A stretch of DNA of 64,000 bases from NCBI GenBank assembly GCA_965237675.1, contig OZ250150.1, positions 1,568,001 through 1,632,000 of the forward strand, written 5' to 3'. Under the pieces are notes generated by a model. It made no database searches, was not told where the DNA came from, and was given only the letters and a program-made list of their open reading frames with translations. How positions within the stretch are numbered: position 1 is the first letter of the stretch; the number at the start of each line of letters is the position of its first letter. This stretch comes from Candidatus Latescibacterota bacterium (GTDB lineage: Bacteria > Latescibacterota > UBA2968 > GCA-2709665). Below are positions 1 through 64,000 of this stretch, in pieces. The position numbers and the translations under genes were made by a program.

Positions 1-1935
1 GATTTTGGAGTAAAATTCTTATTTATTAATTTTCACGCCCTTTTTCTTGTACGCCCAAGAATCGGCTGGAAGCAAGAGGGAAGACGTGGGAAGGGTTGGT
101 AACATTGTCGGATGACACCCCCGCACAATGGCTTGTCGAGCCGTTGAGGAATCGTGTGTGAAGGTGGGGCAGACATTCCTGTCTGCCCTTCTCATTGTCC
201 TTCTGCCGGAATGCAGACAGAAGAAAGGGTTGCGCCGCCGTCGCATTTGTAGGGGCAACCCTTGTGGTTGCCCACGTTGTGAATTTGGAGTAAAATTCTT
301 ATTTATTATTTTTCACGCCCTTTTTCTTGTACGCCCAAGAAAAAGGGCCAAAAAGAACGGCGCCGCTCAAACGCCGCGGGGCTGCTTTTCCGCGAAACCC
401 CTCAACAGTGTCGACAGGCTTTGGTGCCCTTCGTCCCTTCCATCCGTTCCTGAACCATGGCGTTGGACGGATTAGCGCGGAAAAACCCCGTCACCACCAC
501 CGGGCGGCCGTGAGGCAGATCGGGAAGGACCGCCACGCGGTATGGCTTCGAACCGCAGGTGTCGTATTTTGCTACATCTGGAAGGGCGGGCGTAGCGCCG
601 TCGTTGGAATTGTAGGGGCAACCCTTGTGGTTGCCCACGAAATGGCGCAGACATCGCTGGTCGACATCGCCAGGCCGCATCGCTAACCGATGTTAGCCAA
701 TCGCTATACGCCCACAGCCGATCGCGGGACGTTGGTCGACGTACGGTATCTGTAGGGGCGACCGGCGGGTCGCCCTTACAAAAACGAAATATCTGTGAAT
801 CTCTATCGCCGGTTCGTATCGCTAACCGCTGAATTTTAATTAAATTCTTATTTATTATTTTTCACGCCCTTTTTCTTGTACGCCCCAAGAAAAAGGGCCA
901 AAAAGAACGGCGCCGCTCAAACGCCGCGGGGCTGCTTTTCCGCAAATCGCCTCAATAGTGTCGACAGGCTTTGGTGCCCTTTGTCCCTTCCATCCGTTCC
1001 TGAACCATGGTGGTGGACGGATTAGCGCGGAAAAGCCCCGTCACCCCAACCGGGCGGGCGTGAGGCAGATCGGGAAGGACCGCCACGCGGTATGGCTTCG
1101 AACCGCAGGTGTCGCATTTTGCGACATCTGGAAGCGCGGGCGTAGCGCCGTCGTTGCATTTGTAGGGGCGACCCTTGTGGTTGCCCCTGTCACGGTGCTG
1201 ACATCGTAACGGGATTTCTAAGGTTTAACGCTGACCGCTGTCAGCTCGTCATTGGAAAGCCAGTCGGTTCTCGATCGCGAGCCCTGTCCGGAGGACCACC
1301 AGAGCAGAGCGCGCTATTCCGTTCATCTCGGAGATCGGGTACCCGCCCTCGCTGGTAGGGCAACGGGTCGTGTGCATCCTGTGAGGGTGTTCGCGCTGTG
1401 CATAAGTACGGCCCCGCGCCCAGCGGCGACTTTTAAAAGCGGTAAGAAGCAAGAGGCAAGAAGGGAAAAGGGTTAGTAACTTTGTCATATGAAACCCTCT
1501 GAACCGGAGTCTCGCTAACTGGAAAATAGAAGTGGATCGCGAAAGAGGGCGCGTAACCGGTGGGCGGCGGAGTGGCCTTCTCACCTCTACCGTCTTACGT
1601 CTCACGGTTTCAAGGAACCCTCCGGAGGCAAGGAATTTGGGGAGAGGTTGTGATTTTGGAGTTAAATTCTTATTTATTAATTTTCACGCCCTTTTTCTTG
1701 TACGCCCAAGAAAAAGGGCCAAAAAGAACGGCGCCGCTCAAACGCCGCGGGGCTGCTTTTCCGCGAAACCCCTCAACAGTGTCGACAGGCTTTGGTGCCC
1801 TTCGTCCCTTCCATCCGTTCCTGAACCATGGCGTTGGACGGATTAGCGCGGAAAAGCCCCGTCACCACCACCGGGCGGCCGAGGGATTAAACTTGAGGGG
1901 CCACAAGGCGGGCGGTTCGCGAACCGCCCCTACGA
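1..1935. repeat. Mosaic of nested dispersed repeats: three full structured-element copies (318-510, 867-1060, 1689-1881), a truncated copy (1-61) and GTAG-type REP hairpins
   Basis: Near-identical blocks CCCTTTTTCTTGTACGCCCAAGAAAAAGGG...CGGGCGGCCG. REP hairpins GTAGGGGCAACCCTTGTGGTTGCCC at ~248, ~612, ~1162, variants at ~752 and ~1910-1934 (reverse). The ORFs here are repeat translations. Confidence 0.85.
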
Positions 1936-2030
1936 AAACCTGACATCCGCGATATCGATGTCGCCAGGCCGGTATCGCTAACCCTCCCCCTCTCCTCGCA
2001 GGAGAGGGGGAGGGGGGAGAGGTTATCGAG

Positions 2031-2398
2031 ACCTACCCCCTAACCCCCTTCCTGAAGGAAGGGGGAACGGTGATCGTTCAATCTGTTGTGCTCGAGCTAG
2101 TGGCGAGATCGCGTATTCCAATCGATCAGAGCTTATATAACACAGCATTCACGAAACGTGTAGATTTACCCTCCCCCTTTCCTTTAGGAGAGGGGGCCGG
2201 GGGGAGAGGTTATCGAGACCTACCCCCTAACCCCCTTCCTGAGGGAAGGGGGAACGGTGATCGTTCAATCTGTTGTGCTCGAGCTAGTGGCGAGATCGCG
2301 TATTCCAATCGATCAGAGCTTATATAACACAGCATTCACGAAACGTGTAGATTAACCCTCCCCCTCTCCTCGCAGGAGAGGGGGCCGGGGGGAGAGGT
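2031..2398 (+). mobile_element. Two tandem (187-bp period) non-autonomous DUF559-element derivatives
   Basis: Each unit starts with left end ACCTACCCCCTAACCCCCTTCCTGAnGGAAGGGGGAA, contains TCCAATCGATCAGAGCTTATATAA (matches the 3' end of the DUF559 gene) and ends with right-end hairpin CTCCCCCTCTCCTCGCAGGAGAGGGGG...GAGAGGT. Confidence 0.75.
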
Positions 2399-2400
2399 CA

Positions 2401-2781
2401 ATGAAAAAATCCCGGCGAAATATCGTGATTGGTCAGCCTGTTGCGCTCGACAAAGTGAAGTTGGCGGGAAGTTTGCGGGCTCACATGACAGAAGAAGAAA
2501 AACAGCTCTGGCAGCACCTGCGTGCGAATCGGCTTGATGGCTTTCACTTTCGACGGCAACAAATCATCGATGGCTTTATTGTCGATTTCTACTGTCATTC
2601 GGTCGGTTTGGTAATTGAAGTCGACGGCGAGGTTCACCAGAATCAGGTGGCTTATGATGCAAAACGAGATGGTATTCTTACAGCGCGAGGATTACGAGTG
2701 ATGCGTATTTCGAATGTTGAAATCCGCACGAATTTGGGTGGCGTTCTCCAATCAATCAGAGCTTATATAAAACAGTGTTAA
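2401..2781 (+). CDS. DUF559 (Vsr-like) endonuclease domain protein
   Basis: Motifs MTEEEKQLWQHLR, FRRQQIIDGFIVDFYC, VIEVDGEVH, DAKRD; 126 aa. Confidence 0.92.
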   Translation: MKKSRRNIVIGQPVALDKVKLAGSLRAHMTEEEKQLWQHLRANRLDGFHFRRQQIIDGFIVDFYCHSVGLVIEVDGEVHQNQVAYDAKRDGILTARGLRVMRISNVEIRTNLGGVLQSIRAYIKQC

Positions 2782-3126
2782 CGCGCCGCTTAGTTCAGCT
2801 CCCCCTCTCCTCGCAGGAGAGGGGGCTGGGGGGAGAGGTCTCACAGTGTTAACGCGCCGCTTAGTTCAGCTCCCCCTCTCCTCGCAGGAGAGGGGGCTGG
2901 GGGGAGAGGTCTCACAGTGTTAACGCGCCGCTTAGTTCAACTCCCCCTCTCCTCGCAGGAGAGGGGGCTGGGGGGAGAGGTCTCATAGTGTTAACGCGCC
3001 GCTTAGTTCAACTCCCCCTCTCCTCGCAGGAGAGGGGGCTGGGGGGAGAGGTCTCACAGTGTTAACGCAACGCTTAGTTCAGCTCCCCCTCTCCTCGCAG
3101 GAGAGGGGGCTGGGGGGAAAGATCTC
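2772..3126 (+). repeat. Tandem array, 5 x 71 bp, of the DUF559-element right end
   Basis: Unit ACAGTGTTAACGCGCCGCTTAGTTCARCTCCCCCTCTCCTCGCAGGAGAGGGGGCTGGGGGGAGAGGTCTC starts at 2772, 2843, 2914, 2985, 3056. Confidence 0.95.
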
Positions 3127-3263
3127 ACCGCCGTTCGCTTTTTCCTTGATTTTTCCGGCGGTTTCGACCTATATTATTGATTAACAAATGTATTTAAAGA
3201 AAATACCCCTCCCCCGTCGGCCCAATCCCTCCTCCCCCAAACGCCGGGAAGGATGCGCACCCT

Positions 3264-3821
3264 ATGATCGAAATGTACGTGGTTGGCGTGGCGGTCGAAC
3301 CCAATACCAACCGGCCCCTCGTGTGGCTGAAAGATAAAGAGCAGCAGATTTTCCTGCCCATCTCCGTCGGCAATTTCGAAGCCACGGCCATTTACATGGC
3401 GCTATATGACGAGGAGACGCCCCGGCCGCCCACCTGCGAACTCCTGCGGTCAATTCTTGATGGGATGGGCGTCAAGGTCAAGCGGGTGCTCATCAGCGCG
3501 CTGAAAGAAGACGTGTTTTTCGCCGAGGTTCGGCTGGACGCCAACGGGAAGACCATCGGCGTGGATTCCCGGCCCAGCGACGCCCTCGCCCTGGCGCTCC
3601 GCACGGGCGCGCCGGTCTACGTTGAGGACCGGGTCGTCCAGGAGGCCGGGCTGCCCATTAATTCCTCTCTGGATATCGAGGTCGAGCAGGTGGAGGGGGG
3701 GATTTCCGAACGCGTGACCGCCCTCAAGGCGGAATTGAAGGAGGCCGTGGCCCGGGAGCAATACGAAGAGGCGGCCAGCCTCCGCGATGAAATCCAGCGC
3801 CTCAAGCATCAGATGCGGTGA
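3264..3821 (+). CDS. Bifunctional nuclease (DUF151/BFN) with C-terminal UVR domain
   Basis: LPISVGNFEATAI, DSRPSDALALALR, C-terminal AVAREQYEEAASLRDEI. Confidence 0.9.
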   Translation: MIEMYVVGVAVEPNTNRPLVWLKDKEQQIFLPISVGNFEATAIYMALYDEETPRPPTCELLRSILDGMGVKVKRVLISALKEDVFFAEVRLDANGKTIGVDSRPSDALALALRTGAPVYVEDRVVQEAGLPINSSLDIEVEQVEGGISERVTALKAELKEAVAREQYEEAASLRDEIQRLKHQMR

Positions 3822-4002
3822 TCGGGGCGCCGTTGTTCGTTTCTCGCGCATTTGTCACGCCTTTTGGTTTTGATCCCGTTTAATCGTTTTCTAATCCTGT
3901 TAATCCTGGTCGGTTTTGGGCCTTTAATCCTGCTAATCCTGGTCGGTTTTGGGGCCGTTCGGCATTGTTGTTTTTGCGTGAAGAATAAAGTACAAAAAAC
4001 AC

Positions 4003-4031
4003 TTGACAGCCCGTTTAGTGTTGCGTATACT
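4003..4031 (+). promoter_or_regulatory. Near-consensus sigma70 promoter for the surface-protein operon
   Basis: TTGACA-17 bp-TATACT preceded by an A-rich UP-like tract. Confidence 0.8.
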
Positions 4032-4462
4032 TAGGAACCTGTTTGACGCCATAAATGGCGGTCGAAGGGCGGAATTGGCCGAATTCACGGCTGTTTTCAT
4101 CGACTATCGGAACCGGGTTGTTGAAATCTCATCACACAAAAGTAACGCGTCAACTGTGCTATCTCTGGCATGTGGGAGACGGAGGGGGTGGCTTTCGTGC
4201 ATTTAAAAGGAGGTGTTACAGGACCGATTGCTTACACGGGTTCAACCTAAATCGATAGTCACACTTAAGTTGTTGCAGGCCAGGCATTTTGAATTTTCCG
4301 ACAGAAGGGAGGAACGCCATTACAGCTAAATATTACAACTCTTCGGACTACAGGCATCCCCCCCGCGAGGTGCCAGAGTTGTTAAAGAGGTTGCTTTACG
4401 GCGCAGCAAGGCAGGTTTACGGTAGGTTTTTCGAAGCGTCCTGTTTCATAAGGAGGTTGGTA

Positions 4463-7400
4463 ATGCAGTTAAAAACGGTTTCAAGTCTTGGTTTGGCATT
4501 TCTGCTGGTTGTTGGAGTGGTCGGCGTGGCCTCGGCTCAGGTTGAGGTGGCCGCCACGCAGGGTATTTTAATTCGCGTCGACGCACCGAAAGCCAACGAA
4601 TGGGTCGCGATCGGCGATACGATCAGAGTCCGGATCCTGTGCTACGAAGACCGGCTCGAAGGTGGTTTCCGGATTGCGGTGGTTGATTCCGGCGTTGCCG
4701 ACGCCGGCATCGGAAGCTCTGAAGATGTGGCAGGGAAGATTTATTACAATATTGCTTCAGACGACAACGATCAGGTGAGATCGGGAACCGGTTCCGGCGT
4801 TGACACCTTCGAGGTCAAGATCGGGATTGTCGCCAACACCGTTCCCGCGGAGAATTTTGAGAGCGCCAGCAACCACGCATTGAAGGTTGTGGTCTCTCCA
4901 ACCGCGGCCGTCGACGGACCTCTGAACAACCTGATGAGGAACCGGAAGATCACGCCCGCCACAGCCGGTTTCGGCGCCACCCGCGTGGGTGACGGGAAGC
5001 TCTTCGGCGTCGACGCCGAACGCCCGATTCACGGCGATGTATTTGAGAGTATCGACCTGGATCTGGGCAGGTTAAACACCGTACTGGTCGATACGTCGAG
5101 GGCCGCCGATCTCACCGACATCGGCCAAGAGCCCTACATCCGGGAGATCCGGATTGTCACCGACCAGGTATTCAGAGCGGTGCTGAATCTGAGTACCTCG
5201 CAAATTCTCAACGCCAGGGCAGACAGGATCGAAGTCGGTCTCGCGCCCGTCGACTCGATTGCGCGCTATGAGTTAGAGATAGCGGATGGTGGCCTTGGTT
5301 TGAGCTCGGAAGTGGCGAATGCCGCCGCTTTCAAGGACGATGCGCGGGTAAAAATCGCGCTGCGCGGGGACAGGCTGTACAGCCCGAATCCGAGCGTTGA
5401 TATGAAAATCGAAGCGGGACAGTTTGCGGATAACGAGCGGCTCGAACTTTTCGCCTATCTCGTGGACGTCGCCGGTAACGTGGGCGGTACGGCTGCTGCG
5501 CCCGCCGCTGCCGATTGGAGAACCCTCCACGGCACCGACGGTGAGCTCCTAGCCGAAGTGGGAACTCTTACAACCGCAGCCGGTCCGGACGACAACACAG
5601 ACATTCCGATTATCGGCGACGCGACCGCGCCCAAGATCACGATTAATTATCCCAATCCGGACAGTCTCGCGGCCGGAACGCACGATCCTCTGATCACGGC
5701 GGCAATCACGCAGATGATTACCAATTATACGCCGTTGCCGGGTGAGGCGTCGGGCATAAACACGCGCGATTTGAATCCGCTCGTGATCAAACTCAGCGAA
5801 GCGCCGAGTAAGATCACGATCAAACACGCCGACAGTACGCTTACACTGAACCCCTTCACTGGCGATGATCCCGCCACCGAAGAACCAGAAGATGACTTCC
5901 CCTTGGATCCCACCGGCGGCGATTTAGTGGCCACGGTGGACTTCCTCAACGATACCCCCGAAGGCAACGGATGGTACAAGGTAGATAGCGGAACCGGCGC
6001 CGTGGCGGGTATCGCGAAAGGGAAGTACGAAGCCAAGGGCGGAACGTCCGGGGACATCGTGATCACGGTCTGGGACAGCCTGAACAACAAGTCCGAGATG
6101 ACGCTCGAGGGCATCACGCTCGACGGAAATACCCCGGGGATCGACAATTTGTTCCCCACGGATAAGACCGCGCCCAAAGACGCGGACAACGAGGACGCGC
6201 CCACCATCGACCCGGTCACCAGGAACCCGGTCTTCATAATCAACGAAGAGCTGGACTCGCTGTCCATACGTTATCATGAGGCGGGCGGCGGAACGGCCAT
6301 TGTGCAGGCCTACGGTCCGGGCAACGCCAGGCTGGAGACGGTTGGCAGTCTGGTCGACTGGCCGGTGAACGATACCACCTTCATCGATCGCCAGAGGTAC
6401 GATCTGGAAGTGCTGGCGTTCGACCTCGCGGGCAACGCCTTCGCGAAGGAGGGCGGTACGCTCACGTTCAAAGACGTCTTTATGAATCCGGACGCCGATA
6501 TGTTCATGGTTGTGCCGGATGCAGCCCTGAAAGAGAAACAGGTTGCCGGCGTGGACTACGCCATCGCGTTGTCCGTGCTCGACACAACGCTGACACGTGC
6601 CGAAAAGGCACAAGATAGTGACGCCGCCGACGTTCGGGCGGTAACCTATCACACGCCGTCGGCACTGGCCGCGATCGTTTCCGGCGACCAGGCCGAAGCG
6701 CTTGAAGGCGCGAGCTTCAGCGGCACCGGCGTGTCTGCGGCGCCCTCGTTCGCGCTTCCTGCCGAGTTGGCCGCCGCGGGCATGGTGGCGAAGGCCGCCA
6801 TCCTGGACGGCGACGGTTGGCACGCGGGTACGCGGACCGTCAAGTTCAAGTCCGAGAAGCCGCTCACGGGCGTGCAACTGATGGCGGCCGAGGGCTCCCT
6901 CGATCCCGCCACCGGCGCCTACACGCTGCGTATCAGCGGAATGGCTGCCAAGCCGATCGACGTCCAGATCGCGGAATTCTCCAAGTTCGCCCTCACGTCC
7001 ATGGAGGGTGAGATGTCAACCAACAACGTGGCCGGCTCCTTTACGGTCAGCGTTGTGCCGACCGACGCGTTCGGAAACCCCAGTTTGAGGATTGACAACA
7101 ATACGGGTGCGAAGGATTACACATCGATTTCATTCACCTTCGCTTCCAGCAACGCCGCGGTGACGGTGCCCTCCGGTCAGCAGATGGTGACCAGCCTCGA
7201 AGGGTCCATGTACGGCGCGGTGGCTGCCGACGTTGGCGGCAGCGCGACGGTCAGCGTCAGGACGATTGTTGATACCTACGTAACCGGCGCTTTACAAGCT
7301 TTACAAGCAGATTCACCTGAGGATGTAGAAGATAAGACCGGCGCACTCGTGGGCAGCGTTGCAGTCAACATCGTGTCCGACGACGGTACCGGACCGGATC

Positions 7401-9394
7401 CGGGCGCGCCGGCTGCTCCTGCCAACATCGTGGTCCAGGACTACCTGGGCGCGGACGGTTCGGGCGACCAGGGCGGCATTGTAAAGATTACCTTCCCGAA
7501 CTCGTCGCAACATGACGCCGTGTCCCACTACCAGATCTCAAGGGAAATCGACTCGACCACCGGTCTGGATGACGAAGGCAACGTGGTTGAGCTCGAAGAG
7601 CCCGTGAAGGCGTGGGTGGCCTGGACGAGCGTCAGCTTCGCCGCCGATGCAGGCGACGAGATGGGCGACGCGGGCGGCGACATGCAGAACGTTATCGTCC
7701 CGGCGCTGGACAACGTGGCCACCAACTGGGGCGTTACGGCGGTTAGCGGCGCGGGCTCCTCCGACCAGACCACGGCCAGCAAGCGCGTGTTCACGAAGGA
7801 GAGCGTGGAGCAAGCCCTGCAACTGCTGGGTATGGCGCCCGAGGCGGTTCTGACGGACGACGAACTGATGGCTCAGTTCAACGCTCCCGAAGACTACGTC
7901 AAGTCCCTCATCGGCGATCAGAAGAACGTCATCTTCGCGCCGGTCAATCCCGACGTGAGCGCGCTGATGGGCAGCACCTCGGTACCGGCCAACATCCGTA
8001 CGGCCGGCCATATCTCCGCGGGCAGTTTCCTGTCGTCCGCTCGCACGGTTACCGAGGAGCCTGTCGCAGCCGTTGACAACATCGCTCCCGCCGCAGTCAC
8101 CGACGCTTCCGGCGACGGTGCGGGCGGTGTGGTGTTGAGTTGGACGGGGTCCGCCAGTGAGGGGACCGTGGGTTCCATTCCTTATCGCGGATACAACATC
8201 CCAATCCTGGGTGTCAGCGGCTACAAGGTGCTGAGAGGCACGTCTGCCGACGACCTCGAGGAGATTGCGAGCCTCGATCCGGGTTCGACGCAGTTCAGGG
8301 ACGACAATGTGCCTGATGGGGCCGGTTCCCTCGTGTATCGGATCGACGCGTATGACGACAACAACGTGGCGATGGGCGAATTGATCGCGGTCGAGAATAT
8401 CTCGGTCCGTGTGAGCTTCGTCGATGCCAACGGCGATCCGGTCTACCTCATTGCGCTGCCGTCGCAGGGCGGCAACCTGGAGGTTGACTTCGAAGACTTC
8501 GTCGCCTTTGCGCAGGCTTTCAACAGCCGGAAGGGCGATGCCAACTACAATCCGCAGGCCGACGTCAACGACGACGGCACGGTGGACTTCTCCGACTTCG
8601 TAACGGCGGCCAGGTCCTACGGTCTTACGGCAGTGGTTCCGGCAGGCAGCAAGCTGGCGATCGCTCCGCAGCGCCCGGGCGTGAACGCCGATACGGAGAT
8701 GACCCTCGAACTGACCAGCGAGACGGTGAAGGTTGGCGAGACGATCTCGGTGACGGTATCCATGGCCAATGCCAGGCAGTTGAACGGCTTCGGTCTGGAA
8801 CTGAAGTATGACGCCGAGAAGTTCGAATTCGTCAGCGCCGTTCCCGCTGAAGACGATCTGTTGAAATCCCAGGGTGGCGAGACGCCGCTGTTCAAGAACT
8901 GGCCGGAAGAGGGCCGGGTCTCGGTGGTCAACGCCATTATCGAGGCGGGTTCCGTGAGCGGCGAGGGTGCGCTTGTGACCTTCACGTTCAAGGTTCTGCG
9001 GGAGTTTGAGGACAACGCCCGGTTCGAGATCGCACAGGGCGTGGTCTTCGATCCCGATCAGCTACAGAACCCGGTGGTGTCGCTCGGTGCGCTGGACGTG
9101 CAGAGCACGCCCACCGAGTTCGCGCTGCACCAGAACTTCCCGAACCCGTTCAACCCTCAAACCAACATTCCGTATGACCTGGCTGAAAACGGCGACGTGG
9201 TTCTGCGGATCTACAACCTGCTGGGCCAGGAGGTGCGCACGCTGGTGCGTGAGCGCCAGCCCGCCGGTCGCTACACGGTGCAGTGGAGCGGAATGGACGA
9301 CCGTGGCGTCTCGGTTTCGAGTGGAATTTACTTCTATCAGGTCTCGGTTGCCGGTAAGTTCCAGGATGCCAAGCGGTTGATGTTGCTCAAGTAG
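4463..9394 (+). CDS. Large secreted surface protein (~1643 aa): Ig-like region, dockerin-like EF-hand pair, cohesin-like domain, FlgD-Ig/T9SS-type C-terminal sorting domain
   Basis: RBS AGGAGG before ATG 4463; signal peptide ending VASA; DFEDFVAFAQAF...DVNDDGTVDFSDF; ETVKVGETISVTV...FGLELKYDAEKFEFVSA; LHQNFPNPFNPQT...SSGIYFY...LMLLK. Confidence 0.85.
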   Translation: MQLKTVSSLGLAFLLVVGVVGVASAQVEVAATQGILIRVDAPKANEWVAIGDTIRVRILCYEDRLEGGFRIAVVDSGVADAGIGSSEDVAGKIYYNIASDDNDQVRSGTGSGVDTFEVKIGIVANTVPAENFESASNHALKVVVSPTAAVDGPLNNLMRNRKITPATAGFGATRVGDGKLFGVDAERPIHGDVFESIDLDLGRLNTVLVDTSRAADLTDIGQEPYIREIRIVTDQVFRAVLNLSTSQILNARADRIEVGLAPVDSIARYELEIADGGLGLSSEVANAAAFKDDARVKIALRGDRLYSPNPSVDMKIEAGQFADNERLELFAYLVDVAGNVGGTAAAPAAADWRTLHGTDGELLAEVGTLTTAAGPDDNTDIPIIGDATAPKITINYPNPDSLAAGTHDPLITAAITQMITNYTPLPGEASGINTRDLNPLVIKLSEAPSKITIKHADSTLTLNPFTGDDPATEEPEDDFPLDPTGGDLVATVDFLNDTPEGNGWYKVDSGTGAVAGIAKGKYEAKGGTSGDIVITVWDSLNNKSEMTLEGITLDGNTPGIDNLFPTDKTAPKDADNEDAPTIDPVTRNPVFIINEELDSLSIRYHEAGGGTAIVQAYGPGNARLETVGSLVDWPVNDTTFIDRQRYDLEVLAFDLAGNAFAKEGGTLTFKDVFMNPDADMFMVVPDAALKEKQVAGVDYAIALSVLDTTLTRAEKAQDSDAADVRAVTYHTPSALAAIVSGDQAEALEGASFSGTGVSAAPSFALPAELAAAGMVAKAAILDGDGWHAGTRTVKFKSEKPLTGVQLMAAEGSLDPATGAYTLRISGMAAKPIDVQIAEFSKFALTSMEGEMSTNNVAGSFTVSVVPTDAFGNPSLRIDNNTGAKDYTSISFTFASSNAAVTVPSGQQMVTSLEGSMYGAVAADVGGSATVSVRTIVDTYVTGALQALQADSPEDVEDKTGALVGSVAVNIVSDDGTGPDPGAPAAPANIVVQDYLGADGSGDQGGIVKITFPNSSQHDAVSHYQISREIDSTTGLDDEGNVVELEEPVKAWVAWTSVSFAADAGDEMGDAGGDMQNVIVPALDNVATNWGVTAVSGAGSSDQTTASKRVFTKESVEQALQLLGMAPEAVLTDDELMAQFNAPEDYVKSLIGDQKNVIFAPVNPDVSALMGSTSVPANIRTAGHISAGSFLSSARTVTEEPVAAVDNIAPAAVTDASGDGAGGVVLSWTGSASEGTVGSIPYRGYNIPILGVSGYKVLRGTSADDLEEIASLDPGSTQFRDDNVPDGAGSLVYRIDAYDDNNVAMGELIAVENISVRVSFVDANGDPVYLIALPSQGGNLEVDFEDFVAFAQAFNSRKGDANYNPQADVNDDGTVDFSDFVTAARSYGLTAVVPAGSKLAIAPQRPGVNADTEMTLELTSETVKVGETISVTVSMANARQLNGFGLELKYDAEKFEFVSAVPAEDDLLKSQGGETPLFKNWPEEGRVSVVNAIIEAGSVSGEGALVTFTFKVLREFEDNARFEIAQGVVFDPDQLQNPVVSLGALDVQSTPTEFALHQNFPNPFNPQTNIPYDLAENGDVVLRIYNLLGQEVRTLVRERQPAGRYTVQWSGMDDRGVSVSSGIYFYQVSVAGKFQDAKRLMLLK

Positions 9395-9505
9395 TCAGGA
9401 AGCGTATGGGAGGTTCCCCCGGGAGCCTCCCATACTTAACGTTTTCCTTCTGGAGCGAGCATTAAATCCTGGAGCGAAACACACACACCGAGAAGGAGAA
9501 GCGCG

Positions 9506-10999
9506 ATGTATGGAATAAAACCGATTTTGAGCTTCGTTGCGTCGGCCGCGTTTCTTGTGGCTGTTACCGTCGGAGGCGTCGATGCTGGTGCGCTGGCCGG
9601 TAAGAAGCTGCTGGTCGACACCGCATATAGTATGATGGACGCCGGCGACAGGGTGAACGAGGGTGTGAACACCCTTGCACCCGTGGCGGCCGGCGACACC
9701 GTTAAAGTCGAGTTGTTTATGGAAGATGGCGGCGGTGTACAAATCATAGGAGGCGAAGTCAAATTTGCCGATCGCAATATGGAGATGATGTTCGAGGAAG
9801 GTTGGGAGGTAGTCGGAGTTAGTTCTATCGTCCCGGCCGCTCCCGGTATTTCCCCCCAAATCTCCAAGGCAGGCTTTGCTTTGTTGTCTTTAGCGCCGAC
9901 CGAGGCCCCGGCTAACGGTTATCTGGGCACGGTGAAGATCGTTGCCCTCGCTGATATCGGCGACGGGTCGTCCTTTTACGTCAAATCCGCCGCTATCAGC
10001 AGTGGTGCGTCGTTACAGGCCATCGAATCGGATAGTCTGGACGTGTCCGAGGCCATCGTGACCTTTGCGACCCCGACGGGGCCTGGCCTGATGGGCATGG
10101 GCGACATGCTGATCGAAGGGAATATGCTTCAGATTCCCACCGACGGCAGCGGCGCCTCAGTGACCGTCGAGCTGGAAAATGTCGAATCCGAAGAGCCGGT
10201 TGTTAGTTGGACGGTGACCAGCGAGGGCAGCGGCACGCTGGCCATCCTCGATGCGGATGACATGATGCTCGATCTCGACGACCAAATGATGGTGTCGGGG
10301 CCGACCAAAATTATACTGAAGGTGACCGGTGGCGATCTCCAGGTGACGGTTAAGGCCAACGTGGACGGGGAAGATACGGCGCCCGTGACCTTTACGTTCA
10401 CCCAGCTGAACCCCGCCGAACTGGCTTCCTTCGACGGCGCCATTCAGGACAACAGAGTGGTTCTGAATTGGTCCACGATGTCGCAGACGAACAACGCCGG
10501 CTGGCGGATCACGCGTAGCGTCGACGGCGTGAACTTCGAACCGGTAGGAAACTTCGTTCAGGGCGAGGGAACCTCCGACGCGCTGTTGAATTACACCTTT
10601 GAAGACAAGAACCTGCCGGGTGTGGAGAAAGTTTACTACAGGCTCGAGCAGGTGGACCTGGACGGTTCGGTCTCCCGTTCGAACGTGATCGAGGTGCTTC
10701 TGGGCGCCCGGATGCCGTTGCCGACCGAGTTCGCGGTCAACGTGTATCCCAACCCCTTCAACCCCAGCACCACGATTTCTTACGACATTCCCGAAGGCTC
10801 GCCGGTGTCGGTTGTGATTTACGACGTGCTCGGCCAGCAGATCCGGCACCTGGTGTCGCAGCACAACGCCCCGGGCCGGTATCAGATTCAGTGGGATGCC
10901 AGGGACAACCAGGGCCGCAGTGTTGCAAGTGGCGTCTACATCGCCAGGGTCAACGCCGGAACGTCCTCTTTGTCTCAGAAAATGCTGCTGCTGAAATAA
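9506..10999 (+). CDS. Secreted protein with possible N-terminal cohesin-like domain and FlgD-Ig/T9SS-type C-terminal domain
   Basis: Signal peptide; PAELASFDG...VVLNWST; VYPNPFNPSTTISY...ASGVYIARV...KMLLLK. Confidence 0.85.
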   Translation: MYGIKPILSFVASAAFLVAVTVGGVDAGALAGKKLLVDTAYSMMDAGDRVNEGVNTLAPVAAGDTVKVELFMEDGGGVQIIGGEVKFADRNMEMMFEEGWEVVGVSSIVPAAPGISPQISKAGFALLSLAPTEAPANGYLGTVKIVALADIGDGSSFYVKSAAISSGASLQAIESDSLDVSEAIVTFATPTGPGLMGMGDMLIEGNMLQIPTDGSGASVTVELENVESEEPVVSWTVTSEGSGTLAILDADDMMLDLDDQMMVSGPTKIILKVTGGDLQVTVKANVDGEDTAPVTFTFTQLNPAELASFDGAIQDNRVVLNWSTMSQTNNAGWRITRSVDGVNFEPVGNFVQGEGTSDALLNYTFEDKNLPGVEKVYYRLEQVDLDGSVSRSNVIEVLLGARMPLPTEFAVNVYPNPFNPSTTISYDIPEGSPVSVVIYDVLGQQIRHLVSQHNAPGRYQIQWDARDNQGRSVASGVYIARVNAGTSSLSQKMLLLK

Positions 11000-11023
11000 T
11001 CGCAGTCGCGCATATGTGAATCG

Positions 11024-11055
11024 AAAGCCGCCGGACATCCGTCCGGCGGCTTTTT
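11024..11055 (+). terminator. Intrinsic terminator
   Basis: AAAGCCGCCGGAC-ATCC-GTCCGGCGGCTTTTT just after the operon. Confidence 0.85.
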
Positions 11056-11312
11056 GTACGTAGCCATCAACGGTCAGCCATCAGCATTCAGAAAAATAGC
11101 TAAGCCGTTATATTCGCGAATCAATCATATCCACCCCCGCACAATGGCTTGTGGAGCCGCTGAGGCAGCGTGTGTGAAGGTGGGGCAGACATTCCTGTCC
11201 TTCCCTTCGTGTTTACGCAACACTTCGTTCGACTCCCCCTCTCCTCGCAGGAGAGGGGGCCGGGGGGAGAGGTCCTTCTGCCGGAATGCAGACAGAAGAA
11301 AGGCTTGCGCCG

Positions 11313-11532
11313 CCTTTATAGATCCAATACTCGGGGTCGCGCAGTCCGGCTCTTGCGGTATTTTCCACGATGTAACGGACGAGGCGCCAAACCTGCTTTT
11401 CGCTGCGCACCATGTGATCATATCGGATACGTCGAGCCGGAAAGTCCCGGTGACCCCCGTGAGTTGGTTGATTTCGTGGGCAGATGCGCCCTTAATGCCC
11501 TGCAGAATCCGCGAAAGGTCCTGGCCTCCCAC
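11313..11532 (-). pseudogene. Truncated, frameshifted REP-associated tyrosine transposase (RAYT/Y1) remnant
   Basis: LSRILQGIKGASAHEINQLTG, then in another frame MVRSEKQVWRLVRYIVEN; the N-terminal HUH half is absent. Confidence 0.7.
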
Positions 11533-12032
11533 CGGTTCCTCGCGGCCACCTGTCGACCGCCCGGTTGTGGAGTAGGGGGTGTCTATCGCCCTCTAACGTG
11601 TTTAACCGTACCTGCGCCCGGTGGCGAAGTTTGGGGGTTTGCGGCCCCACCGGTTCTCCCGTCGACCGCCCGGTTGTGGAGTGGGGGGTTTTTCCGTGCT
11701 GATCCGTCCAGCAGTGTCGTCTGGTTGATACTCGGGGGGTCTCAGGGCAATGTCTCACGATTTCTCTACGAAGGAGATTCGCGGAAAAACCGGCCCCGTG
11801 CCGAACGGCGCCGTTCTTTTTGGTCCTTTTTCTTGGGCGTACAAGAAAAAGGACGGAGAGAGGAAAAAAGCACGAAGTATAAGGAAGCGTGTGTGAAGGT
11901 GGGGCAGACATTCCTGTCTGCCCATCTCGTGTTTACGCAACACTTCGTTCGACTCCCCCTCTCCTCGCAGGAGAGGGGGCCGGGGGGAGCGGTCCTTCTG
12001 CCGGAATGCAGACAGAAGAAAGGCTTGCGCCG

Positions 12033-12255
12033 CCTTTATAGAGCCAATACTCGGGGTCGCGCAGTCCGGTTTTTGGGGGGTTTTCCGGGATGTAGCGGAC
12101 GAAGCGCCAAACCTGCTTTTCGCTGCGTACCATGTGATCATAGGATTCGTCGAGCCGGAAAGTCCCGGTGACGCCCGTGAGTTGGTTGATTTCGCGGGCA
12201 GATACGTCTTTAATGCCCTGCAGAATCCGCGAAAGGTCATGCCCTCCCAGCGGTT
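12033..12255 (-). pseudogene. Truncated RAYT/Y1 transposase remnant (C-terminal half)
   Basis: LSRILQGIKDVSAREINQLTGVTGTFRLDESYDHMVRSEKQVWRFVRYIPENP resembles the RAYT C-terminus (DESFDH..R...YI.NNP). Confidence 0.72.
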
Positions 12256-13328
12256 CCTCGCGGCCACCTGTCGACCGCCCGGTAGGGGAGTAGGGGGTGT
12301 CTATCGCCATCTAACGTGTTTAACCGTACCTGCGCCCGGTGGCGAAGTTTGGGGGTTTGCGGCGTCACCGGTTCTCCCGTCGACCGCCCGGTTGTGGAGT
12401 AGGGGGTTTTTCCGTGCTGATCCGTCCAGCAGTGTCGTCTGGTTGATACTCGGGGGGTCTCAGGGCAATGTCTCACGATTTCTCTGCTGAGGAGATTCGC
12501 GGAAAAACCGGCCCCGTTCCGAACGGCGCCGTTCTTTTTGGTCCTTTTTCTTGGGCGTACAAGAAAAAGGACGGAGAGAAAAGGGACGTCCGGGGGTAGG
12601 GAAGATTCCACCACCCGCAAATTCCGTTCCGGTGGCGGCGTGGGGGTTTCTATCGCCCTCTAACGGGTTTAACCGTACCGGCGCCCGGTGGCGAAGTTTG
12701 GGGGTTTGCGGCTTCACCGGTTCTCCCGTCGACCGCCCGGTTGTGGAGCGGTGGGTTTTTCCGTGCTGATCCGTCCAGCAGTGTCGTCTGGTTGATACTC
12801 GGGGGGTCTCAGGGCAATGTCTCACGATTTCTCTACTAATGAGATTCGCGGAAAAACCGGCTCCGCGCCGAGCGGCGCCGTTCTTTTTGGTCCTTTTTCT
12901 TGGGCGTACAAGAAAAAGGACGGAGAGAGGAAAAAAGCACGACGTGTGTAGAAATACCAGTGCCTGCCCGGAACGCAGTTCCAGCAACGGTAGTCCGGCA
13001 ATACAGGACGTAACAAGTTGCATTCCGTAAAACTCAAAAAGGACCACGCAACGCGGACTCTCGCATGGATGCGCGTTTCCGCTCCCACGCGTGCCGAACG
13101 GCGCCGTTCTTTTTGGTCCTTTTTCTTGGGCGTACAAGAAAAAGGACGGAGAGAAAAGGGAAGTCCGGGGGTAGGGAAGATTCCACCAACCCCAAATTCT
13201 GTATCCAACCGACCGGAAAAATCACTTCCCCTACGGAACGGAACCCCATCCGATTCGTTAAAAGATTAATCGGCCACGGTTCCGGAATAAGTGGACAGAT
13301 ACGAGACAGGGCAAGGAGGAGACAAGAG

Positions 13329-14156
13329 ATGAGAGGGCGAATCCCATTTGTTGGCGCCGTGCTGCCGCTGCTCCTGGTGTCACAGACTTTCGCGGGTGCC
13401 TGGACCCAGAAGAAGGGGGAGTATTACGCGAAACTGGCGGGCGGGTATCTGAATGCGACCCAGGACATCGACGCGGCCGGGGAAAAGGTGGCCAAGGCCG
13501 GGTTGGGCGAGTTAAGGGATCTGAGCGCATCCCTCTATCTGGAGGTTGGGCTGGCCGACGAGCTGACCCTGGTGGCCTCCGCGCCCTACAAGCGGATGAA
13601 GGATATCCGCACGTTTCAGACGGGAATCGCAACGGACGAGCGGTGGGGCTTCGGCGACGTGGAGCTTCGGTTGCGGCGCAGGCTGTTGAGCAGGGATTTT
13701 GTGGTCTCCGTAGCGGCGGGCGCGAAGATTCCAACGTGGTATGAGAGCGACGTGAATACCCGGGTGCCGCTGAGCACGACCAAGATGGACGGGGACGTGC
13801 GGGTGCTCCTCGGGAAGTCCCTCTACCCGCTGCCGGGCTATACCACGGGCGAGGTGGGCTACCGGATGCGCGGGGGGACCTTCAGCAACGAATGGTTCTA
13901 TACGCTGGAGGGTGGCGTGACCGTGGATCGGTTTCTGTTCAAGGGCTTCATTTCCGCCATCCAGACGTTCGGCAACTGCGAGGCCGTGGAGGAAGTGGGC
14001 CTCATTGGAGATCAGAACGTGTTCAAAATCTCCCCGGGGATCATCTATAAAGTCAACGCCAGGCTGGAGTTGAGCCTGGATCTGGTTCACATCTTGTCCG
14101 GATGCAACACCACGGCGGGCAGTACGTTTTTTGTCGGCGTGGCGCTGAAGCCATAG
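13329..14156 (+). CDS. Putative outer-membrane beta-barrel protein
   Basis: RBS AGGAGG; signal peptide followed by AGAWTQKKGE; amphipathic strands; GFGDVELRLR motif. Confidence 0.65.
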   Translation: MRGRIPFVGAVLPLLLVSQTFAGAWTQKKGEYYAKLAGGYLNATQDIDAAGEKVAKAGLGELRDLSASLYLEVGLADELTLVASAPYKRMKDIRTFQTGIATDERWGFGDVELRLRRRLLSRDFVVSVAAGAKIPTWYESDVNTRVPLSTTKMDGDVRVLLGKSLYPLPGYTTGEVGYRMRGGTFSNEWFYTLEGGVTVDRFLFKGFISAIQTFGNCEAVEEVGLIGDQNVFKISPGIIYKVNARLELSLDLVHILSGCNTTAGSTFFVGVALKP

Positions 14157-14199
14157 CGAAGGCGCTGGACGGCGCCTGATGCCGGACCTCGCAGTGTTC

Positions 14200-15078
14200 A
14201 GATCACCCGAATCATACGAATCCCAGTATTCGCGCCGGATCCCGGGTCCCATCCCGGCGTACCTATCACAGTTTGGGTCTCAATCAGCCTTTAATCATTG
14301 CAATCATTGTAATCACAGTCAATCACCGTATTCGCGCCGGATCCCGGGTCCCATCCCGGCGTACCTATCACAGCTTGGGCCTCAATCAGCTCTTAATCAT
14401 TGCAATCATTGTAATCACAGTCAATCACAGTATTCGCGCCGGATCCGGGGTCCCATCCCGGCGTACCTATCACAGCTTGGGCCTCAATCAGCTCTTAATC
14501 ATTGCAATCATTGTAATCACAGTCAATCACAGTATTCGCGCCGGATCCGGGGTCCCATCCCGGCGTACCTATCACAGCTTGGGCCTCAATCAGCTCTTAA
14601 TCATTGCAATCATTGTAATCACAGTCAATCACAGTATTCGCGCCGGATCCGGGGTCCCATCCCGGCGTACCTATCACAGCTTGGGCCTCAATCAGCTCTT
14701 AATCATTGCAATCATTGTAATCACAGTCAATCACAGTATTCGCGCCGGATCCCGGGTCCCATCCCGGCGTACCTATCACAGTTTGGGCCTCAATCAGCTC
14801 TTAATCATACGAATCACAGTATTCGCGCCGGATCCCGGGCCCCATCCCGGCGTACCTATCACAGCTTGGGTCTCAATCAGCCTTTAATCACAGTCAATCA
14901 CAGTTAATCACAGTCAATCACAGTCAATCACAGTCAATCACAGTCAATCACCGTATTCGCGCCGGATCCCGGGCCCCATCCCGGCGTACCTATCACAGCT
15001 TGGGTCTCAATCAGCTCTTAATCATTGTAATCACAGTTAATCACAGTCAATCACAGTCAATCACAGTCAATCACAGTC
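14200..15078 (+). repeat. Tandem array of ~102-bp units (8 core copies) made of a GC hairpin plus an AATC-periodic tail
   Basis: Cores at 14224, 14326, 14428, 14530, 14632, 14734, 14817, 14951; tail built from AATCATTG(C/T) and AATCACAGTC modules. Confidence 0.95.
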
Positions 15079-15091
15079 TAGGAGGCGTTCC

Positions 15092-16117
15092 ATGGCAGGC
15101 ATTGTGATCCCGAAAGGATGGCGTATCCCGGAACGTGAAGCCACGTCGGAAGACGTGTACTTCAACCGGCGGAAGTTCCTGAAGACCGCGGGGGCGTTCG
15201 GCGCGGCCGGGGTGATGGTCAGTTGTGGGAGCAAGCAGGTGTTCGAACCGTTCGAGCCGGAGCCGGACGGTTCCACCGATGGCTCGGGGACGGATAAGGA
15301 CAAGGAAGAAGAGGAAGAAGAGATTAAGCCGGCGTACCCGGCCGACGTGAATCCGAAGTTCTCGGAATTGGACCGCAACCTGACCGACGAGACGATCGCC
15401 GGTAGCTACAACAATTATTACGAATTCAGCCGCGGTAAAACCGGAATCGAGGAAAAGGCGGAGGATTTCGTGACGAACCCCTGGACGCTGGAGGTCAAGG
15501 GGCTGGTCGGGAACCCGTTGACGCTGGATTACGGGAGTCTGTCGCGGCAATTTCCGCTGGAGGAGCGGCTCTACCGCCTGCGCTGCGTGGAGGCGTGGTC
15601 CATGGCCGTTCCGTGGACGGGATTTCCAATGAAGGCGCTGATGGACGCCGTAGAACCCCGGTCCGATGCCACCCACGTGAAATTCAACACGTTTATCAAC
15701 CCGGACCAGGCGCCCGGGCAGTTCGACAACCCCCAGTGGCCGTGGCCCTACCAGGAGGGGTTGAGGATGGATGAAGCGATGAACGAACTCACGTTCATCG
15801 CCACAGGCATCTACGGCCACGAACTGCCGAAGCAGCACGGCGCGCCAGTCCGGCTCGTGATACCGTGGAAATACGGGTTCAAAAGCGCGAAATCGATCGT
15901 GAGTATCGAATTCGTGAACGAGCAGCCGACCACGTTCTGGAATCAACTCGTGCCCAGGGAATACGGGTTTCTGGCCAACGTGGAACCGCAGGTACCGCAT
16001 CCTCGCTGGTCGCAGGCCACGGAGCGGTTCATCACAACGGACGTGTCGAAACCTCTCATACGCCCCACGTTGCTGTACAACGGGTACCAGGAATTCGTTC
16101 AGCAGATGTATGTCTGA
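15092..16117 (+). CDS. msrP: Protein-methionine-sulfoxide reductase catalytic subunit (molybdoenzyme)
   Basis: Tat motif NRRKFLK, YNNYYEF, RLRCVEAWS, GAPVRLVIPWKYGFKSAKSIV, HPRWSQATE. Confidence 0.93.
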   Translation: MAGIVIPKGWRIPEREATSEDVYFNRRKFLKTAGAFGAAGVMVSCGSKQVFEPFEPEPDGSTDGSGTDKDKEEEEEEIKPAYPADVNPKFSELDRNLTDETIAGSYNNYYEFSRGKTGIEEKAEDFVTNPWTLEVKGLVGNPLTLDYGSLSRQFPLEERLYRLRCVEAWSMAVPWTGFPMKALMDAVEPRSDATHVKFNTFINPDQAPGQFDNPQWPWPYQEGLRMDEAMNELTFIATGIYGHELPKQHGAPVRLVIPWKYGFKSAKSIVSIEFVNEQPTTFWNQLVPREYGFLANVEPQVPHPRWSQATERFITTDVSKPLIRPTLLYNGYQEFVQQMYV

Positions 16118-16143
16118 GGCAACGGGTGCTGGTGGGATAAACA

Positions 16144-16911
16144 ATGATTATTGACGTCAACGCATGGGTCGGGCACTGGCCGTTTCGGCAGTTGCGCCAC
16201 AATACGGTGCAGGGGCTGCTGAGGCTGATGGACCGCAGCGGGATCGACCGGGCGGTGGTTGCGTCGGTCCACGGCGTGTTCTACAAGAACGCCCATTCGG
16301 CCAACGAAGAACTGGCCAGGCAGGTACTGCGCCACCGTGACCGGTTGATTCCGTTCGCCACGCTGAATCCGACCTACGCGGGATGGGAAGCGGATCTGCG
16401 CCGGTGCGCCGAGGATCTGGAACTGTGCGGGATTCGCCTGTATCCGCAATATCACGGGTACGATCTGGAGTCGGACGCGGCGCTGGATCTTGTGGATGCC
16501 GCTACGGACCTGGGATGGTCCGTACAGGTGCCAATGCGGATTGTGGACCGGCGACAACGGCATGCCTGGGATCTGGCCGATGACCTGAAGCCGGCGATGT
16601 TTCGCCGGTTTTTTCATTTACGGCCGCATGCGCGCTGGATGATTCTGAACGGCGCCGGCTTTACCGGGCGCATCTTGCCCGCGGACGTCCGGTTCCTCGT
16701 GGACATCTCCCGCCTGACCGCGGTGTTGGAGCGCAGCATTCAGGGTCTCGCGCAGGCGTGGGGTGCCGAGCGCCTGGCCTTCGGTTCGGGGATGCCCTTC
16801 AACGCGCCCGCGCCCGCGTTGCTGAAATTGCAGATCCTGGACGCGCCCGAAACGGTAAAAGAAGCCATCGCCTGGCGAAACGCCGAAGCCATGCTGCGGT
16901 CCGGGCATTAA
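16144..16911 (+). CDS. Amidohydrolase-family (Amidohydro_2-like) metal-dependent hydrolase
   Basis: IIDVNAWVGHWPF, GIRLYPQYHGY, RLAFGSGMP. Confidence 0.75.
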   Translation: MIIDVNAWVGHWPFRQLRHNTVQGLLRLMDRSGIDRAVVASVHGVFYKNAHSANEELARQVLRHRDRLIPFATLNPTYAGWEADLRRCAEDLELCGIRLYPQYHGYDLESDAALDLVDAATDLGWSVQVPMRIVDRRQRHAWDLADDLKPAMFRRFFHLRPHARWMILNGAGFTGRILPADVRFLVDISRLTAVLERSIQGLAQAWGAERLAFGSGMPFNAPAPALLKLQILDAPETVKEAIAWRNAEAMLRSGH

Positions 16912-17062
16912 TCAGCCTTTAATCAGGTCTTAATCACAGTGAATCACAGTGAATTACAGTCTCTCCTTGGGTTTAATCAGCCTTTAATCAGGTCTTAATC
17001 ACAGTAATCACAGTAATCACAGTAATCACAGTAAATCACAGTAAATCACAGTAAATCACAGT
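16909..17062. repeat. AATC-periodic repeat tract filling a convergent intergenic gap
   Basis: TAATCAGCCTTTAATCAGGTCTTAATCACAGT twice, followed by AATCACAGT runs; overlaps both stop codons. Confidence 0.85.
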
Positions 17063-19692
17063 CGCAGTCCGAATGCCCTCGCGAAAATCAAAAAGTCGCC
17101 AAACCCGATGGTTCCGTCCCCGTCCAGGTCGAACCTGGGATCAAAATCTTCATCGGTTGTAGTCCTGCCGAACGCCTCCGCCAACGCGATGAAGTCCGCG
17201 AACCCGACGCTTCCATCAGAGTTGAAGTCGGGAGACGGCGGCGCCTCGATGGAAATAGGCTCGAATCTTCTGAAGCCCAGGGAACGACTGCCATTTCCCC
17301 ACAACCAGATCTCAAGCGCATAATCGTCGCCAATTCGCTGTTCCGGTGGGAATGAAAGCACGGTATTGAAACGTCCATTCACGACAGGCGCGTAGAATTC
17401 CCTGATGCTCGAGAAGGATCCCGGTGGCGATTCCTGATCGCTCCCGTCCCAACTCGACGCGAAGAAACGGAATTCGATTTGAGATACCGAACGATCGAGG
17501 ACCGTGCCGGCAACCCCGATCCCCTGGCCAATTCGATACGCAACCGGCATTGGCGAATCGAGTGTGATTTGGCGGAAGAAGTCAACGGGGAGCAATGCGG
17601 TCCCTTCCCCTCTCCTTACGACAAAGGGCCCAAAACCATCTTGCGGAGAAGAATATGCTGTGTTTCCTCGATACCGGTTTATCGCGAAATCGTACACGCC
17701 CGCTTTTCTGTGCGCAAAGAATATCGTCGTTGCGAATTGACCGTCTATCACAGGCGCTTCGAAGAATATGTACTCGTTGATATCGTCGTGCCAAAACCCG
17801 AGTGAAAGAAGCGTAATCGAAGGATCGGATACGGTGCCGGAAAGCCGAAGCGCCTGCCCCGTCTCGACTGCAACAGGAATCGGTGAGGAGAAGAGGATAT
17901 CGGTAAAATAGCCAACGGGAATCGGTGACGTCTCCGGACCTTCCTGTATTGTAAAGGCATTGAAAGTGCCGGCCGGAGAGAAGTCTTGTTGGTCTTCCCG
18001 TCTCGTTTCGGCCTGGAGCCTGTAGTCGCCGGCCTGTTCGTGTGAGAAGAAGAAGGTATGCCTGAATTTTCCGTCTCGAACCGGGACACGGTAAGCGTTT
18101 TCTACGCCATAATCGGTTCGCAGGAGAGAAAACCGGACTTCGGATACCAGAGGATCGGATACGGCGCCGGAAATGCGAATCGGTTTGTAGGACATGAAAG
18201 GGCCGGAAACGGGAGTGTCTAGCGTTATATTCGTGAAAAAATCGGTCGGAATCGAGATGCGGGTTCTGTCGCCCGGCGGAATCGGGATGAGTACCGCCCG
18301 GAATAAACCCTCGGCGTCGGTCTGAATCCATATCGTGCGGTTCGTTTCGTACGACAGGCGCACGAAGGCGCCGGAAAGGGGTTGGACGCTTCCGATTGCA
18401 GGCGAGGTCTCGGGCGAGACGAGAAATTCCTCCGGATGGGGGAAGGTGCGTGCGCCGCTGGTGGTGTCTGCCAGAAACGGAGTGGTGTAGTCGAGCGTGG
18501 CGTTGAGGCCCAAGCCGCTCAGGAACAGCCGGGACAGGTGCCGTTCGTAAATGTCCGTAATGCGGTCGCCCGCTGCATTCTTGACATTGGAGATACCAAC
18601 CCTGTTCGTCTGCGTCAGACGCGAGAGAATTTCCGTGCCATAGTCTTCAATGAGGCTTCGAACGAACAGATAGCCAGCGCCACGGACGCCCGGGTTCTCG
18701 ACCGACCCGCGCAACGGCGTACGGTGCGGGTTGGTGAGGAAGCGTTCGATATTCTGTCGATTGTGCGCTTCGTGTCCGCCGACCAGGTCCTCACAGACGT
18801 GCGACAGTCCTTCGTTGAGCCAGTTTTCTTCCGGCCTTCCGTTGCGAATGAGCACGTGCTGGTAGAAGCTGAAGAGATGTTGAAATTCATGGGCAAGCAC
18901 GGCATCGGTGACGTCGGGATCGTTGAATGGATTGATAAAGAGCAGGTTGATCTGGTCGCCGTTGCCGCCCTGGTTCTCAGGCAGGACCGACGCGGCGTTG
19001 AAGAATCCGCGTACCGTGGTGGTATCGTCACCGACTTCGTCAACCAGGTGGGTGTAGAGCAGGTAAACCCTCCCAATGTCCCCCGCACCCGGATCGCGTA
19101 CGAGCGCGGACGTGACAACGGGATGGATCTTTAGGCTGAATAGGTCGACATCCGCCTGGATCCGCGTCCTGCTGACGCGGCCGGTGTCGGACACGTCCAC
19201 GTAGGCGGTCGCCCGGTGGCCGCCCGCGAGGAGCACCGCCGTAACGGTCGTATCGGCCACGTTACCGAATGCCGGAAACACGAACCGGCGGGCGCCGACC
19301 AGATGCGGCGCGACTTTCGTCGCCGAGGGGCGGTATCCGCCGGTTTGTCGTACGCGGCGGGCGAGCTCCTGCTCCTGTCTTCGAAGCTGCGCTTCCAGAC
19401 CGCCGCCCGCAGGTGTGGCCGTGCCGACGCCGGAATTGTGAACCGTCACAGCATTGGCGCCGGTGGATACACTGAAAACCGAGAAGTCGTACTCAGGATT
19501 GTTTTCGAGATCGGGGGGACCATCCGTATTCAGGGAATAGAGGACCAACATGTAGTCCCGGTCGGAAAACTCGAGGGTCAGCGGGGACGATGTCCCGAGG
19601 AGCTTGACCGGGTAGGGTTCGCCGATTCTCTGCGCGAAAACCGGCTGAAAGCAGGTCAACAACAGGAGGAAGGAGTACGCTCGATATCTCAT
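17056..19692 (-). CDS. Secreted zinc metallopeptidase-like protein with three internal repeats and a C-terminal dockerin-like domain
   Basis: Signal peptide; LAHEFQH...WLNEGLSH; repeats IPTDFFTNITLD / IPVGYFTDILFS / LPVDFFRQITLD; DFNSDGSVGFADF...DLDGDGTIGFGDF. Confidence 0.8.
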   Translation of the reverse strand: MRYRAYSFLLLLTCFQPVFAQRIGEPYPVKLLGTSSPLTLEFSDRDYMLVLYSLNTDGPPDLENNPEYDFSVFSVSTGANAVTVHNSGVGTATPAGGGLEAQLRRQEQELARRVRQTGGYRPSATKVAPHLVGARRFVFPAFGNVADTTVTAVLLAGGHRATAYVDVSDTGRVSRTRIQADVDLFSLKIHPVVTSALVRDPGAGDIGRVYLLYTHLVDEVGDDTTTVRGFFNAASVLPENQGGNGDQINLLFINPFNDPDVTDAVLAHEFQHLFSFYQHVLIRNGRPEENWLNEGLSHVCEDLVGGHEAHNRQNIERFLTNPHRTPLRGSVENPGVRGAGYLFVRSLIEDYGTEILSRLTQTNRVGISNVKNAAGDRITDIYERHLSRLFLSGLGLNATLDYTTPFLADTTSGARTFPHPEEFLVSPETSPAIGSVQPLSGAFVRLSYETNRTIWIQTDAEGLFRAVLIPIPPGDRTRISIPTDFFTNITLDTPVSGPFMSYKPIRISGAVSDPLVSEVRFSLLRTDYGVENAYRVPVRDGKFRHTFFFSHEQAGDYRLQAETRREDQQDFSPAGTFNAFTIQEGPETSPIPVGYFTDILFSSPIPVAVETGQALRLSGTVSDPSITLLSLGFWHDDINEYIFFEAPVIDGQFATTIFFAHRKAGVYDFAINRYRGNTAYSSPQDGFGPFVVRRGEGTALLPVDFFRQITLDSPMPVAYRIGQGIGVAGTVLDRSVSQIEFRFFASSWDGSDQESPPGSFSSIREFYAPVVNGRFNTVLSFPPEQRIGDDYALEIWLWGNGSRSLGFRRFEPISIEAPPSPDFNSDGSVGFADFIALAEAFGRTTTDEDFDPRFDLDGDGTIGFGDFLIFARAFGLRL

Positions 19693-20028
19693 TCGGTACC
19701 GCCGGGCGGCTATAGTTTCTCCAAGGGTTTTAATCAGCTCTTAATCACAGTCAATCATGGTGTAATCACAGTCCGGTATTGTCAAGCCTTTTTATCGAAC
19801 TTCAACAGGGAATGTTCTGCAGGAAGGCAAACACGTGCGGAAAGCGGGTAGGGAATCCCGGCGGAGAGGCGCTACGGTGGGGTCGATCCGAGATGTACAA
19901 CGAGCGGCTTTTTGGACGATGAGTTGATGACGGAGATGCAAATGTCGAGGAGCAGTCCATCCTAAAGTCTATTCATGAGATATTGTCACGGATAGCGGTA
20001 TCAGGAAGCAGAAACAGCTTCCGAGTGA

Positions 20029-20352
20029 ATCGAGAAAGTGAAGTCGGTGCGAGGTTTTCGGGCTGGCATGTTAGAAGAAGAACGACAGCTCTGGCGAGAC
20101 CTGCGGGACCTACCCCCCCCCTTCCTGAGAGGAAGGGGGAACCGTGATCGGTTAATGAACGGTTGGATTGGCTGAAGACGTTTCCATTGTTGAAAAAATC
20201 CCGGCGAAATATTGTAATAGGTCAGCGTGTTGCGATCGAGAAAGTGACGAGATGACATTCTCCGATCAATCAGAGCGTAAAAAAACAGTATTTACGCAAC
20301 GCTTGGTTCAACTCCCCCTCTCCTCGCAGGAGAGGGGGCCGGGGGGAGAGGT
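20029..20352 (+). mobile_element. DUF559 gene fragment followed by an internally deleted DUF559 element (20108-20352)
   Basis: Fragment IEKVKSVRGFRAGMLEEERQLWRDLR; then left end, KKSRRNIVIGQRVAIEKV coding remnant, gene 3' remnant and right-end hairpin. Confidence 0.8.
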
Positions 20353-20358
20353 CCTCAC

Positions 20359-20505
20359 TAAAGACTCGCGAAAAGGATTCTGTGATGATTATCTTGAGCC
20401 TCCACGCCAGGTTGCTCCAGGTTCATTGTTATAAGGTTAATTAAGTAAGCCAGAATTCAATGACTTGAGCAAGGAGACTTCCTTTTGTGTGAATTAATGA
20501 GGCTA
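20359..20505. repeat. ~147-bp dispersed repeat, second copy at 60879-61025
   Basis: Both copies share AAAGACTYGCGAAWAGGATYCTGTGATGA, CTCCAGGTTCATTGTTATA and terminal GAATTAWTSAGGCTA. Confidence 0.7.
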
Positions 20506-20852
20506 AAGTCTATTCATGAGATATTGTCACGGCAATCGTGCCAATCATACAATCACAGGCAATCCCCCCAGAGTTTATCAACGGGTTTCAATCAGGTTTT
20601 AATCACATTAATCATAGTCAATCACAGTATGGAATGAGATTTGCATGAGTATTGTATGTGAAAGCCCTGACGCGGGTCGGCGGATGTCGAGGGTCCGGCA
20701 ACAGCGACGCAAAGGATCGACAGGATGACGAATAGAACCGCTCAAATGCTGACCTTCTCGTTCGTCCACTCGTTCGAACCCACATAATCCCTCGGCCTCT
20801 ACTTTCGATCCATTTGATCGCAGCAATGACCGTCGGCCCGTGATTTGCTTGA

Positions 20853-21299
20853 ATGTTGGACGTGATAAACAATGAACACAAACATTCCGTGCTCACAGGG
20901 AGGATCATCGGATGCGCGATGACGGTACATACCGCGCTGGGCAACGGCTTCCAGGAGTTCATTTATCAGAATGCGTTGAAGATAGAAATGGAGGATTATG
21001 GTATTTGCTACAGTTGTGAGCATGAAATGCCCATTTATTTCAAAGGAAAACAGATAGGTATCAGAAGAGCCGATTTCCTGGTGGAACACGTCGTCTGTGT
21101 TGAATTGAAGGCAGTGATCGAGTTGCAGGACGTCCATCTGGCACAGGCCATCAACTACCTTGAGGCGTCCGATCTGGAGGTCGGTCTGCTCATCAACTTC
21201 GGCGCAAAAAGCCTCGAATTCAAAAGAGTAACGAACAAAACGTTCAAACAACGAACCCAGGGCAACCCCACAATCCCACCATCCCGCAAATCACGTTAA
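20853..21299 (+). CDS. GxxExxY protein (PD-(D/E)xK nuclease superfamily)
   Basis: VHTALGNGFQEFIYQNAL, RADFLVEHVVCVELKA, QAINYL, GLLINFG. Start may be GTG 20862. Confidence 0.93.
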   Translation: MLDVINNEHKHSVLTGRIIGCAMTVHTALGNGFQEFIYQNALKIEMEDYGICYSCEHEMPIYFKGKQIGIRRADFLVEHVVCVELKAVIELQDVHLAQAINYLEASDLEVGLLINFGAKSLEFKRVTNKTFKQRTQGNPTIPPSRKSR

Positions 21300-21399
21300 T
21301 TACAGCAATCCTCCAAAGTCTTTCCATGGGTTTCAATCAGGTTTTAATCGCAGTTAATCATAGTCCATCACAGTAATCATAGTTAATCATAGTTAGTGG

Positions 21400-21428
21400 T
21401 TGACATTCCAAAAACACCGGGCTATACT
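21400..21428 (+). promoter_or_regulatory. Near-consensus sigma70 promoter
   Basis: TTGACA-17 bp-TATACT. Confidence 0.75.
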
Positions 21429-21434
21429 TATGTG

Positions 21435-21518
21435 ACGTATCGACTCTGGTTGATAAATTCTCTTGATTGGAGTGCTTCATAAAGGCTGTCGCCGTTGGCC
21501 GAGGGCGGCGGCCTTTTC
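21435..21518 (+). ncRNA. Candidate small RNA (~85 nt) or terminated leader
   Basis: Lies between the promoter and a 13-bp hairpin (21481-21516, two G-U pairs on the + strand) followed by Ts. Confidence 0.45.
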
Positions 21519-21537
21519 GATAACATCACACCCTAGC

Positions 21538-21846
21538 AATCCCAGTCCTTATTTGCCTTTATCACAGTTAATCAGGATTTAATCCCAGTCCATCCCAGTC
21601 CTTATTTGCCTTTATCACAGTTAATCAGGTTTCAATCCCAGTCCATCCCAGTCCTTATTTGCCTTTATCACAGTTAATCAGGATTTAATCCCAGTCCATC
21701 CCAGTCCTTATTTGCCTTTATCACAGTTAATCAGGTTTCAATCCCAGTCCGTTTTTGCCTTTATCATGGTCAATCATAGTTAATCCCAGTCCAGCTCTTG
21801 TTTTAATCATAGTTAATCATTAGTAATCATAGTTGTAATCATAGTC
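21538..21846 (+). repeat. Tandem array, 4 x 53 bp plus degenerate AATC-periodic tail
   Basis: CCTTATTTGCCTTTATCACAGTTAATCAGG at 21547, 21600, 21653, 21706; GGATTT and GGTTTC variants alternate. Confidence 0.92.
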
Positions 21847-21855
21847 GGGGGAGCC

Positions 21856-22761
21856 ATGAACCGGTCTCGTTTTCTTTGCCTTTTCGTTGCTTTCGTTCTG
21901 TTCATTCCCGGGGGAACAGGGCATGGCGGGGAGAAGGTGGCGCTCAATTTCGTCTACAAAACAGGGCAGTCGAATCTCTATAAGAATTCCTGGACAATGG
22001 AATATTACAGCGGTCGAGCAGATCTGATCGACGAAGACAAGACTTCGGGTACGGTCGACGTGCGGATCTATGGAAACTGGAAAAGCAGGGAAGCGGTCGG
22101 CTCCATTGAAGAGGGCGCCGCCACCGTTGCGGCGGCCGTTCAGAACGCCGAGAGTACAGTGATGGAAGACCGCGTCCAGATAAGCGAAGACAATTTTCCG
22201 TATCTGCTCGATATGTTCAACAATAGGACGTTCTCCTGGCATGTGACCGCGGCGGGCGACGTGACGGGATTCAAGCCCGGCTTCAAGACGTATGAGGTGC
22301 GCCGCGAAGGCGCGATCAGCGATTTGCACCAACTCTGGTTGCCGGAAATTCATCCGGTCCTGCCCGACAGGGAGGTGGGTTCCGGCGATTCGTGGTCCGG
22401 CCTCCGGCGCCTTGAGATCCCGATCCCGGCGCTGAGGGACAAGGGTCTGGTGGAGATCAACAGCGTCTATGTATTGAAGCGGCTGGCGAAGAAGAAGGGC
22501 CGGCGGGTCGCCCTGATCGACGAGACCCGGCAGATGCGGTACCGCGGCTGGATATTTTCCAACGCGGTATCGATTATGGTCGAAGGCACCGGCGAGGGGA
22601 AGGGCAAGTGGACCATCGACGTGGGCCGGGGGCTCGTGATAGGACACGAAGTCAAGCTGTCGTTCAAAGACCTGGACGTGACCGTGATCCGGGGCAACGT
22701 CAAGGTGGAGAACCCGGGCGCCAAGATGAAGCTCGTTTTCAAACGCGAACTGGACGATTAG
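21856..22761 (+). CDS. Secreted hypothetical protein
   Basis: Signal peptide; LPDREVGSGDSW motif; beta-rich; RBS GGGGAG. Confidence 0.7.
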   Translation: MNRSRFLCLFVAFVLFIPGGTGHGGEKVALNFVYKTGQSNLYKNSWTMEYYSGRADLIDEDKTSGTVDVRIYGNWKSREAVGSIEEGAATVAAAVQNAESTVMEDRVQISEDNFPYLLDMFNNRTFSWHVTAAGDVTGFKPGFKTYEVRREGAISDLHQLWLPEIHPVLPDREVGSGDSWSGLRRLEIPIPALRDKGLVEINSVYVLKRLAKKKGRRVALIDETRQMRYRGWIFSNAVSIMVEGTGEGKGKWTIDVGRGLVIGHEVKLSFKDLDVTVIRGNVKVENPGAKMKLVFKRELDD

Positions 22762-22887
22762 CCGTCAACGCCGGTAGATAACGGCGGGCCGAACTTCAAA
22801 TGAAGTCCCTTCGCGGGGGCTTCGTTCCTCCACGCGACCTCTCACGCCACGGCGACCGCATCATCGGGTCCCGCCGGCATTCGGATT

Positions 22888-24615
22888 ATGGAGGTGGGCG
22901 CCATTAACCAACCGAACGACGCAAATCGCCAGCGAAAGTCGCCGGATGACTTTCTGCAGGACTACGTGGATATGCAGCACACGTTCCGGTCGCTGTCCAT
23001 TATCGATCAGATATTGATGTCCATGGACGAAAAGGACAAACGCCGGCCCCAGCTCTACGACCTCCGTCGACAGCTTCAGGAGGACGAGATTACGTTCGAA
23101 GAGGCGCGGCGGACCATCGTGGAGATGGAGGCCGCGCTCGAGAAGGTGACGGCGCCGGCCAACCGGGTGGGCACGCTCCTGGAGCCGCCCCGCGACGGGG
23201 TGGCGTATATCAGCGTGGGCGGGTCGGAATATTTCGCCAATGTCGATTCCAGGCTGGACCGGCAGACGTTGAAGGTGGGCACGCGGGTGCTGGTAAACGA
23301 CGCGTTCGCTATCGTGGGCGAACTGGGATATACGTTGTCCGGCCAGGTGGCGAAGATTTCAGACGTGCTCGAAGACAGCCGGTTGCGGGTCGGCCAGGAA
23401 CCTGGCGGGCAGGTCACGGTGCTCTCCCGGTCGAGCGACCTCATCGAGGCGTCGCTGAAGGCGGGCGACGAGGTTCGCGTGGATCCGAATTTCCGCGTGG
23501 CGCTGGAACGGATGCCCAAAAAAGACGCGAAAGACTATTACCTGGAAGAGATTCCACATCTGCCGTGGGAGAAAATCGGCGGCCAGGACGAGGCCATCCA
23601 GGCCATAAAAGATACGATCGAGATGCCGGCGTTGCACCCGGTCCTGTTTTCCAGGTTCCAGTACAGCGTTCCCAAGGGGTTCCTGTTGTACGGGCCGCCG
23701 GGCTGCGGCAAGACGCTGATCGGCAAGGCAACCGCTTACAACCTCGTCAAGCAGGCCCGCCAGGAGGCCGGACTTAAGTTGAAAGAATGTTTCATGAATA
23801 TTAAAGGTCCGGAAATCCTGAATATGTGGCTGGGCGAGTCCGAACGCCAGGTTCGAGAGATTTTTTCCCGGGCGCGGGAGAAGCGGAAAGAGGGCTGTCT
23901 GCCGGTGGTATTCATCGACGAGGCGGAGTCGGTTCTCGGCACGCGCCGGGCGATGCGATCGCACAGCATTTCAAATACCGTTGTGCCGATGTTCTGCTCG
24001 GAGATGGACGGCATCGAGTCGCTGCAGGACGTGGTGATCATACTGGCGTCCAACCGGCCCGACCTGATCGACCCCGCCATTTTGAGGCCGGGAAGAATCG
24101 ACCGGAAAATAAAGGTGAAACGTCCCGACAGGGAGGGCGCGCACGAGATCCTCAAGATCTATCTGACACCCGATCTTCCAATTAACCGGAAAGCGTTGGA
24201 AGAGCACGGGGGTGACGCGTCGGAGGCCGTGGAGGCGTTCGTCGCGCGCACGGTGGAAGAGATTTTCTCTCGCAAGGACCATACGCGGTTTCTCGAAGTG
24301 ACCCTGCGAAGCGGCCGGAAGGATATTCTCCGCCGGGGGGATCTGGCCAGCGGGGCAATCATGGAATCCATTGTGCGGCGGGCAAAGGAAATGGCCATCC
24401 GGCGCTCGATCGCGTCTGGAGAGGAAGAGGGCATTTCCCAGGACGATCTGCTTCAGGCCGTCGAGGCCGAGTATACGGAGAATGAGATTTTCCCGTCGAC
24501 GGATCACACGGAAGACTGGCTGAAGTTGCTGGACTACGATCCCGAAAACGTCGTGCGGGCGTCGCCGATTCGCCCCGGGCGGGAGACGAACCGGCGCGTG
24601 AATCGGAGCGTGTAG
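22888..24615 (+). CDS. arc: Proteasome-associated AAA ATPase (ARC/Mpa family)
   Basis: N-terminal coiled coil and OB-like region, GPPGCGKT, IKGPEILNMWLGESERQVR, VFIDEAES, RPGRIDRKI; context. Exact start uncertain. Confidence 0.9.
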   Translation: MEVGAINQPNDANRQRKSPDDFLQDYVDMQHTFRSLSIIDQILMSMDEKDKRRPQLYDLRRQLQEDEITFEEARRTIVEMEAALEKVTAPANRVGTLLEPPRDGVAYISVGGSEYFANVDSRLDRQTLKVGTRVLVNDAFAIVGELGYTLSGQVAKISDVLEDSRLRVGQEPGGQVTVLSRSSDLIEASLKAGDEVRVDPNFRVALERMPKKDAKDYYLEEIPHLPWEKIGGQDEAIQAIKDTIEMPALHPVLFSRFQYSVPKGFLLYGPPGCGKTLIGKATAYNLVKQARQEAGLKLKECFMNIKGPEILNMWLGESERQVREIFSRAREKRKEGCLPVVFIDEAESVLGTRRAMRSHSISNTVVPMFCSEMDGIESLQDVVIILASNRPDLIDPAILRPGRIDRKIKVKRPDREGAHEILKIYLTPDLPINRKALEEHGGDASEAVEAFVARTVEEIFSRKDHTRFLEVTLRSGRKDILRRGDLASGAIMESIVRRAKEMAIRRSIASGEEEGISQDDLLQAVEAEYTENEIFPSTDHTEDWLKLLDYDPENVVRASPIRPGRETNRRVNRSV

Positions 24616-24649
24616 TGTTCCGGAGTCAGCGGTCAGCTAAGAGCCGGGC

Positions 24650-24824
24650 TTCTCCCCCCGGCCCCAAGTCCCTCACCCCCCAACCCCCTCTCCCACAGGG
24701 AGAGGGGGAGCAGAACCAGGGGTTGACCTATCACGTTATCTCGTCCAGGTTTTTTCATCAATCGAACTGTCTTCAACCGAAGACAGTTCCCCCTTCCTCT
24801 CAGGAAGGGGGTTAGGGGGTAGGT
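24650..24824 (-). mobile_element. Internally deleted DUF559 element
   Basis: Reverse complement reads left end, ATGAAAAAACCTGGACGAGATAACGTGATAGGTCAA (DUF559 5' remnant), then right-end hairpin. Confidence 0.75.
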
Positions 24825-24984
24825 CTCGTCCTCACGCCCGCCTGGAGGTGGTGATGGGGGTTGTTCGCGGCAAGAATCGCGCCGCTCACCATCAACCTCG
24901 AACGCCAGAACCAGGCGTCCCCTGTTGTTCCGAAAAATCGCCGGAACAACAGTTCACGCGCTGCGCGGGTGGAGGTTGGTTTTC

Positions 24985-25249
24985 CACGCTTAAACGTCCA
25001 GCATCATTACTATACGTTACCACGTATAGATTTGATTTTGACTGGCGGCAAGACCGCAAACACGTTCAAAACTCCTTCGCGGTATACCTCATGGCCGTCC
25101 GGTGGCGGAGTGGGGGCTTTTCCGCGTTATTCCATCCACCACCTGTGCTTGGTGGTCGCAATGAAGCCCGCAGGGCACAGCCTCCGGTTTCGGCCTCCGA
25201 GGGAGTTCGCGGAAAAGCAGCCCCGCGGCGTCTGAGCGGCGCCCTTCTT
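24985..25249 (-). repeat. Structured dispersed element, variant 4
   Basis: Scaffold GGGGCTGCTTTTCCGCGAA...CGCGGAAAAGCCCC with central TGCCCT (AGGGCA at 25172-25177); extension similar to 37315-37420. Confidence 0.75.
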
Positions 25250-25548
25250 TCAAAGGCGGTGAGACGGGAGACGGGTAGAAGGGAGAGGACCACACCGCAC
25301 ACCGCCGGGCTCGCGCTCCACTAAGCAATTCTCTTCTATTTGAATATTGCGAGAATCCGATTGCGGACGTCTCACCTGTCAAAGTTATCACCACCTCTTC
25401 CGTCTTCCCTCTACCCTCTCACGGCTTTTTGGCGATGCAAGAAAAAGGGCAAGGGAATAGGGGACGTTTGGGGGTGAGGGAGATTCCATCTCACGGGTGC
25501 CGAAACGCGCATTTCTTTCGCCATAGGATCGGAGATTGAGCGGGGTTC

Positions 25549-27069
25549 ATGAATCGACTTTTCGGTCTGGAGACGGAGTACGGAATCACGATTGACGGGG
25601 TGGACAGCATCGACGTCGTGGAAGAGTCGATGCAGCTGATCCGTTGCTATCTCCAGGGTAAATTTACGCCCCTGTGGGACTATCAGCTGGAAAACCCCCG
25701 CAAAGACGTGCGGGGGTTTGAAGTGAAATCCCTGCTGAACGATACGGACGAGAAGGTGCACCTCCAGAAGGATCGGAAGCGCAAGGTGCCCCTCGAGGAA
25801 TTGAAGAGCGACCTGATTATTCGCAACGGCGCCCGCTTTTACAACGACCACACCCATCCGGAATATTCCACGGGCGAATGCCTGAGCCTCTTCGAACTGG
25901 TCGCGCAGGACCGCGCGGGCGAGCGGATCGTGGACATCTGCGCCCGCAGGCGCACGGAGATGCTGCCCGAGGGCGTCGTGCGGATCTACAAGAACAACAC
26001 CGATTTCGAAGGCCATAGCTACGGGTGTCACGAGAACTACCTGATGGACCGTGTGACGCCGTTCGAACGAATCGTGAAGGGCCTGCTGCCCTTTCTGGTC
26101 ACGCGGCAGATATACGCGGGCGCGGGAAAGATGGGCGTGGAACGCGGCGACAGGGCGTCCATCTATCAACTCTCGCAGCGGTCCGAGTTCTTCGAGGTGA
26201 TCGCCAGCGTCGACACCATGCACAAGCGGCCGCTGATCAACACCCGGGACGAGCCCCACGCCGACGCGAGCCGCTACCGCAGGCTGCACGTGATTCTCGG
26301 CGACGCGAATATGTCGGAATATGTCACGGCGCTGAAAGTGGGCGCCACGGCCATGGTGGTGGCGCTGGTTGAACAGGATGATCTGCCCGAATGGGTCTTG
26401 AAGGATCCGGTTGCCGCCCTGAAGGACGTGTCGCGCGATCAGAGTTACCAGTGGCTGGTGGAACTGGATCGCAAGGGCGACCGGCTGGTTCCGTCCGTCG
26501 ACGTCCAGCGGATGTACCTGGCGCTGGCGCAAAAGCGGTTCGGCGGCAGCGACGTGGAAACGGACTGGGTCCTGAACGCCTGGGAGGAGATTCTGAACGG
26601 CCTCGAACGGGATCCCATGGCAATGGTGGGCACCTGCGACTGGGTGAGCAAGAAGTGGCTGCTGGATTGTTTCCGCGAGGCGGAGGGTCTTTCGTGGGAC
26701 AACCCGGACGACCTGGCATGGCTTCAGAGCCAGGATCTGGAGTACCACAACGTGGACCGGGAGTCCGGACTCTATTATCTGCTGGAAGACCAGGGCAAAA
26801 TGGTCCGCCTCCTCGACGACGAGCAGATCGTGGAAGCGATGTCTGTTCCGCCTACGGACACGCGGGCCTATTTCCGCGGACGATGCCTGGAGAAATTCGG
26901 CCACGACGTCAAATCGGTCAACTGGGACCGCATTGTCTTCTCCCGAAATGGGAAACAGCGTTCCGTGGATATGAAGGATCTGGTTGATGTGGAGAAGGTC
27001 GCGTATTATAATAAGGCACTGGATCGCTCGGATGAACTGGAGGAGTTCCTGGACGCGCTGGGGGTCTGA
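25549..27069 (+). CDS. dop: Depupylase/deamidase Dop (PafA2 family)
   Basis: FGLETEYGI, NGARFYNDHTHPEYST, GHSYGCHENYL, NTRDEPHAD, RRLHVILGDANMSE. Confidence 0.85.
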   Translation: MNRLFGLETEYGITIDGVDSIDVVEESMQLIRCYLQGKFTPLWDYQLENPRKDVRGFEVKSLLNDTDEKVHLQKDRKRKVPLEELKSDLIIRNGARFYNDHTHPEYSTGECLSLFELVAQDRAGERIVDICARRRTEMLPEGVVRIYKNNTDFEGHSYGCHENYLMDRVTPFERIVKGLLPFLVTRQIYAGAGKMGVERGDRASIYQLSQRSEFFEVIASVDTMHKRPLINTRDEPHADASRYRRLHVILGDANMSEYVTALKVGATAMVVALVEQDDLPEWVLKDPVAALKDVSRDQSYQWLVELDRKGDRLVPSVDVQRMYLALAQKRFGGSDVETDWVLNAWEEILNGLERDPMAMVGTCDWVSKKWLLDCFREAEGLSWDNPDDLAWLQSQDLEYHNVDRESGLYYLLEDQGKMVRLLDDEQIVEAMSVPPTDTRAYFRGRCLEKFGHDVKSVNWDRIVFSRNGKQRSVDMKDLVDVEKVAYYNKALDRSDELEEFLDALGV

Positions 27070-27168
27070 CCGCCGGTCGCGTCGGCGAAGCGTGGAAGCC
27101 TTACCCGTTTGAAAGCGGATCCGGGGAATCCGCCGGCGTTTTTGAACGGAATGGAGGAGGATGTGACC

Positions 27169-27360
27169 ATGAGGAAAGATTTGGCCAGTCTGGAACGGCG
27201 AACCCGCCGGTCGGCGCCCCCGGAAGGGGGTCCGAACGAGGGGGACGACGGACCGTCAAGACCGGACGTAGACCGTCCCGATACCCGTGACCTGCTGCGT
27301 CGCATGCGCCGCGTGGACCCCAATCAGGCGCGACGCTACCGGCAGCGCACGGGTGAGTGA
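27169..27360 (+). CDS. ubact: Ubiquitin-like protein UBact (Pup analogue), 63 aa
   Basis: RBS GGAGGAGG; disordered composition; C-terminus LLRRMRRVDPNQARRYRQRTGE matches the UBact R[ST]G[EQ] signature; lies between dop and prcB. Confidence 0.9.
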   Translation: MRKDLASLERRTRRSAPPEGGPNEGDDGPSRPDVDRPDTRDLLRRMRRVDPNQARRYRQRTGE

Positions 27361-28183
27361 GCCTATGGGTCCTGGTGGGGATTTTCTGGATCTGCTGAAG
27401 GCCGAAGGATACCGGCTGCCCGGCGCCGACCTGCAGAAAAGCGCATCGGGCGGCCCGGCGTCCCTTCCGTTTCAGCCCACCGAAGGCACAACCATCCTCG
27501 CGCTGCGCTACCGGGATGGCGTTCTTATCGCGGGCGACCGCCGGGCCACCGCCGGCCATACCGTGCTTTACGACCGCGCCGACAAGGTCATCGATATCGA
27601 CGCCCATTCGGTGATGGCCATTTCGGGGTCGCCGGCGATGGCATACGAGATCGCCCGGATTCTGGAACACACGTTTCAATATCACCGGCGGCGGCAGTTG
27701 CAGGAGATGAGCCTCGCGGCGAAACTCCGGCGCCTATCGCTTCTGATTCGCGACAATTTGCCCATGGCCATGCAGGGCATCGGTCCGGTGATTCCCATTT
27801 TCGCCACGTTCGATCGACGGGACAACCGCGGCAAGATCTTTTTTTACGACGTGCTGGGCGCGCAGTTCGAGAGCGGGGACTTCGCCACCACGGGTTCGGG
27901 CGCGGCGGCCATCCGGGGTGCGATGTATTACAACAACCAGTGGGGCGAGCGTCCCTTTGCCGAACTGGACCGGAGCGAGATCCTCGGAATGGTGCTGCGC
28001 CTGCTGCACACGGCGGCGGAATACGACGCCGCCACCGGACGGTACGAGCGGCATTCCGGCGTGTTGCCCACGGTGAAGACGATCTCCGCCGATGGACTGC
28101 TTACCGTGCCCGAGGACGACCTGCGGGCGTCTTACGAGCGGTACATTGCCCAATCCATAGGACAGGGAGACGCCGACGGATGA
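27353..28183 (+). CDS. prcB: 20S proteasome beta subunit
   Basis: Propeptide then TEG/TTILAL catalytic Thr, IAGDRRATAG, TGSG. Start GTG 27353 or ATG 27365. Confidence 0.92.
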   Translation: MSEPMGPGGDFLDLLKAEGYRLPGADLQKSASGGPASLPFQPTEGTTILALRYRDGVLIAGDRRATAGHTVLYDRADKVIDIDAHSVMAISGSPAMAYEIARILEHTFQYHRRRQLQEMSLAAKLRRLSLLIRDNLPMAMQGIGPVIPIFATFDRRDNRGKIFFYDVLGAQFESGDFATTGSGAAAIRGAMYYNNQWGERPFAELDRSEILGMVLRLLHTAAEYDAATGRYERHSGVLPTVKTISADGLLTVPEDDLRASYERYIAQSIGQGDADG

Positions 28184-28959
28184 TGCTGGACGAACCCTAT
28201 CGATGGGCGGATGCGGTAGCCAACCGGCGGGAATACATCGAAGACCAACTTCGGGGCGGCAGTCCGGTTGTGGGCCTGGGCTACAGGGACGGCGCGTTAT
28301 TGCTGACGCTTGGACAGGGACAGCAGAAAATCTTCGAGGTGTACGACCGCATCGGCATGGCCGCGCTCGGACACCCAACCGATATCGAGAAGTTGCGCCA
28401 GGCCGCCGTCGACCTGGCTTCGGTAATTGGCTTCAACTATTCGGAGCAGGACGTCAACCTGCAGCAGATCGTGCATTTCGGTCTTGGCCCCGCGGTCAAG
28501 ACGGCTTTCGACGAGGTGTTCCGGGCGCCGTATCTTGTGCGGGTGTTGATGCTGGAACTGGATGGCGCGGAAGAGGGCGCCGTCTTCTATACCGTGGAAT
28601 ACGATGGCGCGTTTCAGAAATACGATGGCCGCGGCGTTGTGGGCGAAATGCCGGAAGCGGACACGTTGATGCGGACCTATCTGCCGGATACGGCCCGGCT
28701 CAGCCTGCGAAACGCACTGAAGGCCGCGCTGGAGGCGTGGGCGGCCGGACGTTTTGCGGGAGACCTGGATGAGGTCCCCCGGGACGTGTCGGAGTTGGAA
28801 CGGGCGGCCCGAGAGGCCGATCTGGAAGGCATTTTAAAGGCTGCATTGGAAACGTCCACGGTTGAGGCCGTGGTTTTCGAACGATCCGGGCCGGACAAAC
28901 GCAGGTATCGCGTTGTGACCCGGAAAGAGATCCAGCCCGTCGTCAAGCCGTATCGCTGA
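28180..28959 (+). CDS. prcA: 20S proteasome alpha subunit
   Basis: ATGA overlap with prcB; RREYIEDQLRGGSPVV, QKIFEVYDRI. Confidence 0.88.
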   Translation: MMLDEPYRWADAVANRREYIEDQLRGGSPVVGLGYRDGALLLTLGQGQQKIFEVYDRIGMAALGHPTDIEKLRQAAVDLASVIGFNYSEQDVNLQQIVHFGLGPAVKTAFDEVFRAPYLVRVLMLELDGAEEGAVFYTVEYDGAFQKYDGRGVVGEMPEADTLMRTYLPDTARLSLRNALKAALEAWAAGRFAGDLDEVPRDVSELERAAREADLEGILKAALETSTVEAVVFERSGPDKRRYRVVTRKEIQPVVKPYR

Positions 28960-29110
28960 GACCCCCCGGAACCCGCTGATTTTACCATCCCCGGGGGCGC
29001 CGGAAACGGTTCTCGGGCCGGTCGAATTGTGGAATCGTCGTGCGCCGCTCCGGGCGGGTGCGGACAGGCGGATGCGGATCATCCAAGAGATGGACATGTA
29101 AGGGCCCGCG

Positions 29111-30577
29111 ATGGAACGACGAATTTTCGGTCTGGAAACCGAGTACGGGTGCATGGCGCCGGAGCACGAGGGCCTCGTGAGCCCGGATGCCATTACGGTT
29201 AAGGTGAAGGACCATATTTTCCACACCGAGCGTAAGGGGATTGTCGATATCCATTATCGGGGCAGGGACGAACCGCCGGGTAACGGCGGTTTTTTGTTTA
29301 ATTCCGGCAGGGTCTATATCGATATGGGTCATATCGAATACACGACCCCGGAGTGCAAGAGCCTGTTCGACCTGGTGGCCTTTGACCGGGCGGGAGAACG
29401 CATTCTGCAACGTGCGCTCCGTTCGCTGGGGCTGGCGAAGGAAGCTTCGTTCCTGAAGAACAACATCGACCACTATACGGGGGCTACCTTCGGCTGCCAC
29501 GAAAATTATCTGATCCGCCGAAACGTGCCGTTCTCGATGGTCGTGATCCCGGCATTGCTGCCCTTTCTTGTAACCCGACAGATCTTCAGCGGCGCCGGCA
29601 GGGTGGGCAGCTACGACGACAGCTTCTATTATTATGGCCGGGAAGACGCGGACGATGCCTCCCATGACGATCCCGTCGCCTTTCAGATTTCGCAGCGCGC
29701 CGACCACATTGTCACGGAGATCTATCAATGGATCCAGTTTTCACGTGCGATTATCAATACGCGGGACGAGCCGCTGGCCGACTATAACAAATACCGCCGG
29801 TTGCACCTGCTGATGGGCGATTCGAATATGTCGGAATACGCCACCGCGTTGAAGGTCGGTACCACGGCGATGGTGTTGAATTTGCTCGAGCATAAGATTT
29901 TTCCGCAGGACGTGGGCCTGGGCGACCCGGTGTTGGCGTTGAAGGAGATTTCCCGGGATCCTACGCACCGATGGATTCTGGACCGCAAGAATGGCCGACC
30001 GGTTACCGCGGTCGACATTCAGCGGCGGTACCTGGATCTGGCGAAACGCCATCTGCGGGGTATGGACGAGGAGTCGGACTGGGTGCTGGCCGAGTGGGAG
30101 CAGACGCTGGATGCGCTGGAGCGGGATCCCATGAGCTTGAAGGACCGGCTGGACTGGGTGGCCAAGAAGTGGATGCTGGAGATGTTCGTACAATCGGAAG
30201 GCGTGGACTGGAACGATCCGTGGCTTCAGAGCCTGGATCTGGAGTTTCACAATATCGATCCCAATCGGGGGGTTTTCCTCGACCTTGAGCACAAGGGCAT
30301 GACGCGTCGCATTCTGACGGAGAAGCAGATCGCGCGCGCGGACGACGAACCGCCCGCCGATACGCGAGCCCGGGGCCGGTCCGACGTGATCAGGGCCCTC
30401 TCGGAGAACCGGGTGCGGTATATCGTGGACTGGGATTCGGTGTATCTGGAGAACGAGAGCCAGCTGAGTCTTCAGGATCCGTTCGAGACCTACACGGACG
30501 CGGCGGCCAGGTTCATCCAGGAGATACGTTCGGCCTCACCCTCGCCACGACGCCCCATGCGGCGACGGTTGAAGTGA
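29111..30577 (+). CDS. pafA: Pup/UBact-protein ligase
   Basis: RRIFGLETEYG, FLFNSGRVYIDMGHIEYTTPEC, TFGCHENYL, ISQRADH, SRAIINTRDEP. Confidence 0.85.
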   Translation: MERRIFGLETEYGCMAPEHEGLVSPDAITVKVKDHIFHTERKGIVDIHYRGRDEPPGNGGFLFNSGRVYIDMGHIEYTTPECKSLFDLVAFDRAGERILQRALRSLGLAKEASFLKNNIDHYTGATFGCHENYLIRRNVPFSMVVIPALLPFLVTRQIFSGAGRVGSYDDSFYYYGREDADDASHDDPVAFQISQRADHIVTEIYQWIQFSRAIINTRDEPLADYNKYRRLHLLMGDSNMSEYATALKVGTTAMVLNLLEHKIFPQDVGLGDPVLALKEISRDPTHRWILDRKNGRPVTAVDIQRRYLDLAKRHLRGMDEESDWVLAEWEQTLDALERDPMSLKDRLDWVAKKWMLEMFVQSEGVDWNDPWLQSLDLEFHNIDPNRGVFLDLEHKGMTRRILTEKQIARADDEPPADTRARGRSDVIRALSENRVRYIVDWDSVYLENESQLSLQDPFETYTDAAARFIQEIRSASPSPRRPMRRRLK

Positions 30578-30788
30578 ATACCCGCATGCAACCATCGTAA
30601 TCGCCCTGCCATAAGCAAAATGGCGCACACGGGATGCCCGAAGGAACCCCCACCTTCGCGCATCCCGTTTTTGTGATTCATACCGACATCAGGCGGTTTG
30701 GCGGCGCATCAACCTGCATTCACACTTACCAGGGAAAAACCTGAATTATCCTCTTGCCTGAATTTACTCAATATAGTAAATTTACAAT

Positions 30789-32039
30789 ATGACTTCCTTT
30801 CAACGTGTTCACGTAAAGACCCTGATGGACAGGTTGGACGAGGCCCCCCACCAACTCATCGCCTTGTTTGGACCACGTCAAACCGGCAAGACGACCATCG
30901 TGCGCCAGGCGTTGCGTCAGATCCACATCGAAAGCCGCTACCTGTCCGTGGACGAACCCGATGGCTATGAAATTCGCGTTCCTTCCGATGCCGCCACGTT
31001 AACCTACCCTCTCGAACAGGTGCGCGACACGGCGTGGCTGGTGCACAACTGGGAAATGGCGCGGCAGGAAGCCGAGCGATTCGGGCGCGGCTTCGTTCTG
31101 GCGATAGACGAAATTCAGAAGATACCCAGGTGGTCAGATACGGTGAAGGGCCTGTGGGACGCGGACCGTGTCCGGAACTGCCCCCTGCACGTTATAATTC
31201 TCGGGTCGGCGCCCCTGCTGATGCAATCCGGTTTGAGTGAGAGCCTCGCCGGCCGCTTCGAGTCTATCCGCGTCACACACTGGTCGTTCGCCGAAATGAT
31301 GCAGGCGTTTCGTCTCGATCCGGCGAGCTATCTCTACTTTGGAGGCTACCCGGGCGCTGTCCGTTTCGTTAGAAACGCGGACCGTTGGAGCGAATATATC
31401 CTGGGTGCGCTCGTCGAGCCGAACATAGAGCGGGATATCCTTGCGATGACCCGCGTGGACAAACCTGCGCTGCTCAAACGGCTATTCGAACTCGGGGCCG
31501 CCTATTCCGGGCAGATCCTTTCGTACACGAAGATGCTGGGCCAGTTGCATGATGCCGGCAACACCACCACACTTGCCCGCTACCTGGACCTGCTTACGAG
31601 CGCCGGCATGCTCGCGGGCTTGCCGAAGTATTCCAACCGTCCGCATCGACGTCGCGCCTCGAGCCCGAAGCTCAACGTGCTCAATACCGCACTGATGACG
31701 GCCGGTTCAGGGTACTCGTTTGATGAAGCCCGGGCCGACCGCTCGTTCTGGGGGCGCATTGTCGAGAGCGCGGTCGGCGCGCATCTGTTCAATACCTTGT
31801 CGCCCGACACCCGCCTCTACTACTGGCGGGATGGTTCACACGAAGTCGATTTCGTCCTGCAACGCGGTCCTCGCATCATCGCCATCGAGGTCAAAAGCAG
31901 TACTAAGAACCTGACTTTTCGGGGAATGCACATTTTCGAGCAGCGTTTTTGTCCGTATCGGTCCCTGCTTGTCGGGGAAGGCGGCATCGGGCTGAATGAG
32001 TTTCTGACTGTACCGGCCAATCACTGGTTTGAGGAATAA
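30789..32039 (+). CDS. AAA_14 ATPase with DUF4143 domain
   Basis: GPRQTGKTT, IDEIQK, LGSA, ESLAGR, GGYP, YYWRDGSHEVDFV...AIEVKS. Confidence 0.9.
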   Translation: MTSFQRVHVKTLMDRLDEAPHQLIALFGPRQTGKTTIVRQALRQIHIESRYLSVDEPDGYEIRVPSDAATLTYPLEQVRDTAWLVHNWEMARQEAERFGRGFVLAIDEIQKIPRWSDTVKGLWDADRVRNCPLHVIILGSAPLLMQSGLSESLAGRFESIRVTHWSFAEMMQAFRLDPASYLYFGGYPGAVRFVRNADRWSEYILGALVEPNIERDILAMTRVDKPALLKRLFELGAAYSGQILSYTKMLGQLHDAGNTTTLARYLDLLTSAGMLAGLPKYSNRPHRRRASSPKLNVLNTALMTAGSGYSFDEARADRSFWGRIVESAVGAHLFNTLSPDTRLYYWRDGSHEVDFVLQRGPRIIAIEVKSSTKNLTFRGMHIFEQRFCPYRSLLVGEGGIGLNEFLTVPANHWFEE

Positions 32040-35000
32040 TGAACACGATCGTCCCACGCACTTGTACAGTGATCCCGCTCGGGGATGAGAAACGGAATCA
32101 GGCAAGGGACTCACGACCCCTGGCCGGGTTTCGGGATACTCTGGCCTATGTGTTGCTCGGTGACCCCGGCTCGGGGAAGACCACCGCGTTCGAGACCGAG
32201 AAAGAGGCGCTTGGGGACGGCGCCTGTATGATCTCCGCCCGCGACTTTATTGCCCTGGACGTGGAAATGCACGCCGAGTGGCGCAATAAGACACTCTTTA
32301 TCGACGGTCTTGACGAGGTCCGCGTTGGCGCTCCAAACGCGCGCACACCCTTTGAAGAAATCCGGAATCGTCTCGAAAGACTGGGTCATCCGCGTTTCCG
32401 ATTGTCGTGCCGGGAAGCGGACTGGCTCGGGGAGAACGATTGGCAGCATTTGACGACCGTGTCAAAGGACAACAGCGTCACGGTTCTTCGCCTCGATCCA
32501 CTTTCCGAATCGGACATTATGCGGATATTGGAGGGCAAGGGCGTCAAAGATCCCCAGGTTTTCATGGAAAATTCCCGGGAACGACGGATTGACGGACTGC
32601 TACAGAACCCGCTGACCCTCGAGTTGCTGGCCACCGTTATAGCGCGTAGCGGACAATGGCCTGAGAGCCGCCTGCAAACATTCGAGCAGGCCTGTTTACA
32701 CCTGGTCCGCGAGCACAATAGAGAACACAAAGCTGTCAAGAGGCCTCTTAATTTACAGCGGTTGCTGGAAGCTGCGGGGCATCTCTGCGCCGTTCAGCTG
32801 ATTTCTGGTATCGAAGGGTACACGCAGGGGCAGGGTGATCCGGACACAGACTTTCCCTCTTTGGAGGAAATTCAATTCGAGAACCCGGAGTTGCTACAGT
32901 CCGTGCTGTCGATAAAGCTATTTGCGGCAGAGTCCGCTTCGTTTAACCGTTTCGCCCCGATTCACCGGCACGTCGCTGAATTCCTCGGTGCTCGGTACCT
33001 CGCATGGCTGATCGAAGACGGACTTCCTGCCCGGCGGGTCCTCTCTCTCATCACGGGAGAGGACGGAATCGTGGTGACCGGGTTGAGGGGGCTGTCCGCC
33101 TGGCTCGCGGCGCACTGTAAGAGCGCCCGAAGTGAGCTTATCATTCGGGATCCCGTCGGTGTCGGTCTCTACGGCGATATACACGGGTTTTCGTTTGACG
33201 AGAAACGGGCGCTCCTGAATGCTCTGCACAGTGAGGTGTCCAGGCTCGGTTCCATTCAGTTGGCGGCGGCTTTCGGTCCTCTCGCCACACCCGAAATGGA
33301 ACCCTGTCTCAGGGACATCCTGAGTAACGCGAGCCGTGAAACCGAACATCAGATGTTTGTCAGTTTTATACTGAGATTCGTACGTGACGGGTCGCGGATG
33401 CATGGTCTTTCCAGTCTCTTGCTTGATATTGTCCGCGACGTGACACGGTGGCCGGACATCAATGCGTTAGCGCTCGACGCATTCATCCACTGTGAAGACG
33501 AACGGACAGGAACCTGCGATCTCAAGATGCTCTTGAAGGAGGTGAATAACGAGAAGGTCTCCGATCCTGACAAGAAACTGCTTGGAAAGCTGCTATCACA
33601 ACTGTACCCCCGTGAACTTTCTCCCGCCGATGTGTGGGCATACTTGGTCGAGACCCCCGATTCAAATATCGCTGGTGCCTACTGGTGGTTTTGGGAGCAT
33701 AAGCTTCTTGAAAAGTCTACGGATGAACACGCCGTTGAACTCCTGGACAGACTGATACATCGGTTTCCGCGTTTGTCTTCCACACTGCAAAACCGTCTCG
33801 AGTTGGCAGGTCTTCCGCGGAAATTGCTGGCGCGCACCCTGCCGCATTGCGGGGAGACTGTAGACGCAACTCGACTCTACGATTGGCTCAGCTTGGGTTT
33901 CTCAGAGGCTCATGGGGTAAGGAGCAGCGACGAAAACAAATTTTGTGAAATTCGGTCCTGGCTTGAGCAACGCCCCAAAGTGCAGAAGAGGGTCATCTCC
34001 GAGGGATTGAACCGGTTTCCCGAATCGGACAAATTCAGGTATCACGCCTTCAACGTTCTAGCGCGTCTGTACGGCGCTGGCCTTCCACGTGACTTTGGGC
34101 GCTGGTGTCTCAACCAGGCTGTCGCTATGGCCTGTCGAAGGTCGCAGATCGCGGAGTATCTTCTGGAACTCGCTTGGCGGTCGAACACGGATCGACGGGG
34201 GAACGAAGGCCTGACACCGGAACTCCTGGAGAAGCTTGCGAGCAAGAATAAAGTGTTGAAAGCCCGTCTGGCGGAGTTACGGGTTCAGAGTTCTCCCCCC
34301 CGAGGTGATCGCGTGGCAGACCGTGATGGTCAAGGGTCCCGATACATCGATCAGCGAAGGTTAAAAGAAAAGCAATGGCTTGACAATCTCCGATCCAATG
34401 AGGTCGCGCTGCGCGAGAACCGGGCCGGGGCCGGCCTGCTATCCCGAATTGCGGCCAGGTACTTCGGCGCAACGATCAATCCCCCAATCGCTGGGGGCAC
34501 TGGAGACATTGAGAAAGACCTGGGATCGGATCAGAGCTTGATCGATGCAGTTCGTGTTGGAATCCGCGGCGTTATCGAAAGGAAGGACGTTCCAGGTTCC
34601 GGAGAGATTCTCGCGCTCAAGGAAAAAGGCCAGGTGTATCATATCGGTTGGCCCTTCCTGGCGGCACTGGAGGAGATTGAGAAGTCCGCGCCAGAGGAGC
34701 TTTCCCGGCTTAACGAAGAGCAGATGCGCAGTGCGCTGGCGTTCCATTTCTGTTTGGGCTATTGGCACGAGCCCAATTGGTATCGGCGAATCCGAGATGC
34801 CTGTCCGGACGTCGCCGCCGACATGCTGAAACGGTGCGGCATTTCCGAGCTTCGTCGCCGTAGTGGCGGAAATTCCGGGCTCTTTGCACTCCTGCCGGAC
34901 AAAGAAAACGCTAAGGTCGGCGGGCTCGCAAGCCTGCCGCTCCTGCGGGCTTTTCCCACGCGATGCAATGCCAAACAGATTCACACCCTGGACAATCTCC

Positions 35001-36136
35001 TCTGGGCCGCATTACGGCACGCGGACAGGTCGTTGTTTGAGGAACTGATCGAAACAAAACTGTCTCGCAAGAGCATGAACGACGCTCAGCGCGTGCGCTG
35101 GTTGGCCGCGGCGGTCGTTCGTTCGCCTGAGGCGCATACGTGCATGTTGACTGCCTTTGTACAGGGTAAAGAAAAGCGGGTGCGGTGTCTGGCGGAATTC
35201 TTCTCCGGCGAATTCCGACGCGCCGGTTTCTCGCTTGCGGAAGTCGAACTACCGACTCCCGTACTGGAGATCCTCGTTCGCCTTATCGGAGGCTGCTGCC
35301 GACCCTTTGAGCCGAGGCGCGAACCAGACGATGACTGGGATGCGCCTGTAAATACTTATTCTAAACTTGGTCGTGCGTTTCTGGGACGACTCGCCGCCTC
35401 CCGCGACAGAAAAGCGGCCGATGCACTGGACAGGCTTCTAGTCGAACCGGCGCTATCGGCCTGGCACGACGTTCTCTCTCAGGCGCGAGATTCCCAGAGG
35501 GTCATTCGCAGAGACGCCGACTATCGCCATCCGGAAATCCATGACGTCTGCCGGACCCTGGACAGCGGTAACCCCGCCAACGTGGCTGACCTCGCTGCTC
35601 TCGTGACCGATCATCTACATGAGATCGCGCGAAATATACATGACGGCAATACCTCCGATTGGCGTCAATATTGGGAAAACCCTTCTGACGAGGAAACCCG
35701 AAAACCGAAACATGAAGAGCTTTGCAGGGACGCGTTGCTATCCGATTTGAAATACAAATTGGCCCGATTGCCAATTGACGCCCAGCCGGAGGGCCGTTAC
35801 GCAGACGAGAAACGGGCGGACATTCGAGTTTCCTTCGAGGACTTCAACGTGCCGGTGGAGATCAAAAAGAACAACCATCCCGATCTGTGGACTGCGATAA
35901 AGACGCAGTTGATCGCCAAATACACCCGAGATCCGGGTGCGGCCGGACACGGCATCTACCTGGTGTTCTGGTTCGGCAAGGCGAACACCCGGTTTCATCC
36001 ATCGGGCAGGCGCCCGGAAACTCCCGGTGAGCTTGAGCGACAGCTTAAAGAGACACTCTCGGAAGAGGAAACTCATCGGATATCCGTGCGTGTAATTAAC
36101 GTCAGCGGGGAGGATGCGGACTGGCGGGAGAACTGA
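32039..36136 (+). CDS. NACHT/STAND-like NTPase with long helical region and C-terminal PD-(D/E)xK-like nuclease domain
   Basis: GDPGSGKT, LFIDGLDE, RLSCR, NPLTLELL, FAPIHRHVAEFLGARYL; C-terminal EKRADIRV...VPVEIKK; start overlaps the upstream stop (TAATG). Confidence 0.78.
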   Translation: MNTIVPRTCTVIPLGDEKRNQARDSRPLAGFRDTLAYVLLGDPGSGKTTAFETEKEALGDGACMISARDFIALDVEMHAEWRNKTLFIDGLDEVRVGAPNARTPFEEIRNRLERLGHPRFRLSCREADWLGENDWQHLTTVSKDNSVTVLRLDPLSESDIMRILEGKGVKDPQVFMENSRERRIDGLLQNPLTLELLATVIARSGQWPESRLQTFEQACLHLVREHNREHKAVKRPLNLQRLLEAAGHLCAVQLISGIEGYTQGQGDPDTDFPSLEEIQFENPELLQSVLSIKLFAAESASFNRFAPIHRHVAEFLGARYLAWLIEDGLPARRVLSLITGEDGIVVTGLRGLSAWLAAHCKSARSELIIRDPVGVGLYGDIHGFSFDEKRALLNALHSEVSRLGSIQLAAAFGPLATPEMEPCLRDILSNASRETEHQMFVSFILRFVRDGSRMHGLSSLLLDIVRDVTRWPDINALALDAFIHCEDERTGTCDLKMLLKEVNNEKVSDPDKKLLGKLLSQLYPRELSPADVWAYLVETPDSNIAGAYWWFWEHKLLEKSTDEHAVELLDRLIHRFPRLSSTLQNRLELAGLPRKLLARTLPHCGETVDATRLYDWLSLGFSEAHGVRSSDENKFCEIRSWLEQRPKVQKRVISEGLNRFPESDKFRYHAFNVLARLYGAGLPRDFGRWCLNQAVAMACRRSQIAEYLLELAWRSNTDRRGNEGLTPELLEKLASKNKVLKARLAELRVQSSPPRGDRVADRDGQGSRYIDQRRLKEKQWLDNLRSNEVALRENRAGAGLLSRIAARYFGATINPPIAGGTGDIEKDLGSDQSLIDAVRVGIRGVIERKDVPGSGEILALKEKGQVYHIGWPFLAALEEIEKSAPEELSRLNEEQMRSALAFHFCLGYWHEPNWYRRIRDACPDVAADMLKRCGISELRRRSGGNSGLFALLPDKENAKVGGLASLPLLRAFPTRCNAKQIHTLDNLLWAALRHADRSLFEELIETKLSRKSMNDAQRVRWLAAAVVRSPEAHTCMLTAFVQGKEKRVRCLAEFFSGEFRRAGFSLAEVELPTPVLEILVRLIGGCCRPFEPRREPDDDWDAPVNTYSKLGRAFLGRLAASRDRKAADALDRLLVEPALSAWHDVLSQARDSQRVIRRDADYRHPEIHDVCRTLDSGNPANVADLAALVTDHLHEIARNIHDGNTSDWRQYWENPSDEETRKPKHEELCRDALLSDLKYKLARLPIDAQPEGRYADEKRADIRVSFEDFNVPVEIKKNNHPDLWTAIKTQLIAKYTRDPGAAGHGIYLVFWFGKANTRFHPSGRRPETPGELERQLKETLSEEETHRISVRVINVSGEDADWREN

Positions 36137-36448
36137 TGCCGGCGATCGGAGCGTGTGGCGTGACTCACAGGAAGGGGTACGTTTTCGCCCTGGTAAATTT
36201 GATCCAGCGTTGAGGCTGGTTGTATCCGACGATGCTACTTCGGGAAGTCATCTCTGCCTGATATCCTTCTATATTTCCACTTTCATTTCCGTTACATTTC
36301 AAAACTAACGCTTTAAATATAATAAGTTATACAATTATAAACAAATCGAATTCAATCTTATTTCACGATTCGTTTCAAACTTATTTCCCGTTCCACCTGC
36401 ACGTTGGTGGTCGATTTGGAGCCATTCCGCCGGCTTGTCCCGCAGCAT

Positions 36449-37246
36449 TCATCGTGACGCGAAATCTTCCTCGTCGTTCCGGTTCGTCTTCAGGCCGGCC
36501 GCTTCGAGGCAGCGGTCCATCTCGGCGACCAGATCCCTGTACCGGGCGCTGCGGAAATAGGCCTTTGCGCGGTCCGACTGCCGCAGGCCCGTTCTGTCGG
36601 TGTAGCGCATGGTCCCGGTGTACACGTCGTCCGCGGCGTCTTTCAGCAGCCGCGCGAAGCGGGCCGGCTGACCGTAGAGCAGAGGCGCCACCGCCGCGGT
36701 AACGTGAATGCCCGCTGCCCTGAGGCGCCGCATGGTTTTCAGCCTGACTTCAATCCGAGGCGCGTGCGGCTCCAGTTTGCGCCGGACGCGTTCGTCGTCG
36801 GTGGGCACGGAGAAACACACCCGCAGACGGGTTTTGAACCCCTGCAGCAGGTCGGTATCGTCGAGGACGAGGTGGCTCCGTGTGTGTACCACAACGTCTT
36901 TCGGGTTACTGTCCAGCAGGACGCCCAGGCAGCGGCGGGTCAGCCGGTATTGCCGTTCCACGTATTGGTACGGGTCGGTGGCCGAACCCACGAAAATCCG
37001 CCGGCCCCATATCTTGTCGCGCGCCTTGGCCAGAAGAAAGGGCGCGTTCGTCTTGGGCTGGACCCATTCGCCCCACGGCAGGGGGTGTTCCGCGGCGTAG
37101 TGGTATTTCATAACGTAGCAATAGGCGCATCCCATGCCGCACCCGACGTACGGATTCAGGGTGTATCGGGTGGCGGGAGGGCCGTCCTGTGGCATCAGGA
37201 CCGAACGCGCTTCGGTCTCTTCGATTTCCAGATGGGTGTGCGCCAT
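36449..37246 (-). CDS. Radical SAM protein, SplB/Rv2578c-like DNA repair family
   Basis: LNPYVGCGMGCAYCY (CxxxCxxC), GSATDPYQYVE, TRSHLVLDD. Confidence 0.85.
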   Translation of the reverse strand: MAHTHLEIEETEARSVLMPQDGPPATRYTLNPYVGCGMGCAYCYVMKYHYAAEHPLPWGEWVQPKTNAPFLLAKARDKIWGRRIFVGSATDPYQYVERQYRLTRRCLGVLLDSNPKDVVVHTRSHLVLDDTDLLQGFKTRLRVCFSVPTDDERVRRKLEPHAPRIEVRLKTMRRLRAAGIHVTAAVAPLLYGQPARFARLLKDAADDVYTGTMRYTDRTGLRQSDRAKAYFRSARYRDLVAEMDRCLEAAGLKTNRNDEEDFASR

Positions 37247-37314
37247 ATACTGAATATACTGCACAAATGTTCATTAATCAAGTCCGAAAGAGGTCTGGGC
37301 GAAGAGCAGGGAAA

Positions 37315-37611
37315 CGCGCTTTAACGTTAAGCAACGTCATTATACGTGAATACGTCCCGCTTTTGTTGTACCAGGGGTAAGACCCCGAACACATTCAACA
37401 GTCCAAGGCAGTCTTGTTCCCGCGCGACCGGTGGTGGAGAGGGGGGTTTTTCCGTGCTATTCCGTCCAGCACAGTGGTACAGGTACACGTGAAAGGTTTG
37501 CAGGGCACCCAATTCCCATTTGTGCCTCTGAGGTGATTCACGGAAAAACCGGCCCCGTGCCGAACGGCGCCGTTCTTTTTGGTCCTTTTTCTTTGCGAGA
37601 AAGAAAAAGGA
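37315..37611 (-). repeat. Structured dispersed element, variant 3
   Basis: Hairpin CCTTTTTCTTTCTCGCAAAGAAAAAGG, scaffold stem and central TGCCCT (AGGGCA at 37502-37507). Confidence 0.8.
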
Positions 37612-37948
37612 CGAAGAGAAATCGAAAGGTGAAGGAAGCGGAAGAGCCTGTGTCCGCCCGGAACGCAGTTCCAAAAAAAACCGGAAGAGGTAAGACGGGA
37701 AAAGTGAGAAGACCACGCCGTACCCCAACGGTTTCTCGTTCCCATTCGCAATCCACTTGTCGTTTCACGCAACCAGACTCCATCTGCCGGCGTCCTATAC
37801 GTAGTACTTATTGACACTTCTTACGTCTCCCCTCTTCCCTCTCGCGGCTTTAGGGATACCATCGACACGCCAAATTTGTTAATTTTAGTCGAAGTGATCC
37901 AACACGCTGCATCCAACCCGGATATCCGATTCTTCAGGAGGATCCCAA

Positions 37949-38647
37949 ATGAAAACGACCCTTGTGCTGTTGTTGACGGCTGCCGCCCTGATTGTCGTCC
38001 TGGCCTTCGGTGTGCGGGACGGCCGGACGGAAACGAAAAACGTGGAGCAGGCCACGTTTGCGGGCGGCTGCTTCTGGTGCATCGAAGCCCCTTTCGATAA
38101 GCTGAAGGGAGTCGTCTCCGCCGTATCCGGCTATACGGGCGGGGAAATCCGGAACCCCACCTACGGCCAGGTCAGTTCAGGCAATACCAGGCACATCGAG
38201 TCGGTCCTGGTCACATTCGACCCGTCCGTCATCACCTACGCCCAATTGCTCGACGTGTTCTGGCGGCAGTTCGATCCCACCGATGCCGGCGGGTCGTTCC
38301 ATGACCGGGGTCACCATTACACATCGGCAATCTTCTACCACGACGAGAAGCAGAAACAGTTGGCGGAAGCCTCAAAAGAAGCCCTGGCAAAGTCGGATCG
38401 CTTCGAGGCCCCCATCGTCACCCCGATCCGCTCCGCGGAGACGTTTTTTCCGGCGGAGGAATACCACCAGGATTACGACAGGAAAAAGCCGGCCCATTAC
38501 AACCGCTACCGTAAGGGCTCAGGGCGCGACCGCTTTATCGAGCGGATCTGGGGGCGGGACTTACCCGCCGGGTCCTCCGGCAGGACCTGGGTCAAACCCC
38601 CCAAAGCAGAGTTGCGCGGTAAGCTACACCCCTGCAGTGGAAGGTGA
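37949..38647 (+). CDS. msrA: Peptide-methionine (S)-S-oxide reductase, exported; N-terminal part of a frameshifted msrAB
   Basis: [22 protein letters not shown]; N-terminal hydrophobic signal. Confidence 0.9.
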
Positions 38648-39042
38648 CCCAGGAAGACGGTACCGAGCGTCCGTTTCGCAACGAGCACTGGGACAACAAG
38701 AAACCGGGAATCTACGTGGATATCGTCTCGGGCGAACCACTATTCAGTTCAACGCACAAATTCCGGTCGGGTACAGGCTGGCCCAGCTTCACGCAGCCGC
38801 TGGTCCGCAACCATGTTGTGAAGCACGTCGACAACAGTCTCTTCATGGCCCGCACCGAGGTTCGCAGCAAGTTCGGGGACTCCCACCTTGGCCATATCTT
38901 CCCCGACGGACCTCCGCCCACCGGGCTGCGCTATTGCATCAATTCGGCTTCCCTGCGGTTTATTCCCACGGATGAATTGAAAGCCGCCGGGTACGGCCAG
39001 TACCTCGACCTGTTCAAAGGGCTTGACATTTCCGGGAAATGA
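38644..39042 (+). CDS. msrB: Peptide-methionine (R)-S-oxide reductase; C-terminal part of a frameshifted msrAB
   Basis: [33 protein letters not shown]. Confidence 0.9.
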
Positions 39043-39044
39043 AC

Positions 39045-39671
39045 CTATTGGGTGATTTCGTCGGCAGACACGACGGCAACGCCGCGGGTCTTCCATCCGT
39101 CGACGAGTGCTTCGCCGCGTTCGGTAGAGATGGCCTGCGCGGCGTCCAGAACCAATTCGATCGCGGCGGTGTTTCTCTCGAGGAAGCCGTTGATGGCGTG
39201 GGCATTGCATACGTCGAGCGCAACGCCGTACAGGACGATGCGATCGGGTCTGATCATGTCCAGAACGGGCTCCACGTTCCGGTTGGTGAAGACGTCGAAA
39301 CGCTGTTTACGGAAGATGACTTCGCCCGTGTGATCCCGGATCCGCTGGCTGAGGGCCATTGGATCCTCAGCGTCGCCGTCGATCCACAGCGGATTCACCG
39401 GGCGGGTTTCCGGAACCTTCAGCTGGCCCGGGGTGCCCTTGAGGCAGTGTGGCGGAAAGGTGTTCAGGAAGTCGGGGGCTTCCGAAATTTCGGGATCTTC
39501 GGGGTTGTGGTAGTCCACCGAGCCGAAGATGGGAACGCCTCGCTGTCGCGCGTTGGCGGTGAGCCGCGCCAGGTTGGGCAGGATTTTCTCCGCCTCCTGG
39601 ATGTAGAGCTTGCCGCCTGGCATGATAAAGTCGTACTGGGTATCCACGTCCCAGAAGATGGTGTCGTGCAT
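39045..39671 (-). CDS. Nicotinamidase/isochorismatase-family cysteine hydrolase
   Basis: DVDTQYDF, DYH, FPPHCLKGTPG, GVALDVC. Confidence 0.85.
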   Translation of the reverse strand: MHDTIFWDVDTQYDFIMPGGKLYIQEAEKILPNLARLTANARQRGVPIFGSVDYHNPEDPEISEAPDFLNTFPPHCLKGTPGQLKVPETRPVNPLWIDGDAEDPMALSQRIRDHTGEVIFRKQRFDVFTNRNVEPVLDMIRPDRIVLYGVALDVCNAHAINGFLERNTAAIELVLDAAQAISTERGEALVDGWKTRGVAVVSADEITQ

Positions 39672-39764
39672 CGGCGCCCCCTCGGAAATTTTCTAAAAAG
39701 ATAATAAAAAACCGGGATCGTAACAAGGGAAGCGCCGTTCGCGAAGATGCCTCGCCTTGAATCT

Positions 39765-40499
39765 CTAAGACGGGGCGGGCGGATCCGGCGGGGTGGCGAG
39801 TTTCTGCATGAAGATACCCGCGGCGACGGAGACGTTGAGGGAGGCGACGGTACCCGTGGAAGGGATCTTGCACGTGGCGTCGCATTTGTCCAGTGTGAGG
39901 CGTCGCAGGCCGCGTTCCTCGTTGCCGAGAACAATCAGCCATGGGCGGTCGGCCCCGATCTGGGCAAGGTTGGTGTCGGCGTTTTCGGAGGCGCCCAGGA
40001 TCCAGAGATTTGTCTTCTGTGCCAGATCCAGAGCGCGGCTGAGGTTGGTCAGGATGGAGAACGGCACGTGTTCGATGCCTCCGGAGGCAACGTCATACAC
40101 GGTTTCCGTAAGCGGGGCGGAGCGGTCGCGTGTGAGCAGGATGCCGCGGACACCGAAGAAGGCGGCGGTCCGAAAGATCGCGCCCACGTTGTGCGGATCC
40201 TGCACCTGGTCGAGGGCAAGCCAGAGTCCGTTCGCGGGTACGTCCGCAAAGAGGTCCTGGATGGTGACCGGATGTCGATCCTTGACGACGGCCTCCGCGT
40301 TGCCCGCGCGGCCGGCACGGTTCTGTCTCCCGGATGGCCGCGTTTCGCGGGTGACTTTAACGCCGATTTCCACAGCGGACGCCCGGATCTGTCTCCACGG
40401 GCCGGCAACCGGGTCCGAGAGGCGGATTTCGTAGACGTCCTGGGGTCGGGCCTGCAGGACGGCCAGGATGCTGTGAGGGTTCTTGAGGTGGAGAGGCAT
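39765..40499 (-). CDS. TrmH/SpoU-family RNA 2'-O-methyltransferase (RlmB-like)
   Basis: LDQVQDPHNVGAIFRTA, LGNEERGL, SLNVSVAAG. Confidence 0.88.
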   Translation of the reverse strand: MPLHLKNPHSILAVLQARPQDVYEIRLSDPVAGPWRQIRASAVEIGVKVTRETRPSGRQNRAGRAGNAEAVVKDRHPVTIQDLFADVPANGLWLALDQVQDPHNVGAIFRTAAFFGVRGILLTRDRSAPLTETVYDVASGGIEHVPFSILTNLSRALDLAQKTNLWILGASENADTNLAQIGADRPWLIVLGNEERGLRRLTLDKCDATCKIPSTGTVASLNVSVAAGIFMQKLATPPDPPAPS

Positions 40500-40530
40500 T
40501 GCGTTTTCTCGTGTTTCGGGTTGTGGCCGG

Positions 40531-42156
40531 CTATCCGAACATTCCCTCCGTAAATTGCCGGCGGATGACTTTCTTGTCGAGTTTTCCAACGCCGGTCTTG
40601 GGGATTTGGTTGACGAAAACGATTCTGTCGGGCACCCAGTATTTCGGATACACGGACGCCAGCAGCGCCCGAAGTTCCTCGGCCGTGGCCGCGTCCACGT
40701 TGGGCGACCGGACGGCGACGGCGAATGGCCGCTCGGTCCATTTCTCGTCGGGTATGGCGATAACGGCCGCTTCGGTGACGCCGGGGTGGCTCATCAGGGT
40801 GTTTTCCAGTTCGACGCTGGAGATCCACTCACCGCCGCTCTTGATCAGGTCTCTGGTCCGGTCCGTGATGGTCAGGAAGCTGTCCGGGCTCATCGATCCG
40901 ACGTCGCCGGTTCGGAACCACCCGTCGGTCGTGAAATGATCCGGACCCGGATCCTGCTTGTAGTAACTTCCAATCACCCATGGACCCCGGACTTCGATTT
41001 CGCCTATGCTACGGCCGTCCCACGGCGCTTCGTTGCCGGAATCGTCCACAATCCGCATTTCTACACCGGAAATGGGATACCCTTGCCTGGCTTTCGCGTC
41101 CCACTTGTCTGCGTCCGAAAGAGCGTGATGATGGCGTTGCAGCCTGGAGACGGTGCCCAGGGGCGAGAGTTCGGTCATTCCCCAGGCGTGCACGACGGGG
41201 ACGTTGAGTTCCGTCTCGTAGGCTTCGATCAGGCCGCGCGGCATGGCCGAACCGCCGACGATCAGAGACCGGATACAGGAGATGTCGCGTGGATTGGCTT
41301 TCAGTTCTTCATAGAGTCCGGTCCAGATGGTGGGTACGCCGGCGGGAACGGTAACGCCTTCTTCCGCGATCATCCTGGCCAGGGCGCGGGGTTTCAGGTG
41401 GGGACCGGGCAGTACCATTTCCGCGCCGGCCATGGCGCAGGCATAGGGCAGACCCCAGGCCATGGCGTGAAACTGAGGCACGACGGGCATGACGACGTCC
41501 GATTCAACAATGCCGACGGCGTTGGACTGGTTCACGCCGAGGGTGTGAAGAAACATCGAGCGGTGGGAATAGAGCGCACCCCGGGGTTCGCCGGTCGTGC
41601 CGCTGGTATAACAGAGGCCCATGGCCGCCGTTTCGTCGGTTACGGGCCATTCGAAGGTGTCGCTTCCGTTCGTGATCAGATTTTCATAGCAGTAGGTGTC
41701 GGACAGGGCGGTCCGGATGTCCGGATCGGTATTGAACAGGACGATGCACGGGGGGCGGTCGAGTCTGGCCGCTACAGCTTCGAAGAGCGGCAGCAGGCTC
41801 GCGTCCACAAAGATGGCTTTGTCTTCCGCGTGGCTGATGATATGGGCCAGTTGGTCCGGAGAGAGGCGGATGTTGAGTGTATGGCAGACGGCGCCGCGGC
41901 ACGGAATGGCGAAGTACAGTTCCAGGTGCTGGTAGTTGTTCCACGCGAAGGTACCTACCCGGTCGCCGGGTTCAATGCCCAGGCTGCACAGTGCGCTGGC
42001 GAGTCGCTTTGACCGACGGTAGAGGTCCGTATATGTGTATCGGTGGACGGTCCCGTCGGGCAATCCGGTGGTAATGCGTTTTTGGGGGTACAGACGATTG
42101 GCGTGCTCAAGGATTCGGTCCATGGTGAGGGGATAGTCCATCATGAGACCTTGCAT
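40531..42156 (-). CDS. Long-chain fatty acid--CoA ligase
   Basis: [10 protein letters not shown] start, [33 protein letters not shown]. Confidence 0.9.
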
Positions 42157-42338
42157 GGATTGCGCTCCTCGGTGGATGGGCGGCAGGCGCCCGGTTTTCG
42201 GTGCGGCGTGGGCCGCCACACGCGTCGATAGCCCACAGGGCTGCGGCCGAGAAGGCGGTCCACAGCCACAACGGCGCGCCGGTGAAGCCCGGAGCGCATA
42301 CAAGAATCAGGATGCCCAGGGTTTCGACGGCCGAATGG

Positions 42339-43538
42339 TTAGATATTTTTGGGATAGGACACTATATTCTCGAAGATTCCCGCCGCGCCCATACCGCTGC
42401 CGATGCACATGGTACAGATGCCGTAGCGGATGTTGCGACGGATCATCTCATGCAGGAGGGTAGCGGTGAGTTTGGCGCCGGTGCAGCCCAGGGGGTGGCC
42501 GAGCGCGATGGCGCCGCCGTTGACATTGACGATGTCCTGGTTCAGGCCCAGTCTACGGACTACGGCGAGGGCCTGGGCGGCGAAGGCTTCGTTCAGTTCG
42601 ATCAGGCCGATATCATCCAGGGTGAGGCCCGTCTGGCGGAGCGCTTTCGGCACGGCCTCGGCGGGGCCGATGCCCATGTATTCCGGCGCCACGCCGGCCA
42701 CGGCATAACCGGCAAGCCGCGCGATGGGTTCCACCTGGAGTTCTCTGGCCGCCCGTTCGCTCATAACCACCGTTGCGGCCGCGCCGTCCGATACCTGGGA
42801 GGCATTCCCCGCCGTGACGGAGCCGCCAACGCGGAAGACCGGCCTGAGGCGGGCAAGGGCTTCGGCGCTGGTGTCCGCGCGAGGCCCTTCGTCCGCCCTG
42901 AACGTCGTCTCGGTGGATGTAGCCCGGCCATTGTCGTACACGGTGTCCACCACGTGCATCGGTACGATCTCGTCATGAAAACGGCCTTCCCCGGCGGCGG
43001 ACAGCGCCCGCTGATGGGAACGCAGGGCAAAGTCGTCCTGTTCCTCCCGGGAGATGTTTTCGCTTTCCGCCAGATTTTCAGCTGTGTTTCCCATGTCGAT
43101 GTAGAGGTCCGGGTTGTCCCGCGTGATGTCGGGGTCGGGCATGAAGTGGTTTCCGCCCATGGGTACGAGGCTCATGGATTCGGCGCCGCCGGCGACGATG
43201 ACGTCGGCCTGACCGGCGGAGATCGCCTGGTGGGCCATCGCGATCGATTGCAGGCCGGAGGCGCAGAAGCGGTTGATGGTGACCCCGGGTACCGTATCGG
43301 GCAGGCCCGCTTTCTGGGCGACAACGCGACCGAGAACCATCCCCTGTTGCGCTTCCGGAAATGCGCAGCCGACGATGACGTCGTCGATACGTTCGGGCCC
43401 GAGGCCGTCGACCCGGGCAATGGCCCCGTTGACGGCGGCCGCACCCATGGTTTCGGGGCGGACGTTGCGCAGGGCCCCTCTCTTGGCTTTGCCGACGGCG
43501 GTGCGGACGCTGCTGACGATGCAGGCTTCGTTGATCAT
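42339..43538 (-). CDS. fadA: Acetyl-CoA C-acyltransferase (thiolase)
   Basis: [30 protein letters not shown]. Confidence 0.92.
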
Positions 43539-43593
43539 GTCGGATTCGCCCTCTTCTCCCGTGTGACGTCCGGCGGACCGAATTGCGCCAGGG

Positions 43594-45948
43594 TTAATTT
43601 CGAAGGGGTCTGTTGTTTCGAAGGATGCTGTAGATCCGTTCCCGTGTCTTCTTCTCGCCCGTAAGGGCGACAAAGACTTCGCGCTCCAGTTCGAGGAGGT
43701 AGTCTTCGTGGACGTTCGCGGGGCCGGTGAGGTCTCCGCCGGTGAGCACGTAGGCGAACCGGTTGGCCAGGTATCGGTCGTATTCGGTGATGAAACCCGA
43801 GCGGAGCATGCTGTAGGTTGTCACCTCGAACCGGGCGCGAGCCGGTTGGCCGAGAACTCTGACGGCATTGCGAACCGGGGGCGGCGCGTATCCCTGGTTG
43901 GAAAGACGCAGGACTTCCTGCCTGGCGGCGTGGAGCCGGTGATCCTGGTTCATGACAATCGGCGCGCCAGCCGGCAGAAACCCGTACTCTACCGCCTGGT
44001 GAGCGCTGTTGGATACCTTTGCCATGGCCACCGTTTCGAAGGCCCTTGTCAGAAAGGGCTGGATGTGGCTGTCATACTCGGACGAAGCGCGCTCGTGTGA
44101 CAGCGCCGCCATGCGCATGGTGCCGCATCCACCCGGGATGAGCCCCACCGCCAGTTCGACAAGACCGATGTAGGATTCCGCCGCGGCCACGGGGCTGGCG
44201 CAGGCCAGCGTGAGTTCGCATCCGCCGCCGAGGACGCGGCCGTGGGTGGCAACCACGACGGGTTTTGCGGAATAGTGGACACGCTGGATCATTTGTTGGA
44301 AATTGACCAGGAGGCGGTCCATCAGGTCGAAACGGTTCTGTTCCGCGTGCGTGACCATTTCCTGCAGATTGGCGCCCACGGAGAAGTTCTTGCCCTCGTT
44401 GCAGATGACCAGCCCGCGGTAATTCCCCTGTTCGACGATGTCGACCGCGTCGATGAGTCCGCGTACGAGTTGTTCGCCCATGGAATTTGCCTTGGAGCGG
44501 TATTCGAAGAGGGCGATGTCCTCTCCGAGGTCGAGCAGAACGGCTTCTTCGTTCTGCCACCGGACGTGCTGTTTATCCGAGCGGATGGCGGGCGCGGAGA
44601 ATTCGTCGGTCGTCCCGGATTCCCGCGTGTATCCGCGGTCGGGCAGATAGACCCGTGACCGGTCGCGGAATCCGGAGGCGCCGGCTCTGGACATGGTTTC
44701 GACCCAGCCGGGAAGGGCGATGTTCTCGGCTGCCATGTCCTCGAGGACGGTATCGAACCCCACGGCGTCCCACATTTCAAACGGTCCAACCTCCCAGCCG
44801 AATCCCCAGCGAAGGGCGCGATCGATGTCGGCCGGATTAGACGTGATTTCGGGGATGCGGCGTGCGCTGTATCCCAGCGTTTCGAGGAGGTGCTTCCGGA
44901 AGAAGGCTCCGGCCCGCCCTTCGTGCGCGTAAAGGTCGCGGAGTCGCCGGGAAAGGTCTCTCTGTTTCCGAATCGGTTCGAGATCGCCCAGGTTCTGTTT
45001 TCCGGGAGGTTCATAGGCGCGGGTTTCCGGGTTGAACGAGAGGATGTTCCGCCCCTCTTTTTTGTAAAAGCCCCTGCCCGCCTTGGCGCCGGTGGCCCCA
45101 TCTTCGACCAGGAGTGTTACGAGTTCGGGAATCCGAAACTGGTCCCTGCTTTCGTCGTTTGGCAGGGCGTCGTGGAGGTAACCGGCAACGTGCGCGAGGG
45201 TGTCCAGCCCGACGACGTCGGCGGTTCTGAACGTGGCGGACCTGGGACGTCCCAGCATGGGGCCCGTGAGGGCGTCTATTTCCTCGATCGTGTAACCGCC
45301 CTCCGTAAAGGCGCGGATACACTGAATCATCGCGTACACGCCGATGCGGTTGCCAATGAAGCCGGGCGCGTCGTTTGCAACGACGATGCCCTTGCCCAGC
45401 CGTACGCGCCCGAACCAGGAAATACGGTCGACGACGGCAGGATCGGTTTCGGGATGGGGAATGAGTTCAAGGAGCTTGAGGTAGCGCGGCGGGTTGAAGA
45501 AGTGCGTGCCGAGGAAGCGTCTCTTGAAGTCCGAAGACCGTTCGTGTGCGATCCGGTGGATCGGAATGCCACTGGTGTTCGTCGAAATTACGGCCTGTCT
45601 GTTCGCGGCGGCTTCCACGCGCGCCATAATCTGTCGCTTGACGTCCGGGTTCTCGACAACGGCTTCGATGATCCAGTCCGCTTCAGACGTGCGGTGAAAG
45701 TCGTCCTCGATGTTTCCGGGAGTGATGCGGCGGGCCGTCCCTTCCGTAAAAAGGGGATCCGGGCTGATACGCCGGAGTCCTTTAAGCGCCCCCTCGACAA
45801 TGGCGTTTCTGTTTCTTCCGTTGCCCGGAATATCCAGCAGGTGTACGGACAGCCCGGCGTTGGCCAGGTGGGCGGCAATTTGCGATCCCATGACACCCGC
45901 GCCCAGAACTGCGGCGGTGCGGAACGGAAGATGTGCTGCCGGATGCAT
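43594..45948 (-). CDS. 3-hydroxyacyl-CoA dehydrogenase / enoyl-CoA hydratase (FadN-type)
   Basis: GAGVMGSQIA, NTSGIP, HFFNPPRY, C-terminal crotonase FSVGANL and LGGGCE. Confidence 0.92.
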   Translation of the reverse strand: MHPAAHLPFRTAAVLGAGVMGSQIAAHLANAGLSVHLLDIPGNGRNRNAIVEGALKGLRRISPDPLFTEGTARRITPGNIEDDFHRTSEADWIIEAVVENPDVKRQIMARVEAAANRQAVISTNTSGIPIHRIAHERSSDFKRRFLGTHFFNPPRYLKLLELIPHPETDPAVVDRISWFGRVRLGKGIVVANDAPGFIGNRIGVYAMIQCIRAFTEGGYTIEEIDALTGPMLGRPRSATFRTADVVGLDTLAHVAGYLHDALPNDESRDQFRIPELVTLLVEDGATGAKAGRGFYKKEGRNILSFNPETRAYEPPGKQNLGDLEPIRKQRDLSRRLRDLYAHEGRAGAFFRKHLLETLGYSARRIPEITSNPADIDRALRWGFGWEVGPFEMWDAVGFDTVLEDMAAENIALPGWVETMSRAGASGFRDRSRVYLPDRGYTRESGTTDEFSAPAIRSDKQHVRWQNEEAVLLDLGEDIALFEYRSKANSMGEQLVRGLIDAVDIVEQGNYRGLVICNEGKNFSVGANLQEMVTHAEQNRFDLMDRLLVNFQQMIQRVHYSAKPVVVATHGRVLGGGCELTLACASPVAAAESYIGLVELAVGLIPGGCGTMRMAALSHERASSEYDSHIQPFLTRAFETVAMAKVSNSAHQAVEYGFLPAGAPIVMNQDHRLHAARQEVLRLSNQGYAPPPVRNAVRVLGQPARARFEVTTYSMLRSGFITEYDRYLANRFAYVLTGGDLTGPANVHEDYLLELEREVFVALTGEKKTRERIYSILRNNRPLRN

Positions 45949-46187
45949 TCTGTTTGACCTTTCCGAACGACGTCATGTGAACGTGTCGCGGGTCGGGGGA
46001 AGACACCGGGGCGGGAACGGCAAAGATGCGCACGTACTGTCCCCGGGAAAGGTACGGCACAATGGGTCCCCGATCAAGAACGTCCGAAAGGGGTTCCGGT
46101 TGGGAGACGGGCTGAACCGGCCTGCCTGTGCGGAAGACCTGCACGCAGACAGGCGGCAGAAGGGCGACGTATTTCTGGAACAGGATA

Positions 46188-46670
46188 CTAAGGCGCCGTC
46201 TGGTCCTCGCCTGGAAACGGGCGGCCGGGGCCGAGGGATTCCATCACGGGCCGGATCCCCGGCCCGTGTTCGTATGTCATTCGACCTCCCGTATATCCGC
46301 TCAGGGCAACGAGAATTGCCGTTGCCGCCATACCCGCGAGATAGACGAAACGCACCGTTCCGGCGAACTTTCTCTTTAAGGTGAGGTGGGTGCGGACGAG
46401 GGCAAGTACGATGGCCAGCCATGTGGCGGCGGAGGAGATGGATTCGTGCTGCTCGAGCGCAGCGGCGATACCGGGGATATCGGCGGCCGTGTCCGCGGCG
46501 GCGTTCCCGCTCAGGGTGGCCGCGATCGCTGAGACGGCGCCCAGAACGAGGAGGAGGTAGCCGGCGTAAAGGAGGTGATCTCTGCGGAATAGTATGCCGG
46601 CGGCGTCGCAAAAGAAACCGACGGTGAGCAGGGCGACCGGAAAGTGGACGATAAACGGATGGAAGTCCAT
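46188..46670 (-). CDS. DUF2231 membrane protein
   Basis: HPFIVHFPVALL, four TM helices, GYTGGRMTYEHG. Confidence 0.85.
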   Translation of the reverse strand: MDFHPFIVHFPVALLTVGFFCDAAGILFRRDHLLYAGYLLLVLGAVSAIAATLSGNAAADTAADIPGIAAALEQHESISSAATWLAIVLALVRTHLTLKRKFAGTVRFVYLAGMAATAILVALSGYTGGRMTYEHGPGIRPVMESLGPGRPFPGEDQTAP

Positions 46671-46700
46671 AGAAGCGGTTTTTGCCTGGGATTCGGGCGA

Positions 46701-47489
46701 TCAGCTCCAAGCGCCTTTTGCCATCATGCCGCCGTCTACGCAGACGTTTTCGCCGGTCATAAACGAGGCTTTTTCGCTGGCGAGGAACAGCACGGCCTGC
46801 GCGATGTCGGCGGGGGTTCCGATCCGGCCGATGGGATGGGACCGGCTCATCCGATGTCGATGTTCCCTCTCATCGCCCCCAATGGCCTTCAGGGCTTCGT
46901 CGACCAGCGGGGTATCGATGGTGCCGGGGCTGACGGCGAGCACACGTACATTGTCTTCGGCGTACTCCAGGGCAAGTTGTCGCGTCAGCGAGAGGATGCC
47001 GCCTTTGCTGGCGGCGGAGGCGCAGACGCCCTTGGTGGATTGCAGACCCTGGACGCTGGCCGTGTTTATGATGACGCCGCCTCCACGTTTTATCATCTCG
47101 GGGATGCAGTGTCTGGTCATCAGGAAGGCGCTTTTCAGGTTGACGTTCAGGATGTAGTCCCACGTTTCTTCGGGGAGTTCATGGGCGGGCAGGTAGCTGC
47201 TGGTAGGCTGGACGCCGACGTTGTTGCAGAGGATGTCCACGCCACCCCATTCTGAAACGACGGCCTGCGTGAGCGCTCGACAGGCGTTGTCCCTGGCGAC
47301 GTCCGCCTCCTGGAAGCGGATATGGCCGGGAAGAGAAGCGCATTCTGCGGCCAGGAGTTCGCCCGCTTTCGCATCCACGTCGGCGCAGAGCACACGGGCG
47401 CCCTCCCGGGCAAAAGCCCGACAGATCCCGCTGCCGATGCCCTTGGCGCCGCCGGTGACAATAACAACTTTGTTCTGAAATTCCGACAT
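46701..47489 (-). CDS. SDR-family oxidoreductase with atypical active site
   Basis: TGGAKGIG, NNVG, SAASK in place of YxxSK, PGTIDT. Confidence 0.88.
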   Translation of the reverse strand: MSEFQNKVVIVTGGAKGIGSGICRAFAREGARVLCADVDAKAGELLAAECASLPGHIRFQEADVARDNACRALTQAVVSEWGGVDILCNNVGVQPTSSYLPAHELPEETWDYILNVNLKSAFLMTRHCIPEMIKRGGGVIINTASVQGLQSTKGVCASAASKGGILSLTRQLALEYAEDNVRVLAVSPGTIDTPLVDEALKAIGGDEREHRHRMSRSHPIGRIGTPADIAQAVLFLASEKASFMTGENVCVDGGMMAKGAWS

Positions 47490-47739
47490 GATACACTCCT
47501 GGTTCGAAACCGGTTACGGAAGCGTGCGGGCGGACAGGGACAATAAGTCAAAGCGGCCATCGGATGTCAACGATTAGGCGTTGTGCCATGGGCGGCGGCC
47601 GCCCGATATCCCGCTTTGCGCAAGCGACAACGGAGGGTCTTTGGGGCAGCCGTGGAGGGGCCCACCACGGCAGGATGTTTTTTTGCTGACAGAAAGCCGT
47701 TTTTTTGTTTTCTTGTAGAGGAACTCATTAGTGGGTCGC

Positions 47740-47795
47740 GTGTTCTGTCACTGAAATAGATTGCCGAATGGTGACATATTTCTGGGACAGAACAC
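47740..47795. repeat. 56-57-bp palindromic mini-element, copy 1
   Basis: GTGTTCTGTCACTGAAATA...TATTTCTGGGACAGAACAC; second copy at 50622-50678. Confidence 0.8.
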
Positions 47796-47818
47796 CAGTT
47801 ATCGGCAAAGGAGAAATC

Positions 47819-50605
47819 ATGAATCGGCGTCCGGCGGGATGGGTTGTTCTTGGTGTGCTGGTTGGCGGGTATTTCGGAATCAGTTTTTTGGTGTCGTACT
47901 ATACGGATTGGCTCTGGTTCAGGAGTCTGGAGTACGATTCGGTTTTCTGGCGGATCATTCGCGCCCGCTTCGGGTCGGGCCTGATTTTCGGTGCGATTGC
48001 GGCGGTCGTGGTGGGGGTAAACCTGTGGATTGCCGGACGGGTTACGCGGCGGGCGTTGCGGGTCGACGACGAGGCCGGTGGCATGTTGCAGTCCAGGAAA
48101 ACCTACCTTTTCATCGCGGCCGTGTTGGTGTTTGTCCTGGGCAACATCGGCGCCAGCCAGTGGCCGGTTCTGTTGCGGTACCTCTACGAACAGCCGTTCG
48201 GCGCCTCCGATCCGATTTTCAATCGGGAGGTGGGGTTTTATGTGTTTCAGTTGCCGTTTTACGATTTCGTTTCCGGGTTTCTGATTGCGGCGCTCGTGCT
48301 GGCGGCGCTGGTGGTGGTGGTGGTGTATGTGGTGGCGGGCGGCATCGGGTTCCGGGAGGGGCTCGAGGTGACTGAACGGCCCATGGCCCATCTTTCGGCA
48401 TTGGGCGGTGTATTTCTTCTGGCGCTGGCATGGAAGTACCGGCTGAAAATTTTCGGCCTGCTGTATTCGCAGGGGCGGTTTTTCGGAGCCGGTTACGTGG
48501 ATGTCAACGTTCAGATCTGGGCTTACTGGGTAATGGTAATTGTCTTTCTGGTGACGGCGGTGTTTCTGTTTATGAACGTCAGAGCGCGCAATACCCGGCT
48601 GCCGCTCAAGGGTATCGGTGTGCTGGTCGTCGGCACAATCGTCGTTGGGGCGATCCCCGCCACCGTGGTCCAGAAGCTGGTGGTGGAGCCGAGCGAACTT
48701 CGCCGGGAAGCCCCATATATCAAGTATAATATCGAGGCGACGAATCGGGCCTACGGGCTTGATCGGATCGAGGAACAGCCGTTCGAGGCTTCGGACGACC
48801 TGACGCTGGAGGATATTCGCGCCAACCCGCTGACGATGCGCAACATTCGGATCTGGGATGAGCGCCCCCTGAAACAGACTTATCAGCAGGTGCAGGAGAT
48901 CCGGCCGTACTACGTATTTCCGAATGTGGATGTGGACCGGTACACGGTGGATGGCGTCTACAGGCAGGTGATGCTGTCCGCCCGGGAACTGGATACGAAC
49001 CGGTTGCCCTCTCAGGCGAGGAACTGGGTCAACGAGCGTCTGCAGTATACCCACGGATACGGGGTGGCAATGAGCCCGGTCAACCACGTGAGCTCGGAGG
49101 GGCTGCCGGCATTCATGATAAAGGATATCCCGCCGATCGCGGATTCGGGGCTGGAGGTCGAGCAGCCCGAGGTTTATTACGGGGAGAGAACCTACGCTTA
49201 TGTGGTGGTAAAGACGGGGATTGAGGAATTCGACTACCCGAAGGGAGACGATAACCGGTATTCGACGTACCAGGGGCTGGGGGGCGTGCCCACGGGCAGC
49301 TTCTTCAATCGAATGGCGTTCGCCATTCGATTCTGGGACGTGAGCCTCCTGTTGAGCGGTTACATATTGCCTGAAAGCCGCATCATGTTCCGCCGGCAGA
49401 TTCGGGAGCGGGTTCAGACGCTGGTGCCCTTTCTCCTATACGATACCGATCCCTATATCGTGGTTTCCGAAGGCAGGCTTTTCTGGATTCAGGACGCGTA
49501 CACGATTTCGGATATGTATCCATATTCGACACGATCGGGGCGGATGCGGATCAACTACATCAGGAACTCGGTGAAGGTGGTGGTCGATGCCTATAACGGC
49601 ACGGTCACGTATTACCAGGTGGATACGGAAGACCCGTTGATTCGGTCCTATGGGGAGATGTTTCCGGGGCTGTTCCAGCCGATGTCCGCCATGCCGGAAG
49701 ATTTGAAGGCGCACGTGAGGTATCCGATCGACCTGTTTTTCCGACAGGCGGTTATGTACCGGAATTACCATATGGAAGACGTCAACGTCTTTTTCAACCA
49801 GGAGGATCTCTGGGAGGTCCCCAACGAGATCTACAGCGACCAGCCACAGGCAATGCTGCCTTACTATATTATCGTCAAGCTGCCGGGAGAGGACCGGGAG
49901 GAGTTTCTGCTGATGGTGCCGTTTACCCCGGCAAAGAGAGACAATATGATTGCGTGGCTCGCCGCGCGGTCGGATGGAGAAAATTACGGGCATCTGCTGG
50001 TGTACAAACTGCCCAAAGACAAGCTGATCTACGGCCCGATGCAGATCGAGGCCCGGGTGGATCAGCAGCCGGAGATCTCCAGCCGGTTGACGTTGTGGGG
50101 GCAGCGGGGGTCGGAGGTGATCCGGGGGAACCTGCTGGCGATTCCGGTGGAGCGGTCGTTCATCTATGTCGAACCGATCTATCTGCAGGCCAGGCAGGAG
50201 CCCGAACAGCAGGGGTACGGGCAGGAGGGAGAGGGCTTCCCCGGGGCGCAGGGCGGCGGATCCCCGCCGAGGCGCCAGCAGGAACGCAGTTCGGCGATTC
50301 CGGAGTTGAAGCAGGTGATTGTCGCATTCGGCGGACGGGTGGTGATGCGGAATACGTTCGAAGAGGCACTTACAGTCCTGTTCGGGGCGGGGTCCGGCGC
50401 CGTCTTCACCGCGAGTGAGGAGGAAATACCGACGCCTTCCGTTGCCTTGGAGACGGGGCGGTCGGCGTCCGAACTGGCGGCGCAGGCGGAAACGCACTAT
50501 TCCCGGGTCAGAACGGCGCTGCAGCAGTGGGACTGGGAACAGGCTGGGAAGGAGATGAAGGCGCTGGAGGAGGCGATCAGGGCGCTGAAGGAAGAGTTGA
50601 AATAG
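47819..50605 (+). CDS. UPF0182 family membrane protein
   Basis: YTDWLWFRSL, DPIFNREVGFYVFQLP, NIRIWD, YTHGYG, NYIRNSVK, GNLLAIP. Confidence 0.92.
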   Translation: MNRRPAGWVVLGVLVGGYFGISFLVSYYTDWLWFRSLEYDSVFWRIIRARFGSGLIFGAIAAVVVGVNLWIAGRVTRRALRVDDEAGGMLQSRKTYLFIAAVLVFVLGNIGASQWPVLLRYLYEQPFGASDPIFNREVGFYVFQLPFYDFVSGFLIAALVLAALVVVVVYVVAGGIGFREGLEVTERPMAHLSALGGVFLLALAWKYRLKIFGLLYSQGRFFGAGYVDVNVQIWAYWVMVIVFLVTAVFLFMNVRARNTRLPLKGIGVLVVGTIVVGAIPATVVQKLVVEPSELRREAPYIKYNIEATNRAYGLDRIEEQPFEASDDLTLEDIRANPLTMRNIRIWDERPLKQTYQQVQEIRPYYVFPNVDVDRYTVDGVYRQVMLSARELDTNRLPSQARNWVNERLQYTHGYGVAMSPVNHVSSEGLPAFMIKDIPPIADSGLEVEQPEVYYGERTYAYVVVKTGIEEFDYPKGDDNRYSTYQGLGGVPTGSFFNRMAFAIRFWDVSLLLSGYILPESRIMFRRQIRERVQTLVPFLLYDTDPYIVVSEGRLFWIQDAYTISDMYPYSTRSGRMRINYIRNSVKVVVDAYNGTVTYYQVDTEDPLIRSYGEMFPGLFQPMSAMPEDLKAHVRYPIDLFFRQAVMYRNYHMEDVNVFFNQEDLWEVPNEIYSDQPQAMLPYYIIVKLPGEDREEFLLMVPFTPAKRDNMIAWLAARSDGENYGHLLVYKLPKDKLIYGPMQIEARVDQQPEISSRLTLWGQRGSEVIRGNLLAIPVERSFIYVEPIYLQARQEPEQQGYGQEGEGFPGAQGGGSPPRRQQERSSAIPELKQVIVAFGGRVVMRNTFEEALTVLFGAGSGAVFTASEEEIPTPSVALETGRSASELAAQAETHYSRVRTALQQWDWEQAGKEMKALEEAIRALKEELK

Positions 50606-50621
50606 AAGCCGGAAGGTCCTC

Positions 50622-50678
50622 GTGTTCTGTCCCGGAAATAGATTGCCTGAATGGTGACATATTTCTGGGACGGGACAC
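50622..50678. repeat. 56-57-bp palindromic mini-element, copy 2
   Basis: GTGTTCTGTCCCGGAAATA...TATTTCTGGGACGGGACAC. Confidence 0.8.
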
Positions 50679-50715
50679 TTTAGGGCGGGGTTCCATTTCT
50701 GTGAAGGATCTGCGG

Positions 50716-51690
50716 ATGGCGGTGAAGGTTGGTTTTATCGGCGCGGGGAACATCTCGCGTGCGCATCGGCGGCATTTGAAGCACATCGACGCCGCGACGG
50801 TGGTGTCCATTTGCGACGTGGACGAGGCGAGGGCCGCCGAGGCGGCGGCGGAGTGGGATGCCAGGATATTCACGGACTACAAGTCCATGTTGAACGAGGT
50901 GGAGTTGGATGCGGTTTACATCTGCATCCCTCCCTTTGCGCACGAGATGCAGGAGATCCTGGCCGCGGAGAAAGGGATCGCGCTGTTTGTCGAGAAGCCG
51001 ATCGGCCTGGGCATGGATACGGCGCGGGAGGCGGATGCGGCCATCCGGGAACACGGCGTGATTTCGTGCGTGGGCTTCCAGGGTCGGTATCTGGACATTA
51101 TCGAGAAAACGCAGGATCTGCTTGCAAGCCGCCCGGTGGGGCTTGCGATCGGGTATTGGATGAGCGGGCTGCCGGGCACGTACTGGTGGCGGCGGAAGCA
51201 GATGTCCGGCGGGCAGGCCGTAGAGCAGACGGTTCACGTGACGGATATGGCCAGGTATCTGTTCGGTGACGTGAAAACGGTTTATGCCGGAGGCCGTACG
51301 GGTTTGATAACGGACGTGGAGGACTACGATATTGAAGACGCGAGCGCGGCCACCTTGATTTTTGAGAACGGAATGCTGGCGACGCTTTTTTCAGCCTGTT
51401 TCCTTTCGTGTGGGCATCGAGGCGGGCTGGATATCTACACGAAGGATATGGTCATCGAGTACAAGGAGCGGAAATCGATTACGGTTGTGCAGGCGGATCG
51501 GTCCGAGTGTATCCATGTTGGAAACGACTACTGGCAGGAAATGGATAACGCGTTTATTGAGGCGGTGCGCACCGGTGACGGATCGAAACTGCGTTGTCCG
51601 TACTCGGATGCCGTGAAGACCCAACAGGTGGTTATGGCGGTGAACCGGTCGCTCGAGACGGGCGAACCGGTATCGGTTGCGGAAATTTGA
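50716..51690 (+). CDS. Gfo/Idh/MocA family oxidoreductase
   Basis: VGFIGAGNI, FVEKP, GGQAVEQTVHVTD. Confidence 0.9.
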   Translation: MAVKVGFIGAGNISRAHRRHLKHIDAATVVSICDVDEARAAEAAAEWDARIFTDYKSMLNEVELDAVYICIPPFAHEMQEILAAEKGIALFVEKPIGLGMDTAREADAAIREHGVISCVGFQGRYLDIIEKTQDLLASRPVGLAIGYWMSGLPGTYWWRRKQMSGGQAVEQTVHVTDMARYLFGDVKTVYAGGRTGLITDVEDYDIEDASAATLIFENGMLATLFSACFLSCGHRGGLDIYTKDMVIEYKERKSITVVQADRSECIHVGNDYWQEMDNAFIEAVRTGDGSKLRCPYSDAVKTQQVVMAVNRSLETGEPVSVAEI

Positions 51691-51800
51691 GACCTCCCGA
51701 TCGTCCGGTTTTGTGGATACGGTGACGCGTTCCACGCCGCATCGGGTTCCGACGCGGAATTCGGCCGGTTCGATTCGCCAGGTTATGACGTCTTCAAACG

Positions 51801-51835
51801 AAAAAGGGCGCTGCAAAAACCGCAGCGCCCTTTTT
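51801..51835. terminator. Bidirectional intrinsic terminator
   Basis: AAAAAGGGCGCTGC-AAAAACC-GCAGCGCCCTTTTT between convergent genes. Confidence 0.85.
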
Positions 51836-51851
51836 GTGCGGTTGTTCGCTG

Positions 51852-53423
51852 CTATTTGTACCTGGTCATCTGGCCGGATTTCAGTCGGTTCCAGTATTCG
51901 GTGAGAGTGGCTTTGATCTGTTGGCTCAGGATCACGCCGCCGATGATGTTGGGGAAGGCCATTCCAAGGATCATCATGTCAGTGAAGCTGAGCACGTTGT
52001 CCAGGGCGGTAACGGCGCCCAGGAAGACAAAAACGACGAAGATAACGCGGTACCCAATGATGGTCTCTTCTCCGAAAAGATACTCCCAGGCTCGCTCGCC
52101 GTAATAGGACCAGGATATCATCGTGGAATAGGCAAAGAGCACGACGGCGATTGCGAGCACATAGCGGGCGCCGGGAATGAAGGTTTCGAAAGCCGCGGCT
52201 GTCATCGCGGCGCCGACCGGTTGTCCCTGCTGGGCCTGGCCGATAAATTGAGGGTCTGCGTAGACGCCCGTGATCAGACAGACGAGGCCCGTCATCAGGC
52301 AGATGACGATTGTGTCAATAAAGGGTCCGATCATGGCGACCATGCCCTCGCGGGCGGGTTCGTCGGTTTTGGCGGCGGCATGCGCGAACGCCGCGGACCC
52401 GAGGCCGGCCTCGTTCGAGAAGGCGGCGCGCTTGATACCGGTTACCAGCACACCCACAAAGCCGCCGTAGAGCGCATAGGGGGAAAAGGCATGGCTGACG
52501 ATGGTGACCAGCAATTCCGGAATCCGGGTAAAGTTGGAAACGATGATCAGAAGGCAGGCGGCCACGTACAAGAGGCACATAGTGGGCACCACCCGGGACG
52601 TGACGCGGCCGATTCGCCGGATGCCGCCGATAATGACTACGGCGACCATGGCGGCGAGCAGGATGCCGACCAACCAGTTGTAGGTTTTGAAGACCGGCGA
52701 AACGGTACCCAGTATTTCCAGGGTCTGATTGGCCTGGAACATATTGCCGCCGCCCAGGCTTCCGCCGACGGTGAGAAAAGCGAACATCACGGCCAGGGTA
52801 CGGCCGAATTCCCGCAGGCCCTTTGATTTGAGGCCGTTTTCCAGGTAATACATGGGTCCGCCGGAGACACGGCCGTCGGGGTGTATGTTCCTGTACATAA
52901 TCGCCAGGGTGCAGGAGGCGAGTTTGGAGGACATGCCGAAGATCGCGGTGACGAGCATCCAGAAAATCGCACCCGGCCCGCCAAGGCTGACGGCGATGGC
53001 CACGCCTGCAATGTTCCCCAGACCGACCGTGGCCGAAAGCGCGCTGGTGAGGGCCTGAAAATGGGAAATTTCTCCGGGATCGTCCGGATTGTCGAAGCGC
53101 CCGCGGATGATGTCGATGGAGTGGCGGAACCCCCTTATGGAGAGCCAGCCGAAGAAGAAGGAATAATAAATTCCCCCCAGTAGAAGGACCAGAACGATGA
53201 GTGGAATACCCGTGCCGAACCGCGCGAAGAGAATGGCTTCCAGGAGCTTGACCGAGGTCCCGAAAAGGCTGTCGAGTTCGGCAAGTTGTGCCTGTATCCA
53301 ATCGTTGGACACGGCCGGTTCCAGAGCGGCGGTTTCTTGTCCGAAGGCCAGGATGGGAAAGACGAGTGTCAGCAGCCAGATTGAACTGAATAACACCACG
53401 GAACCACGATTGACTCTATGCAT
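51852..53423 (-). CDS. Alanine/glycine:cation symporter (AGCS family)
   Basis: SHFQAL, ATVGLGNIAGVA, GGPGAIFWM, GGPMYY, FSNEAGLGS. Confidence 0.93.
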   Translation of the reverse strand: MHRVNRGSVVLFSSIWLLTLVFPILAFGQETAALEPAVSNDWIQAQLAELDSLFGTSVKLLEAILFARFGTGIPLIVLVLLLGGIYYSFFFGWLSIRGFRHSIDIIRGRFDNPDDPGEISHFQALTSALSATVGLGNIAGVAIAVSLGGPGAIFWMLVTAIFGMSSKLASCTLAIMYRNIHPDGRVSGGPMYYLENGLKSKGLREFGRTLAVMFAFLTVGGSLGGGNMFQANQTLEILGTVSPVFKTYNWLVGILLAAMVAVVIIGGIRRIGRVTSRVVPTMCLLYVAACLLIIVSNFTRIPELLVTIVSHAFSPYALYGGFVGVLVTGIKRAAFSNEAGLGSAAFAHAAAKTDEPAREGMVAMIGPFIDTIVICLMTGLVCLITGVYADPQFIGQAQQGQPVGAAMTAAAFETFIPGARYVLAIAVVLFAYSTMISWSYYGERAWEYLFGEETIIGYRVIFVVFVFLGAVTALDNVLSFTDMMILGMAFPNIIGGVILSQQIKATLTEYWNRLKSGQMTRYK

Positions 53424-53584
53424 AAAGACCTTCCTTGCCATCGGGTTGTGGGATACGCAAGTGTTGAACGCACGTCGCGTTGCGTGAATATGTTGAATCC
53501 TGAGCCGATAGGCAACAGCAATCCCACACGCTCGAATCACGCTTCCGAAAGGCGACATACAGCCCGTTCGGCTTATTCCAACCG

Positions 53585-54463
53585 TTACTGAATTGCAGTC
53601 TCCTCACCATCACTCGGGCTTCGGCCGGTAATCCAGCGCAGGCGCTCCTCGTGTGATATCTCCGCGAGCCGGAGGTTCTCCTCGGTGACGGATAGACACC
53701 GTGAAATCTCCCTGTACCCGCGGATGAAGGTCTCGGCGTAGCCGATGTTGGCCTTCCACCCCTGAAATCCGGCGCTGGACTCGATCCGCTTTCTCGCGAA
53801 TTCCGCCGTGTGCCCCTGGGATTCGAAGATTGTTTCGGCCTTTATCCGATTGTCGACCTGGTCGGAGATATCGATACAGACGTCCACCTCGTGGAAGCCG
53901 TAGTCGACGCCCGTATAGTAGATGGAAGCCACCCTGTGAGGCGCGCGATTCCGCTCAGTGTCGGGGATGGACACGTGGTTGAGCGCCTTTTGCACGGCAA
54001 TACCGGCCGCGGTATGGTCGTTGACCCATGCGTAGTGACAGCGGCGGTCGGGCAAGGTGTAGGGCGCATGGGTCAGAATCATTTGAGGACGGACATCGTA
54101 CAGAATCTCGGCAAGCGCCGACACCACGTCGTCGGTGACCTCAAGGGGATGATCGGAGAATGGCAGTACCGTCACGTCGGTGATGCCGAAGACGGCGCAG
54201 GCCTTCACGAATTCGCGTGTTTTGCGCTTTGCATAACTCTCCCGGGATCCGTCAACGACGTTCTTGTCTCTCCGGCCGGGCGGCTTGCGCAGTTCGTCGG
54301 CCAGTTTTTCGTTGTGGGTGCGCTGCCCGCCGGTTAACGCCACCACGGAAACGGGGTCGCCGCGGTCGACATGGTGCGCACAGGTACCCCCCATGTGGCA
54401 CACATCGTGCGGATGAGCGACTACGACCAGGAGTTTGAGACCACCTTCGTTTGGGGACGACAT
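53585..54463 (-). CDS. PIG-L/LmbE family deacetylase
   Basis: VVAHPHD, LTGG, NDH, FESQ, YAETF. Confidence 0.8.
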   Translation of the reverse strand: MSSPNEGGLKLLVVVAHPHDVCHMGGTCAHHVDRGDPVSVVALTGGQRTHNEKLADELRKPPGRRDKNVVDGSRESYAKRKTREFVKACAVFGITDVTVLPFSDHPLEVTDDVVSALAEILYDVRPQMILTHAPYTLPDRRCHYAWVNDHTAAGIAVQKALNHVSIPDTERNRAPHRVASIYYTGVDYGFHEVDVCIDISDQVDNRIKAETIFESQGHTAEFARKRIESSAGFQGWKANIGYAETFIRGYREISRCLSVTEENLRLAEISHEERLRWITGRSPSDGEETAIQ

Positions 54464-54535
54464 GGGTTGATCCCCTTTCCGGCTGCGATGGGTTGAAAGC
54501 ACTTCGGCGTGCCGTGCCTTGTCGCCAAACCTGTG

Positions 54536-56212
54536 TCAGGCCGGCGGAGACCACGCCGGCGGGGCGATGCCCTCGATATGGGTTTTGACGTCGATAACGG
54601 CGGGTTTTCCGGATGCGATCGCCTGGTCGAGGGCGCTGCCGAACGCTCCTGTACGGCGGACCGTGATGCCAAGGCAGCCCATCGATACCGCCATTCCGGC
54701 GAAGTCGCCGTCCGTCATATGCCAGAGTTCGTCGGATCCCGGGTCCGGGCCTCCGTAGATATCTTCGTTGAGTTCCTTTTCCTGGTTCAGCGAATGGTTG
54801 TTGTTTACAACGATGACAACGGGAATGTCGTTTCGAAGGGCGGTGTCGAGTTCCGTGACGTGGTACCAGATGCCGCCGTCACCCGTAAAGCACACAACCG
54901 GGCGATCCGGTGCGGCGCACCGGGCGCCGATGGCCGCGGGGATTCCCCAACCGAGGGAACCGGAACATCGGACATAGGACTGACCCGGATGTATGAGATC
55001 GATCATGGTACCGGTCCAGATTCCGGAGTGGCCGGTATCGGAAACAAGAATGGCATTGGGAGGAAGGTGTCTCGTCAGTTCCCCACACAGCCGCTCGGGC
55101 CGAATGGGCACGTCATCGGAGTTGACGAACGGGGCCACGTTCTCCCGCCATTCGGAGGTGAGTTGCCGGACGCGCGACATCCAGGCGTTTCGGTGGGTGG
55201 GTGGGGGTGCGGCTTCGATCAGCCTGGACAGGCCGGCTCGCGCGTCGGCCTGAATGCCAAGCAGGATCGGGTAGGAGCGTCCGATTTCAGCGGGATTGAT
55301 ATCGAGTTGGAGAACAGGGGTGCCGGCACGGGGAACGGTCCAATCGTTCGTGACCTGCCCACCGGTATGGCTGCCGATAAAGAAGACCAGGTCCGCCTCG
55401 GAGACGGCGCGGTTGGCGCATTCGCGAGAGTACAAACCGCAGACGCCCACGGCGAGGGGATGGTCATAGGGGAAGGACGCTTTGGCGTTCAACGAAGTCG
55501 CTACGGGTATGGAGAGCCTTTCCGCGAAGGTCTGAAGCTCCGCGCTGGCGCCGGAGGCGATGATCCCGCCACCCGCGACGATGATTGGGCGTTTCGCCGC
55601 CGTCAGCAGATCAACCGCCTCGTGGACGGACGCGGGCTCCGGCTCGGGGCGAAACGGAGGCAGTTGGGAGAAGGGTTCTTCAACGACCACATCCAGTTCG
55701 GCCTCGCCGTTCGCTACGATTTCCCCGATGAATCCTGCGATGTCGAGGTGAACAGGCCCGGGGGTTGCCGTGGTGGCTTCCCGGAAGGCCTGCCTGAGAA
55801 AATAGGGGAGCTGATCCGGCTGGTCCACCAGAACGTTGTACTTGGTTACCGCATCGAAAGGCGCAACGTGATCCACTTCCTGGTACGCGTGCCTGTGCCG
55901 GTTGATCTGTGTCTGACGGCCGGTGATCGCGATGACGGGAGAACATGCGAGGTATGCGTCCTGAAGTCCGGCCGCGAGGTTTGCGGCGCCCACGGATTGG
56001 GCCATACAGATGCCTGCGCCACGGCGGACACGCGCATAGGCGTCGGCCATATAGGCCGCGCTTTTTTCGCCATGGGTCATGATGCGCCGGATACCGAGCC
56101 GCTCCATTTCCATCAGGGCGCGAGGCGCGATCACGGGCATGAAAAAGACATGGGTGATACCGTGCCCGTGGAACGTCTCAGCGATGAACCGACCGCCGGT
56201 CAGGCGGGGCAT
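54536..56212 (-). CDS. Thiamine pyrophosphate-binding enzyme (acetolactate synthase-like)
   Basis: HGEKSAAYMADAYAR, GSLGWGIPAAIGA, GDGG...NN. Confidence 0.9.
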   Translation of the reverse strand: MPRLTGGRFIAETFHGHGITHVFFMPVIAPRALMEMERLGIRRIMTHGEKSAAYMADAYARVRRGAGICMAQSVGAANLAAGLQDAYLACSPVIAITGRQTQINRHRHAYQEVDHVAPFDAVTKYNVLVDQPDQLPYFLRQAFREATTATPGPVHLDIAGFIGEIVANGEAELDVVVEEPFSQLPPFRPEPEPASVHEAVDLLTAAKRPIIVAGGGIIASGASAELQTFAERLSIPVATSLNAKASFPYDHPLAVGVCGLYSRECANRAVSEADLVFFIGSHTGGQVTNDWTVPRAGTPVLQLDINPAEIGRSYPILLGIQADARAGLSRLIEAAPPPTHRNAWMSRVRQLTSEWRENVAPFVNSDDVPIRPERLCGELTRHLPPNAILVSDTGHSGIWTGTMIDLIHPGQSYVRCSGSLGWGIPAAIGARCAAPDRPVVCFTGDGGIWYHVTELDTALRNDIPVVIVVNNNHSLNQEKELNEDIYGGPDPGSDELWHMTDGDFAGMAVSMGCLGITVRRTGAFGSALDQAIASGKPAVIDVKTHIEGIAPPAWSPPA

Positions 56213-56508
56213 GAATTCGCTCCTCTACGATGTATTGTCATGTGGGGCGCAGGCGGAAGTTGTTGGGCGCGTGGATCGAAATCTAAGGTGACAAGGTTGA
56301 ATTTGAAAGTGAAAACGGGACGGCCCGGAGAAACGCGAATCGGCGACGACAGCCCTCCGCGCCTCTATTGCGTCCCGTAAAGACGAGGTTCCAGTCTCTC
56401 TGGCGGACGTTGAACCCGGTGTTTCCGCTTGACTTTTCACGCCGTGTGGGAGATTATGAGACCTGCGGCGCTTTCGCCCGTCGCAGCGCGTAAATTCAGG
56501 AGGTCGGT

Positions 56509-57501
56509 GTGGAGCTTTCTCTGTATCTGCCTATTGCGGGCACGAGCGTCAACCTATGGATCTTGTTGACGTTGGGTGCTGGCGTGGGTTTGCTTTCCGG
56601 TCTTTTCGGCGTGGGTGGCGGGTTTCTTTTGACGCCTCTGTTAATCATGATCGGGATTCCACCCACGATTGCCGCGGCATCCGACGCCAATCAGATCGTA
56701 GCCGCGTCCGCATCCGGCGTGTACGCCCACTGGCGGCTGAAAAACGTCGATCTGCGTATGGCCTTTTTTCTGATTCTGGGTGGGTTCGCCGGAGGTGCGG
56801 CCGGGGTGCACCTTATCAAGGTGCTGCGGGCCGTCGGCAGCGCGGACCTTGCCATACATATCAGCTATGTGCTCATGCTGGCGTCCGTGGGTGGCTTTAT
56901 GTTTGTGGAGGGTCTGCTGAGTCGGCGTACCGGAGAGACGGTGAAGGCCGCAGACCGGTCCAGGGAGGAATTGCGAATCACCTGGGCGAAACGCCCGCTG
57001 GCATGGGTGAGTAAGATGGCCCGTGTGGTGTCCTGGGTCGTCGGGCTCAACCGGGCGCTGCCGTGGAAAATACGGTTCGAGACGGCCGGCATGACCATGT
57101 CGTTGCTGGTTCCGCTGGGGCTGGGCGTCCTCGTGGGTATGCTGGCGGCGATTATGGGGGTTGGCGGCGGGTTTATCATGGTGCCAACCATGCTGTATGT
57201 GTTGAAAATGCCCATGCACGTGGTGGTGGGAACCAGCCTGTTGCAGGTGATGTTTACATGTATCAACGTGACCCTGATGCATGCGTATACGAATCATACC
57301 GTGGATTTTGTGCTGGCGTTGATGCTGCTTGCGGGGTCAACGTTGGGTACGCAGGCGGGCGTGCGAATTGGCAGGCGGTTAGGGGCAGAGCAGTTCAAGA
57401 TGCTTCTGGCGGCGATTGTGCTCCTGGTGATGGCAAACATGCTGGCGGATCTTCTGCTGGAGCCGGCGATCAGGCTTTCCGACTGGGGAGGGCTCGGATG
57501 A
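56509..57501 (+). CDS. Sulfite exporter TauE/SafE family protein
   Basis: GLFGVGGGFLLTP and GVGGGFIMVP repeats. Confidence 0.9.
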   Translation: MELSLYLPIAGTSVNLWILLTLGAGVGLLSGLFGVGGGFLLTPLLIMIGIPPTIAAASDANQIVAASASGVYAHWRLKNVDLRMAFFLILGGFAGGAAGVHLIKVLRAVGSADLAIHISYVLMLASVGGFMFVEGLLSRRTGETVKAADRSREELRITWAKRPLAWVSKMARVVSWVVGLNRALPWKIRFETAGMTMSLLVPLGLGVLVGMLAAIMGVGGGFIMVPTMLYVLKMPMHVVVGTSLLQVMFTCINVTLMHAYTNHTVDFVLALMLLAGSTLGTQAGVRIGRRLGAEQFKMLLAAIVLLVMANMLADLLLEPAIRLSDWGGLG

Positions 57502-58238
57502 AATATCGGGTCCGGGTCGGAATGTTTCTGACGCTTCTGTCCGTGCCCTGCGCGGCACAACCGTCGCTCCAGCTGGTCCCTTCACGCATTGAGGTCGACC
57601 TTTTTTTCCGGGGCGCGGAACTTGTCGCGACCGGGACGGTCCCGAGAGATTGCCGGGTCGTTTTGAAGCTGGAAGGGGAGCGGCGCGTCGTGGCTTATCG
57701 CAGAAAGGACAGACGCGGTCCTTTATGGATAGGTACGGGCCGCGTTGTATTCGACTCGCTCCCCGGTCTGTATTTGGTCGCTTCCTCCAGCGATTCGCCG
57801 GACGTTGGGCTGCAGCTGGAAACCGTGGGGGTGGGCTTTGAAGCGCTACGGCGGAACGTCTCCATTGAACAGTCGCCACCCGCCGATGACGGCTTCGTTT
57901 TCGACGAGTTCCTGCGTCTGGAAAAACAACGTGGTTTTTACGCGGTGCGGCCCGGATCGCTGGTGTTGTCAGATCGAGACGGCGCATTGGCGGAGTTTCG
58001 CACGGAATTCCGGATTCCGGCCACGGTGCGACCCGGAGCCTATCGAGCGACACTTTACTGCTTCAAAGAACACCATCCGGTTTCGGAGACCGTTCGGACC
58101 TTTACCGTCGAAAAAGCCGGGCTCGTTCGAGTGCTTTCCGTCGCCGCCTTCCAGCATGGGGGTCTCTACGGCCTGATCTCGGTTGTCGTGGCGCTGGCTG
58201 CGGGGTTGGTTGTGGGCGTGATCTTCCGTAAATTGTAA
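57498..58238 (+). CDS. TIGR02186-like protein (TauE partner)
   Basis: ATGA overlap; IEVDLFFRG, RRKDRRGPLWI, C-terminal TM helix. Confidence 0.75.
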   Translation: MKYRVRVGMFLTLLSVPCAAQPSLQLVPSRIEVDLFFRGAELVATGTVPRDCRVVLKLEGERRVVAYRRKDRRGPLWIGTGRVVFDSLPGLYLVASSSDSPDVGLQLETVGVGFEALRRNVSIEQSPPADDGFVFDEFLRLEKQRGFYAVRPGSLVLSDRDGALAEFRTEFRIPATVRPGAYRATLYCFKEHHPVSETVRTFTVEKAGLVRVLSVAAFQHGGLYGLISVVVALAAGLVVGVIFRKL

Positions 58239-58493
58239 TGGGCACACGACGATGCGCATGAGGAGGGCGGTCGTGGTCATGTCCCATGGGGCGTTGCGTC
58301 CGCTCAGTTGCCCATACGCCGCGAGTCAGTGACGGTTTTGCGGCTCCCGATAATAACCTCTGTTCCGGCGGGTGGGCATTGGGGATGCTATCGGGATGGA
58401 TAGACGGTCCGGCGGGAAATGCAGCGAGGAGAGGGAATCTCACTTCTTTGAAGCGAGTATCCTCAACCCGCCGCCCGGGAAAGGAGTTCTGGC

Positions 58494-59270
58494 ATGTTTA
58501 CGGTTCGGACGACGCTGACGGTCTGCTTTGCGCTGTGTACGATGGCAATTGGAGGGCGCGCGAGCGCGAACAAGATGTCAACAGGCGATTCGAAGACCGA
58601 CGGTCTGATGGTCGCCATTCAGGAAAAGCTGAAGACGATCAAGACCTGTGAAACACGAGTCAGAACCCTGTTGACGCTGGAGGGCGAGCAATTTGAGATT
58701 ATGGACGATATCACCATACAGGTGCCGGTCAAGATGCATGTATCCCGTGTGCTTGCAGGCCGGATCCATCAGACGATTGTGTCGGATGGCAGTCTGTTGT
58801 GGCGTTACGACCCCGAGGAGAAGATCGTCGCACGAATCAACAAGGCAAGGGTCTATCGTGCAACGCAGGTGGAGGCGGACGCAGACCAGCCGAATCCCAC
58901 CCGGCCCTTCCGCGCACTCGAATGGAAGTCGATCCGCTATTCGGAGACGGACACGTTGAAGGGCGAGATACTGCGAGTGTTCGAAGCGGTGCCGCAGGTT
59001 TCGCTGCTCTACGCCGACCTTTCGGAACCGCCCGCCAGGGTTCGTTTCTCCATCCACCCGGAGGACGGCCTGTTGCGGGAGGTGAGGTACTTTAACGCAG
59101 AGGGCAGGGAACTGCTTTCACGGCAATTTGAAACCCTGAAAACAAACGTAAAGGTCGACGATGAGTTGTTCGAGTTCGTCGTACCGGCCCGGGTCCATGT
59201 GATGGATATCACCGACGACATCATCGAACTGATCAAGACGACGAAGTCGAATATAGGGGACGGTAAATGA
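58494..59270 (+). CDS. LolA-like lipoprotein carrier fold protein
   Basis: Signal peptide; IVSDGSLLWRYDP; VDDELFEFVVP. Confidence 0.7.
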   Translation: MFTVRTTLTVCFALCTMAIGGRASANKMSTGDSKTDGLMVAIQEKLKTIKTCETRVRTLLTLEGEQFEIMDDITIQVPVKMHVSRVLAGRIHQTIVSDGSLLWRYDPEEKIVARINKARVYRATQVEADADQPNPTRPFRALEWKSIRYSETDTLKGEILRVFEAVPQVSLLYADLSEPPARVRFSIHPEDGLLREVRYFNAEGRELLSRQFETLKTNVKVDDELFEFVVPARVHVMDITDDIIELIKTTKSNIGDGK

Positions 59271-59291
59271 GGTACGTACCGGCGCCGTTCC

Positions 59292-60611
59292 CTACAGGGC
59301 CAGGCCGAATTTTCCCGCCATCAGGGCGGCCAGCCCCAGAAAACTGATGAACCCGATAACGTCGGTTACGGTGGTCAGGAAAATTGACGCCGACTGCGCC
59401 GGATCTTTGCCCAAAACCGTGAGAACAATAGGAATGAGCGCACCTGACAGACTGGCCATGGACATGGAGAACACCATCGAAACGCCCAGCACAACGGGAA
59501 GCCCGATGTTTCCGGACCAGAGGTAGGCCGCCAGGGACGCGACCAGCGCCACGACCACCCCATTGACAAAACCAGCCAACAGTTCCTTGCGGGCAACCCG
59601 GAACCAGCGCCGCGGCCTGAACTCGCGCAGCGCCAGGCCGCGAGACGCCACGGCCAGCGCCTGGGCGCCGGTGTTGCCCGCCTGTCCGGCCACCACGGGC
59701 AGAAACACGGCCAGGGCGGTGAACCTGGCGATGGTATCCTCGAACAGGGCGACCGCCGCGGCTGCCAGAAAGGCCGTACCCAGATTGACCTGCAGCCAGG
59801 GCAACCGCTTGCGCACGGCCAATAGCGGACCTGAAAGAGCGTGTTCCTCCCGCCCAGCGCCGACCATCGTCAGGAGATTCTCACTGGCCTCATGCCTGGC
59901 GGCAACCACCAGGGCATCGTGGCGGATGATTCCACATAACCGACCCTCGAAACCGCTGATTACGGGCAGCGAAGCCAATTTATGCGCCTCAAGAAGCTCT
60001 ACCACTTCCTCTCTCGATGACATGGCCTGCACGGACACGGGAGGCCCGTCCGCCAGTTGTCCAAGGCGGTCTCCGGGCTGGGCCACGGCGACTTCCTGAA
60101 GCGTAAGTACCGCGGTCAGCTTCCCGTCGGCGTCGACAACGCACAGATCGTGGATACGTCGCTCAGGAACGGCGCGGATCCGGGTGAGGGCCTCATGGGC
60201 GGTCTCGTCGTCGCTGAACACGGTCACCGAGCTATCCATGATCTGGCCGGCCGAACCCCGCGGATAGCTCATCAGTTCTTCCATTTCGGAGGCCAGTTCG
60301 GGAGGCAGCGAGGCCAGGCGCACGGAACGGCTCTCCGGCGACAGCCGGGCCAGGAGAGAGGCCGCGACGCCTTCGTCCATAGCCCCCCAGAGCCGACGGA
60401 ACAGGGCCTCGTCCATGTTCTCCACGAGCATGACGGCCCGATCCGGATCCAGGCGTTTCAGAACCTGCGCGGCCCGGTCGCCTGCCTGGGCCTTTAACAG
60501 TTCAAGAGCCTCGGTTACGGGTGTCGTGGCCAGCGCACGGGCGGCCTCATCCGGATGGAGCCGAAAAAAGGCCGTTATAAGGGCCTGCGAGGCCTTCGTG
60601 TTTTCAGTCAT
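59292..60611 (-). CDS. mgtE: Magnesium transporter MgtE
   Basis: SAGQIM CBS pair, RLPWL, PVVAGQAGNTGAQ, DPAQSASIFLTTVTDVIG. Confidence 0.9.
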   Translation of the reverse strand: MTENTKASQALITAFFRLHPDEAARALATTPVTEALELLKAQAGDRAAQVLKRLDPDRAVMLVENMDEALFRRLWGAMDEGVAASLLARLSPESRSVRLASLPPELASEMEELMSYPRGSAGQIMDSSVTVFSDDETAHEALTRIRAVPERRIHDLCVVDADGKLTAVLTLQEVAVAQPGDRLGQLADGPPVSVQAMSSREEVVELLEAHKLASLPVISGFEGRLCGIIRHDALVVAARHEASENLLTMVGAGREEHALSGPLLAVRKRLPWLQVNLGTAFLAAAAVALFEDTIARFTALAVFLPVVAGQAGNTGAQALAVASRGLALREFRPRRWFRVARKELLAGFVNGVVVALVASLAAYLWSGNIGLPVVLGVSMVFSMSMASLSGALIPIVLTVLGKDPAQSASIFLTTVTDVIGFISFLGLAALMAGKFGLAL

Positions 60612-60633
60612 ACTGGACTCCTTACCGGATGGG

Positions 60634-60844
60634 ACCTACCCCCTACCCCCCTTCCTGAGAGGAAGGGGGAACTGCGATCGGTTGACGAACGGCCAGATTG
60701 GCTGAGGACATCTCGAATGATGAAAAAACCCAGGCGAAATATTGTGATGGGTCAGCTCAATCAGAGCACATATAAAACAACGTTGATTCAACGCCTGGTT
60801 CAACTCCCCCTTTCCTTGCAGGAGAGGGGGCCGGGGGGAGAGGT
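60634..60844 (+). mobile_element. Internally deleted DUF559 element inside the mgtE operon
   Basis: Left end, MMKKPRRNIVMGQ remnant joined to TCAATCAGAGCACATATAAAACA (gene 3' end), right-end hairpin. Confidence 0.8.
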
Positions 60845-61022
60845 CCTCCCTTATGATCAATCCCTTCACTTTTTACCGAAAAGACTTGCGAATAGGATCC
60901 TGTGATGAATTTCTTGATCCCCCACGGTAGTTTCCTCCAGGTTCATTGTTATACGGTTATTTGCGTAACCATTATACAGTGACTCTGAGTAACGAAACGA
61001 CCTTTTTTGCGAATTATTCAGG

Positions 61023-61865
61023 CTAACGATCGGAATGATCGGCGATCGGTTGTCCGAAATCCTCCGCTCCAAGGGCGCTTTTCGCGAGGGCCGACAGCCC
61101 GATGCGATATAGTTCTCCCAGCGCCGTACCGGCCTGACCGGGTTGCTGGAGGCGGTCCGTGCCCCTCGCCAGTTGGCGGAGGGTCTTGTGGCGCAGGACG
61201 CCGGCGAACAGATCCTGCTCGTCGAGTACGGGCAGAGTATGGAAATCCAGCCATGCCGGATGAACCAGCACCGAAGCCAGCGAATCGTCCGTTCGCAGAA
61301 ACCTTACGTCCCGGCGCATAAGCGAGGCCGCGGATGTCCGTTCATCGGCAGCCAGCAGTAACCTGAGATTGAGAACGCCTGCCAGTCTCCGATCCCGTTC
61401 CACAACATACACGTAGTACAGGGCATCGTCGGGATTGGCGTGCAATCTGGCCAGCGCCTCCCCGGCGGATATTTCGGGCGGGACGGTGAAGACCCGCGCA
61501 TCCATAAGCGCCCCGGCGGTCTTCTCACGGTAGCGCAACATTCGATCCAGATGCCTGGTGACGTCGGCGGGTAACTTCTCAAGGATCGCCGCTCTTGTTT
61601 CCGGCTTCAGCCGGCGAACGAGGTGGGCGGCGCGGTCCGTCGGCAACCCCCCCAGGGCGCCTGCGGCTCCCGTCGCCGACATACGCTCCAGACAGGCCAC
61701 GGCAGTGCTCGCTTCCATCGTGTTGAAAAGGGCGGTAGCCAGTTCGGGCGGGGTTTGGGAGAAGAAGGGCACCAATTCGTCCAGTGAACAGTTTTCCAAA
61801 ATGCGGGCAGCTTCCGCGGCGTGGGCGCGGATAAAGTGATAAATAAGATTCGATGCCCTGTCCAT
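61023..61865 (-). CDS. MgtE intracellular-domain/CBS protein without TM region
   Basis: TAGALM, YYVYVV, LPVLD. Confidence 0.8.
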   Translation of the reverse strand: MDRASNLIYHFIRAHAAEAARILENCSLDELVPFFSQTPPELATALFNTMEASTAVACLERMSATGAAGALGGLPTDRAAHLVRRLKPETRAAILEKLPADVTRHLDRMLRYREKTAGALMDARVFTVPPEISAGEALARLHANPDDALYYVYVVERDRRLAGVLNLRLLLAADERTSAASLMRRDVRFLRTDDSLASVLVHPAWLDFHTLPVLDEQDLFAGVLRHKTLRQLARGTDRLQQPGQAGTALGELYRIGLSALAKSALGAEDFGQPIADHSDR

Positions 61866-61869
61866 AGTT

Positions 61870-62682
61870 TCAATTCCTCTCTACGAGCAGAATCGACGCC
61901 TGTTCGGCAAAGACCGACGCGGGCACCGAGATTCGCCCCTCCGCGGCATCCAGCACCACTGCGGTAGCGGTGAACTGGACGATCTCTCCCTGGTAGTTCC
62001 CAACGCGGACACGGTGACCCACCCTGTAGGTTTTTTGCAGGTAGTACGAGGCCAGTATATTGGCCACGGTGGTACGGGCCCCGAGAGCAAAGGTCAGGGC
62101 GCTGCCAAGAAGGCCAATGCCCAGGACGAGAAGCAGAACGCTGGTCAGCAGGTCGACGTTCAGACCCGCCTGGTCCACGGCGATCAGTGAGCTTGCGACC
62201 ACGACCGACATCTGACCCAGGCGCGCCAGGGCGGTTGCGTAGGCGATGCCCGTGGACGTGATAACGTCCCTGAGAAAATGGCCGCCGACCAGGCCGGCGA
62301 ACAGGATCAGGACTGCCGCAAGGAACCGGGGAAGATAGACGACTATGCCGTTGAGCCATACTGAAACCACTGGCAGCCCCAGTATTTCGGTAGCCACGGT
62401 GAGAAAAAAGAGCAGAACCAGCCAGAAGAGCACACGACCGACGGCCCAGCCGGCCGCGGTCCGGAATTCCGGACCGCGGCCTCTGTGCAGCCTGAGGCGC
62501 GGAACCAAACGGTCCAGCCCGGCGATCAGCCTGCGGCTCAGGGCGCGGACCAGATAAGCCAGCGCCAGACCCAGCAACGCCAGGGCGAGGGCGCCGACAA
62601 GCCGGGGCGCGGCATCGACGAGTTGGTGGCCGATATGCTGGGCCTGCGCCTTAAGTTGGGCTATTACTTCCTGGTAGGACAA
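61870..62682 (-). CDS. MscS-family mechanosensitive channel with TM-helix repeats
   Basis: YLPRFLAAVLIL, ALGARTTVANILA, YRVGHRVRV. Confidence 0.8.
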   Translation of the reverse strand: MSYQEVIAQLKAQAQHIGHQLVDAAPRLVGALALALLGLALAYLVRALSRRLIAGLDRLVPRLRLHRGRGPEFRTAAGWAVGRVLFWLVLLFFLTVATEILGLPVVSVWLNGIVVYLPRFLAAVLILFAGLVGGHFLRDVITSTGIAYATALARLGQMSVVVASSLIAVDQAGLNVDLLTSVLLLVLGIGLLGSALTFALGARTTVANILASYYLQKTYRVGHRVRVGNYQGEIVQFTATAVVLDAAEGRISVPASVFAEQASILLVERN

Positions 62683-62724
62683 TTCCTTGGACCTTTCTCG
62701 TTTGAGACTGCTGTAGAGGCTGAT

Positions 62725-63885
62725 TTATGTAGTTCCGTCTCTCTCCCTCGCGCGGACCCTTTGTTCCTGCCAGGGTTTCCTCTCTCCGTAAAACGCCTTG
62801 AGGGGGCGCCATGGGCCGGTCGTGCCGAGATGCCTTCCGTAGACGGCGATCCCGGTCAGCCCGCATGCCGTTCGAAGGCGACCGGGCAGGACCGCCTCGC
62901 GTACGAATCCGGCCTCCTCCAGCCGTCTCCCGGCCTCCGTATCGCCGTCCGCGGCGTATGTCTGCAGCACCGAAATACCGATCCGGTGAGCGCGCACGGC
63001 GACGGCGTCGAGCAGCGCGACGGTCTGATCTTCGTATTCCGGGGCGACGCGGACGCTCATCTGTGCGACGTGCTGCTGTTGAAACGTGGGCAGGCGTTCG
63101 ACGATGGCACAGCCGACCACGCGTTGCCTCCCGTTCTCCAGCACCATGAAGACGCCGCCGTCCTCCTCGACGCGACGCATCAGCTTCACGTAGTGGCCCT
63201 CGAAGCGGGTGTCGCGGAAACAGTGGCTCAGGTACTCCTTGATCTCCCAGGCCGGCTGCGGGTGGCAGAACAGGACGGTGGCGCCCGGCAGGTCTCCCCA
63301 GTGCGCCTCACGCGCAACCGCCTCGCCCGCGCGTGACAGATACCTGGCATCGAAGTCGCCGGCCGTGTCCGACAGGTAACGCATGCCGTCACCCACGAAG
63401 TAGTCGAACCCGCAGTTTTCGTACAACTGCCCGGCCGCGGGATTCGTGGTACACAGATAAAGGGCCAGTCCGCCGTTTGCTTCGAAGCGTGCGATCAGTT
63501 GCCTCAGCAGCGCCGTCCCCACGCCCTTGCGCCGGTATTCGCTCGCGGTGCTGACGAACTCCACGAGTCCCACCTCGGGATTCCGCACGGATGTGAGGCA
63601 GGTCATGTACCCGGCAACTTCCCCGCCTATCTCGCCGATGTAGTAGGGACAACGCAGCCAGGGCGCGAGCGCGCCCGAGAGAAGATCCTCTTGCACCGCT
63701 TCCCACCAGCATCCCACACTGCCGGCGTAGCGCCCGAGAGGCGGTTCGACCTCGTTGATAACGAGCGGTTCGCCCGTTTTGAGTTTCACTGTCGTGCAGT
63801 TCGTCATGTTCGCCGCGACCGTCCTGTATCGGGTGTGATATGTATCCGCCCCGCTATTCGGATGCGTTGGCTGGTCCGGCCTCAT
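62725..63885 (-). CDS. Tandem GNAT N-acetyltransferase
   Basis: YRRKGVGTALL, LYENCGF, second GNAT-like half. True start may be downstream. Confidence 0.78.
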   Translation of the reverse strand: MRPDQPTHPNSGADTYHTRYRTVAANMTNCTTVKLKTGEPLVINEVEPPLGRYAGSVGCWWEAVQEDLLSGALAPWLRCPYYIGEIGGEVAGYMTCLTSVRNPEVGLVEFVSTASEYRRKGVGTALLRQLIARFEANGGLALYLCTTNPAAGQLYENCGFDYFVGDGMRYLSDTAGDFDARYLSRAGEAVAREAHWGDLPGATVLFCHPQPAWEIKEYLSHCFRDTRFEGHYVKLMRRVEEDGGVFMVLENGRQRVVGCAIVERLPTFQQQHVAQMSVRVAPEYEDQTVALLDAVAVRAHRIGISVLQTYAADGDTEAGRRLEEAGFVREAVLPGRLRTACGLTGIAVYGRHLGTTGPWRPLKAFYGERKPWQEQRVRARERDGTT

Positions 63886-64000
63886 TCACGCCGCGAGGCT
63901 GGGGATCCCGCTCCGGGTGTCCGCGACCACGAGGTCGACCACCCTTCGAAGGGCTTCCCGTTCCGAATCGCCTTCCAGCACCCTCACACGGCTGTCGGCG

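Follow-up and report, generated by a model that had tools for sequence, protein, structure and literature searches.

What kind of element joins a constant, structured scaffold to segments whose length is fixed and whose sequence is free? The question arises from a 64,000-nt stretch of a Candidatus Latescibacterota genome, here called the window, for which an initial annotation had described eight dispersed copies of such an element and proposed a folded non-coding RNA or single-stranded DNA with guide-like loops. The copies belong to a mobile, non-coding family of repeats, not described before, from sponge-associated Latescibacterota. As to its class, we see an even chance that it is a new MITE/BIME-like mosaic repeat, that is, a lineage-specific, non-autonomous, mobile and intergenic element whose closest kinds are MITEs and REP/BIME mosaics.

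Copies in the window and beyond

The eight copies lie where they had been placed, as shown by a motif count together with reading of the sequence: the window has 15 occurrences of TTTTCCGYG where 2.29 are expected (sd 1.35; none of 100 shuffles reaches 15), and at each of the eight places they form pairs with a spacing of about 90 nt. Reading of the sequence likewise recovers the 5' hairpin, AAGAA(C/G)GGCGCCG, TGCCCT and TGGAYGGA, the segment lengths (21, 21, 22 and 21 nt for A; 33 nt for B) and the four variants (318, 867 and 1689; 11663, 12381 and 12730; 25094; 37423). Copy 2 has TTTTCCGCA on its 5' side. The hairpin thought to be lost from the copy at 25094 is instead split by the insertion, about 175 nt long, of another small repeat, and it is intact in the orthologues of this copy in genomes G008 and G012. 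Three further members, namely a copy of a sister type (type II), a 5' fragment and a truncated start, join the eight type I copies in the window:

1..61, +, truncated type I start (leader plus 5' hairpin arm), interrupted by a different small repeat
317..508, +, type I copy 1, supported by TTTTCCGYG pairs, sequence reading and genome search
317-348, +, copy 1 hairpin
349-379, +, copy 1 A-run and GC hairpin
386-394, +, copy 1 stem, 5' half
404-424, +, copy 1 segment A
425-430, +, copy 1 TGCCCT
431-463, +, copy 1 segment B
464-471, +, copy 1 TGGACGGA
476-484, +, copy 1 stem, 3' half
485-508, +, copy 1 C-rich tail, ending CCGGGCGG
866..1057, +, type I copy 2, copy 1 variant
1217..1518, -, type II copy, diverged sister family with the same architecture, tail-to-tail with copy 2
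1688..1878, +, type I copy 3, copy 1 variant
11272..11539, -, segmental duplicate of the truncated Y1 gene fragment at 11992..12257, with a 2-nt insertion
11666..11854, -, type I copy 4, variant 2
11992..12257, -, 3' part of the gene for a Y1 (IS200-like/RAYT-like) transposase; the truncation coincides exactly with the element unit's 3' end (..GGTGGCCGCGA|GGAACCGCTGGGAGG), by comparison with an intact paralogue (L002)
12384..12572, -, type I copy 5, variant 2, in a 718-nt segment duplicating copy 4 together with its flank
12733..12921, -, type I copy 6, variant 2
13081..13164, -, type I 5' fragment with leader, hairpin, A-run and GC hairpin only
25095..25250, -, type I copy 7, GC hairpin to tail
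25251..25430, -, unrelated small repeat with purine-rich inverted ends, TAACTTTGACA, inserted into the copy 7 hairpin
25431-25450, -, displaced 5' hairpin arm of copy 7
37424..37612, -, type I copy 8, the variant whose A is 22 nt; a radical SAM gene follows downstream in the same orientation

The host genome (G000, 5.6 Mb) holds 74 full type I copies scoring above 100 bits and 18 copies of the related type II. All 74 type I copies are intergenic, and the 46 isolated ones have no orientation bias to neighbouring genes (14/12/10/10); judged by eye from the list of copies, plus- and minus-strand copies are intermixed along the chromosome. When copies are aligned in pairs, the alignments run from the hairpin to the tail. 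The element is present in 12 of 41 relatives, all labelled Candidatus Latescibacterota, and in none of 19 genomes of the sister family (reversed-pattern control, 0), with copy numbers ranging from 0 to about 90 among congeners. A search of genome contigs returned 76 loci, all in MAGs labelled Latescibacterota, plus one MAG labelled Gemmatimonadota, and the viral contigs searched held no copy. One metagenome match (L122) is a genuine diverged copy; two others (L130 and L133) were set aside as chance matches inside coding sequence. Rfam 15 gave no match at gathering score across the whole 64-kb window, and at E of 10 or less positions 250-700 gave chance-level matches only, with E of at least 0.26 and far below gathering.

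A paired scaffold around a loop of constant length

The universal unit of ~190–215 nt consists, in order, of a long perfect hairpin, an A-run, a GC hairpin, stems closing a loop and a C-rich tail ending CCACNACCGG.CG. The loop of ~58–67 nt is closed by an 11-bp stem and a short second helix. In an alignment of 51 copies, pairing is 86% in the hairpin, where one pair occurs as CG 10, GC 10 and UA 10 times, and 97–98% in the long stem, where one pair occurs as CG 35 and UA 14 times; all but one of five whole-structure measures exceed 500 shuffles. This pairing, together with some compensatory change, supports the view that hairpin and long stem behave as real helices or inverted repeats. In type II the stem is kept with a different sequence, CACAGCGCG/CGCGCTCTG. 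Conserved unpaired motifs are AAUC, UGCCCU and UGGACGGAAUAG.

The pairing proposed between the start of A and the end of B stands for its first four pairs only, CCUC with GG..GG (86–98% paired); the next three are paired in 49–69% of the 51 sequences. Wobbles of the short helix (GU 112 vs AC 9) favour the strand of the initial annotation, and those of the long stem favour the opposite strand (AC 27 vs GU 6). The short-helix changes are C to U opposite G in both types, each on its own strand, and fit single-stranded folding better, though transition bias alone may explain them.

A and B are the two halves of one loop and flank the conserved TGCCCT. Core lengths are exactly 28+6+33 nt in 95 of 125 type I cores, with the remainder off by 1–2 nt. 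The length of the loop is constrained and its sequence essentially unconstrained, in agreement with the earlier judgement that this is not simple MITE drift. Significant covariation, whose absence the initial annotation had named as counting against its proposal, was found for the scaffold and not for the variable part: among the 95 equal-length cores no column pair in the loop shows Watson–Crick covariation, and column-wise mutual information gives a subfamily signal only and no Watson–Crick pairs. Single-sequence folds of the loop vary from copy to copy, and the fold is no weaker once A and B are shuffled (mean z +0.11; 2 of 51 below -2). From these sequence comparisons, the variable part is predicted to be one large unstructured loop and not two stem-loops with internal loops. 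Positions scattered within the loop are conserved, and together with the conserved unpaired motifs they suggest a specific partner. A coding role on the strand of the initial annotation was rejected, as stops occur in all three frames of the commonest variant (by eye), 24% of cores are off by 1–2 nt and conservation has no 3-nt periodicity.

Mobility, loop replacement and mosaics

The element is mobile. Across 207 kb of synteny, type I and type II copies number 21 and 8 in G000 and 9 and 9 in G008; of the 16 element-bearing gaps, ten are occupied in both genomes, three in G000 only and three in G008 only. The ARC-dop spacer is 34 nt long in G015, holds no type I or type II element in G013, and has one each in G000, G008, G010 and G012. 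The Y1-transposase gene is truncated by an element, and other small repeats insert into the element. At some shared loci the loop sequence is swapped between flanks that are ~95–100% identical. For instance, the orthologous pair 1479339/2473450 has an identical scaffold (27/27), 10 of 22 positions matching in A, and 3 of the first 14 and 15 of the last 19 in B, with a 3' flank ~95% alike; the A segment of the swapped locus in G008 matches another family, found in G012. These swaps fit gene conversion between copies, which would give the segments their 'hypervariable' look. Single-linkage clustering of A, B1 and B2 for a recombinant count resulted in chaining and no usable count.

Types I and II are inverted to each other in 34 of 34 adjacencies, and same-type neighbours are in tandem in 7 of 7. 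Most I–II pairs (27/34) are tail-to-tail, 8–230 nt apart, and the two types, when paired, fold on opposite strands. A fused I/II form with both interiors deleted is found at 219788, and 56 of the 74 type I copies are solitary. Wide I..II pairs enclose no transposase or cargo, only ordinary genes (BrkB-like, PspA, RraA-like and similar). The inverted repeats of the element are internal (hairpin and long stem), its true ends differ between subfamilies, and the empty sites compared for a target duplication are too diverged or rearranged to define one. A possible GGTGGTGGA/TCCACCACC leader–tail pair was seen by eye in one subfamily only.

In this picture copies move to fresh intergenic positions and into other repeats, and have entered a gene at least once; loop sequence would be exchanged between copies by gene conversion through the conserved scaffold. 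The two sister types form mosaics in strictly alternating orientation. Two unusual properties need a mechanism, namely a loop length kept to the nucleotide with exchanged, free sequence, and sister types that occur only inverted; both suggest a specific trans-acting partner. The scaffold may be kept because a trans-acting protein recognises a folded single-stranded nucleic acid or spaced binding sites, the fixed loop length would then reflect the geometry of that recognition, and transcription would be real but not the primary function.

Partners, transcription and competing explanations

No cognate protein had been visible in the window, and the same holds genome-wide, where no neighbouring ORF is recurrently linked to the element. 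Recurrent ORF clusters turned out to be ORFs within the repeat itself, and the one real cluster consists of GFO/IDH/MocA oxidoreductase paralogues. The IS110 DEDD recombinase domain PF01548 has no match in G000 (controls positive), the host genome has no TnpB-type domain, and seven of nine element-rich relatives lack IS110; it is absent from G000, G008, G009, G012, G013, G015 and G019, which all carry the element. In G001, the seven IS110 copies are either on other contigs or 127 kb away from element-pattern matches. Y1 and IS110 genes do not track the element across relatives, G009 and G013 having the element and no Y1, and the Y1 (RAYT-like) genes of the host genome are flanked by a different palindrome, GGGCAGACAGGAATGTCTGCCC. 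The longest matches of A and B to their own 420-nt flanks are 6.0–7.6 nt, against 6.0–6.9 nt for loops swapped between copies (58 copies), and matches to the masked host genome equal those of shuffles; split guides of 4–7 nt would escape these tests. With neither IS110 nor TnpB, loop matches at control level and one unstructured loop, a guide role and the proposed analogy to IS110 bridge RNA or TIGR units find no support. The search for a parent insertion sequence found none, and three DDE IS families have ends that do not resemble the element.

The element is probably transcribed. RNA contigs from two metatranscriptome runs cover family scaffolds at depth 40–180 while 10–12 of 30 single-copy bins read 0, which leaves room for an RNA function; uncovered parts of the stretch, and an end shared by an RNA contig and a DNA contig at 37570, are uninformative. 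On the strand opposite to that of the initial annotation, a strongly conserved hairpin is followed by a T-run in 8/8 window copies and in the 13096 fragment, resembling an intrinsic terminator; across 51 copies, conservation of this A-run/T-run is 90% or more. No promoter consensus was found. A Bacteroidetes-type promoter (TTG/TAnnTTTG) upstream of the hairpin was considered and dropped because the T-rich stretch base-pairs with the A-run that follows the hairpin.

Several known systems offer points of comparison. Subterminal hairpins, no terminal inverted repeats and possible strand-specific folding characterise IS200/IS605 ends and their non-autonomous derivatives, and the element resembles them in its hairpins and possible strand-specific folding, with no terminal inverted repeats definable in it; however, its paired types fold on opposite strands, there is no TnpB, and the Y1 genes belong to another repeat. 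REP, BIME and REPIN sequences of enterobacteria and pseudomonads are imperfect palindromes of ~20–40 nt in two types alternating in orientation, linked to RAYT, lying in extragenic clusters, partly transcribed and carrying a GTAG-type motif. The element likewise has two extragenic unit types alternating in orientation (34/34 inverted, 7/7 tandem), but its unit is ~200 nt with a 60-nt loop against ~35 nt, it has no GTAG-type motif, and a link to RAYT is contradicted by the other palindrome beside the Y1 genes and by their absence from the element-bearing G009 and G013. Prokaryotic MITEs such as Correia/NEMIS, Chunjie and QMITE are outlined in PMC10969869 as non-coding, multi-copy, intergenic elements of <500 bp. 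The element matches this outline (<500 bp, non-coding, intergenic, tens of copies) and also resembles MITEs in transcripts predicted to form stem-loops, in truncated and nested copies, and in insertion polymorphism between relatives, with presence and absence at orthologous sites. Unlike MITEs it is GC-rich and not AT-rich, has no related IS among those found, keeps its loop length strictly and forms obligate inverted mosaics of two sister types; the terminal inverted repeats of ~4–30 bp and target duplication of MITEs are not definable in it, as ends vary and empty sites are diverged. Strict loop length is unusual for MITEs or REPs and is not explained by the MITE/BIME-like reading. The IS110 bridge RNA (PMC11208160) has a 5' stem-loop followed by a stem enclosing low-conservation segments beside conserved bases. 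It is encoded beside the DEDD/Tnp recombinase in an IS110 element's non-coding end, and forms two stem-loops with internal loops, whose segments pair with target and donor (element ends and flanks). The element is similar in its 5' stem-loop and in a stem around poorly conserved segments beside conserved bases, and differs in lying outside any IS110 end with no recombinase in the host genome, in having one closing stem and a single large loop with no inner conserved helix, and in loops whose complementarity to flanks or other loci does not exceed controls.

The constancy of the loop and the strict inversion could also arise if types I and II were the two end modules, left and right, of a family of DNA transposons mobilised in trans, the motifs being spaced double-stranded binding sites and the transpososome fixing the lengths of A and B; multi-site ends with spaced protein-binding sites are known from Tn7-like and Mu-like elements. 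The invariable, mostly tail-to-tail inversion, the fixed spacing with free spacer sequence, the insertion polymorphism and the fused form at 219788 agree with this explanation, which we nevertheless consider unlikely, as most type I copies are solitary, wide I..II pairs enclose neither cargo nor transposase, terminal repeats or duplications are not definable and, with the caveat of transition bias, the C-to-U changes of the short helix fit single-stranded folding better. A further explanation takes the copies as ~100 structured small-RNA genes, each with a protein-binding scaffold and a fixed-length specificity loop (guide- or decoy-like) for an unlinked effector. It would account for the free sequence at fixed length, for the conserved unpaired motifs with the terminator-like hairpin and T-run, and for scaffold RNA depth where many bins read 0, and in the terminator-like orientation I–II pairs would be divergent gene pairs. 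The control-level loop matches, the copy-free viral contigs, the missing linked protein, IS110 and TnpB, and the lack of a promoter consensus argue against it, as do the conflicting strand evidence of short helix and long stem and a copy number of 0 to ~90 among congeners, as for selfish repeats; we regard it as rather improbable. Its stronger version is more doubtful again: the loop halves (21–28 nt and 33 nt) would be specificity segments of programmable small RNAs, with gene conversion among ~100 copies as the diversity generator, and if true this would be an RNA-guided or decoy system of dispersed single units, not arrays.

That the element acts in cis on the downstream gene, as a leader, riboswitch or attenuator, is suggested by copy 8, which one RNA contig joins to its co-oriented radical SAM gene, and by a decayed second 3' piece 70–110 nt downstream of many copies. 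This explanation is close to refuted, since the downstream gene is co-oriented at 24 and opposite at 22 of the 46 isolated copies, neighbouring genes are unrelated, and orthologous genes can have or lack the element.

If the MITE/BIME-like reading holds, a well-defined new family joins the few characterised small mobile repeats of bacteria, and does so in a candidate phylum known from metagenomes alone. Along with four or more other kinds of repeat in the window, the family accounts for much of the intergenic rearrangement between congeneric symbiont genomes, and it marks break points of short-read assemblies. 'Solo' forms (GCGGCGCGGTTTTTGCCGCGAAC and tail) occur four times in G000 and once at the G008 radical SAM locus, and may be empty target sites or deletion products.

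Architecture and fold

The repeat reported by the initial annotation belongs to a family dispersed across the host genome (G000; 5.6 Mb, 58% GC). In the window, the stem motif TTTTCCGYG has 15 matches where 2.29 are expected, a count reached in 0 of 100 shuffles, and the matches form inverted pairs ~90 nt apart at all eight reported positions, each of which holds a copy. Reading of the sequences bears out the scaffold: a perfect 5' hairpin, an AAGAA(C/G)GGCGCCG block and a long stem TTTTCCGYG/CRCGGAAAA enclosing variable segment A (21, 21, 22 and 21 nt in the four variants), TGCCCT, variable segment B (33 nt) and TGGAYGGA. Although described as lost, the 5' hairpin of the 25094 copy is still present, with a small repeat inserted into it; in the orthologues of two congeners it is intact. 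Three features had not been listed, one of them from a diverged sister family, type II (the family first reported being type I).

Additional element sequences in the window
1217-1518, minus strand: diverged sister copy, type II
13081-13164, minus strand: 5' fragment of type I
1-61: truncated start of the element

A strict regular expression identifies 42 copies in G000, and a profile built from these returns 141 matches at E <= 1e-3, with 74 scoring >100 bits over >150 model positions; a second profile finds 18 full type II copies. Type II shares the type I architecture (hairpin, A-run, GC hairpin, stem, CCUC, TGCCCT loop, TGGACGGAAUAG, stem), with a loop 1-2 nt shorter and a different stem sequence. 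Copies from different loci align pairwise from the hairpin as far as a C-rich tail (..CCCC..CCACNACCGG.CG), which puts the universal unit at ~190-215 nt; leaders and 3' extensions are subfamily-specific. A palindromic mini-insert (CCTGCCTGCC..GGCAGGCAGG) occupies the GC hairpin apex in ~20 of the 51 copies that were aligned. This insert, 30-40 nt long (GCCTGCCTGCCGAGCACGGCTCGGCGCAGGCAGGC and variants), keeps a constant position (columns 88-168 of alignment A1); examples are found in extracted loci L019, L030 and L036 and in the copy between ARC and dop of the relative G012. There are also 'solo' units, in which a small hairpin, GCGGCGCGGTTTTTGCCGCGAAC, is followed directly by the C-rich tail (AAACCCC..CCACAACCGGGCGG). 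The relative G008 has one at the site of the full G000 copy upstream of a radical SAM gene (copy 8), and such units could be empty sites or deletion products.

Solo units
G000:C1:1335555, 1882742, 2826595 and 2832578
Window ~24880-24960, minus strand
G008:C1 ~2354000

Pairing was counted in the 51 aligned copies, which come from six genomes. The 5' hairpin is 86% paired, with CG, GC and UA occurring ten times each at one pair, and the long stem is 97-98% paired (CG 35, UA 14 at one pair); the first four pairs of CCUC with GG..GG are 86-98% paired, with one-sided changes only. Paired fraction, compensatory pairs and covariation score all exceed those of all 500 shuffles and all slid controls, and type II keeps the long stem with a different sequence. 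The scaffold is a set of conserved helices. The covariation that the initial annotation expected of a folded element is thus found in these helices and not inside the stem, where 95 equal-length type I cores yield no column pair with both pairing and covariation, and where mutual information is a subfamily signal. Likewise, shuffling A and B leaves the predicted fold no weaker (mean z +0.11; 2/51 cores below -2). Counted from CGCGAA, 95 of 125 unique type I cores measure 28+6+33 nt and the others are off by 1-2 nt; type II cores (n = 40) measure 27+6+31 or 27+6+32 nt. The claim of strict length with free sequence therefore stands, the loop being fixed in length and free in sequence except at a few conserved positions. 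Held length without an interior helix makes A and B two halves of a single large loop around TGCCCT.

The suggestion that G-U pairs favour one strand holds for the short helix, in which C-to-U changes opposite G give GU 112 vs AC 9 in type I and GU 34 vs AC 0 in type II, both favouring the strand on which the element was initially read; in the long stem, AC 27 vs GU 6 favours the opposite strand. On that opposite strand, a GC hairpin runs directly into TTCTTTTT at the same scaffold position in 8/8 window copies and the 13096 fragment, forming an intrinsic-terminator-like site, and the corresponding A-run is >=90% conserved in the 51 copies.

Mobility, loop replacement and the pairing of types

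All 74 type I copies of G000 are intergenic. The 46 isolated copies show no orientation preference relative to neighbouring genes, which counts against a role as cis-regulatory leader. Across 207 kb syntenic between G000 and G008, with genes 80-96% identical, G000 carries 21 type I and 8 type II copies and G008 carries 9 of each. Of 16 intergenic gaps with an element in at least one of the two genomes, ten are occupied in both, three in G000 only and three in G008 only. The ARC-dop spacer measures 34 nt in G015 and contains other repeats in G013; G000, G008, G010 and G012 have a type I copy there, identically placed and oriented. Within the window, a Y1 (IS200-like) transposase gene stops precisely where an element unit has its 3' end, and from this junction onward the truncated gene is ~90% identical to an intact paralogue. 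The element is itself a target of another small repeat, which interrupts the hairpin in most type II copies, in the 25094 copy and in the truncated start at window 1-61. Given the copy-number swings, presence or absence at orthologous sites, gene disruption, nesting, lack of a linked protein and lack of orientation bias, the element behaves as a selfish mobile repeat. The chances that it is a new MITE/BIME-like repeat are about even; the terminal repeats and target duplication of MITEs have so far not been defined for it.

At shared loci the scaffold is conserved, and the loop is sometimes wholly different. The ARC-dop copy has three unrelated loops, one in G000, one common to G008 and G012, and one in G010. 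In another orthologous pair, identity collapses within the loop, and the G008 copy has an A segment of a family found elsewhere in G012.

Identity within the orthologous pair 1479339/2473450
Scaffold before loop: 27/27 identical
A: 10/22 identical
First 14 nt of B: 3/14 identical
Last 19 nt of B: 15/19 identical
~160 nt of 3' flank: ~95% identity

Loop sequence is shuffled among copies. From these alignments, short-tract gene conversion between dispersed copies, with the conserved scaffold providing homology, would explain the swaps better than local hypermutation.

Adjacent copies (<600 nt apart) were scanned in G000, 280 kb of G008 and 76 loci, comprising 148 type I and 62 type II copies. 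Type I-type II neighbours are inverted in 34/34 cases (27 tail-to-tail, 7 head-to-head) and same-type neighbours are tandem in 7/7; the adjacencies are not all independent, because some are segmental duplicates, but when only separate loci are counted the rule still holds at three in G008 and roughly a dozen in G000. A fused form (219788) has lost both loops: the palindromic CCTCNGAGG joins the 5' half of a type I copy to that of an inverted type II copy. Both the inversion rule and the fixed loop length point to a putative trans-acting partner, whose substrate might be folded single strands, spaced double-stranded sites or RNA.

Guide function, transcription and distribution

The loops had been tentatively likened to the guides of IS110 bridge RNA. 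[quoted passage not shown] The analogy failed in every test run, whether of genes, flanks, genome or structure. Neither DEDD_Tnp_IS110 nor TnpB-type domains were found in G000 (positive controls worked; other matches were 4 RVT_1, 34 DDE_Tnp_1 and 4 rve), 7/9 relatives with >=5 pattern matches are without IS110, G009 and G013 carry the element without Y1 genes, and the ends of three DDE insertion sequences examined bear no likeness to it. The initial annotation saw no cognate protein in the window, and genome-wide none recurs beside the copies: the sole real neighbour cluster consists of GFO/IDH/MocA paralogues, and only ordinary genes lie between widely spaced type I and type II pairs. Against the repeat-masked genome, neither A (mean best score 26.0 vs 25.7 bits for shuffles) nor B (27.5 vs 27.8 bits) shows an excess, and loops swapped in from unrelated copies match the 420-nt flanks no less well than the resident A and B do, these tests being insensitive to very short split guides or foreign targets.

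Transcription was assessed in two metatranscriptome runs, as assembled contigs from a related strain in which neither strand nor ends are readable. RNA contigs omit the loop while matching the scaffold to either side of it, at depths of 25-179. The two copy-holding bins reach 80-151 and 10-12 of 30 bins are at zero, whereas in a DNA run the copy-holding bins lie ~10-fold above single-copy depth; uniform DNA carry-over therefore fails as an explanation. Other repeats of the stretch are covered equally in the RNA runs, however, and depths are sums over copies and organisms. One RNA contig spans the copy 8 core and the beginning of the radical SAM gene downstream of it. The evidence for transcription of family members is weak to moderate.

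A loose pattern matches in 12/41 relatives (reversed-pattern control 0), namely in 9/14 genomes of the host genus, 2/2 of a second genus and 0/19 of a sister family, with 0 to 46 matches per congener; type II predominates in G013, G010 and G001. A stricter pattern hits at least 76 loci in 185,579 species genomes, and among the matches listed all are in MAGs titled Candidatus Latescibacterota, plus one titled Gemmatimonadota. Viral contigs hold no matches. Metagenome contigs contain 16 matching stretches; of three that were read, one is a true diverged copy with covarying hairpin arms, and the other two are fortuitous matches within coding sequence. No Rfam family matches the element, no such element appears among the listed full-text matches on Latescibacter/sponge repeats or MITE/small RNA, and a term search of one Latescibacterota genome paper met neither transposons nor non-coding elements. 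The element is a real, large, lineage-specific and undescribed family.

Other repeats and genes of the window

Several further repeats are present. A separate small family, with inverted, purine-rich ends (GGTAGAGGGAAGACGG .. CCCTTCTACCCGTCTCCCGTCTCAC) and TAACTTTGACA/TCATATGACAAAGTTA as inner motif, lies repeatedly within the 3' arm of the hairpin in both type I and type II, a position suggestive of a preferred target. The RAYT-like Y1 genes of G000 are flanked by a palindrome, GGGCAGACAGGAATGTCTGCCC, and by GGTGGAGCGGACATTCTTGTCTGCTCAC, which are probably their own REP family, separate from the element. A tandem repeat of 102 nt (>=6 units) is present, and several genes are flanked by arrays of the decamer AATCACAGTC. 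The palindrome CCCCCTCTCCTCGCAGGAGAGGGGGCCGGGGGGAGAGG is common to a 71-nt tandem repeat and to dispersed copies, and this repeat likewise has high cover in the RNA runs (bin 20001-20667). The 3' extension of type I copies is often followed by REP-like palindromes, TGTAGGGGCAACCCTTGTGGTTGCCC and GGGCGGTTCGCGAACCGCCCCTAC.

Positions of other repeats (window unless stated)
25251-25430 (minus), 62-140 (plus), 1430-1520 (plus); many sites in G013 and G010 (L094, L095, L100, L101): purine-rich-ended small repeat
165-190, 11895-11925; G000:C1:1532740-1533500, 1676800-1677560 (L002, L003): RAYT-like Y1 genes and flanking palindromes
14117-14926, 14866-15098, 16912-17083, 21336-21801: 102-nt tandem repeat and AATCACAGTC arrays
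2752-3126, 11186-11274, 20265-20353, 60757-60845: 71-nt repeat and dispersed CCCCCTCTCCTCGCAGGAGAGGGGGCCGGGGGGAGAGG copies
230-275, 600-640, 1160-1200; many G000 sites: REP-like palindromes TGTAGGGGCAACCCTTGTGGTTGCCC and GGGCGGTTCGCGAACCGCCCCTAC

Window 22888-30577 holds a gene set of the Pup-proteasome type: an ARC/Mpa-like proteasomal AAA ATPase together with two genes of the Pup-ligase family. The records of this genome's relatives bear the title Latescibacterota. At 4289-10999 lie the genes for two large proteins that carry C-terminal sorting domains of the T9SS. Several relatives have a Y1_Tnp-like domain within open frames of 1200-1440 aa (G008:C1:1912863, G010:C1:4547970, G012:C2:164316 and 170050, G016:C1:3070656-3072395), and the G000 Y1-like gene at C1:1781826 is followed by an ORF that, by eye, is SNF2-type helicase-like.

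Follow-up and report, generated by a model that had tools for sequence, protein, structure and literature searches.

A DUF559 nuclease gene with conserved hairpin ends as a candidate selfish element in a Latescibacterota genome

Introduction

In the window (the whole 64-kb stretch of Latescibacterota DNA analysed here), a small gene for a DUF559 nuclease lies near internally deleted relatives of itself that end in short hairpins. Do gene and hairpins form a single mobile unit and, if so, how is such a unit moved? DUF559 is among the commonest nuclease families of 'unknown function', and short hairpin repeats rich in G/C, though widespread, mostly lack an explanation. A link between a DUF559 subfamily and an end pair that crosses phyla gives both a testable function. 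The first-pass annotation had proposed a REPIN-like element mobilised by, or hitchhiking with, a small nuclease. This proposal is supported by our results, the comparison with REPINs being one of analogy and not of membership. The reading that we prefer, with about even confidence, is that a selfish element, with the DUF559 nuclease as its sole gene and two conserved end modules, has its master copy in the window, and that the nuclease would act at these ends together with host repair.

Results

The intact gene and its surroundings

The first-pass annotation placed an intact DUF559 gene at 2401-2781, and profile searches agree: the 126-aa product matches Pfam DUF559 (PF04480) with an E value of 2.2e-35 (121.3 bits, cut-off 20.6) over positions 5-108 of the 109 in the model, that is, over the full domain. 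Against the NCBIfam DUF559 equivalog it scores 81.8 bits, under the cut-off of 218, and in the profile search it matched the Pfam DUF559 model and not the Vsr family model. The gene and the repeats next to it are as follows:

1982..2023, plus strand: solo right-end module, made of hairpin 1984-2010 and a G-rich tail
2031..2210, plus strand: 180-bp deleted copy with left end, 5' and 3' gene remnants and right end
2218..2398, plus strand: second tandem deleted copy, 181 bp, 97% identical to the 2031-2210 copy
2401..2781, plus strand: intact DUF559 (Vsr/EDxHD-type) nuclease gene, 126 aa, PF04480 match
2772..3128, plus strand: tandem array of right-end modules, 71 bp x 5

Each 71-bp unit of the array comprises the last two gene codons, the 3' spacer, the right-end hairpin and the tail.

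The window genome (G000; 5.6 Mb, 3 contigs) was searched for genes with tblastn and for end modules with blastn-short. It holds only two full-length DUF559 genes; besides these there are numerous fragments of 11-26 aa and one relic truncated at its 5' end. The window copy is the sole one with all conserved residues; the second full-length gene (C1:4512369) is 80% identical to it, lacks a right end and carries D62N, a change at a nearly invariant residue. It had been cautioned that a right end, and not its own left end, precedes the intact gene. This is indeed so: the right-end tail GGAGAGGTC of the 2218-2398 copy adjoins the ATG, and the arrangement recurs at the second full-length gene, each of the two being immediately preceded by a left-to-right-end miniature whose tail GGAGAGGTC runs up to the ATG. 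Since a miniature stands upstream of both full-length genes, the right end before the ATG is a conserved arrangement and not a product of chance. The tail before the ATG also resembles a ribosome-binding site.

Deleted copies and solo ends in the window

Farther along the window, the following derivatives are found:

11209..11274, plus strand: solo 66-bp right-end module inside a REP-like repeat (hairpin GGCAGACA..TGTCTGCC)
11929..11994, plus strand: second solo right-end module, in the REP-like repeat family that hosts 11209-11274
19971..20503, plus strand: composite 'outer' MITE of 533 bp with its own 13-bp TIRs
~24670..24824, minus strand: short derivative with left end, 5' UTR, first 12 codons and a right end with diverged tail
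60634..60844, plus strand: 211-bp derivative, running on into the outer-MITE right half to ~61024

The outer MITE carries both a piece of DUF559 pseudogene at 20030-20107 (codons 16-41) and a left-to-right-end derivative at 20108-20352. Five internally deleted relatives had been reported in the window, and all were recovered at their places, except that the minus-strand one lies more exactly at ~24670-24824 and does not start from 24650. The ends said to be shared by these copies were found in all five, the left one reading ACCTACCCCC..CCCCCTTCC-loop-GGAAGGGGG and the right one CCCCCTCTCC-loop-GGAGAGGGGG..GGGGGGAGAGGT. What is left of the gene in them is its first codons (MKKSRRNIVIGQ-like), its last codons or both, with deletion points that differ from copy to copy, just as the first-pass annotation described. 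Overlooked there were the solo right ends at 11209-11274 and 11929-11994, the 2772-3128 array, and the position of the 20108-20352 copy within the 533-bp MITE.

The right-end motif has 24 matches over both strands of the window, corresponding to 12 sites, and 0 in 100 shuffles; a stricter left-end pattern has 2 matches, against 0 in shuffles. This left-end pattern, which has a one-base loop, overlooked most copies because the loops are of 3-5 nt. Rfam, at gathering thresholds, gave no match anywhere in the window.

Anatomy of the ends

The left end consists of an ACCT head and a CCCTTCC-type hairpin, and the right end of a CCCTCTCC-type hairpin and a GGGGGAGAGGT tail. Both had been described as imperfect inverted repeats of each other that each fold into a hairpin of their own, and both descriptions hold: the left end aligns with the reverse complement of the right end over ~40 nt and, as single-stranded DNA, the ends of the window copies fold with stems of 9-11 bp and -10 to -14 kcal/mol. 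Folding z-scores range from -3.1 to -4.0 for left ends, and only from -1.5 to -2.6 for right ends. At three of ten hairpin pairs both partners have changed together (in 8, 13 and 8 of the 36 sequences) and broken pairs are almost absent, a covariation which indicates that the hairpin is kept.

Read on the strand with its 3' side outward, both ends share one plan: pyrimidine arm, loop, purine arm, 3-nt linker and tail. The tail mirrors the purine arm: a G of the arm faces a G of the tail, and an A of the arm faces an A or a T. The mean mirror match of the 92 parsed ends is 0.907. Controls gave 0.834 after tails had been redistributed among the ends (at most 0.862 over 500 trials), 0.70 for shuffled letters and 0.71 for a direct repeat, in which the arm is not reversed. 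Homopurine mirror repeats are the classical motif of H-DNA, or triplex DNA; the ends contain such a repeat with a short spacer, and tail and arm may form a putative triplex-capable pair.

The nuclease and its structural relatives

The stretch RRQQIIDGFI and residues E73, D75, H79, D86, R89, R102 and N105 are invariant in 27 homologues (49-76% identity). The protein amounts to one nuclease domain plus ~28 N-terminal residues, and its AlphaFold2 model (126 aa, pLDDT 85) has a predicted Vsr-type restriction-endonuclease fold. The best PDB matches to this model are 3hrl (E 7e-9) and 3r3p (E 2e-4), followed by 1cw0 and 1vsr, so that the earlier description of DUF559 as Vsr-like is borne out by structure prediction; by sequence, 3hrl was the only match in the PDB. 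The entry 3r3p is the catalytic domain of I-Bth0305I (Foldseek TM 0.60/0.75 against the predicted model), and this homing endonuclease is the best characterised structural match of the model.

Vsr-type enzymes are, to our knowledge, hydrolytic nickases, and we know of no strand transfer by them; joining must therefore fall to the host. A role in defence was not supported, PADLOC giving just weak nuclease-domain matches. PF04480 appears beside 3r3p and Vsr in one table of a review (PMC3424549). I-Bth0305I is described as a multidomain homodimer that cuts a pseudopalindrome, and its gene as residing in a group I intron of phage recA (PMC3239194).

Gene and ends in other phyla

We collected 80 related loci whose proteins are 49-78% identical to the window DUF559, from Cyanobacteria, Chloroflexota, Poribacteria, Spirochaetota, Desulfonema, a Deferrimicrobium MAG and Latescibacterota. 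The nearest relatives of the DUF559 protein belong to other phyla, at 55-68% identity. The hairpin scan was limited to the 73 loci having both flanks, up to 320 bp upstream and 200 bp downstream. A C-rich/G-rich hairpin lies upstream of the gene in 63 of the 73, downstream in 59, on both sides in 51 and on neither side in 2. Hairpins thus stand near 71 of 73 close homologues, at a density of 4.75 per kb near the gene versus 0.26 per kb farther off in the 73 loci. It is this recurrence across phyla that speaks most strongly for gene and ends being one unit.

The ends themselves are conserved across phyla, the left one as ACCTAACCCCC..CCCCCTTCCC-loop-GGGAAGGGGG and the right one as CCCCTCTCC-loop-GGAGAGGGG..GGGGGAGAGGTC. 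The same ends accompany the gene in at least five phyla, while the outer repeats differ there. Among 547 pairs of copies, similarity is most commonly lost ~180 bp before the gene and ~110 bp after it; judged by end positions, these limits are the outermost ACCT head and AGGT tail. Comparison of the loci shows gene and ends to have been, as judged from their sequences, inherited and transferred together across phyla.

The order of the parts varies. Strict typing of the 73 loci finds left end, gene and right end in this order in 8. In 25 the right end comes before the gene and the left end after it, often with complete left-to-right modules on both sides; outside Latescibacterota the gene is accordingly found mostly between a right end and a left end, and less within one pair. 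In 31 of the 73 loci the stop codon of the gene is the TAA of the ACCT-AA head.

Hairpin counts and gene presence in the phylum

The left-end hairpin pattern was counted in 151 Latescibacterota genomes, in which the gene was searched at E <= 1e-25. Hairpins are not equally abundant with and without it: they occur in 13 of the 14 gene-bearing genomes, at 1-184 copies, G051 being the one that lacks them, compared with 30 of the 137 genomes without it, the remaining 107 having zero. All 8 genomes with at least 20 copies have the gene. Within the 151-genome sample, the gene-less genomes that reach 10 copies are members of genus g1 and G016, all from the window genome's own family. Our results show that hairpin copy number tracks the presence of the DUF559 gene, among genomes that are relatives and not independent, and the link is repeated in families f1, f2 and f4.

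Hairpins without a close gene are found in ten g1 genomes (2-19 copies), G016 (17) and G017 (22). The last of these, part of a 41-genome sample, has no DUF559 match at E <= 0.001 and is a real exception. Close DUF559 homologues (58-80% identity) are patchy among the 41 relatives, and also within genera (4 of 20 g6 genomes, 4 of 14 g1 relatives).

Filled and empty sites

The clearest insertion lies in genus g6, of another family, where G027 and G023 carry a 545-bp intergenic unit between two conserved genes, made of left end, 60-nt leader, DUF559 gene and right end. Empty sites in relatives, to which the first-pass annotation had looked for evidence, do exist here: across 20 loci, the orthologous site is empty in 14 (13-60 bp between flanks), holds the full-length unit in 2 and a derivative in 1, and has unrelated inserts of 314-430 bp in 3. 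The derivative, in G030, is 130 bp long and has the left end fused to the 3' end of the gene. The sequence is ..GTGGTC-TTAG-AGGTCCAC.. where the site is empty and, where it is filled, ..GTGGTC-ATGAAG[ACCT...GGGGGGAG]AGGTCCAC.., and the AGAGGTC already in the empty site equals the last 7 nt of the right end. Comparison of filled and empty sites revealed that the full-length unit went in without duplicating its target and replaced two to four bases there. The site had no hairpin module before the full-length unit entered it, and the 545-bp unit has no outer TIR and no room for another gene. The unit is thus present or absent at orthologous sites.

Three left-to-right-end cores of G027 (70-87 bp), located between a stop codon and the GGAG of the next gene, have clean empty sites in relatives that are 93-97% identical. 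Extra nucleotides of variable length (4-31) travel along with them, and the insert boundaries are not constant. No duplication was seen at L192 and L198, and at most an imperfect 7-bp repeat among the clean-site cores. Two further G027 cores (L188, L186) lie inside a TIR-bounded 134-bp MITE, which at L188 has an exact 11-bp target duplication, TAAGGAGTTTT. Target duplications were seen only for larger MITEs that carry the core, namely the G000 outer MITE and the G027 134-bp MITE.

In the window genus, the 533-bp outer MITE at 19971-20503 is absent from the orthologous site of G012, and G010 lacks the ~390-bp insertion at 60634, in whose place G008, G012 and G001 have other sequence. At the arc-dop spacer, 88237 and 1510726, clean empty sites were mostly unobtainable; these sites are fast-evolving repeat dumps with a different content per species. 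The comparison of G011 with G014, the sole such case in the genus, hints that the element plus GGAACGAG took the place of ~33 nt. Public short-read contigs break within repeats, and the joints that they show match other repeat copies.

Possible homing into an independent repeat

A gene placed between a right end and a left end, as in the 25 loci above, would suit a free-standing homing endonuclease lodged in an independent miniature repeat. Its target would be the palindromic junction of right tail and left head, or the spacer of a gene-less module; it would spread solely by cutting gene-less copies and being copied into them, and the modules would move otherwise. A proven homing endonuclease has the fold nearest to the predicted one (PMC3239194), the stop codon coincides with the head in the 31 loci, the right-end tail stands directly before the ATG in the window copy, the second full-length copy and G022, and the full-length insertion made no target duplication. 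Yet the miniatures of G000 bear remnants of the gene, and therefore descend from gene-bearing copies and are not naive targets. Moreover, the full-length unit entered a module-free g6 site, and hairpins are zero in most gene-less genomes, which an independently mobile repeat would not predict. We consider homing of this kind unlikely, and retain as our preferred reading a selfish element made of gene and ends.

Nesting in other mobile repeats

Raw repeat counts mix several nested mobile systems. In total, G000 has 33 left-end and 74 right-end modules by blastn-short, and 32 of the 33 left ends are followed on the same strand, at a distance of 110-250 bp, by a right end, these pairs being internally deleted copies. 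The element decays in place to gene-less miniatures that keep both ends. Fourteen of the 32 paired copies, window copy 20108 among them, share an outer module of ~75 bp with 13-bp TIRs (CCTGATTAATTCA-type) and have direct repeats of 4 bp at their flanks (CTAA, CTAG and ATAA, for example). The right end also occurs as a discrete 66-bp module, running from the last two gene codons to GAGAGGTC, inside another repeat family, of which the gene-less ('empty') paralogues read CCCTTCTC-ATTGTC-CTTCTGCC. At least six solo right ends of G000 sit in this REP-like host repeat, and the six filled copies share one junction and so reflect a single event amplified by the host repeat. The Y1 transposase family PF01797 has three matches in G000 (C1:1781826, 1533097 and 1677151), two of them adjoined by the host repeat; we read the GGCAGACA..TGTCTGCC hairpin repeat as a separate REP/RAYT-like system. 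Since the outer MITE, the 134-bp MITE and the REP-like repeat all carry copies, a good part of the copy number is not the doing of the nuclease.

It could then be argued that other transposases (DDE enzymes on the outer TIRs, or Y1/RAYT-like ones) do all the moving, gene and hairpins being cargo or a favoured landing pad. The 14 MITE copies with their TIRs and 4-bp duplications, the L188 and L186 cores in the 134-bp TIR MITE with the 11-bp duplication at L188, and the two PF01797 matches beside repeats with solo right ends all speak for passengers of this sort. Mobility by another transposase, which the first-pass annotation had named as an outcome that would tell against its reading, holds for this subset only (the 14 MITE copies and at least six solo right ends) and does not account for the link of gene and ends across phyla, where the ends stay the same in at least five phyla and the outer repeats differ. 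Nor does it fit a 545-bp unit with no room for another gene, no outer TIR and no duplication, or a similarity between copies that stops at the ACCT and AGGT termini. Passage by other transposases as the whole explanation is improbable; the selfish element remains our preferred reading.

Discussion

That gene and ends are one horizontally moving unit rests on the g6 site, the hairpin density across phyla, the correlation of counts with gene presence and the limits of similarity between copies. Within the preferred reading, the nuclease, probably as a dimer, would recognise the end modules or the palindromic tail/head junction and nick or cut there, and host recombination and repair would then copy the element. 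Gene conversion between copies could keep it alive, and interrupted gap repair could yield the internally deleted copies with their differing junctions. Microhomology-primed repair at purine-rich targets resembling ribosome-binding sites (AGAGGTC, GGAGA) near stop codons would produce new insertions with small target replacements and no target-site duplication, and many miniatures would later be amplified as passengers of other repeats. We infer the action of the nuclease on the ends, and favour end cutting with host repair, because no duplication was made, the right junction shows microhomology, target DNA was replaced over short lengths, deletion points vary and the unit contains no other gene. 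Against this explanation we count the absence of known strand transfer by Vsr-type enzymes, the copies nested in MITEs and in the REP-like repeat, the inconstant insert boundaries, the hairpins in genomes without a close gene, the prevalence of the order right end, gene, left end outside Latescibacterota, and the single intact gene of G000.

A host function, in which the hairpins would be REP-like terminators or mRNA stabilisers and DUF559 a domesticated repair or structure-specific nuclease, neither of them selfish, would suit modules that lie in very short spacers, after stop codons and before ribosome-binding sites, a hairpin maintained by covariation and the fact that Vsr is a repair enzyme, but is very improbable for a gene that is patchy within genera (4/20 g6, 4/14 g1), decays to pseudogenes, has its closest relatives in other phyla at 55-68% identity and belongs to a unit present or absent at orthologous sites.

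More tentatively, and with somewhat less than even confidence, we propose that the selfish element may represent an unrecognised class of bacterial mobile element, in which a 126-aa Vsr/EDxHD-type nuclease, compound ends of hairpin and triplex-capable tail, copying by host repair and spread between phyla would combine to seed miniature repeats. The link of the DUF559 subfamily with its ends would add a hydrolytic Vsr-type nuclease to the few enzymes that sustain miniature repeat families. It would also provide a nuclease of very small size whose DNA partner is long, structured and seemingly specific in sequence, and which might serve as a tool. Our literature search (DUF559/PF04480, hairpin motifs, dispersed repeats, Nezha and very short patch repair, with most subscription journals outside its scope) returned no account of an association between DUF559 and hairpins.

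Several known systems share parts of this picture. EDxHD homing endonucleases such as I-Bth0305I resemble the DUF559 protein in the predicted Vsr-type fold, and its conserved E..D..H..D set may correspond to their catalytic residues; both behave as selfish, horizontally spread genes. However, I-Bth0305I is described as multidomain and intron-borne, whereas the DUF559 protein is a single domain of 126 aa whose gene is intergenic, stands within hairpin inverted repeats of its own and has miniature derivatives. The Vsr mismatch-repair endonuclease shares the predicted fold and, as its residues suggest, the catalytic Asp/His chemistry, but it is a conserved single-copy housekeeping gene linked to Dcm, and the DUF559 gene is patchy, multi-copy or decaying.

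Elements of the IS200/IS605 type and their palindrome-associated derivatives have hairpins at their ends, make no target duplication and insert beside a short element-like motif, all of which recalls the DUF559 unit. IS200/IS605 elements lack terminal inverted repeats, and their Y1 transposase acts on single strands; the DUF559 unit, in contrast, has inverted-repeat ends and DUF559 as its only ORF, with no Y1 gene. The small dispersed repeats of Elhai 2008, reportedly tiny nested hairpin repeats in Nostoc with no known enzyme, may overlap the cyanobacterial modules. MITEs of DDE insertion sequences (Nezha/ISNpu3, Correia) are alike in their TIRs, gene-less copies of 100-250 bp and empty or filled orthologous sites, but the DUF559 unit shows no duplication at its full-length insertion and its parent encodes a nuclease, not a transposase. 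Nezha is flanked by direct repeats and has its TIRs in common with the transposase-bearing ISNpu3, and the passages describing it mention no DUF559 link (PMC3184786); as a possible cyanobacterial counterpart it is set apart by description only, through these direct repeats and ISNpu3 TIRs.

A further analogy is with REP/RAYT/REPIN systems, which likewise combine one small gene, many short hairpin repeats, gene-less doublets and a correlation between gene and abundance. RAYT, however, is a Y1 HUH transposase (PF01797), whereas a PD-(D/E)XK/Vsr-type hydrolase is predicted here and the PF01797 matches lie elsewhere; moreover, the repeats described here lack GTAG/CGTC tags and derive by deletion from a gene-bearing element. 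If the proposal is true, this class of element would parallel REP/RAYT with a PD-(D/E)XK hydrolase in place of the HUH enzyme.

Junctions and possible breakpoints of the DUF559 element

At the Scytonema loci L074, L075, L078 and L079, which carry the DUF559 nuclease gene, locus pairs have 1.2 kb of one flank in common, whereas on the other side similarity stops precisely where the element has its outer end. The comparison suggests that the elements are breakpoints, at which either DNA was rearranged or copies exchanged sequence.

A further junction is shared by two DUF559 pseudogene pieces (window 20030-20107 and genome C1:1147672-1147720), both of which stop at the same last codon (..LWxxLR), where a left end starts. 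At this point the gene's own ACCTGCG is similar to the ACCTAC terminus. The shared junction is either the product of a single old nested insertion or a recurrent one.

Host MITEs

window 19971-20503: MITE of ~530-570 bp, with 13 more copies elsewhere in the genome

This MITE has TIRs of 13 bp (CCTGATTAATTCA-type) and is flanked by 4-bp repeats (CTAA, CTAG, ATAA, TTAG); target duplications of this kind (4 bp) are made by IS5-like elements. A MITE of 134 bp, with TIRs around GCTGTTTTAAAA, was found at L188 and L186, two loci of a sister-genus genome (G027), and holds at its centre the left-to-right-end core, a gene-less miniature keeping both ends. Its 11-bp target duplication is TAAGGAGTTTT, and it therefore inserted onto, and duplicated, the stop codon and ribosome-binding site between two genes.

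Other features of the window

window 4289-9394, plus strand: ORF of 1701 aa, whose C-terminal part appears to resemble a type IX secretion sorting domain
window 14210-15078, 16932-17062 and 21344-21845: dense tandem arrays with the 10-mer AATCACAGTC as their basic unit
window ~300-1900: repeat family ..CGCGGAAAAGCAGCCCCGCGGCG..TTTTTCGCCCTTTTTCTTGGGCG.., also in the arc-dop spacers of most genus relatives
window ~124-239, 11139-11340 and 11880-12060, genome C1:1533097-1533467 and 1677019-1677375: REP-like repeat, separate from the DUF559 element

The 10-mer arrays, which show higher-order periods of 102, 204 and 306 bp, are found together with a 53-bp × 4 array. The ..CGCGGAAAAGCAGCCCCGCGGCG..TTTTTCGCCCTTTTTCTTGGGCG.. 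family and some short motifs (runs of GCTGATAGCTG and CCGTCTCACC-type runs) occupy the same intergenic 'dumps' throughout the species of the genus, and what these 'dumps' contain differs per species.

The REP-like repeat forms a GGGGCAGACATTCC-TGTCTGCCC hairpin, and a query with one of its flanks gave 44 matches in the genome. Two copies are directly adjoined by ORFs matching PF01797, the Y1 transposase family, and the repeat seems to be an independent REP/RAYT-type system.

Follow-up and report, generated by a model that had tools for sequence, protein, structure and literature searches.

A GxxExxY nuclease-type gene bracketed by members of a periodic intergenic repeat family in a Latescibacterota bacterium: a candidate insertion cassette

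REP-associated tyrosine transposases (RAYTs) are HUH/Y1 enzymes, and the repeats with which they are associated, the REPs, are short palindromes. Free-standing homing endonuclease genes include PD-(D/E)xK types such as I-Ssp6803I; to our knowledge, such genes do not as a rule lie between arrays of short repeats. The GxxExxY proteins form a family of 13,414 clusters at 50% identity, for which the passages concerned in two papers either give the function as unknown or name the family only in passing (PMC8934634; PMC3424549), and in the literature on GxxExxY, PDDEXK_3, PF13366 and TIGR04256 we found no description of flanking repeats. Here we report on a member of this family in a 64,000-nt stretch of DNA (hereinafter the window) from Candidatus Latescibacterota bacterium (contig OZ250150.1, positions 1,568,001–1,632,000), for which a preliminary description had proposed a selfish nuclease-plus-repeat system. 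The window is chromosomal; it contains a row of Pup-proteasome genes and genes for secreted proteins that have T9SS tails, and its PafA shares 83% identity with proteins from Candidatus Latescibacteria bins.

The longest ORF for the GxxExxY gene runs on the plus strand from an alternative ATG at 20853 to 21299 (148 aa). Judging by alignment, the true start is likely the GTG at 20862, because the GTGATAAAC found there aligns with the ATGATTAAG starts of two Bacteroidota homologues (loci L009 and L005; see below), which gives a gene at 20862..21299 coding for 145 aa. Its assignment to a PD-(D/E)xK-type family, already made in the preliminary description, is borne out by matches of the ORF to the PF13366 PDDEXK_3 profile (E 1.8e-35, 122.3 bits; cut-off 22) and the TIGR04256 GxxExxY profile (E 4.2e-38, 130.3 bits; cut-off 35), and by the structural neighbours given below. 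The protein displays the motifs G29-x-x-E32-x-x-Y35, D71, E81-x-K83, and Q95-x-x-x-Y99. Across 68 diverse sequences, G29, E32, D71, and K83 are at least 90% conserved and Y35 is invariant; G134, N135, and P136 are invariant in all 38 of 38 aligned sequences. As the window protein keeps every near-invariant column of the 68-sequence alignment, Q95 among them, we take the gene to be intact. Its GC content is 0.477, against 0.589 for the window.

A structure model built from the 68 diverse sequences (pLDDT 92, pTM 0.82; an alignment of 38 close homologues gave a pLDDT of 57) predicts secondary-structure elements in the order H-H-E-E-E-H-E-E and the α-β-β-β-α-β fold of restriction endonucleases. 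All PDB neighbours retrieved for the model with Foldseek are PD-(D/E)xK nucleases, the best being Cas4 SSO0001 (4ic1; E 7.8e-4, TM about 0.49), with lambda exonuclease, LHK-Exo, RecE, and MGME1 as the other nearest solved folds (TM about 0.49); a sequence search against solved structures gave no match. The Q95-x-x-x-Y99 pattern fits the Cas4/lambda-exonuclease group, and the predicted fold, through a weak match, suggests a nuclease that processes DNA ends more than one that cuts at specific sites. The protein matched no family in the PADLOC and PHROG libraries, on which ground we rejected an anti-phage defence or phage gene family, and among 50,697 phage records a GxxExxY homologue was found in one archaeal virus only.

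The gene sits between two direct repeat units of ~97 nt each, as had been noticed from the sequence: positions 20565–20607 and 21310–21352 match at 84% over 43 nt, and the 27 nt at 20602–20628 match 21348–21374 at 74% and 21367–21393 at 89%. In a MAFFT alignment the bracketing unit extends over about 20533–20629 and 21269–21395, and eight units of the window align to one module. The left unit (20533..20629, plus strand, GC 0.392) is made up of four degenerate AATC steps, then GCAATCCCCCC..GGGTTTCAATCAGGTTTTAATCA, then AATCATAGTC and AATCACAGT. It is separated from the gene by a unique spacer of 232 nt (20630..20861), which gave no structure signal (fold z-score +0.73) and, by blastn, has no second copy in the window. 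The right unit (21269..21395, plus strand) begins within the final 31 nt of the ORF, which encode the protein tail ..TIPPSRKSR; its end is formed by a 10-nt array at 21344–21395. These flanks are all direct and on one strand, with no terminal inverted repeat; PF13366 was the only family found in the cassette, and no transposase, integrase, or target-site duplication was seen.

Recurrence of the repeat without the gene, always on the same strand, had likewise been claimed, and is upheld by a count of the motif AATCAYAGT: its 41 matches in the window, against 0.39 expected, are all on the plus strand and all within 14311–21845, and none of 100 shuffles of the window reached that number. The string GGGTYTYAATCAG (at most one mismatch) has 11 matches, again all on the plus strand, against 0.26 expected, and the reverse motif GATT forms no run anywhere in the window. 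Of the 75 short AATC-to-AATC gaps in 14150–21900, 66 are of 9–11 nt (18, 28, and 20 gaps). The copies occupy five consecutive intergenic gaps between 14.2 and 21.9 kb, where TRF also reports the end of the right bracketing unit (21344–21395) as an array. The largest gene-less array (14200..15078, plus strand; TRF arrays at 14219–14808, 14886–14951, and 15029–15078) comprises 5.8 copies of a 102-nt unit at 97%, each a GC-rich hairpin-like segment plus the module, followed by AATCACAGTC runs that extend to the ribosome-binding site of a gene starting at 15092. A second (16908..17062, plus strand; TRF array at 16996–17062) fills the whole gap between two convergent genes and overlaps both of their stop codons (16909–16911 and 17056–17058). 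Motif matches and alignment further delineate a solo unit, GGGTTTTAATCAGCTCTTAATCACAGTCAATCATGGTGTAATCACAGT, at 19725..19772 (plus strand). Downstream of the GxxExxY gene lies a variant array (21538..21846, plus strand; TRF arrays at 21539–21750 and 21803–21845) of four 53-nt units at 96% (ATCCCAGTCC..TTATCACAGTTAATCAGGATTYAATCCCAGTCC), followed by AATCATAGT runs that stop 10 nt before the ATG at 21856. A tract at ~3880–3950 had been counted as a relative of these repeats; we find it (3862..3950, plus strand) to be AATCC-periodic and related, and at the same time distinct, with a 30-nt unit of its own, TTAATCCTGNTAATCCTGGTCGGTTTTGGG, in two copies.

Array orientation is independent of the neighbouring genes: the gene at 17056–19692 is on the minus strand, and the arrays on both sides of it are on the plus strand. 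The segment 19700–21855 has a GC content of 0.465, against 0.589 for the window, and the arrays lie at 0.35–0.39. The 96–97% likeness of units within arrays points to recent amplification. We found no GxxExxY remnants near the other arrays of the window. From 1 to 60 kb the GC skew remains positive, dipping slightly at 14–16 kb and falling near zero at 20–22 kb, with no sustained switch; the plus strand may be the leading strand.

Several identities for the arrays were considered and set aside. A replication origin or DnaA-box cluster was rejected on the absence of a sustained GC-skew switch in the window, and dnaA and dnaN were not found among the scanned ORFs. In a CRISPR array unique spacers would be found, but here the whole 102-nt and 53-nt periods repeat at 96–97%. 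A coding repeat was rejected on the third-position GC of the ORF that crosses the largest array (14179–14907), which is 0.48 against about 0.75 for real genes. A known RNA family or tRNA was rejected since no Rfam or tRNA model matched at the gathering score; below it, Rfam gave two chance-level matches only (E about 0.7). The window's direct flanks, the lack of GATT runs in it and the lack of a transposase family do not agree with a transposon or MITE, nor does a REP/RAYT system as such apply, the gene being of the PD-(D/E)xK type and not HUH/Y1, and the repeats being tandem units and not short palindromes.

A scan for three consecutive AATCAYAGT units in 185,579 species genomes recovered 23 loci from many phyla; the window's own genome is not among the matches. 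Two of these loci, from Mariniphaga (L009) and a member of the Chitinophagaceae (L005), both Bacteroidota, contain a GxxExxY gene 62% identical to that of the window, which abuts arrays of the AATCATAGT unit on both sides, the two sides being mutually inverted. The contigs of both end at or just beside the arrays (2 of the 23 loci); this would fit assembly breaks, through which such loci would be under-counted in metagenome bins. At the remaining 21 loci a GxxExxY gene is absent within 5 kb. Four Arsenicibacter loci, one Binatia locus, and a few others have complex multi-variant arrays resembling those of the window, and some of these, including Arsenicibacter, show inverted arrays around a short gene-less centre. 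We rejected the idea that the ATGATTAAG at the centre of the gene-less Arsenicibacter arrays is a relic of a gene start, as reversal of the repeat unit itself yields this string. About ten scan loci are plain repeats of three to four 9-nt units and may be unrelated, and three lie in long open frames; some could be generic tandem repeats matched by chance. The longer module AATCAG-NNN-TTAATC occurs in none of the 34 loci fetched, and AGTCCAGAC in one of them.

Approaching the question from the protein, a tblastn search of a plasmid collection recovered eight GxxExxY loci, mostly on large chromid-like records, and all eight have repeats at both gene ends. Inverted repeats flank the genes of Bacteroides (L027; 30 nt, 90%, three 9-nt units of CACAGAGGA), Bernardetia (L029; 28 nt, 86%), and Sphingomonas (L031; 25 nt, 92%), and, weakly and near chance level, that of Treponema (L025; 16 nt, 88%). 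Gemmatirosa (L028) has perfect 35-nt hairpins on both sides of a frameshifted gene, and Prevotella (L030) complex arrays, both direct and inverted. Direct repeats are found in a Fusobacteria plasmid (L026; 52 nt, 83%) and in Persicobacter (L024), the closest plasmid relative of the window gene at 58.8%, as 40-nt AATCC-periodic units. In the latter, a decayed cassette, consisting of an array fused to an 'IGLLINF' gene fragment, lies upstream of the intact gene, from which it follows that direct flanks can arise from tandem cassettes.

Inspection of other GxxExxY loci for flanking repeats had been suggested as a check on the first reading; with the window, L005, L009, and the eight plasmid loci taken together, repeats are present at both gene ends in 11 of 11. 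Flank orientation is direct in three (the window, L024, and L026), inverted in six, and both in two, and the unit in relatives is mostly of 9 nt, with the arrays on the two sides usually inverted. The contrast drawn in the preliminary description between helical-turn periodicity and palindromic ends is consequently not general: terminal inverted repeats do form in the relatives, and a layout such as that of the window, with all repeats direct and on one strand, is in the minority (3 of 11 loci). As a control we scored the best ungapped match between the 150-nt flanks of each gene, with 180 ORFs from the same sequences as background; a score of at least 13 was reached by 7 of the 11 GxxExxY genes and by 5 of the 180 background ORFs. 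The latter five include a DUF559 gene (2401–2781) and the AATC-array-flanked gene at 17056–19692, and the low score of the window gene is explained by its left unit lying more than 150 nt away. A count of the commonest 6-mer in the same 150-nt flanks was uninformative, since short arms and the window's 232-nt spacer escape it.

The repeat motif in turn appears to go with the protein. The four genes flanked by AATCA or AATCC repeats share 56–65% identity among themselves and 26–50% with the others, and form a clade (support 90/91), which joins with two AATCCGTG-flanked genes in a larger clade (support 91/89); the two genes flanked by CACAGAG match each other best (55%). With ten usable sequences, it is suggestive only that the motif follows the GxxExxY protein clade. 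Among the best 120 homologues, a conserved N-terminus M-I-x is found in 93 of the 116 with the N-terminus present, and in L009 and L005, the two homologues read as DNA, its codons are ATGATTAAR, the reverse of TTAATCAT. A tail ..NQGNPxI (pattern Q[GSR][NHP]P) is present in 117 of the same 120; going by the protein alone, AATCAGGGNAATCCN..ATC is a possible coding sequence for it, with AATC at intervals of 9 nt, and seven tails run on into N-H/Q-S-S-D-K/N, which could be encoded as AATCAYAGTTCAGACAA. Start and tail codons that match the unit suggest that the outermost codons are common to protein and array.

Comparison of filled and empty sites was possible in two other clades. In Sphingomonas parapaucimobilis, fabD and fabG are separated by the gene and its inverted arms, whereas in S. 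paeninsulae and several other alphaproteobacterial records the two are adjacent and the ~430-nt unit is missing; in Bacteroides finegoldii the gene and its repeats lie between radA and a gene for an FAD-dependent protein, and Parabacteroides distasonis has a clean 13-nt spacer at this place and lacks the unit. From these two cross-species comparisons it is seen that gene and repeats come and go as a single piece. No target duplication is visible at the two filled/empty junctions, which compare different species and resolve neither the exact ends nor any such duplication. The best 120 homologues of the window protein, 68–90% identical to it, are spread over several phyla, and the named ones, at 73–81% identity, come from Gemmatimonadota, several Bacteroidota families, and the cyanobacterium Geminocystis; together with the placement of the host, this argues for horizontal spread. 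The proposed label 'selfish' gains support from the two empty-site comparisons, the cross-phylum identity of 68–90%, and the low GC content.

On balance, we lean towards the reading, which we hold with somewhat better than even confidence, that an insertion cassette of wide distribution has one of its copies at this locus, with the gene ends lying in clade-specific arrays of 9–10-nt units. The cassette would be a minimal Cas4/RecB-like PD-(D/E)xK gene with both ends embedded in such arrays (here AATCAYAGT(N)). Gene and arrays would travel jointly between genomes and settle in intergenic gaps, where the arrays would then amplify and spread locally by recombination. The gene-less arrays at 14.2–15.1, 16.9–17.1, 19.7, and 21.5–21.8 kb are most likely derivatives, either left after loss of the gene or amplified and copied locally by recombination; alternatively, they might serve as recombination partners of the cassette. 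Were the two direct units that flank the gene to recombine, the gene would be lost and a solo unit such as that at 19725–19772 would remain. As a guess, on which we would sooner bet against than for, the putative nuclease might break or resect DNA at the arrays, in which case repair by annealing or gene conversion between arrays would move, copy, or delete the cassette and alter array length. Counting against the cassette are the single gene beside at least six array clusters in the window, the 21 of 23 scan loci without the gene, and the occurrence of the AATCAG-NNN-TTAATC module in 0 of 34 loci, together with the direct, one-strand layout of the window, the lack of a transposase, integrase, or target-site duplication, the lack of GxxExxY remnants near the other arrays, and the weak match to folds of the exonuclease type.

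The same imbalance would be expected if the arrays were an independent, minisatellite-like intergenic family generated and spread by slippage and recombination of the host, with the GxxExxY gene a passenger in AT-rich repeats. Arrays without a gene are indeed far more numerous than genes (six clusters beside a single gene in the window; 21 of the 23 loci in the scan), the longer module is specific to the lineage, and a within-array likeness of 96–97% is what slippage or unequal exchange should produce. Yet a passenger would hardly account for one unit adjoining one protein clade in three distant lineages while other clades adjoin other units, for repeat sequence that reaches into the conserved codons at both ends of the gene, or for the joint absence of gene and repeats in the two empty-site comparisons, and we regard such an origin as unlikely. 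A regulatory role, with the arrays as binding sites of a host protein or length-variable promoter spacers and the nuclease gene unrelated to them, would suit the arrays in front of the genes at 15092 and 21856, which extend as far as the ribosome-binding site or the start, tandem units of ~10 nt being typical of some regulator and partition sites. Nevertheless, the unit occurs in distant phyla beside housekeeping genes as unrelated as pfk, rpe, ilvD, and nth, and an array also fills the gap between two convergent genes, which has no need of a promoter; within the arrays, the only matches that resemble a consensus promoter are weak (9/12) and lie on the minus strand, and a 10/12 match on the plus strand (20524–20553) overlaps only the start of the left unit. 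We accordingly rate a regulatory role as very improbable.

The direct layout of the window also bears on an explanation at the level of the transcript, namely that the array arms pair into a multi-register stem enclosing the ORF, which would be processed, for example by RNase III, which would limit the harm done by a gene inserted within an operon. An analogue is offered by intervening sequences of 23S rRNA that bear an ORF. Inverted arms stand directly at the gene ends in 6 of 11 loci, arms of tandem units could pair in several registers, and the filled sites above lie in same-strand, operon-like rows (fabD-X-fabG and radA-X-FAD gene); however, the direct repeats of the window, L024, and L026 cannot pair, the window has no GATT run, and gene-less one-strand arrays are left unexplained. 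As the role of the flanking arrays we judge the stem to be quite improbable; it is compatible with the insertion cassette for the inverted form and cannot apply to the window's direct form.

More broadly, GxxExxY genes might be the autonomous members of an undescribed class of bacterial mobile elements, with register-flexible arrays of a clade-specific 9–10-nt unit as their ends and the small Cas4-like nuclease acting there, a possibility we put forward tentatively and think rather doubtful. If such a class is real, the gene-less arrays scattered over several phyla would be its non-autonomous or relic copies, in a PD-(D/E)xK parallel to the relation between REPs and RAYTs. GxxExxY proteins are very common and of unknown function; as active genes of a cassette, their solitary sites between housekeeping genes, their near-identity across phyla, and the origin of a class of puzzling periodic intergenic repeats would all be explained.

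Compared with described systems, the locus resembles each in part. With Cas4, RecB, and lambda exonuclease the GxxExxY protein has in common the fold class and the E...D...ExK...QxxxY residue pattern, but it is much smaller (about 125–145 aa), its TM score is only 0.49, and its gene has no CRISPR or recombination-gene context. Homing endonuclease genes are likewise small nuclease genes inserted between host genes with a patchy cross-phylum distribution, whereas the nearest folds of the window protein are Cas4 and lambda exonuclease. The inverted arms around the gene in 6 of 11 loci and the gene-less inverted arrays of Arsenicibacter recall transposons and their MITEs with terminal inverted repeats made up of repeated subterminal motifs; in contrast to these, no transposase or target-site duplication was seen, and the flanks in the window are direct. 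In its logic the locus comes nearest to REP/RAYT: in both, a small nuclease-type gene is flanked by members of a repeat family that is also scattered, without the gene, through intergenic DNA of the same genome, and the repeat goes with the clade, but the gene here is of the PD-(D/E)xK type and the repeats are tandem arrays of 9–10-nt units, direct or inverted. If the cassette is what we suppose, it would join REP/RAYT as a second case in which a nuclease gene has a genomic repeat family of its own.

Directly adjoining the left AATC unit (20533-20629) of the GxxExxY cassette, that is, the small PD-(D/E)xK nuclease gene with repeats at both ends, lies a decayed copy of a DUF559-type element (19962-20532). 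This copy retains pieces similar to the DUF559 gene in its 5' part (2402-2522), together with pieces of the GGGGAGAGG-type palindromic repeats of the element, and a 30-nt sequence repeated perfectly in direct orientation (19962-19991 and 20503-20532) marks its two borders. Other copies of the element are located in the window at about 1979-3128, with an intact DUF559 gene (2401-2781), and at 60631-61026 (70% over 436 nt).

On the other side of the cassette, in the interval from the right repeat unit to the 53-nt array, the stretch 21400-21522 contains a near-consensus sigma-70-like promoter (TTGACA, 17 nt, TATACT; 11/12), followed about 60 nt further on by a strong terminator-like hairpin. An 89-nt segment of this stretch folds better than 200 of 200 shuffled sequences (z -2.8) and has no match in Rfam; the stretch may be a small RNA gene. 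Further along, a Pup-proteasome gene row (22888-30577) encodes an AAA ATPase with proteasomal OB domains, two proteins of the Pup-ligase family and a proteasome subunit; the PafA of this genome has its nearest relatives in Candidatus Latescibacteria bins (83%). Separately, the flank control, which scores the best ungapped match between the 150-nt flanks of an ORF, gave a common match with a score of 25 for the UPF0182 gene (47768-50605), which ranks third among the 180 other ORFs of the background set.

The second highest score in that set (28.5) belongs to a 143-aa minus-strand ORF at a GxxExxY locus from the plasmid collection (Persicobacter, L024, 590-1310), for which no family assignment was detected. 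It lies between two direct copies of a repeat that comprises a GATT-periodic array and a piece of GxxExxY sequence from the 3' region. At another plasmid-collection locus (Gemmatirosa kalamazoonensis, L028), the record of which has GxxExxY protein matches in three places, the GxxExxY gene (1486-1862) is frameshifted, with stops in its translation and a tblastn match split in two; it nevertheless keeps perfect 35-nt hairpins on its flanks, each of three CGCAGAGGA units.

Two scan loci with AATCAYAGT-type units (L020 and L021), both on the same single Metamycoplasmataceae contig, have very long arrays with a 9-nt period (AATCATAAT / AATCATAGT, in runs of up to 33 units), enclosed by frames that run without a stop for as many as 1661 codons. 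These arrays probably reflect another phenomenon: a repeat within coding sequence or, alternatively, a feature of the assembly.

Finally, the gap between radA and a FAD gene looks like a hot spot for insertions: it is occupied by a GxxExxY cassette in Bacteroides finegoldii, whereas in Phocaeicola massiliensis (L033, about 650-1800) it holds a different ORF of ~1.1 kb, at which repeats of the cassette type are absent.
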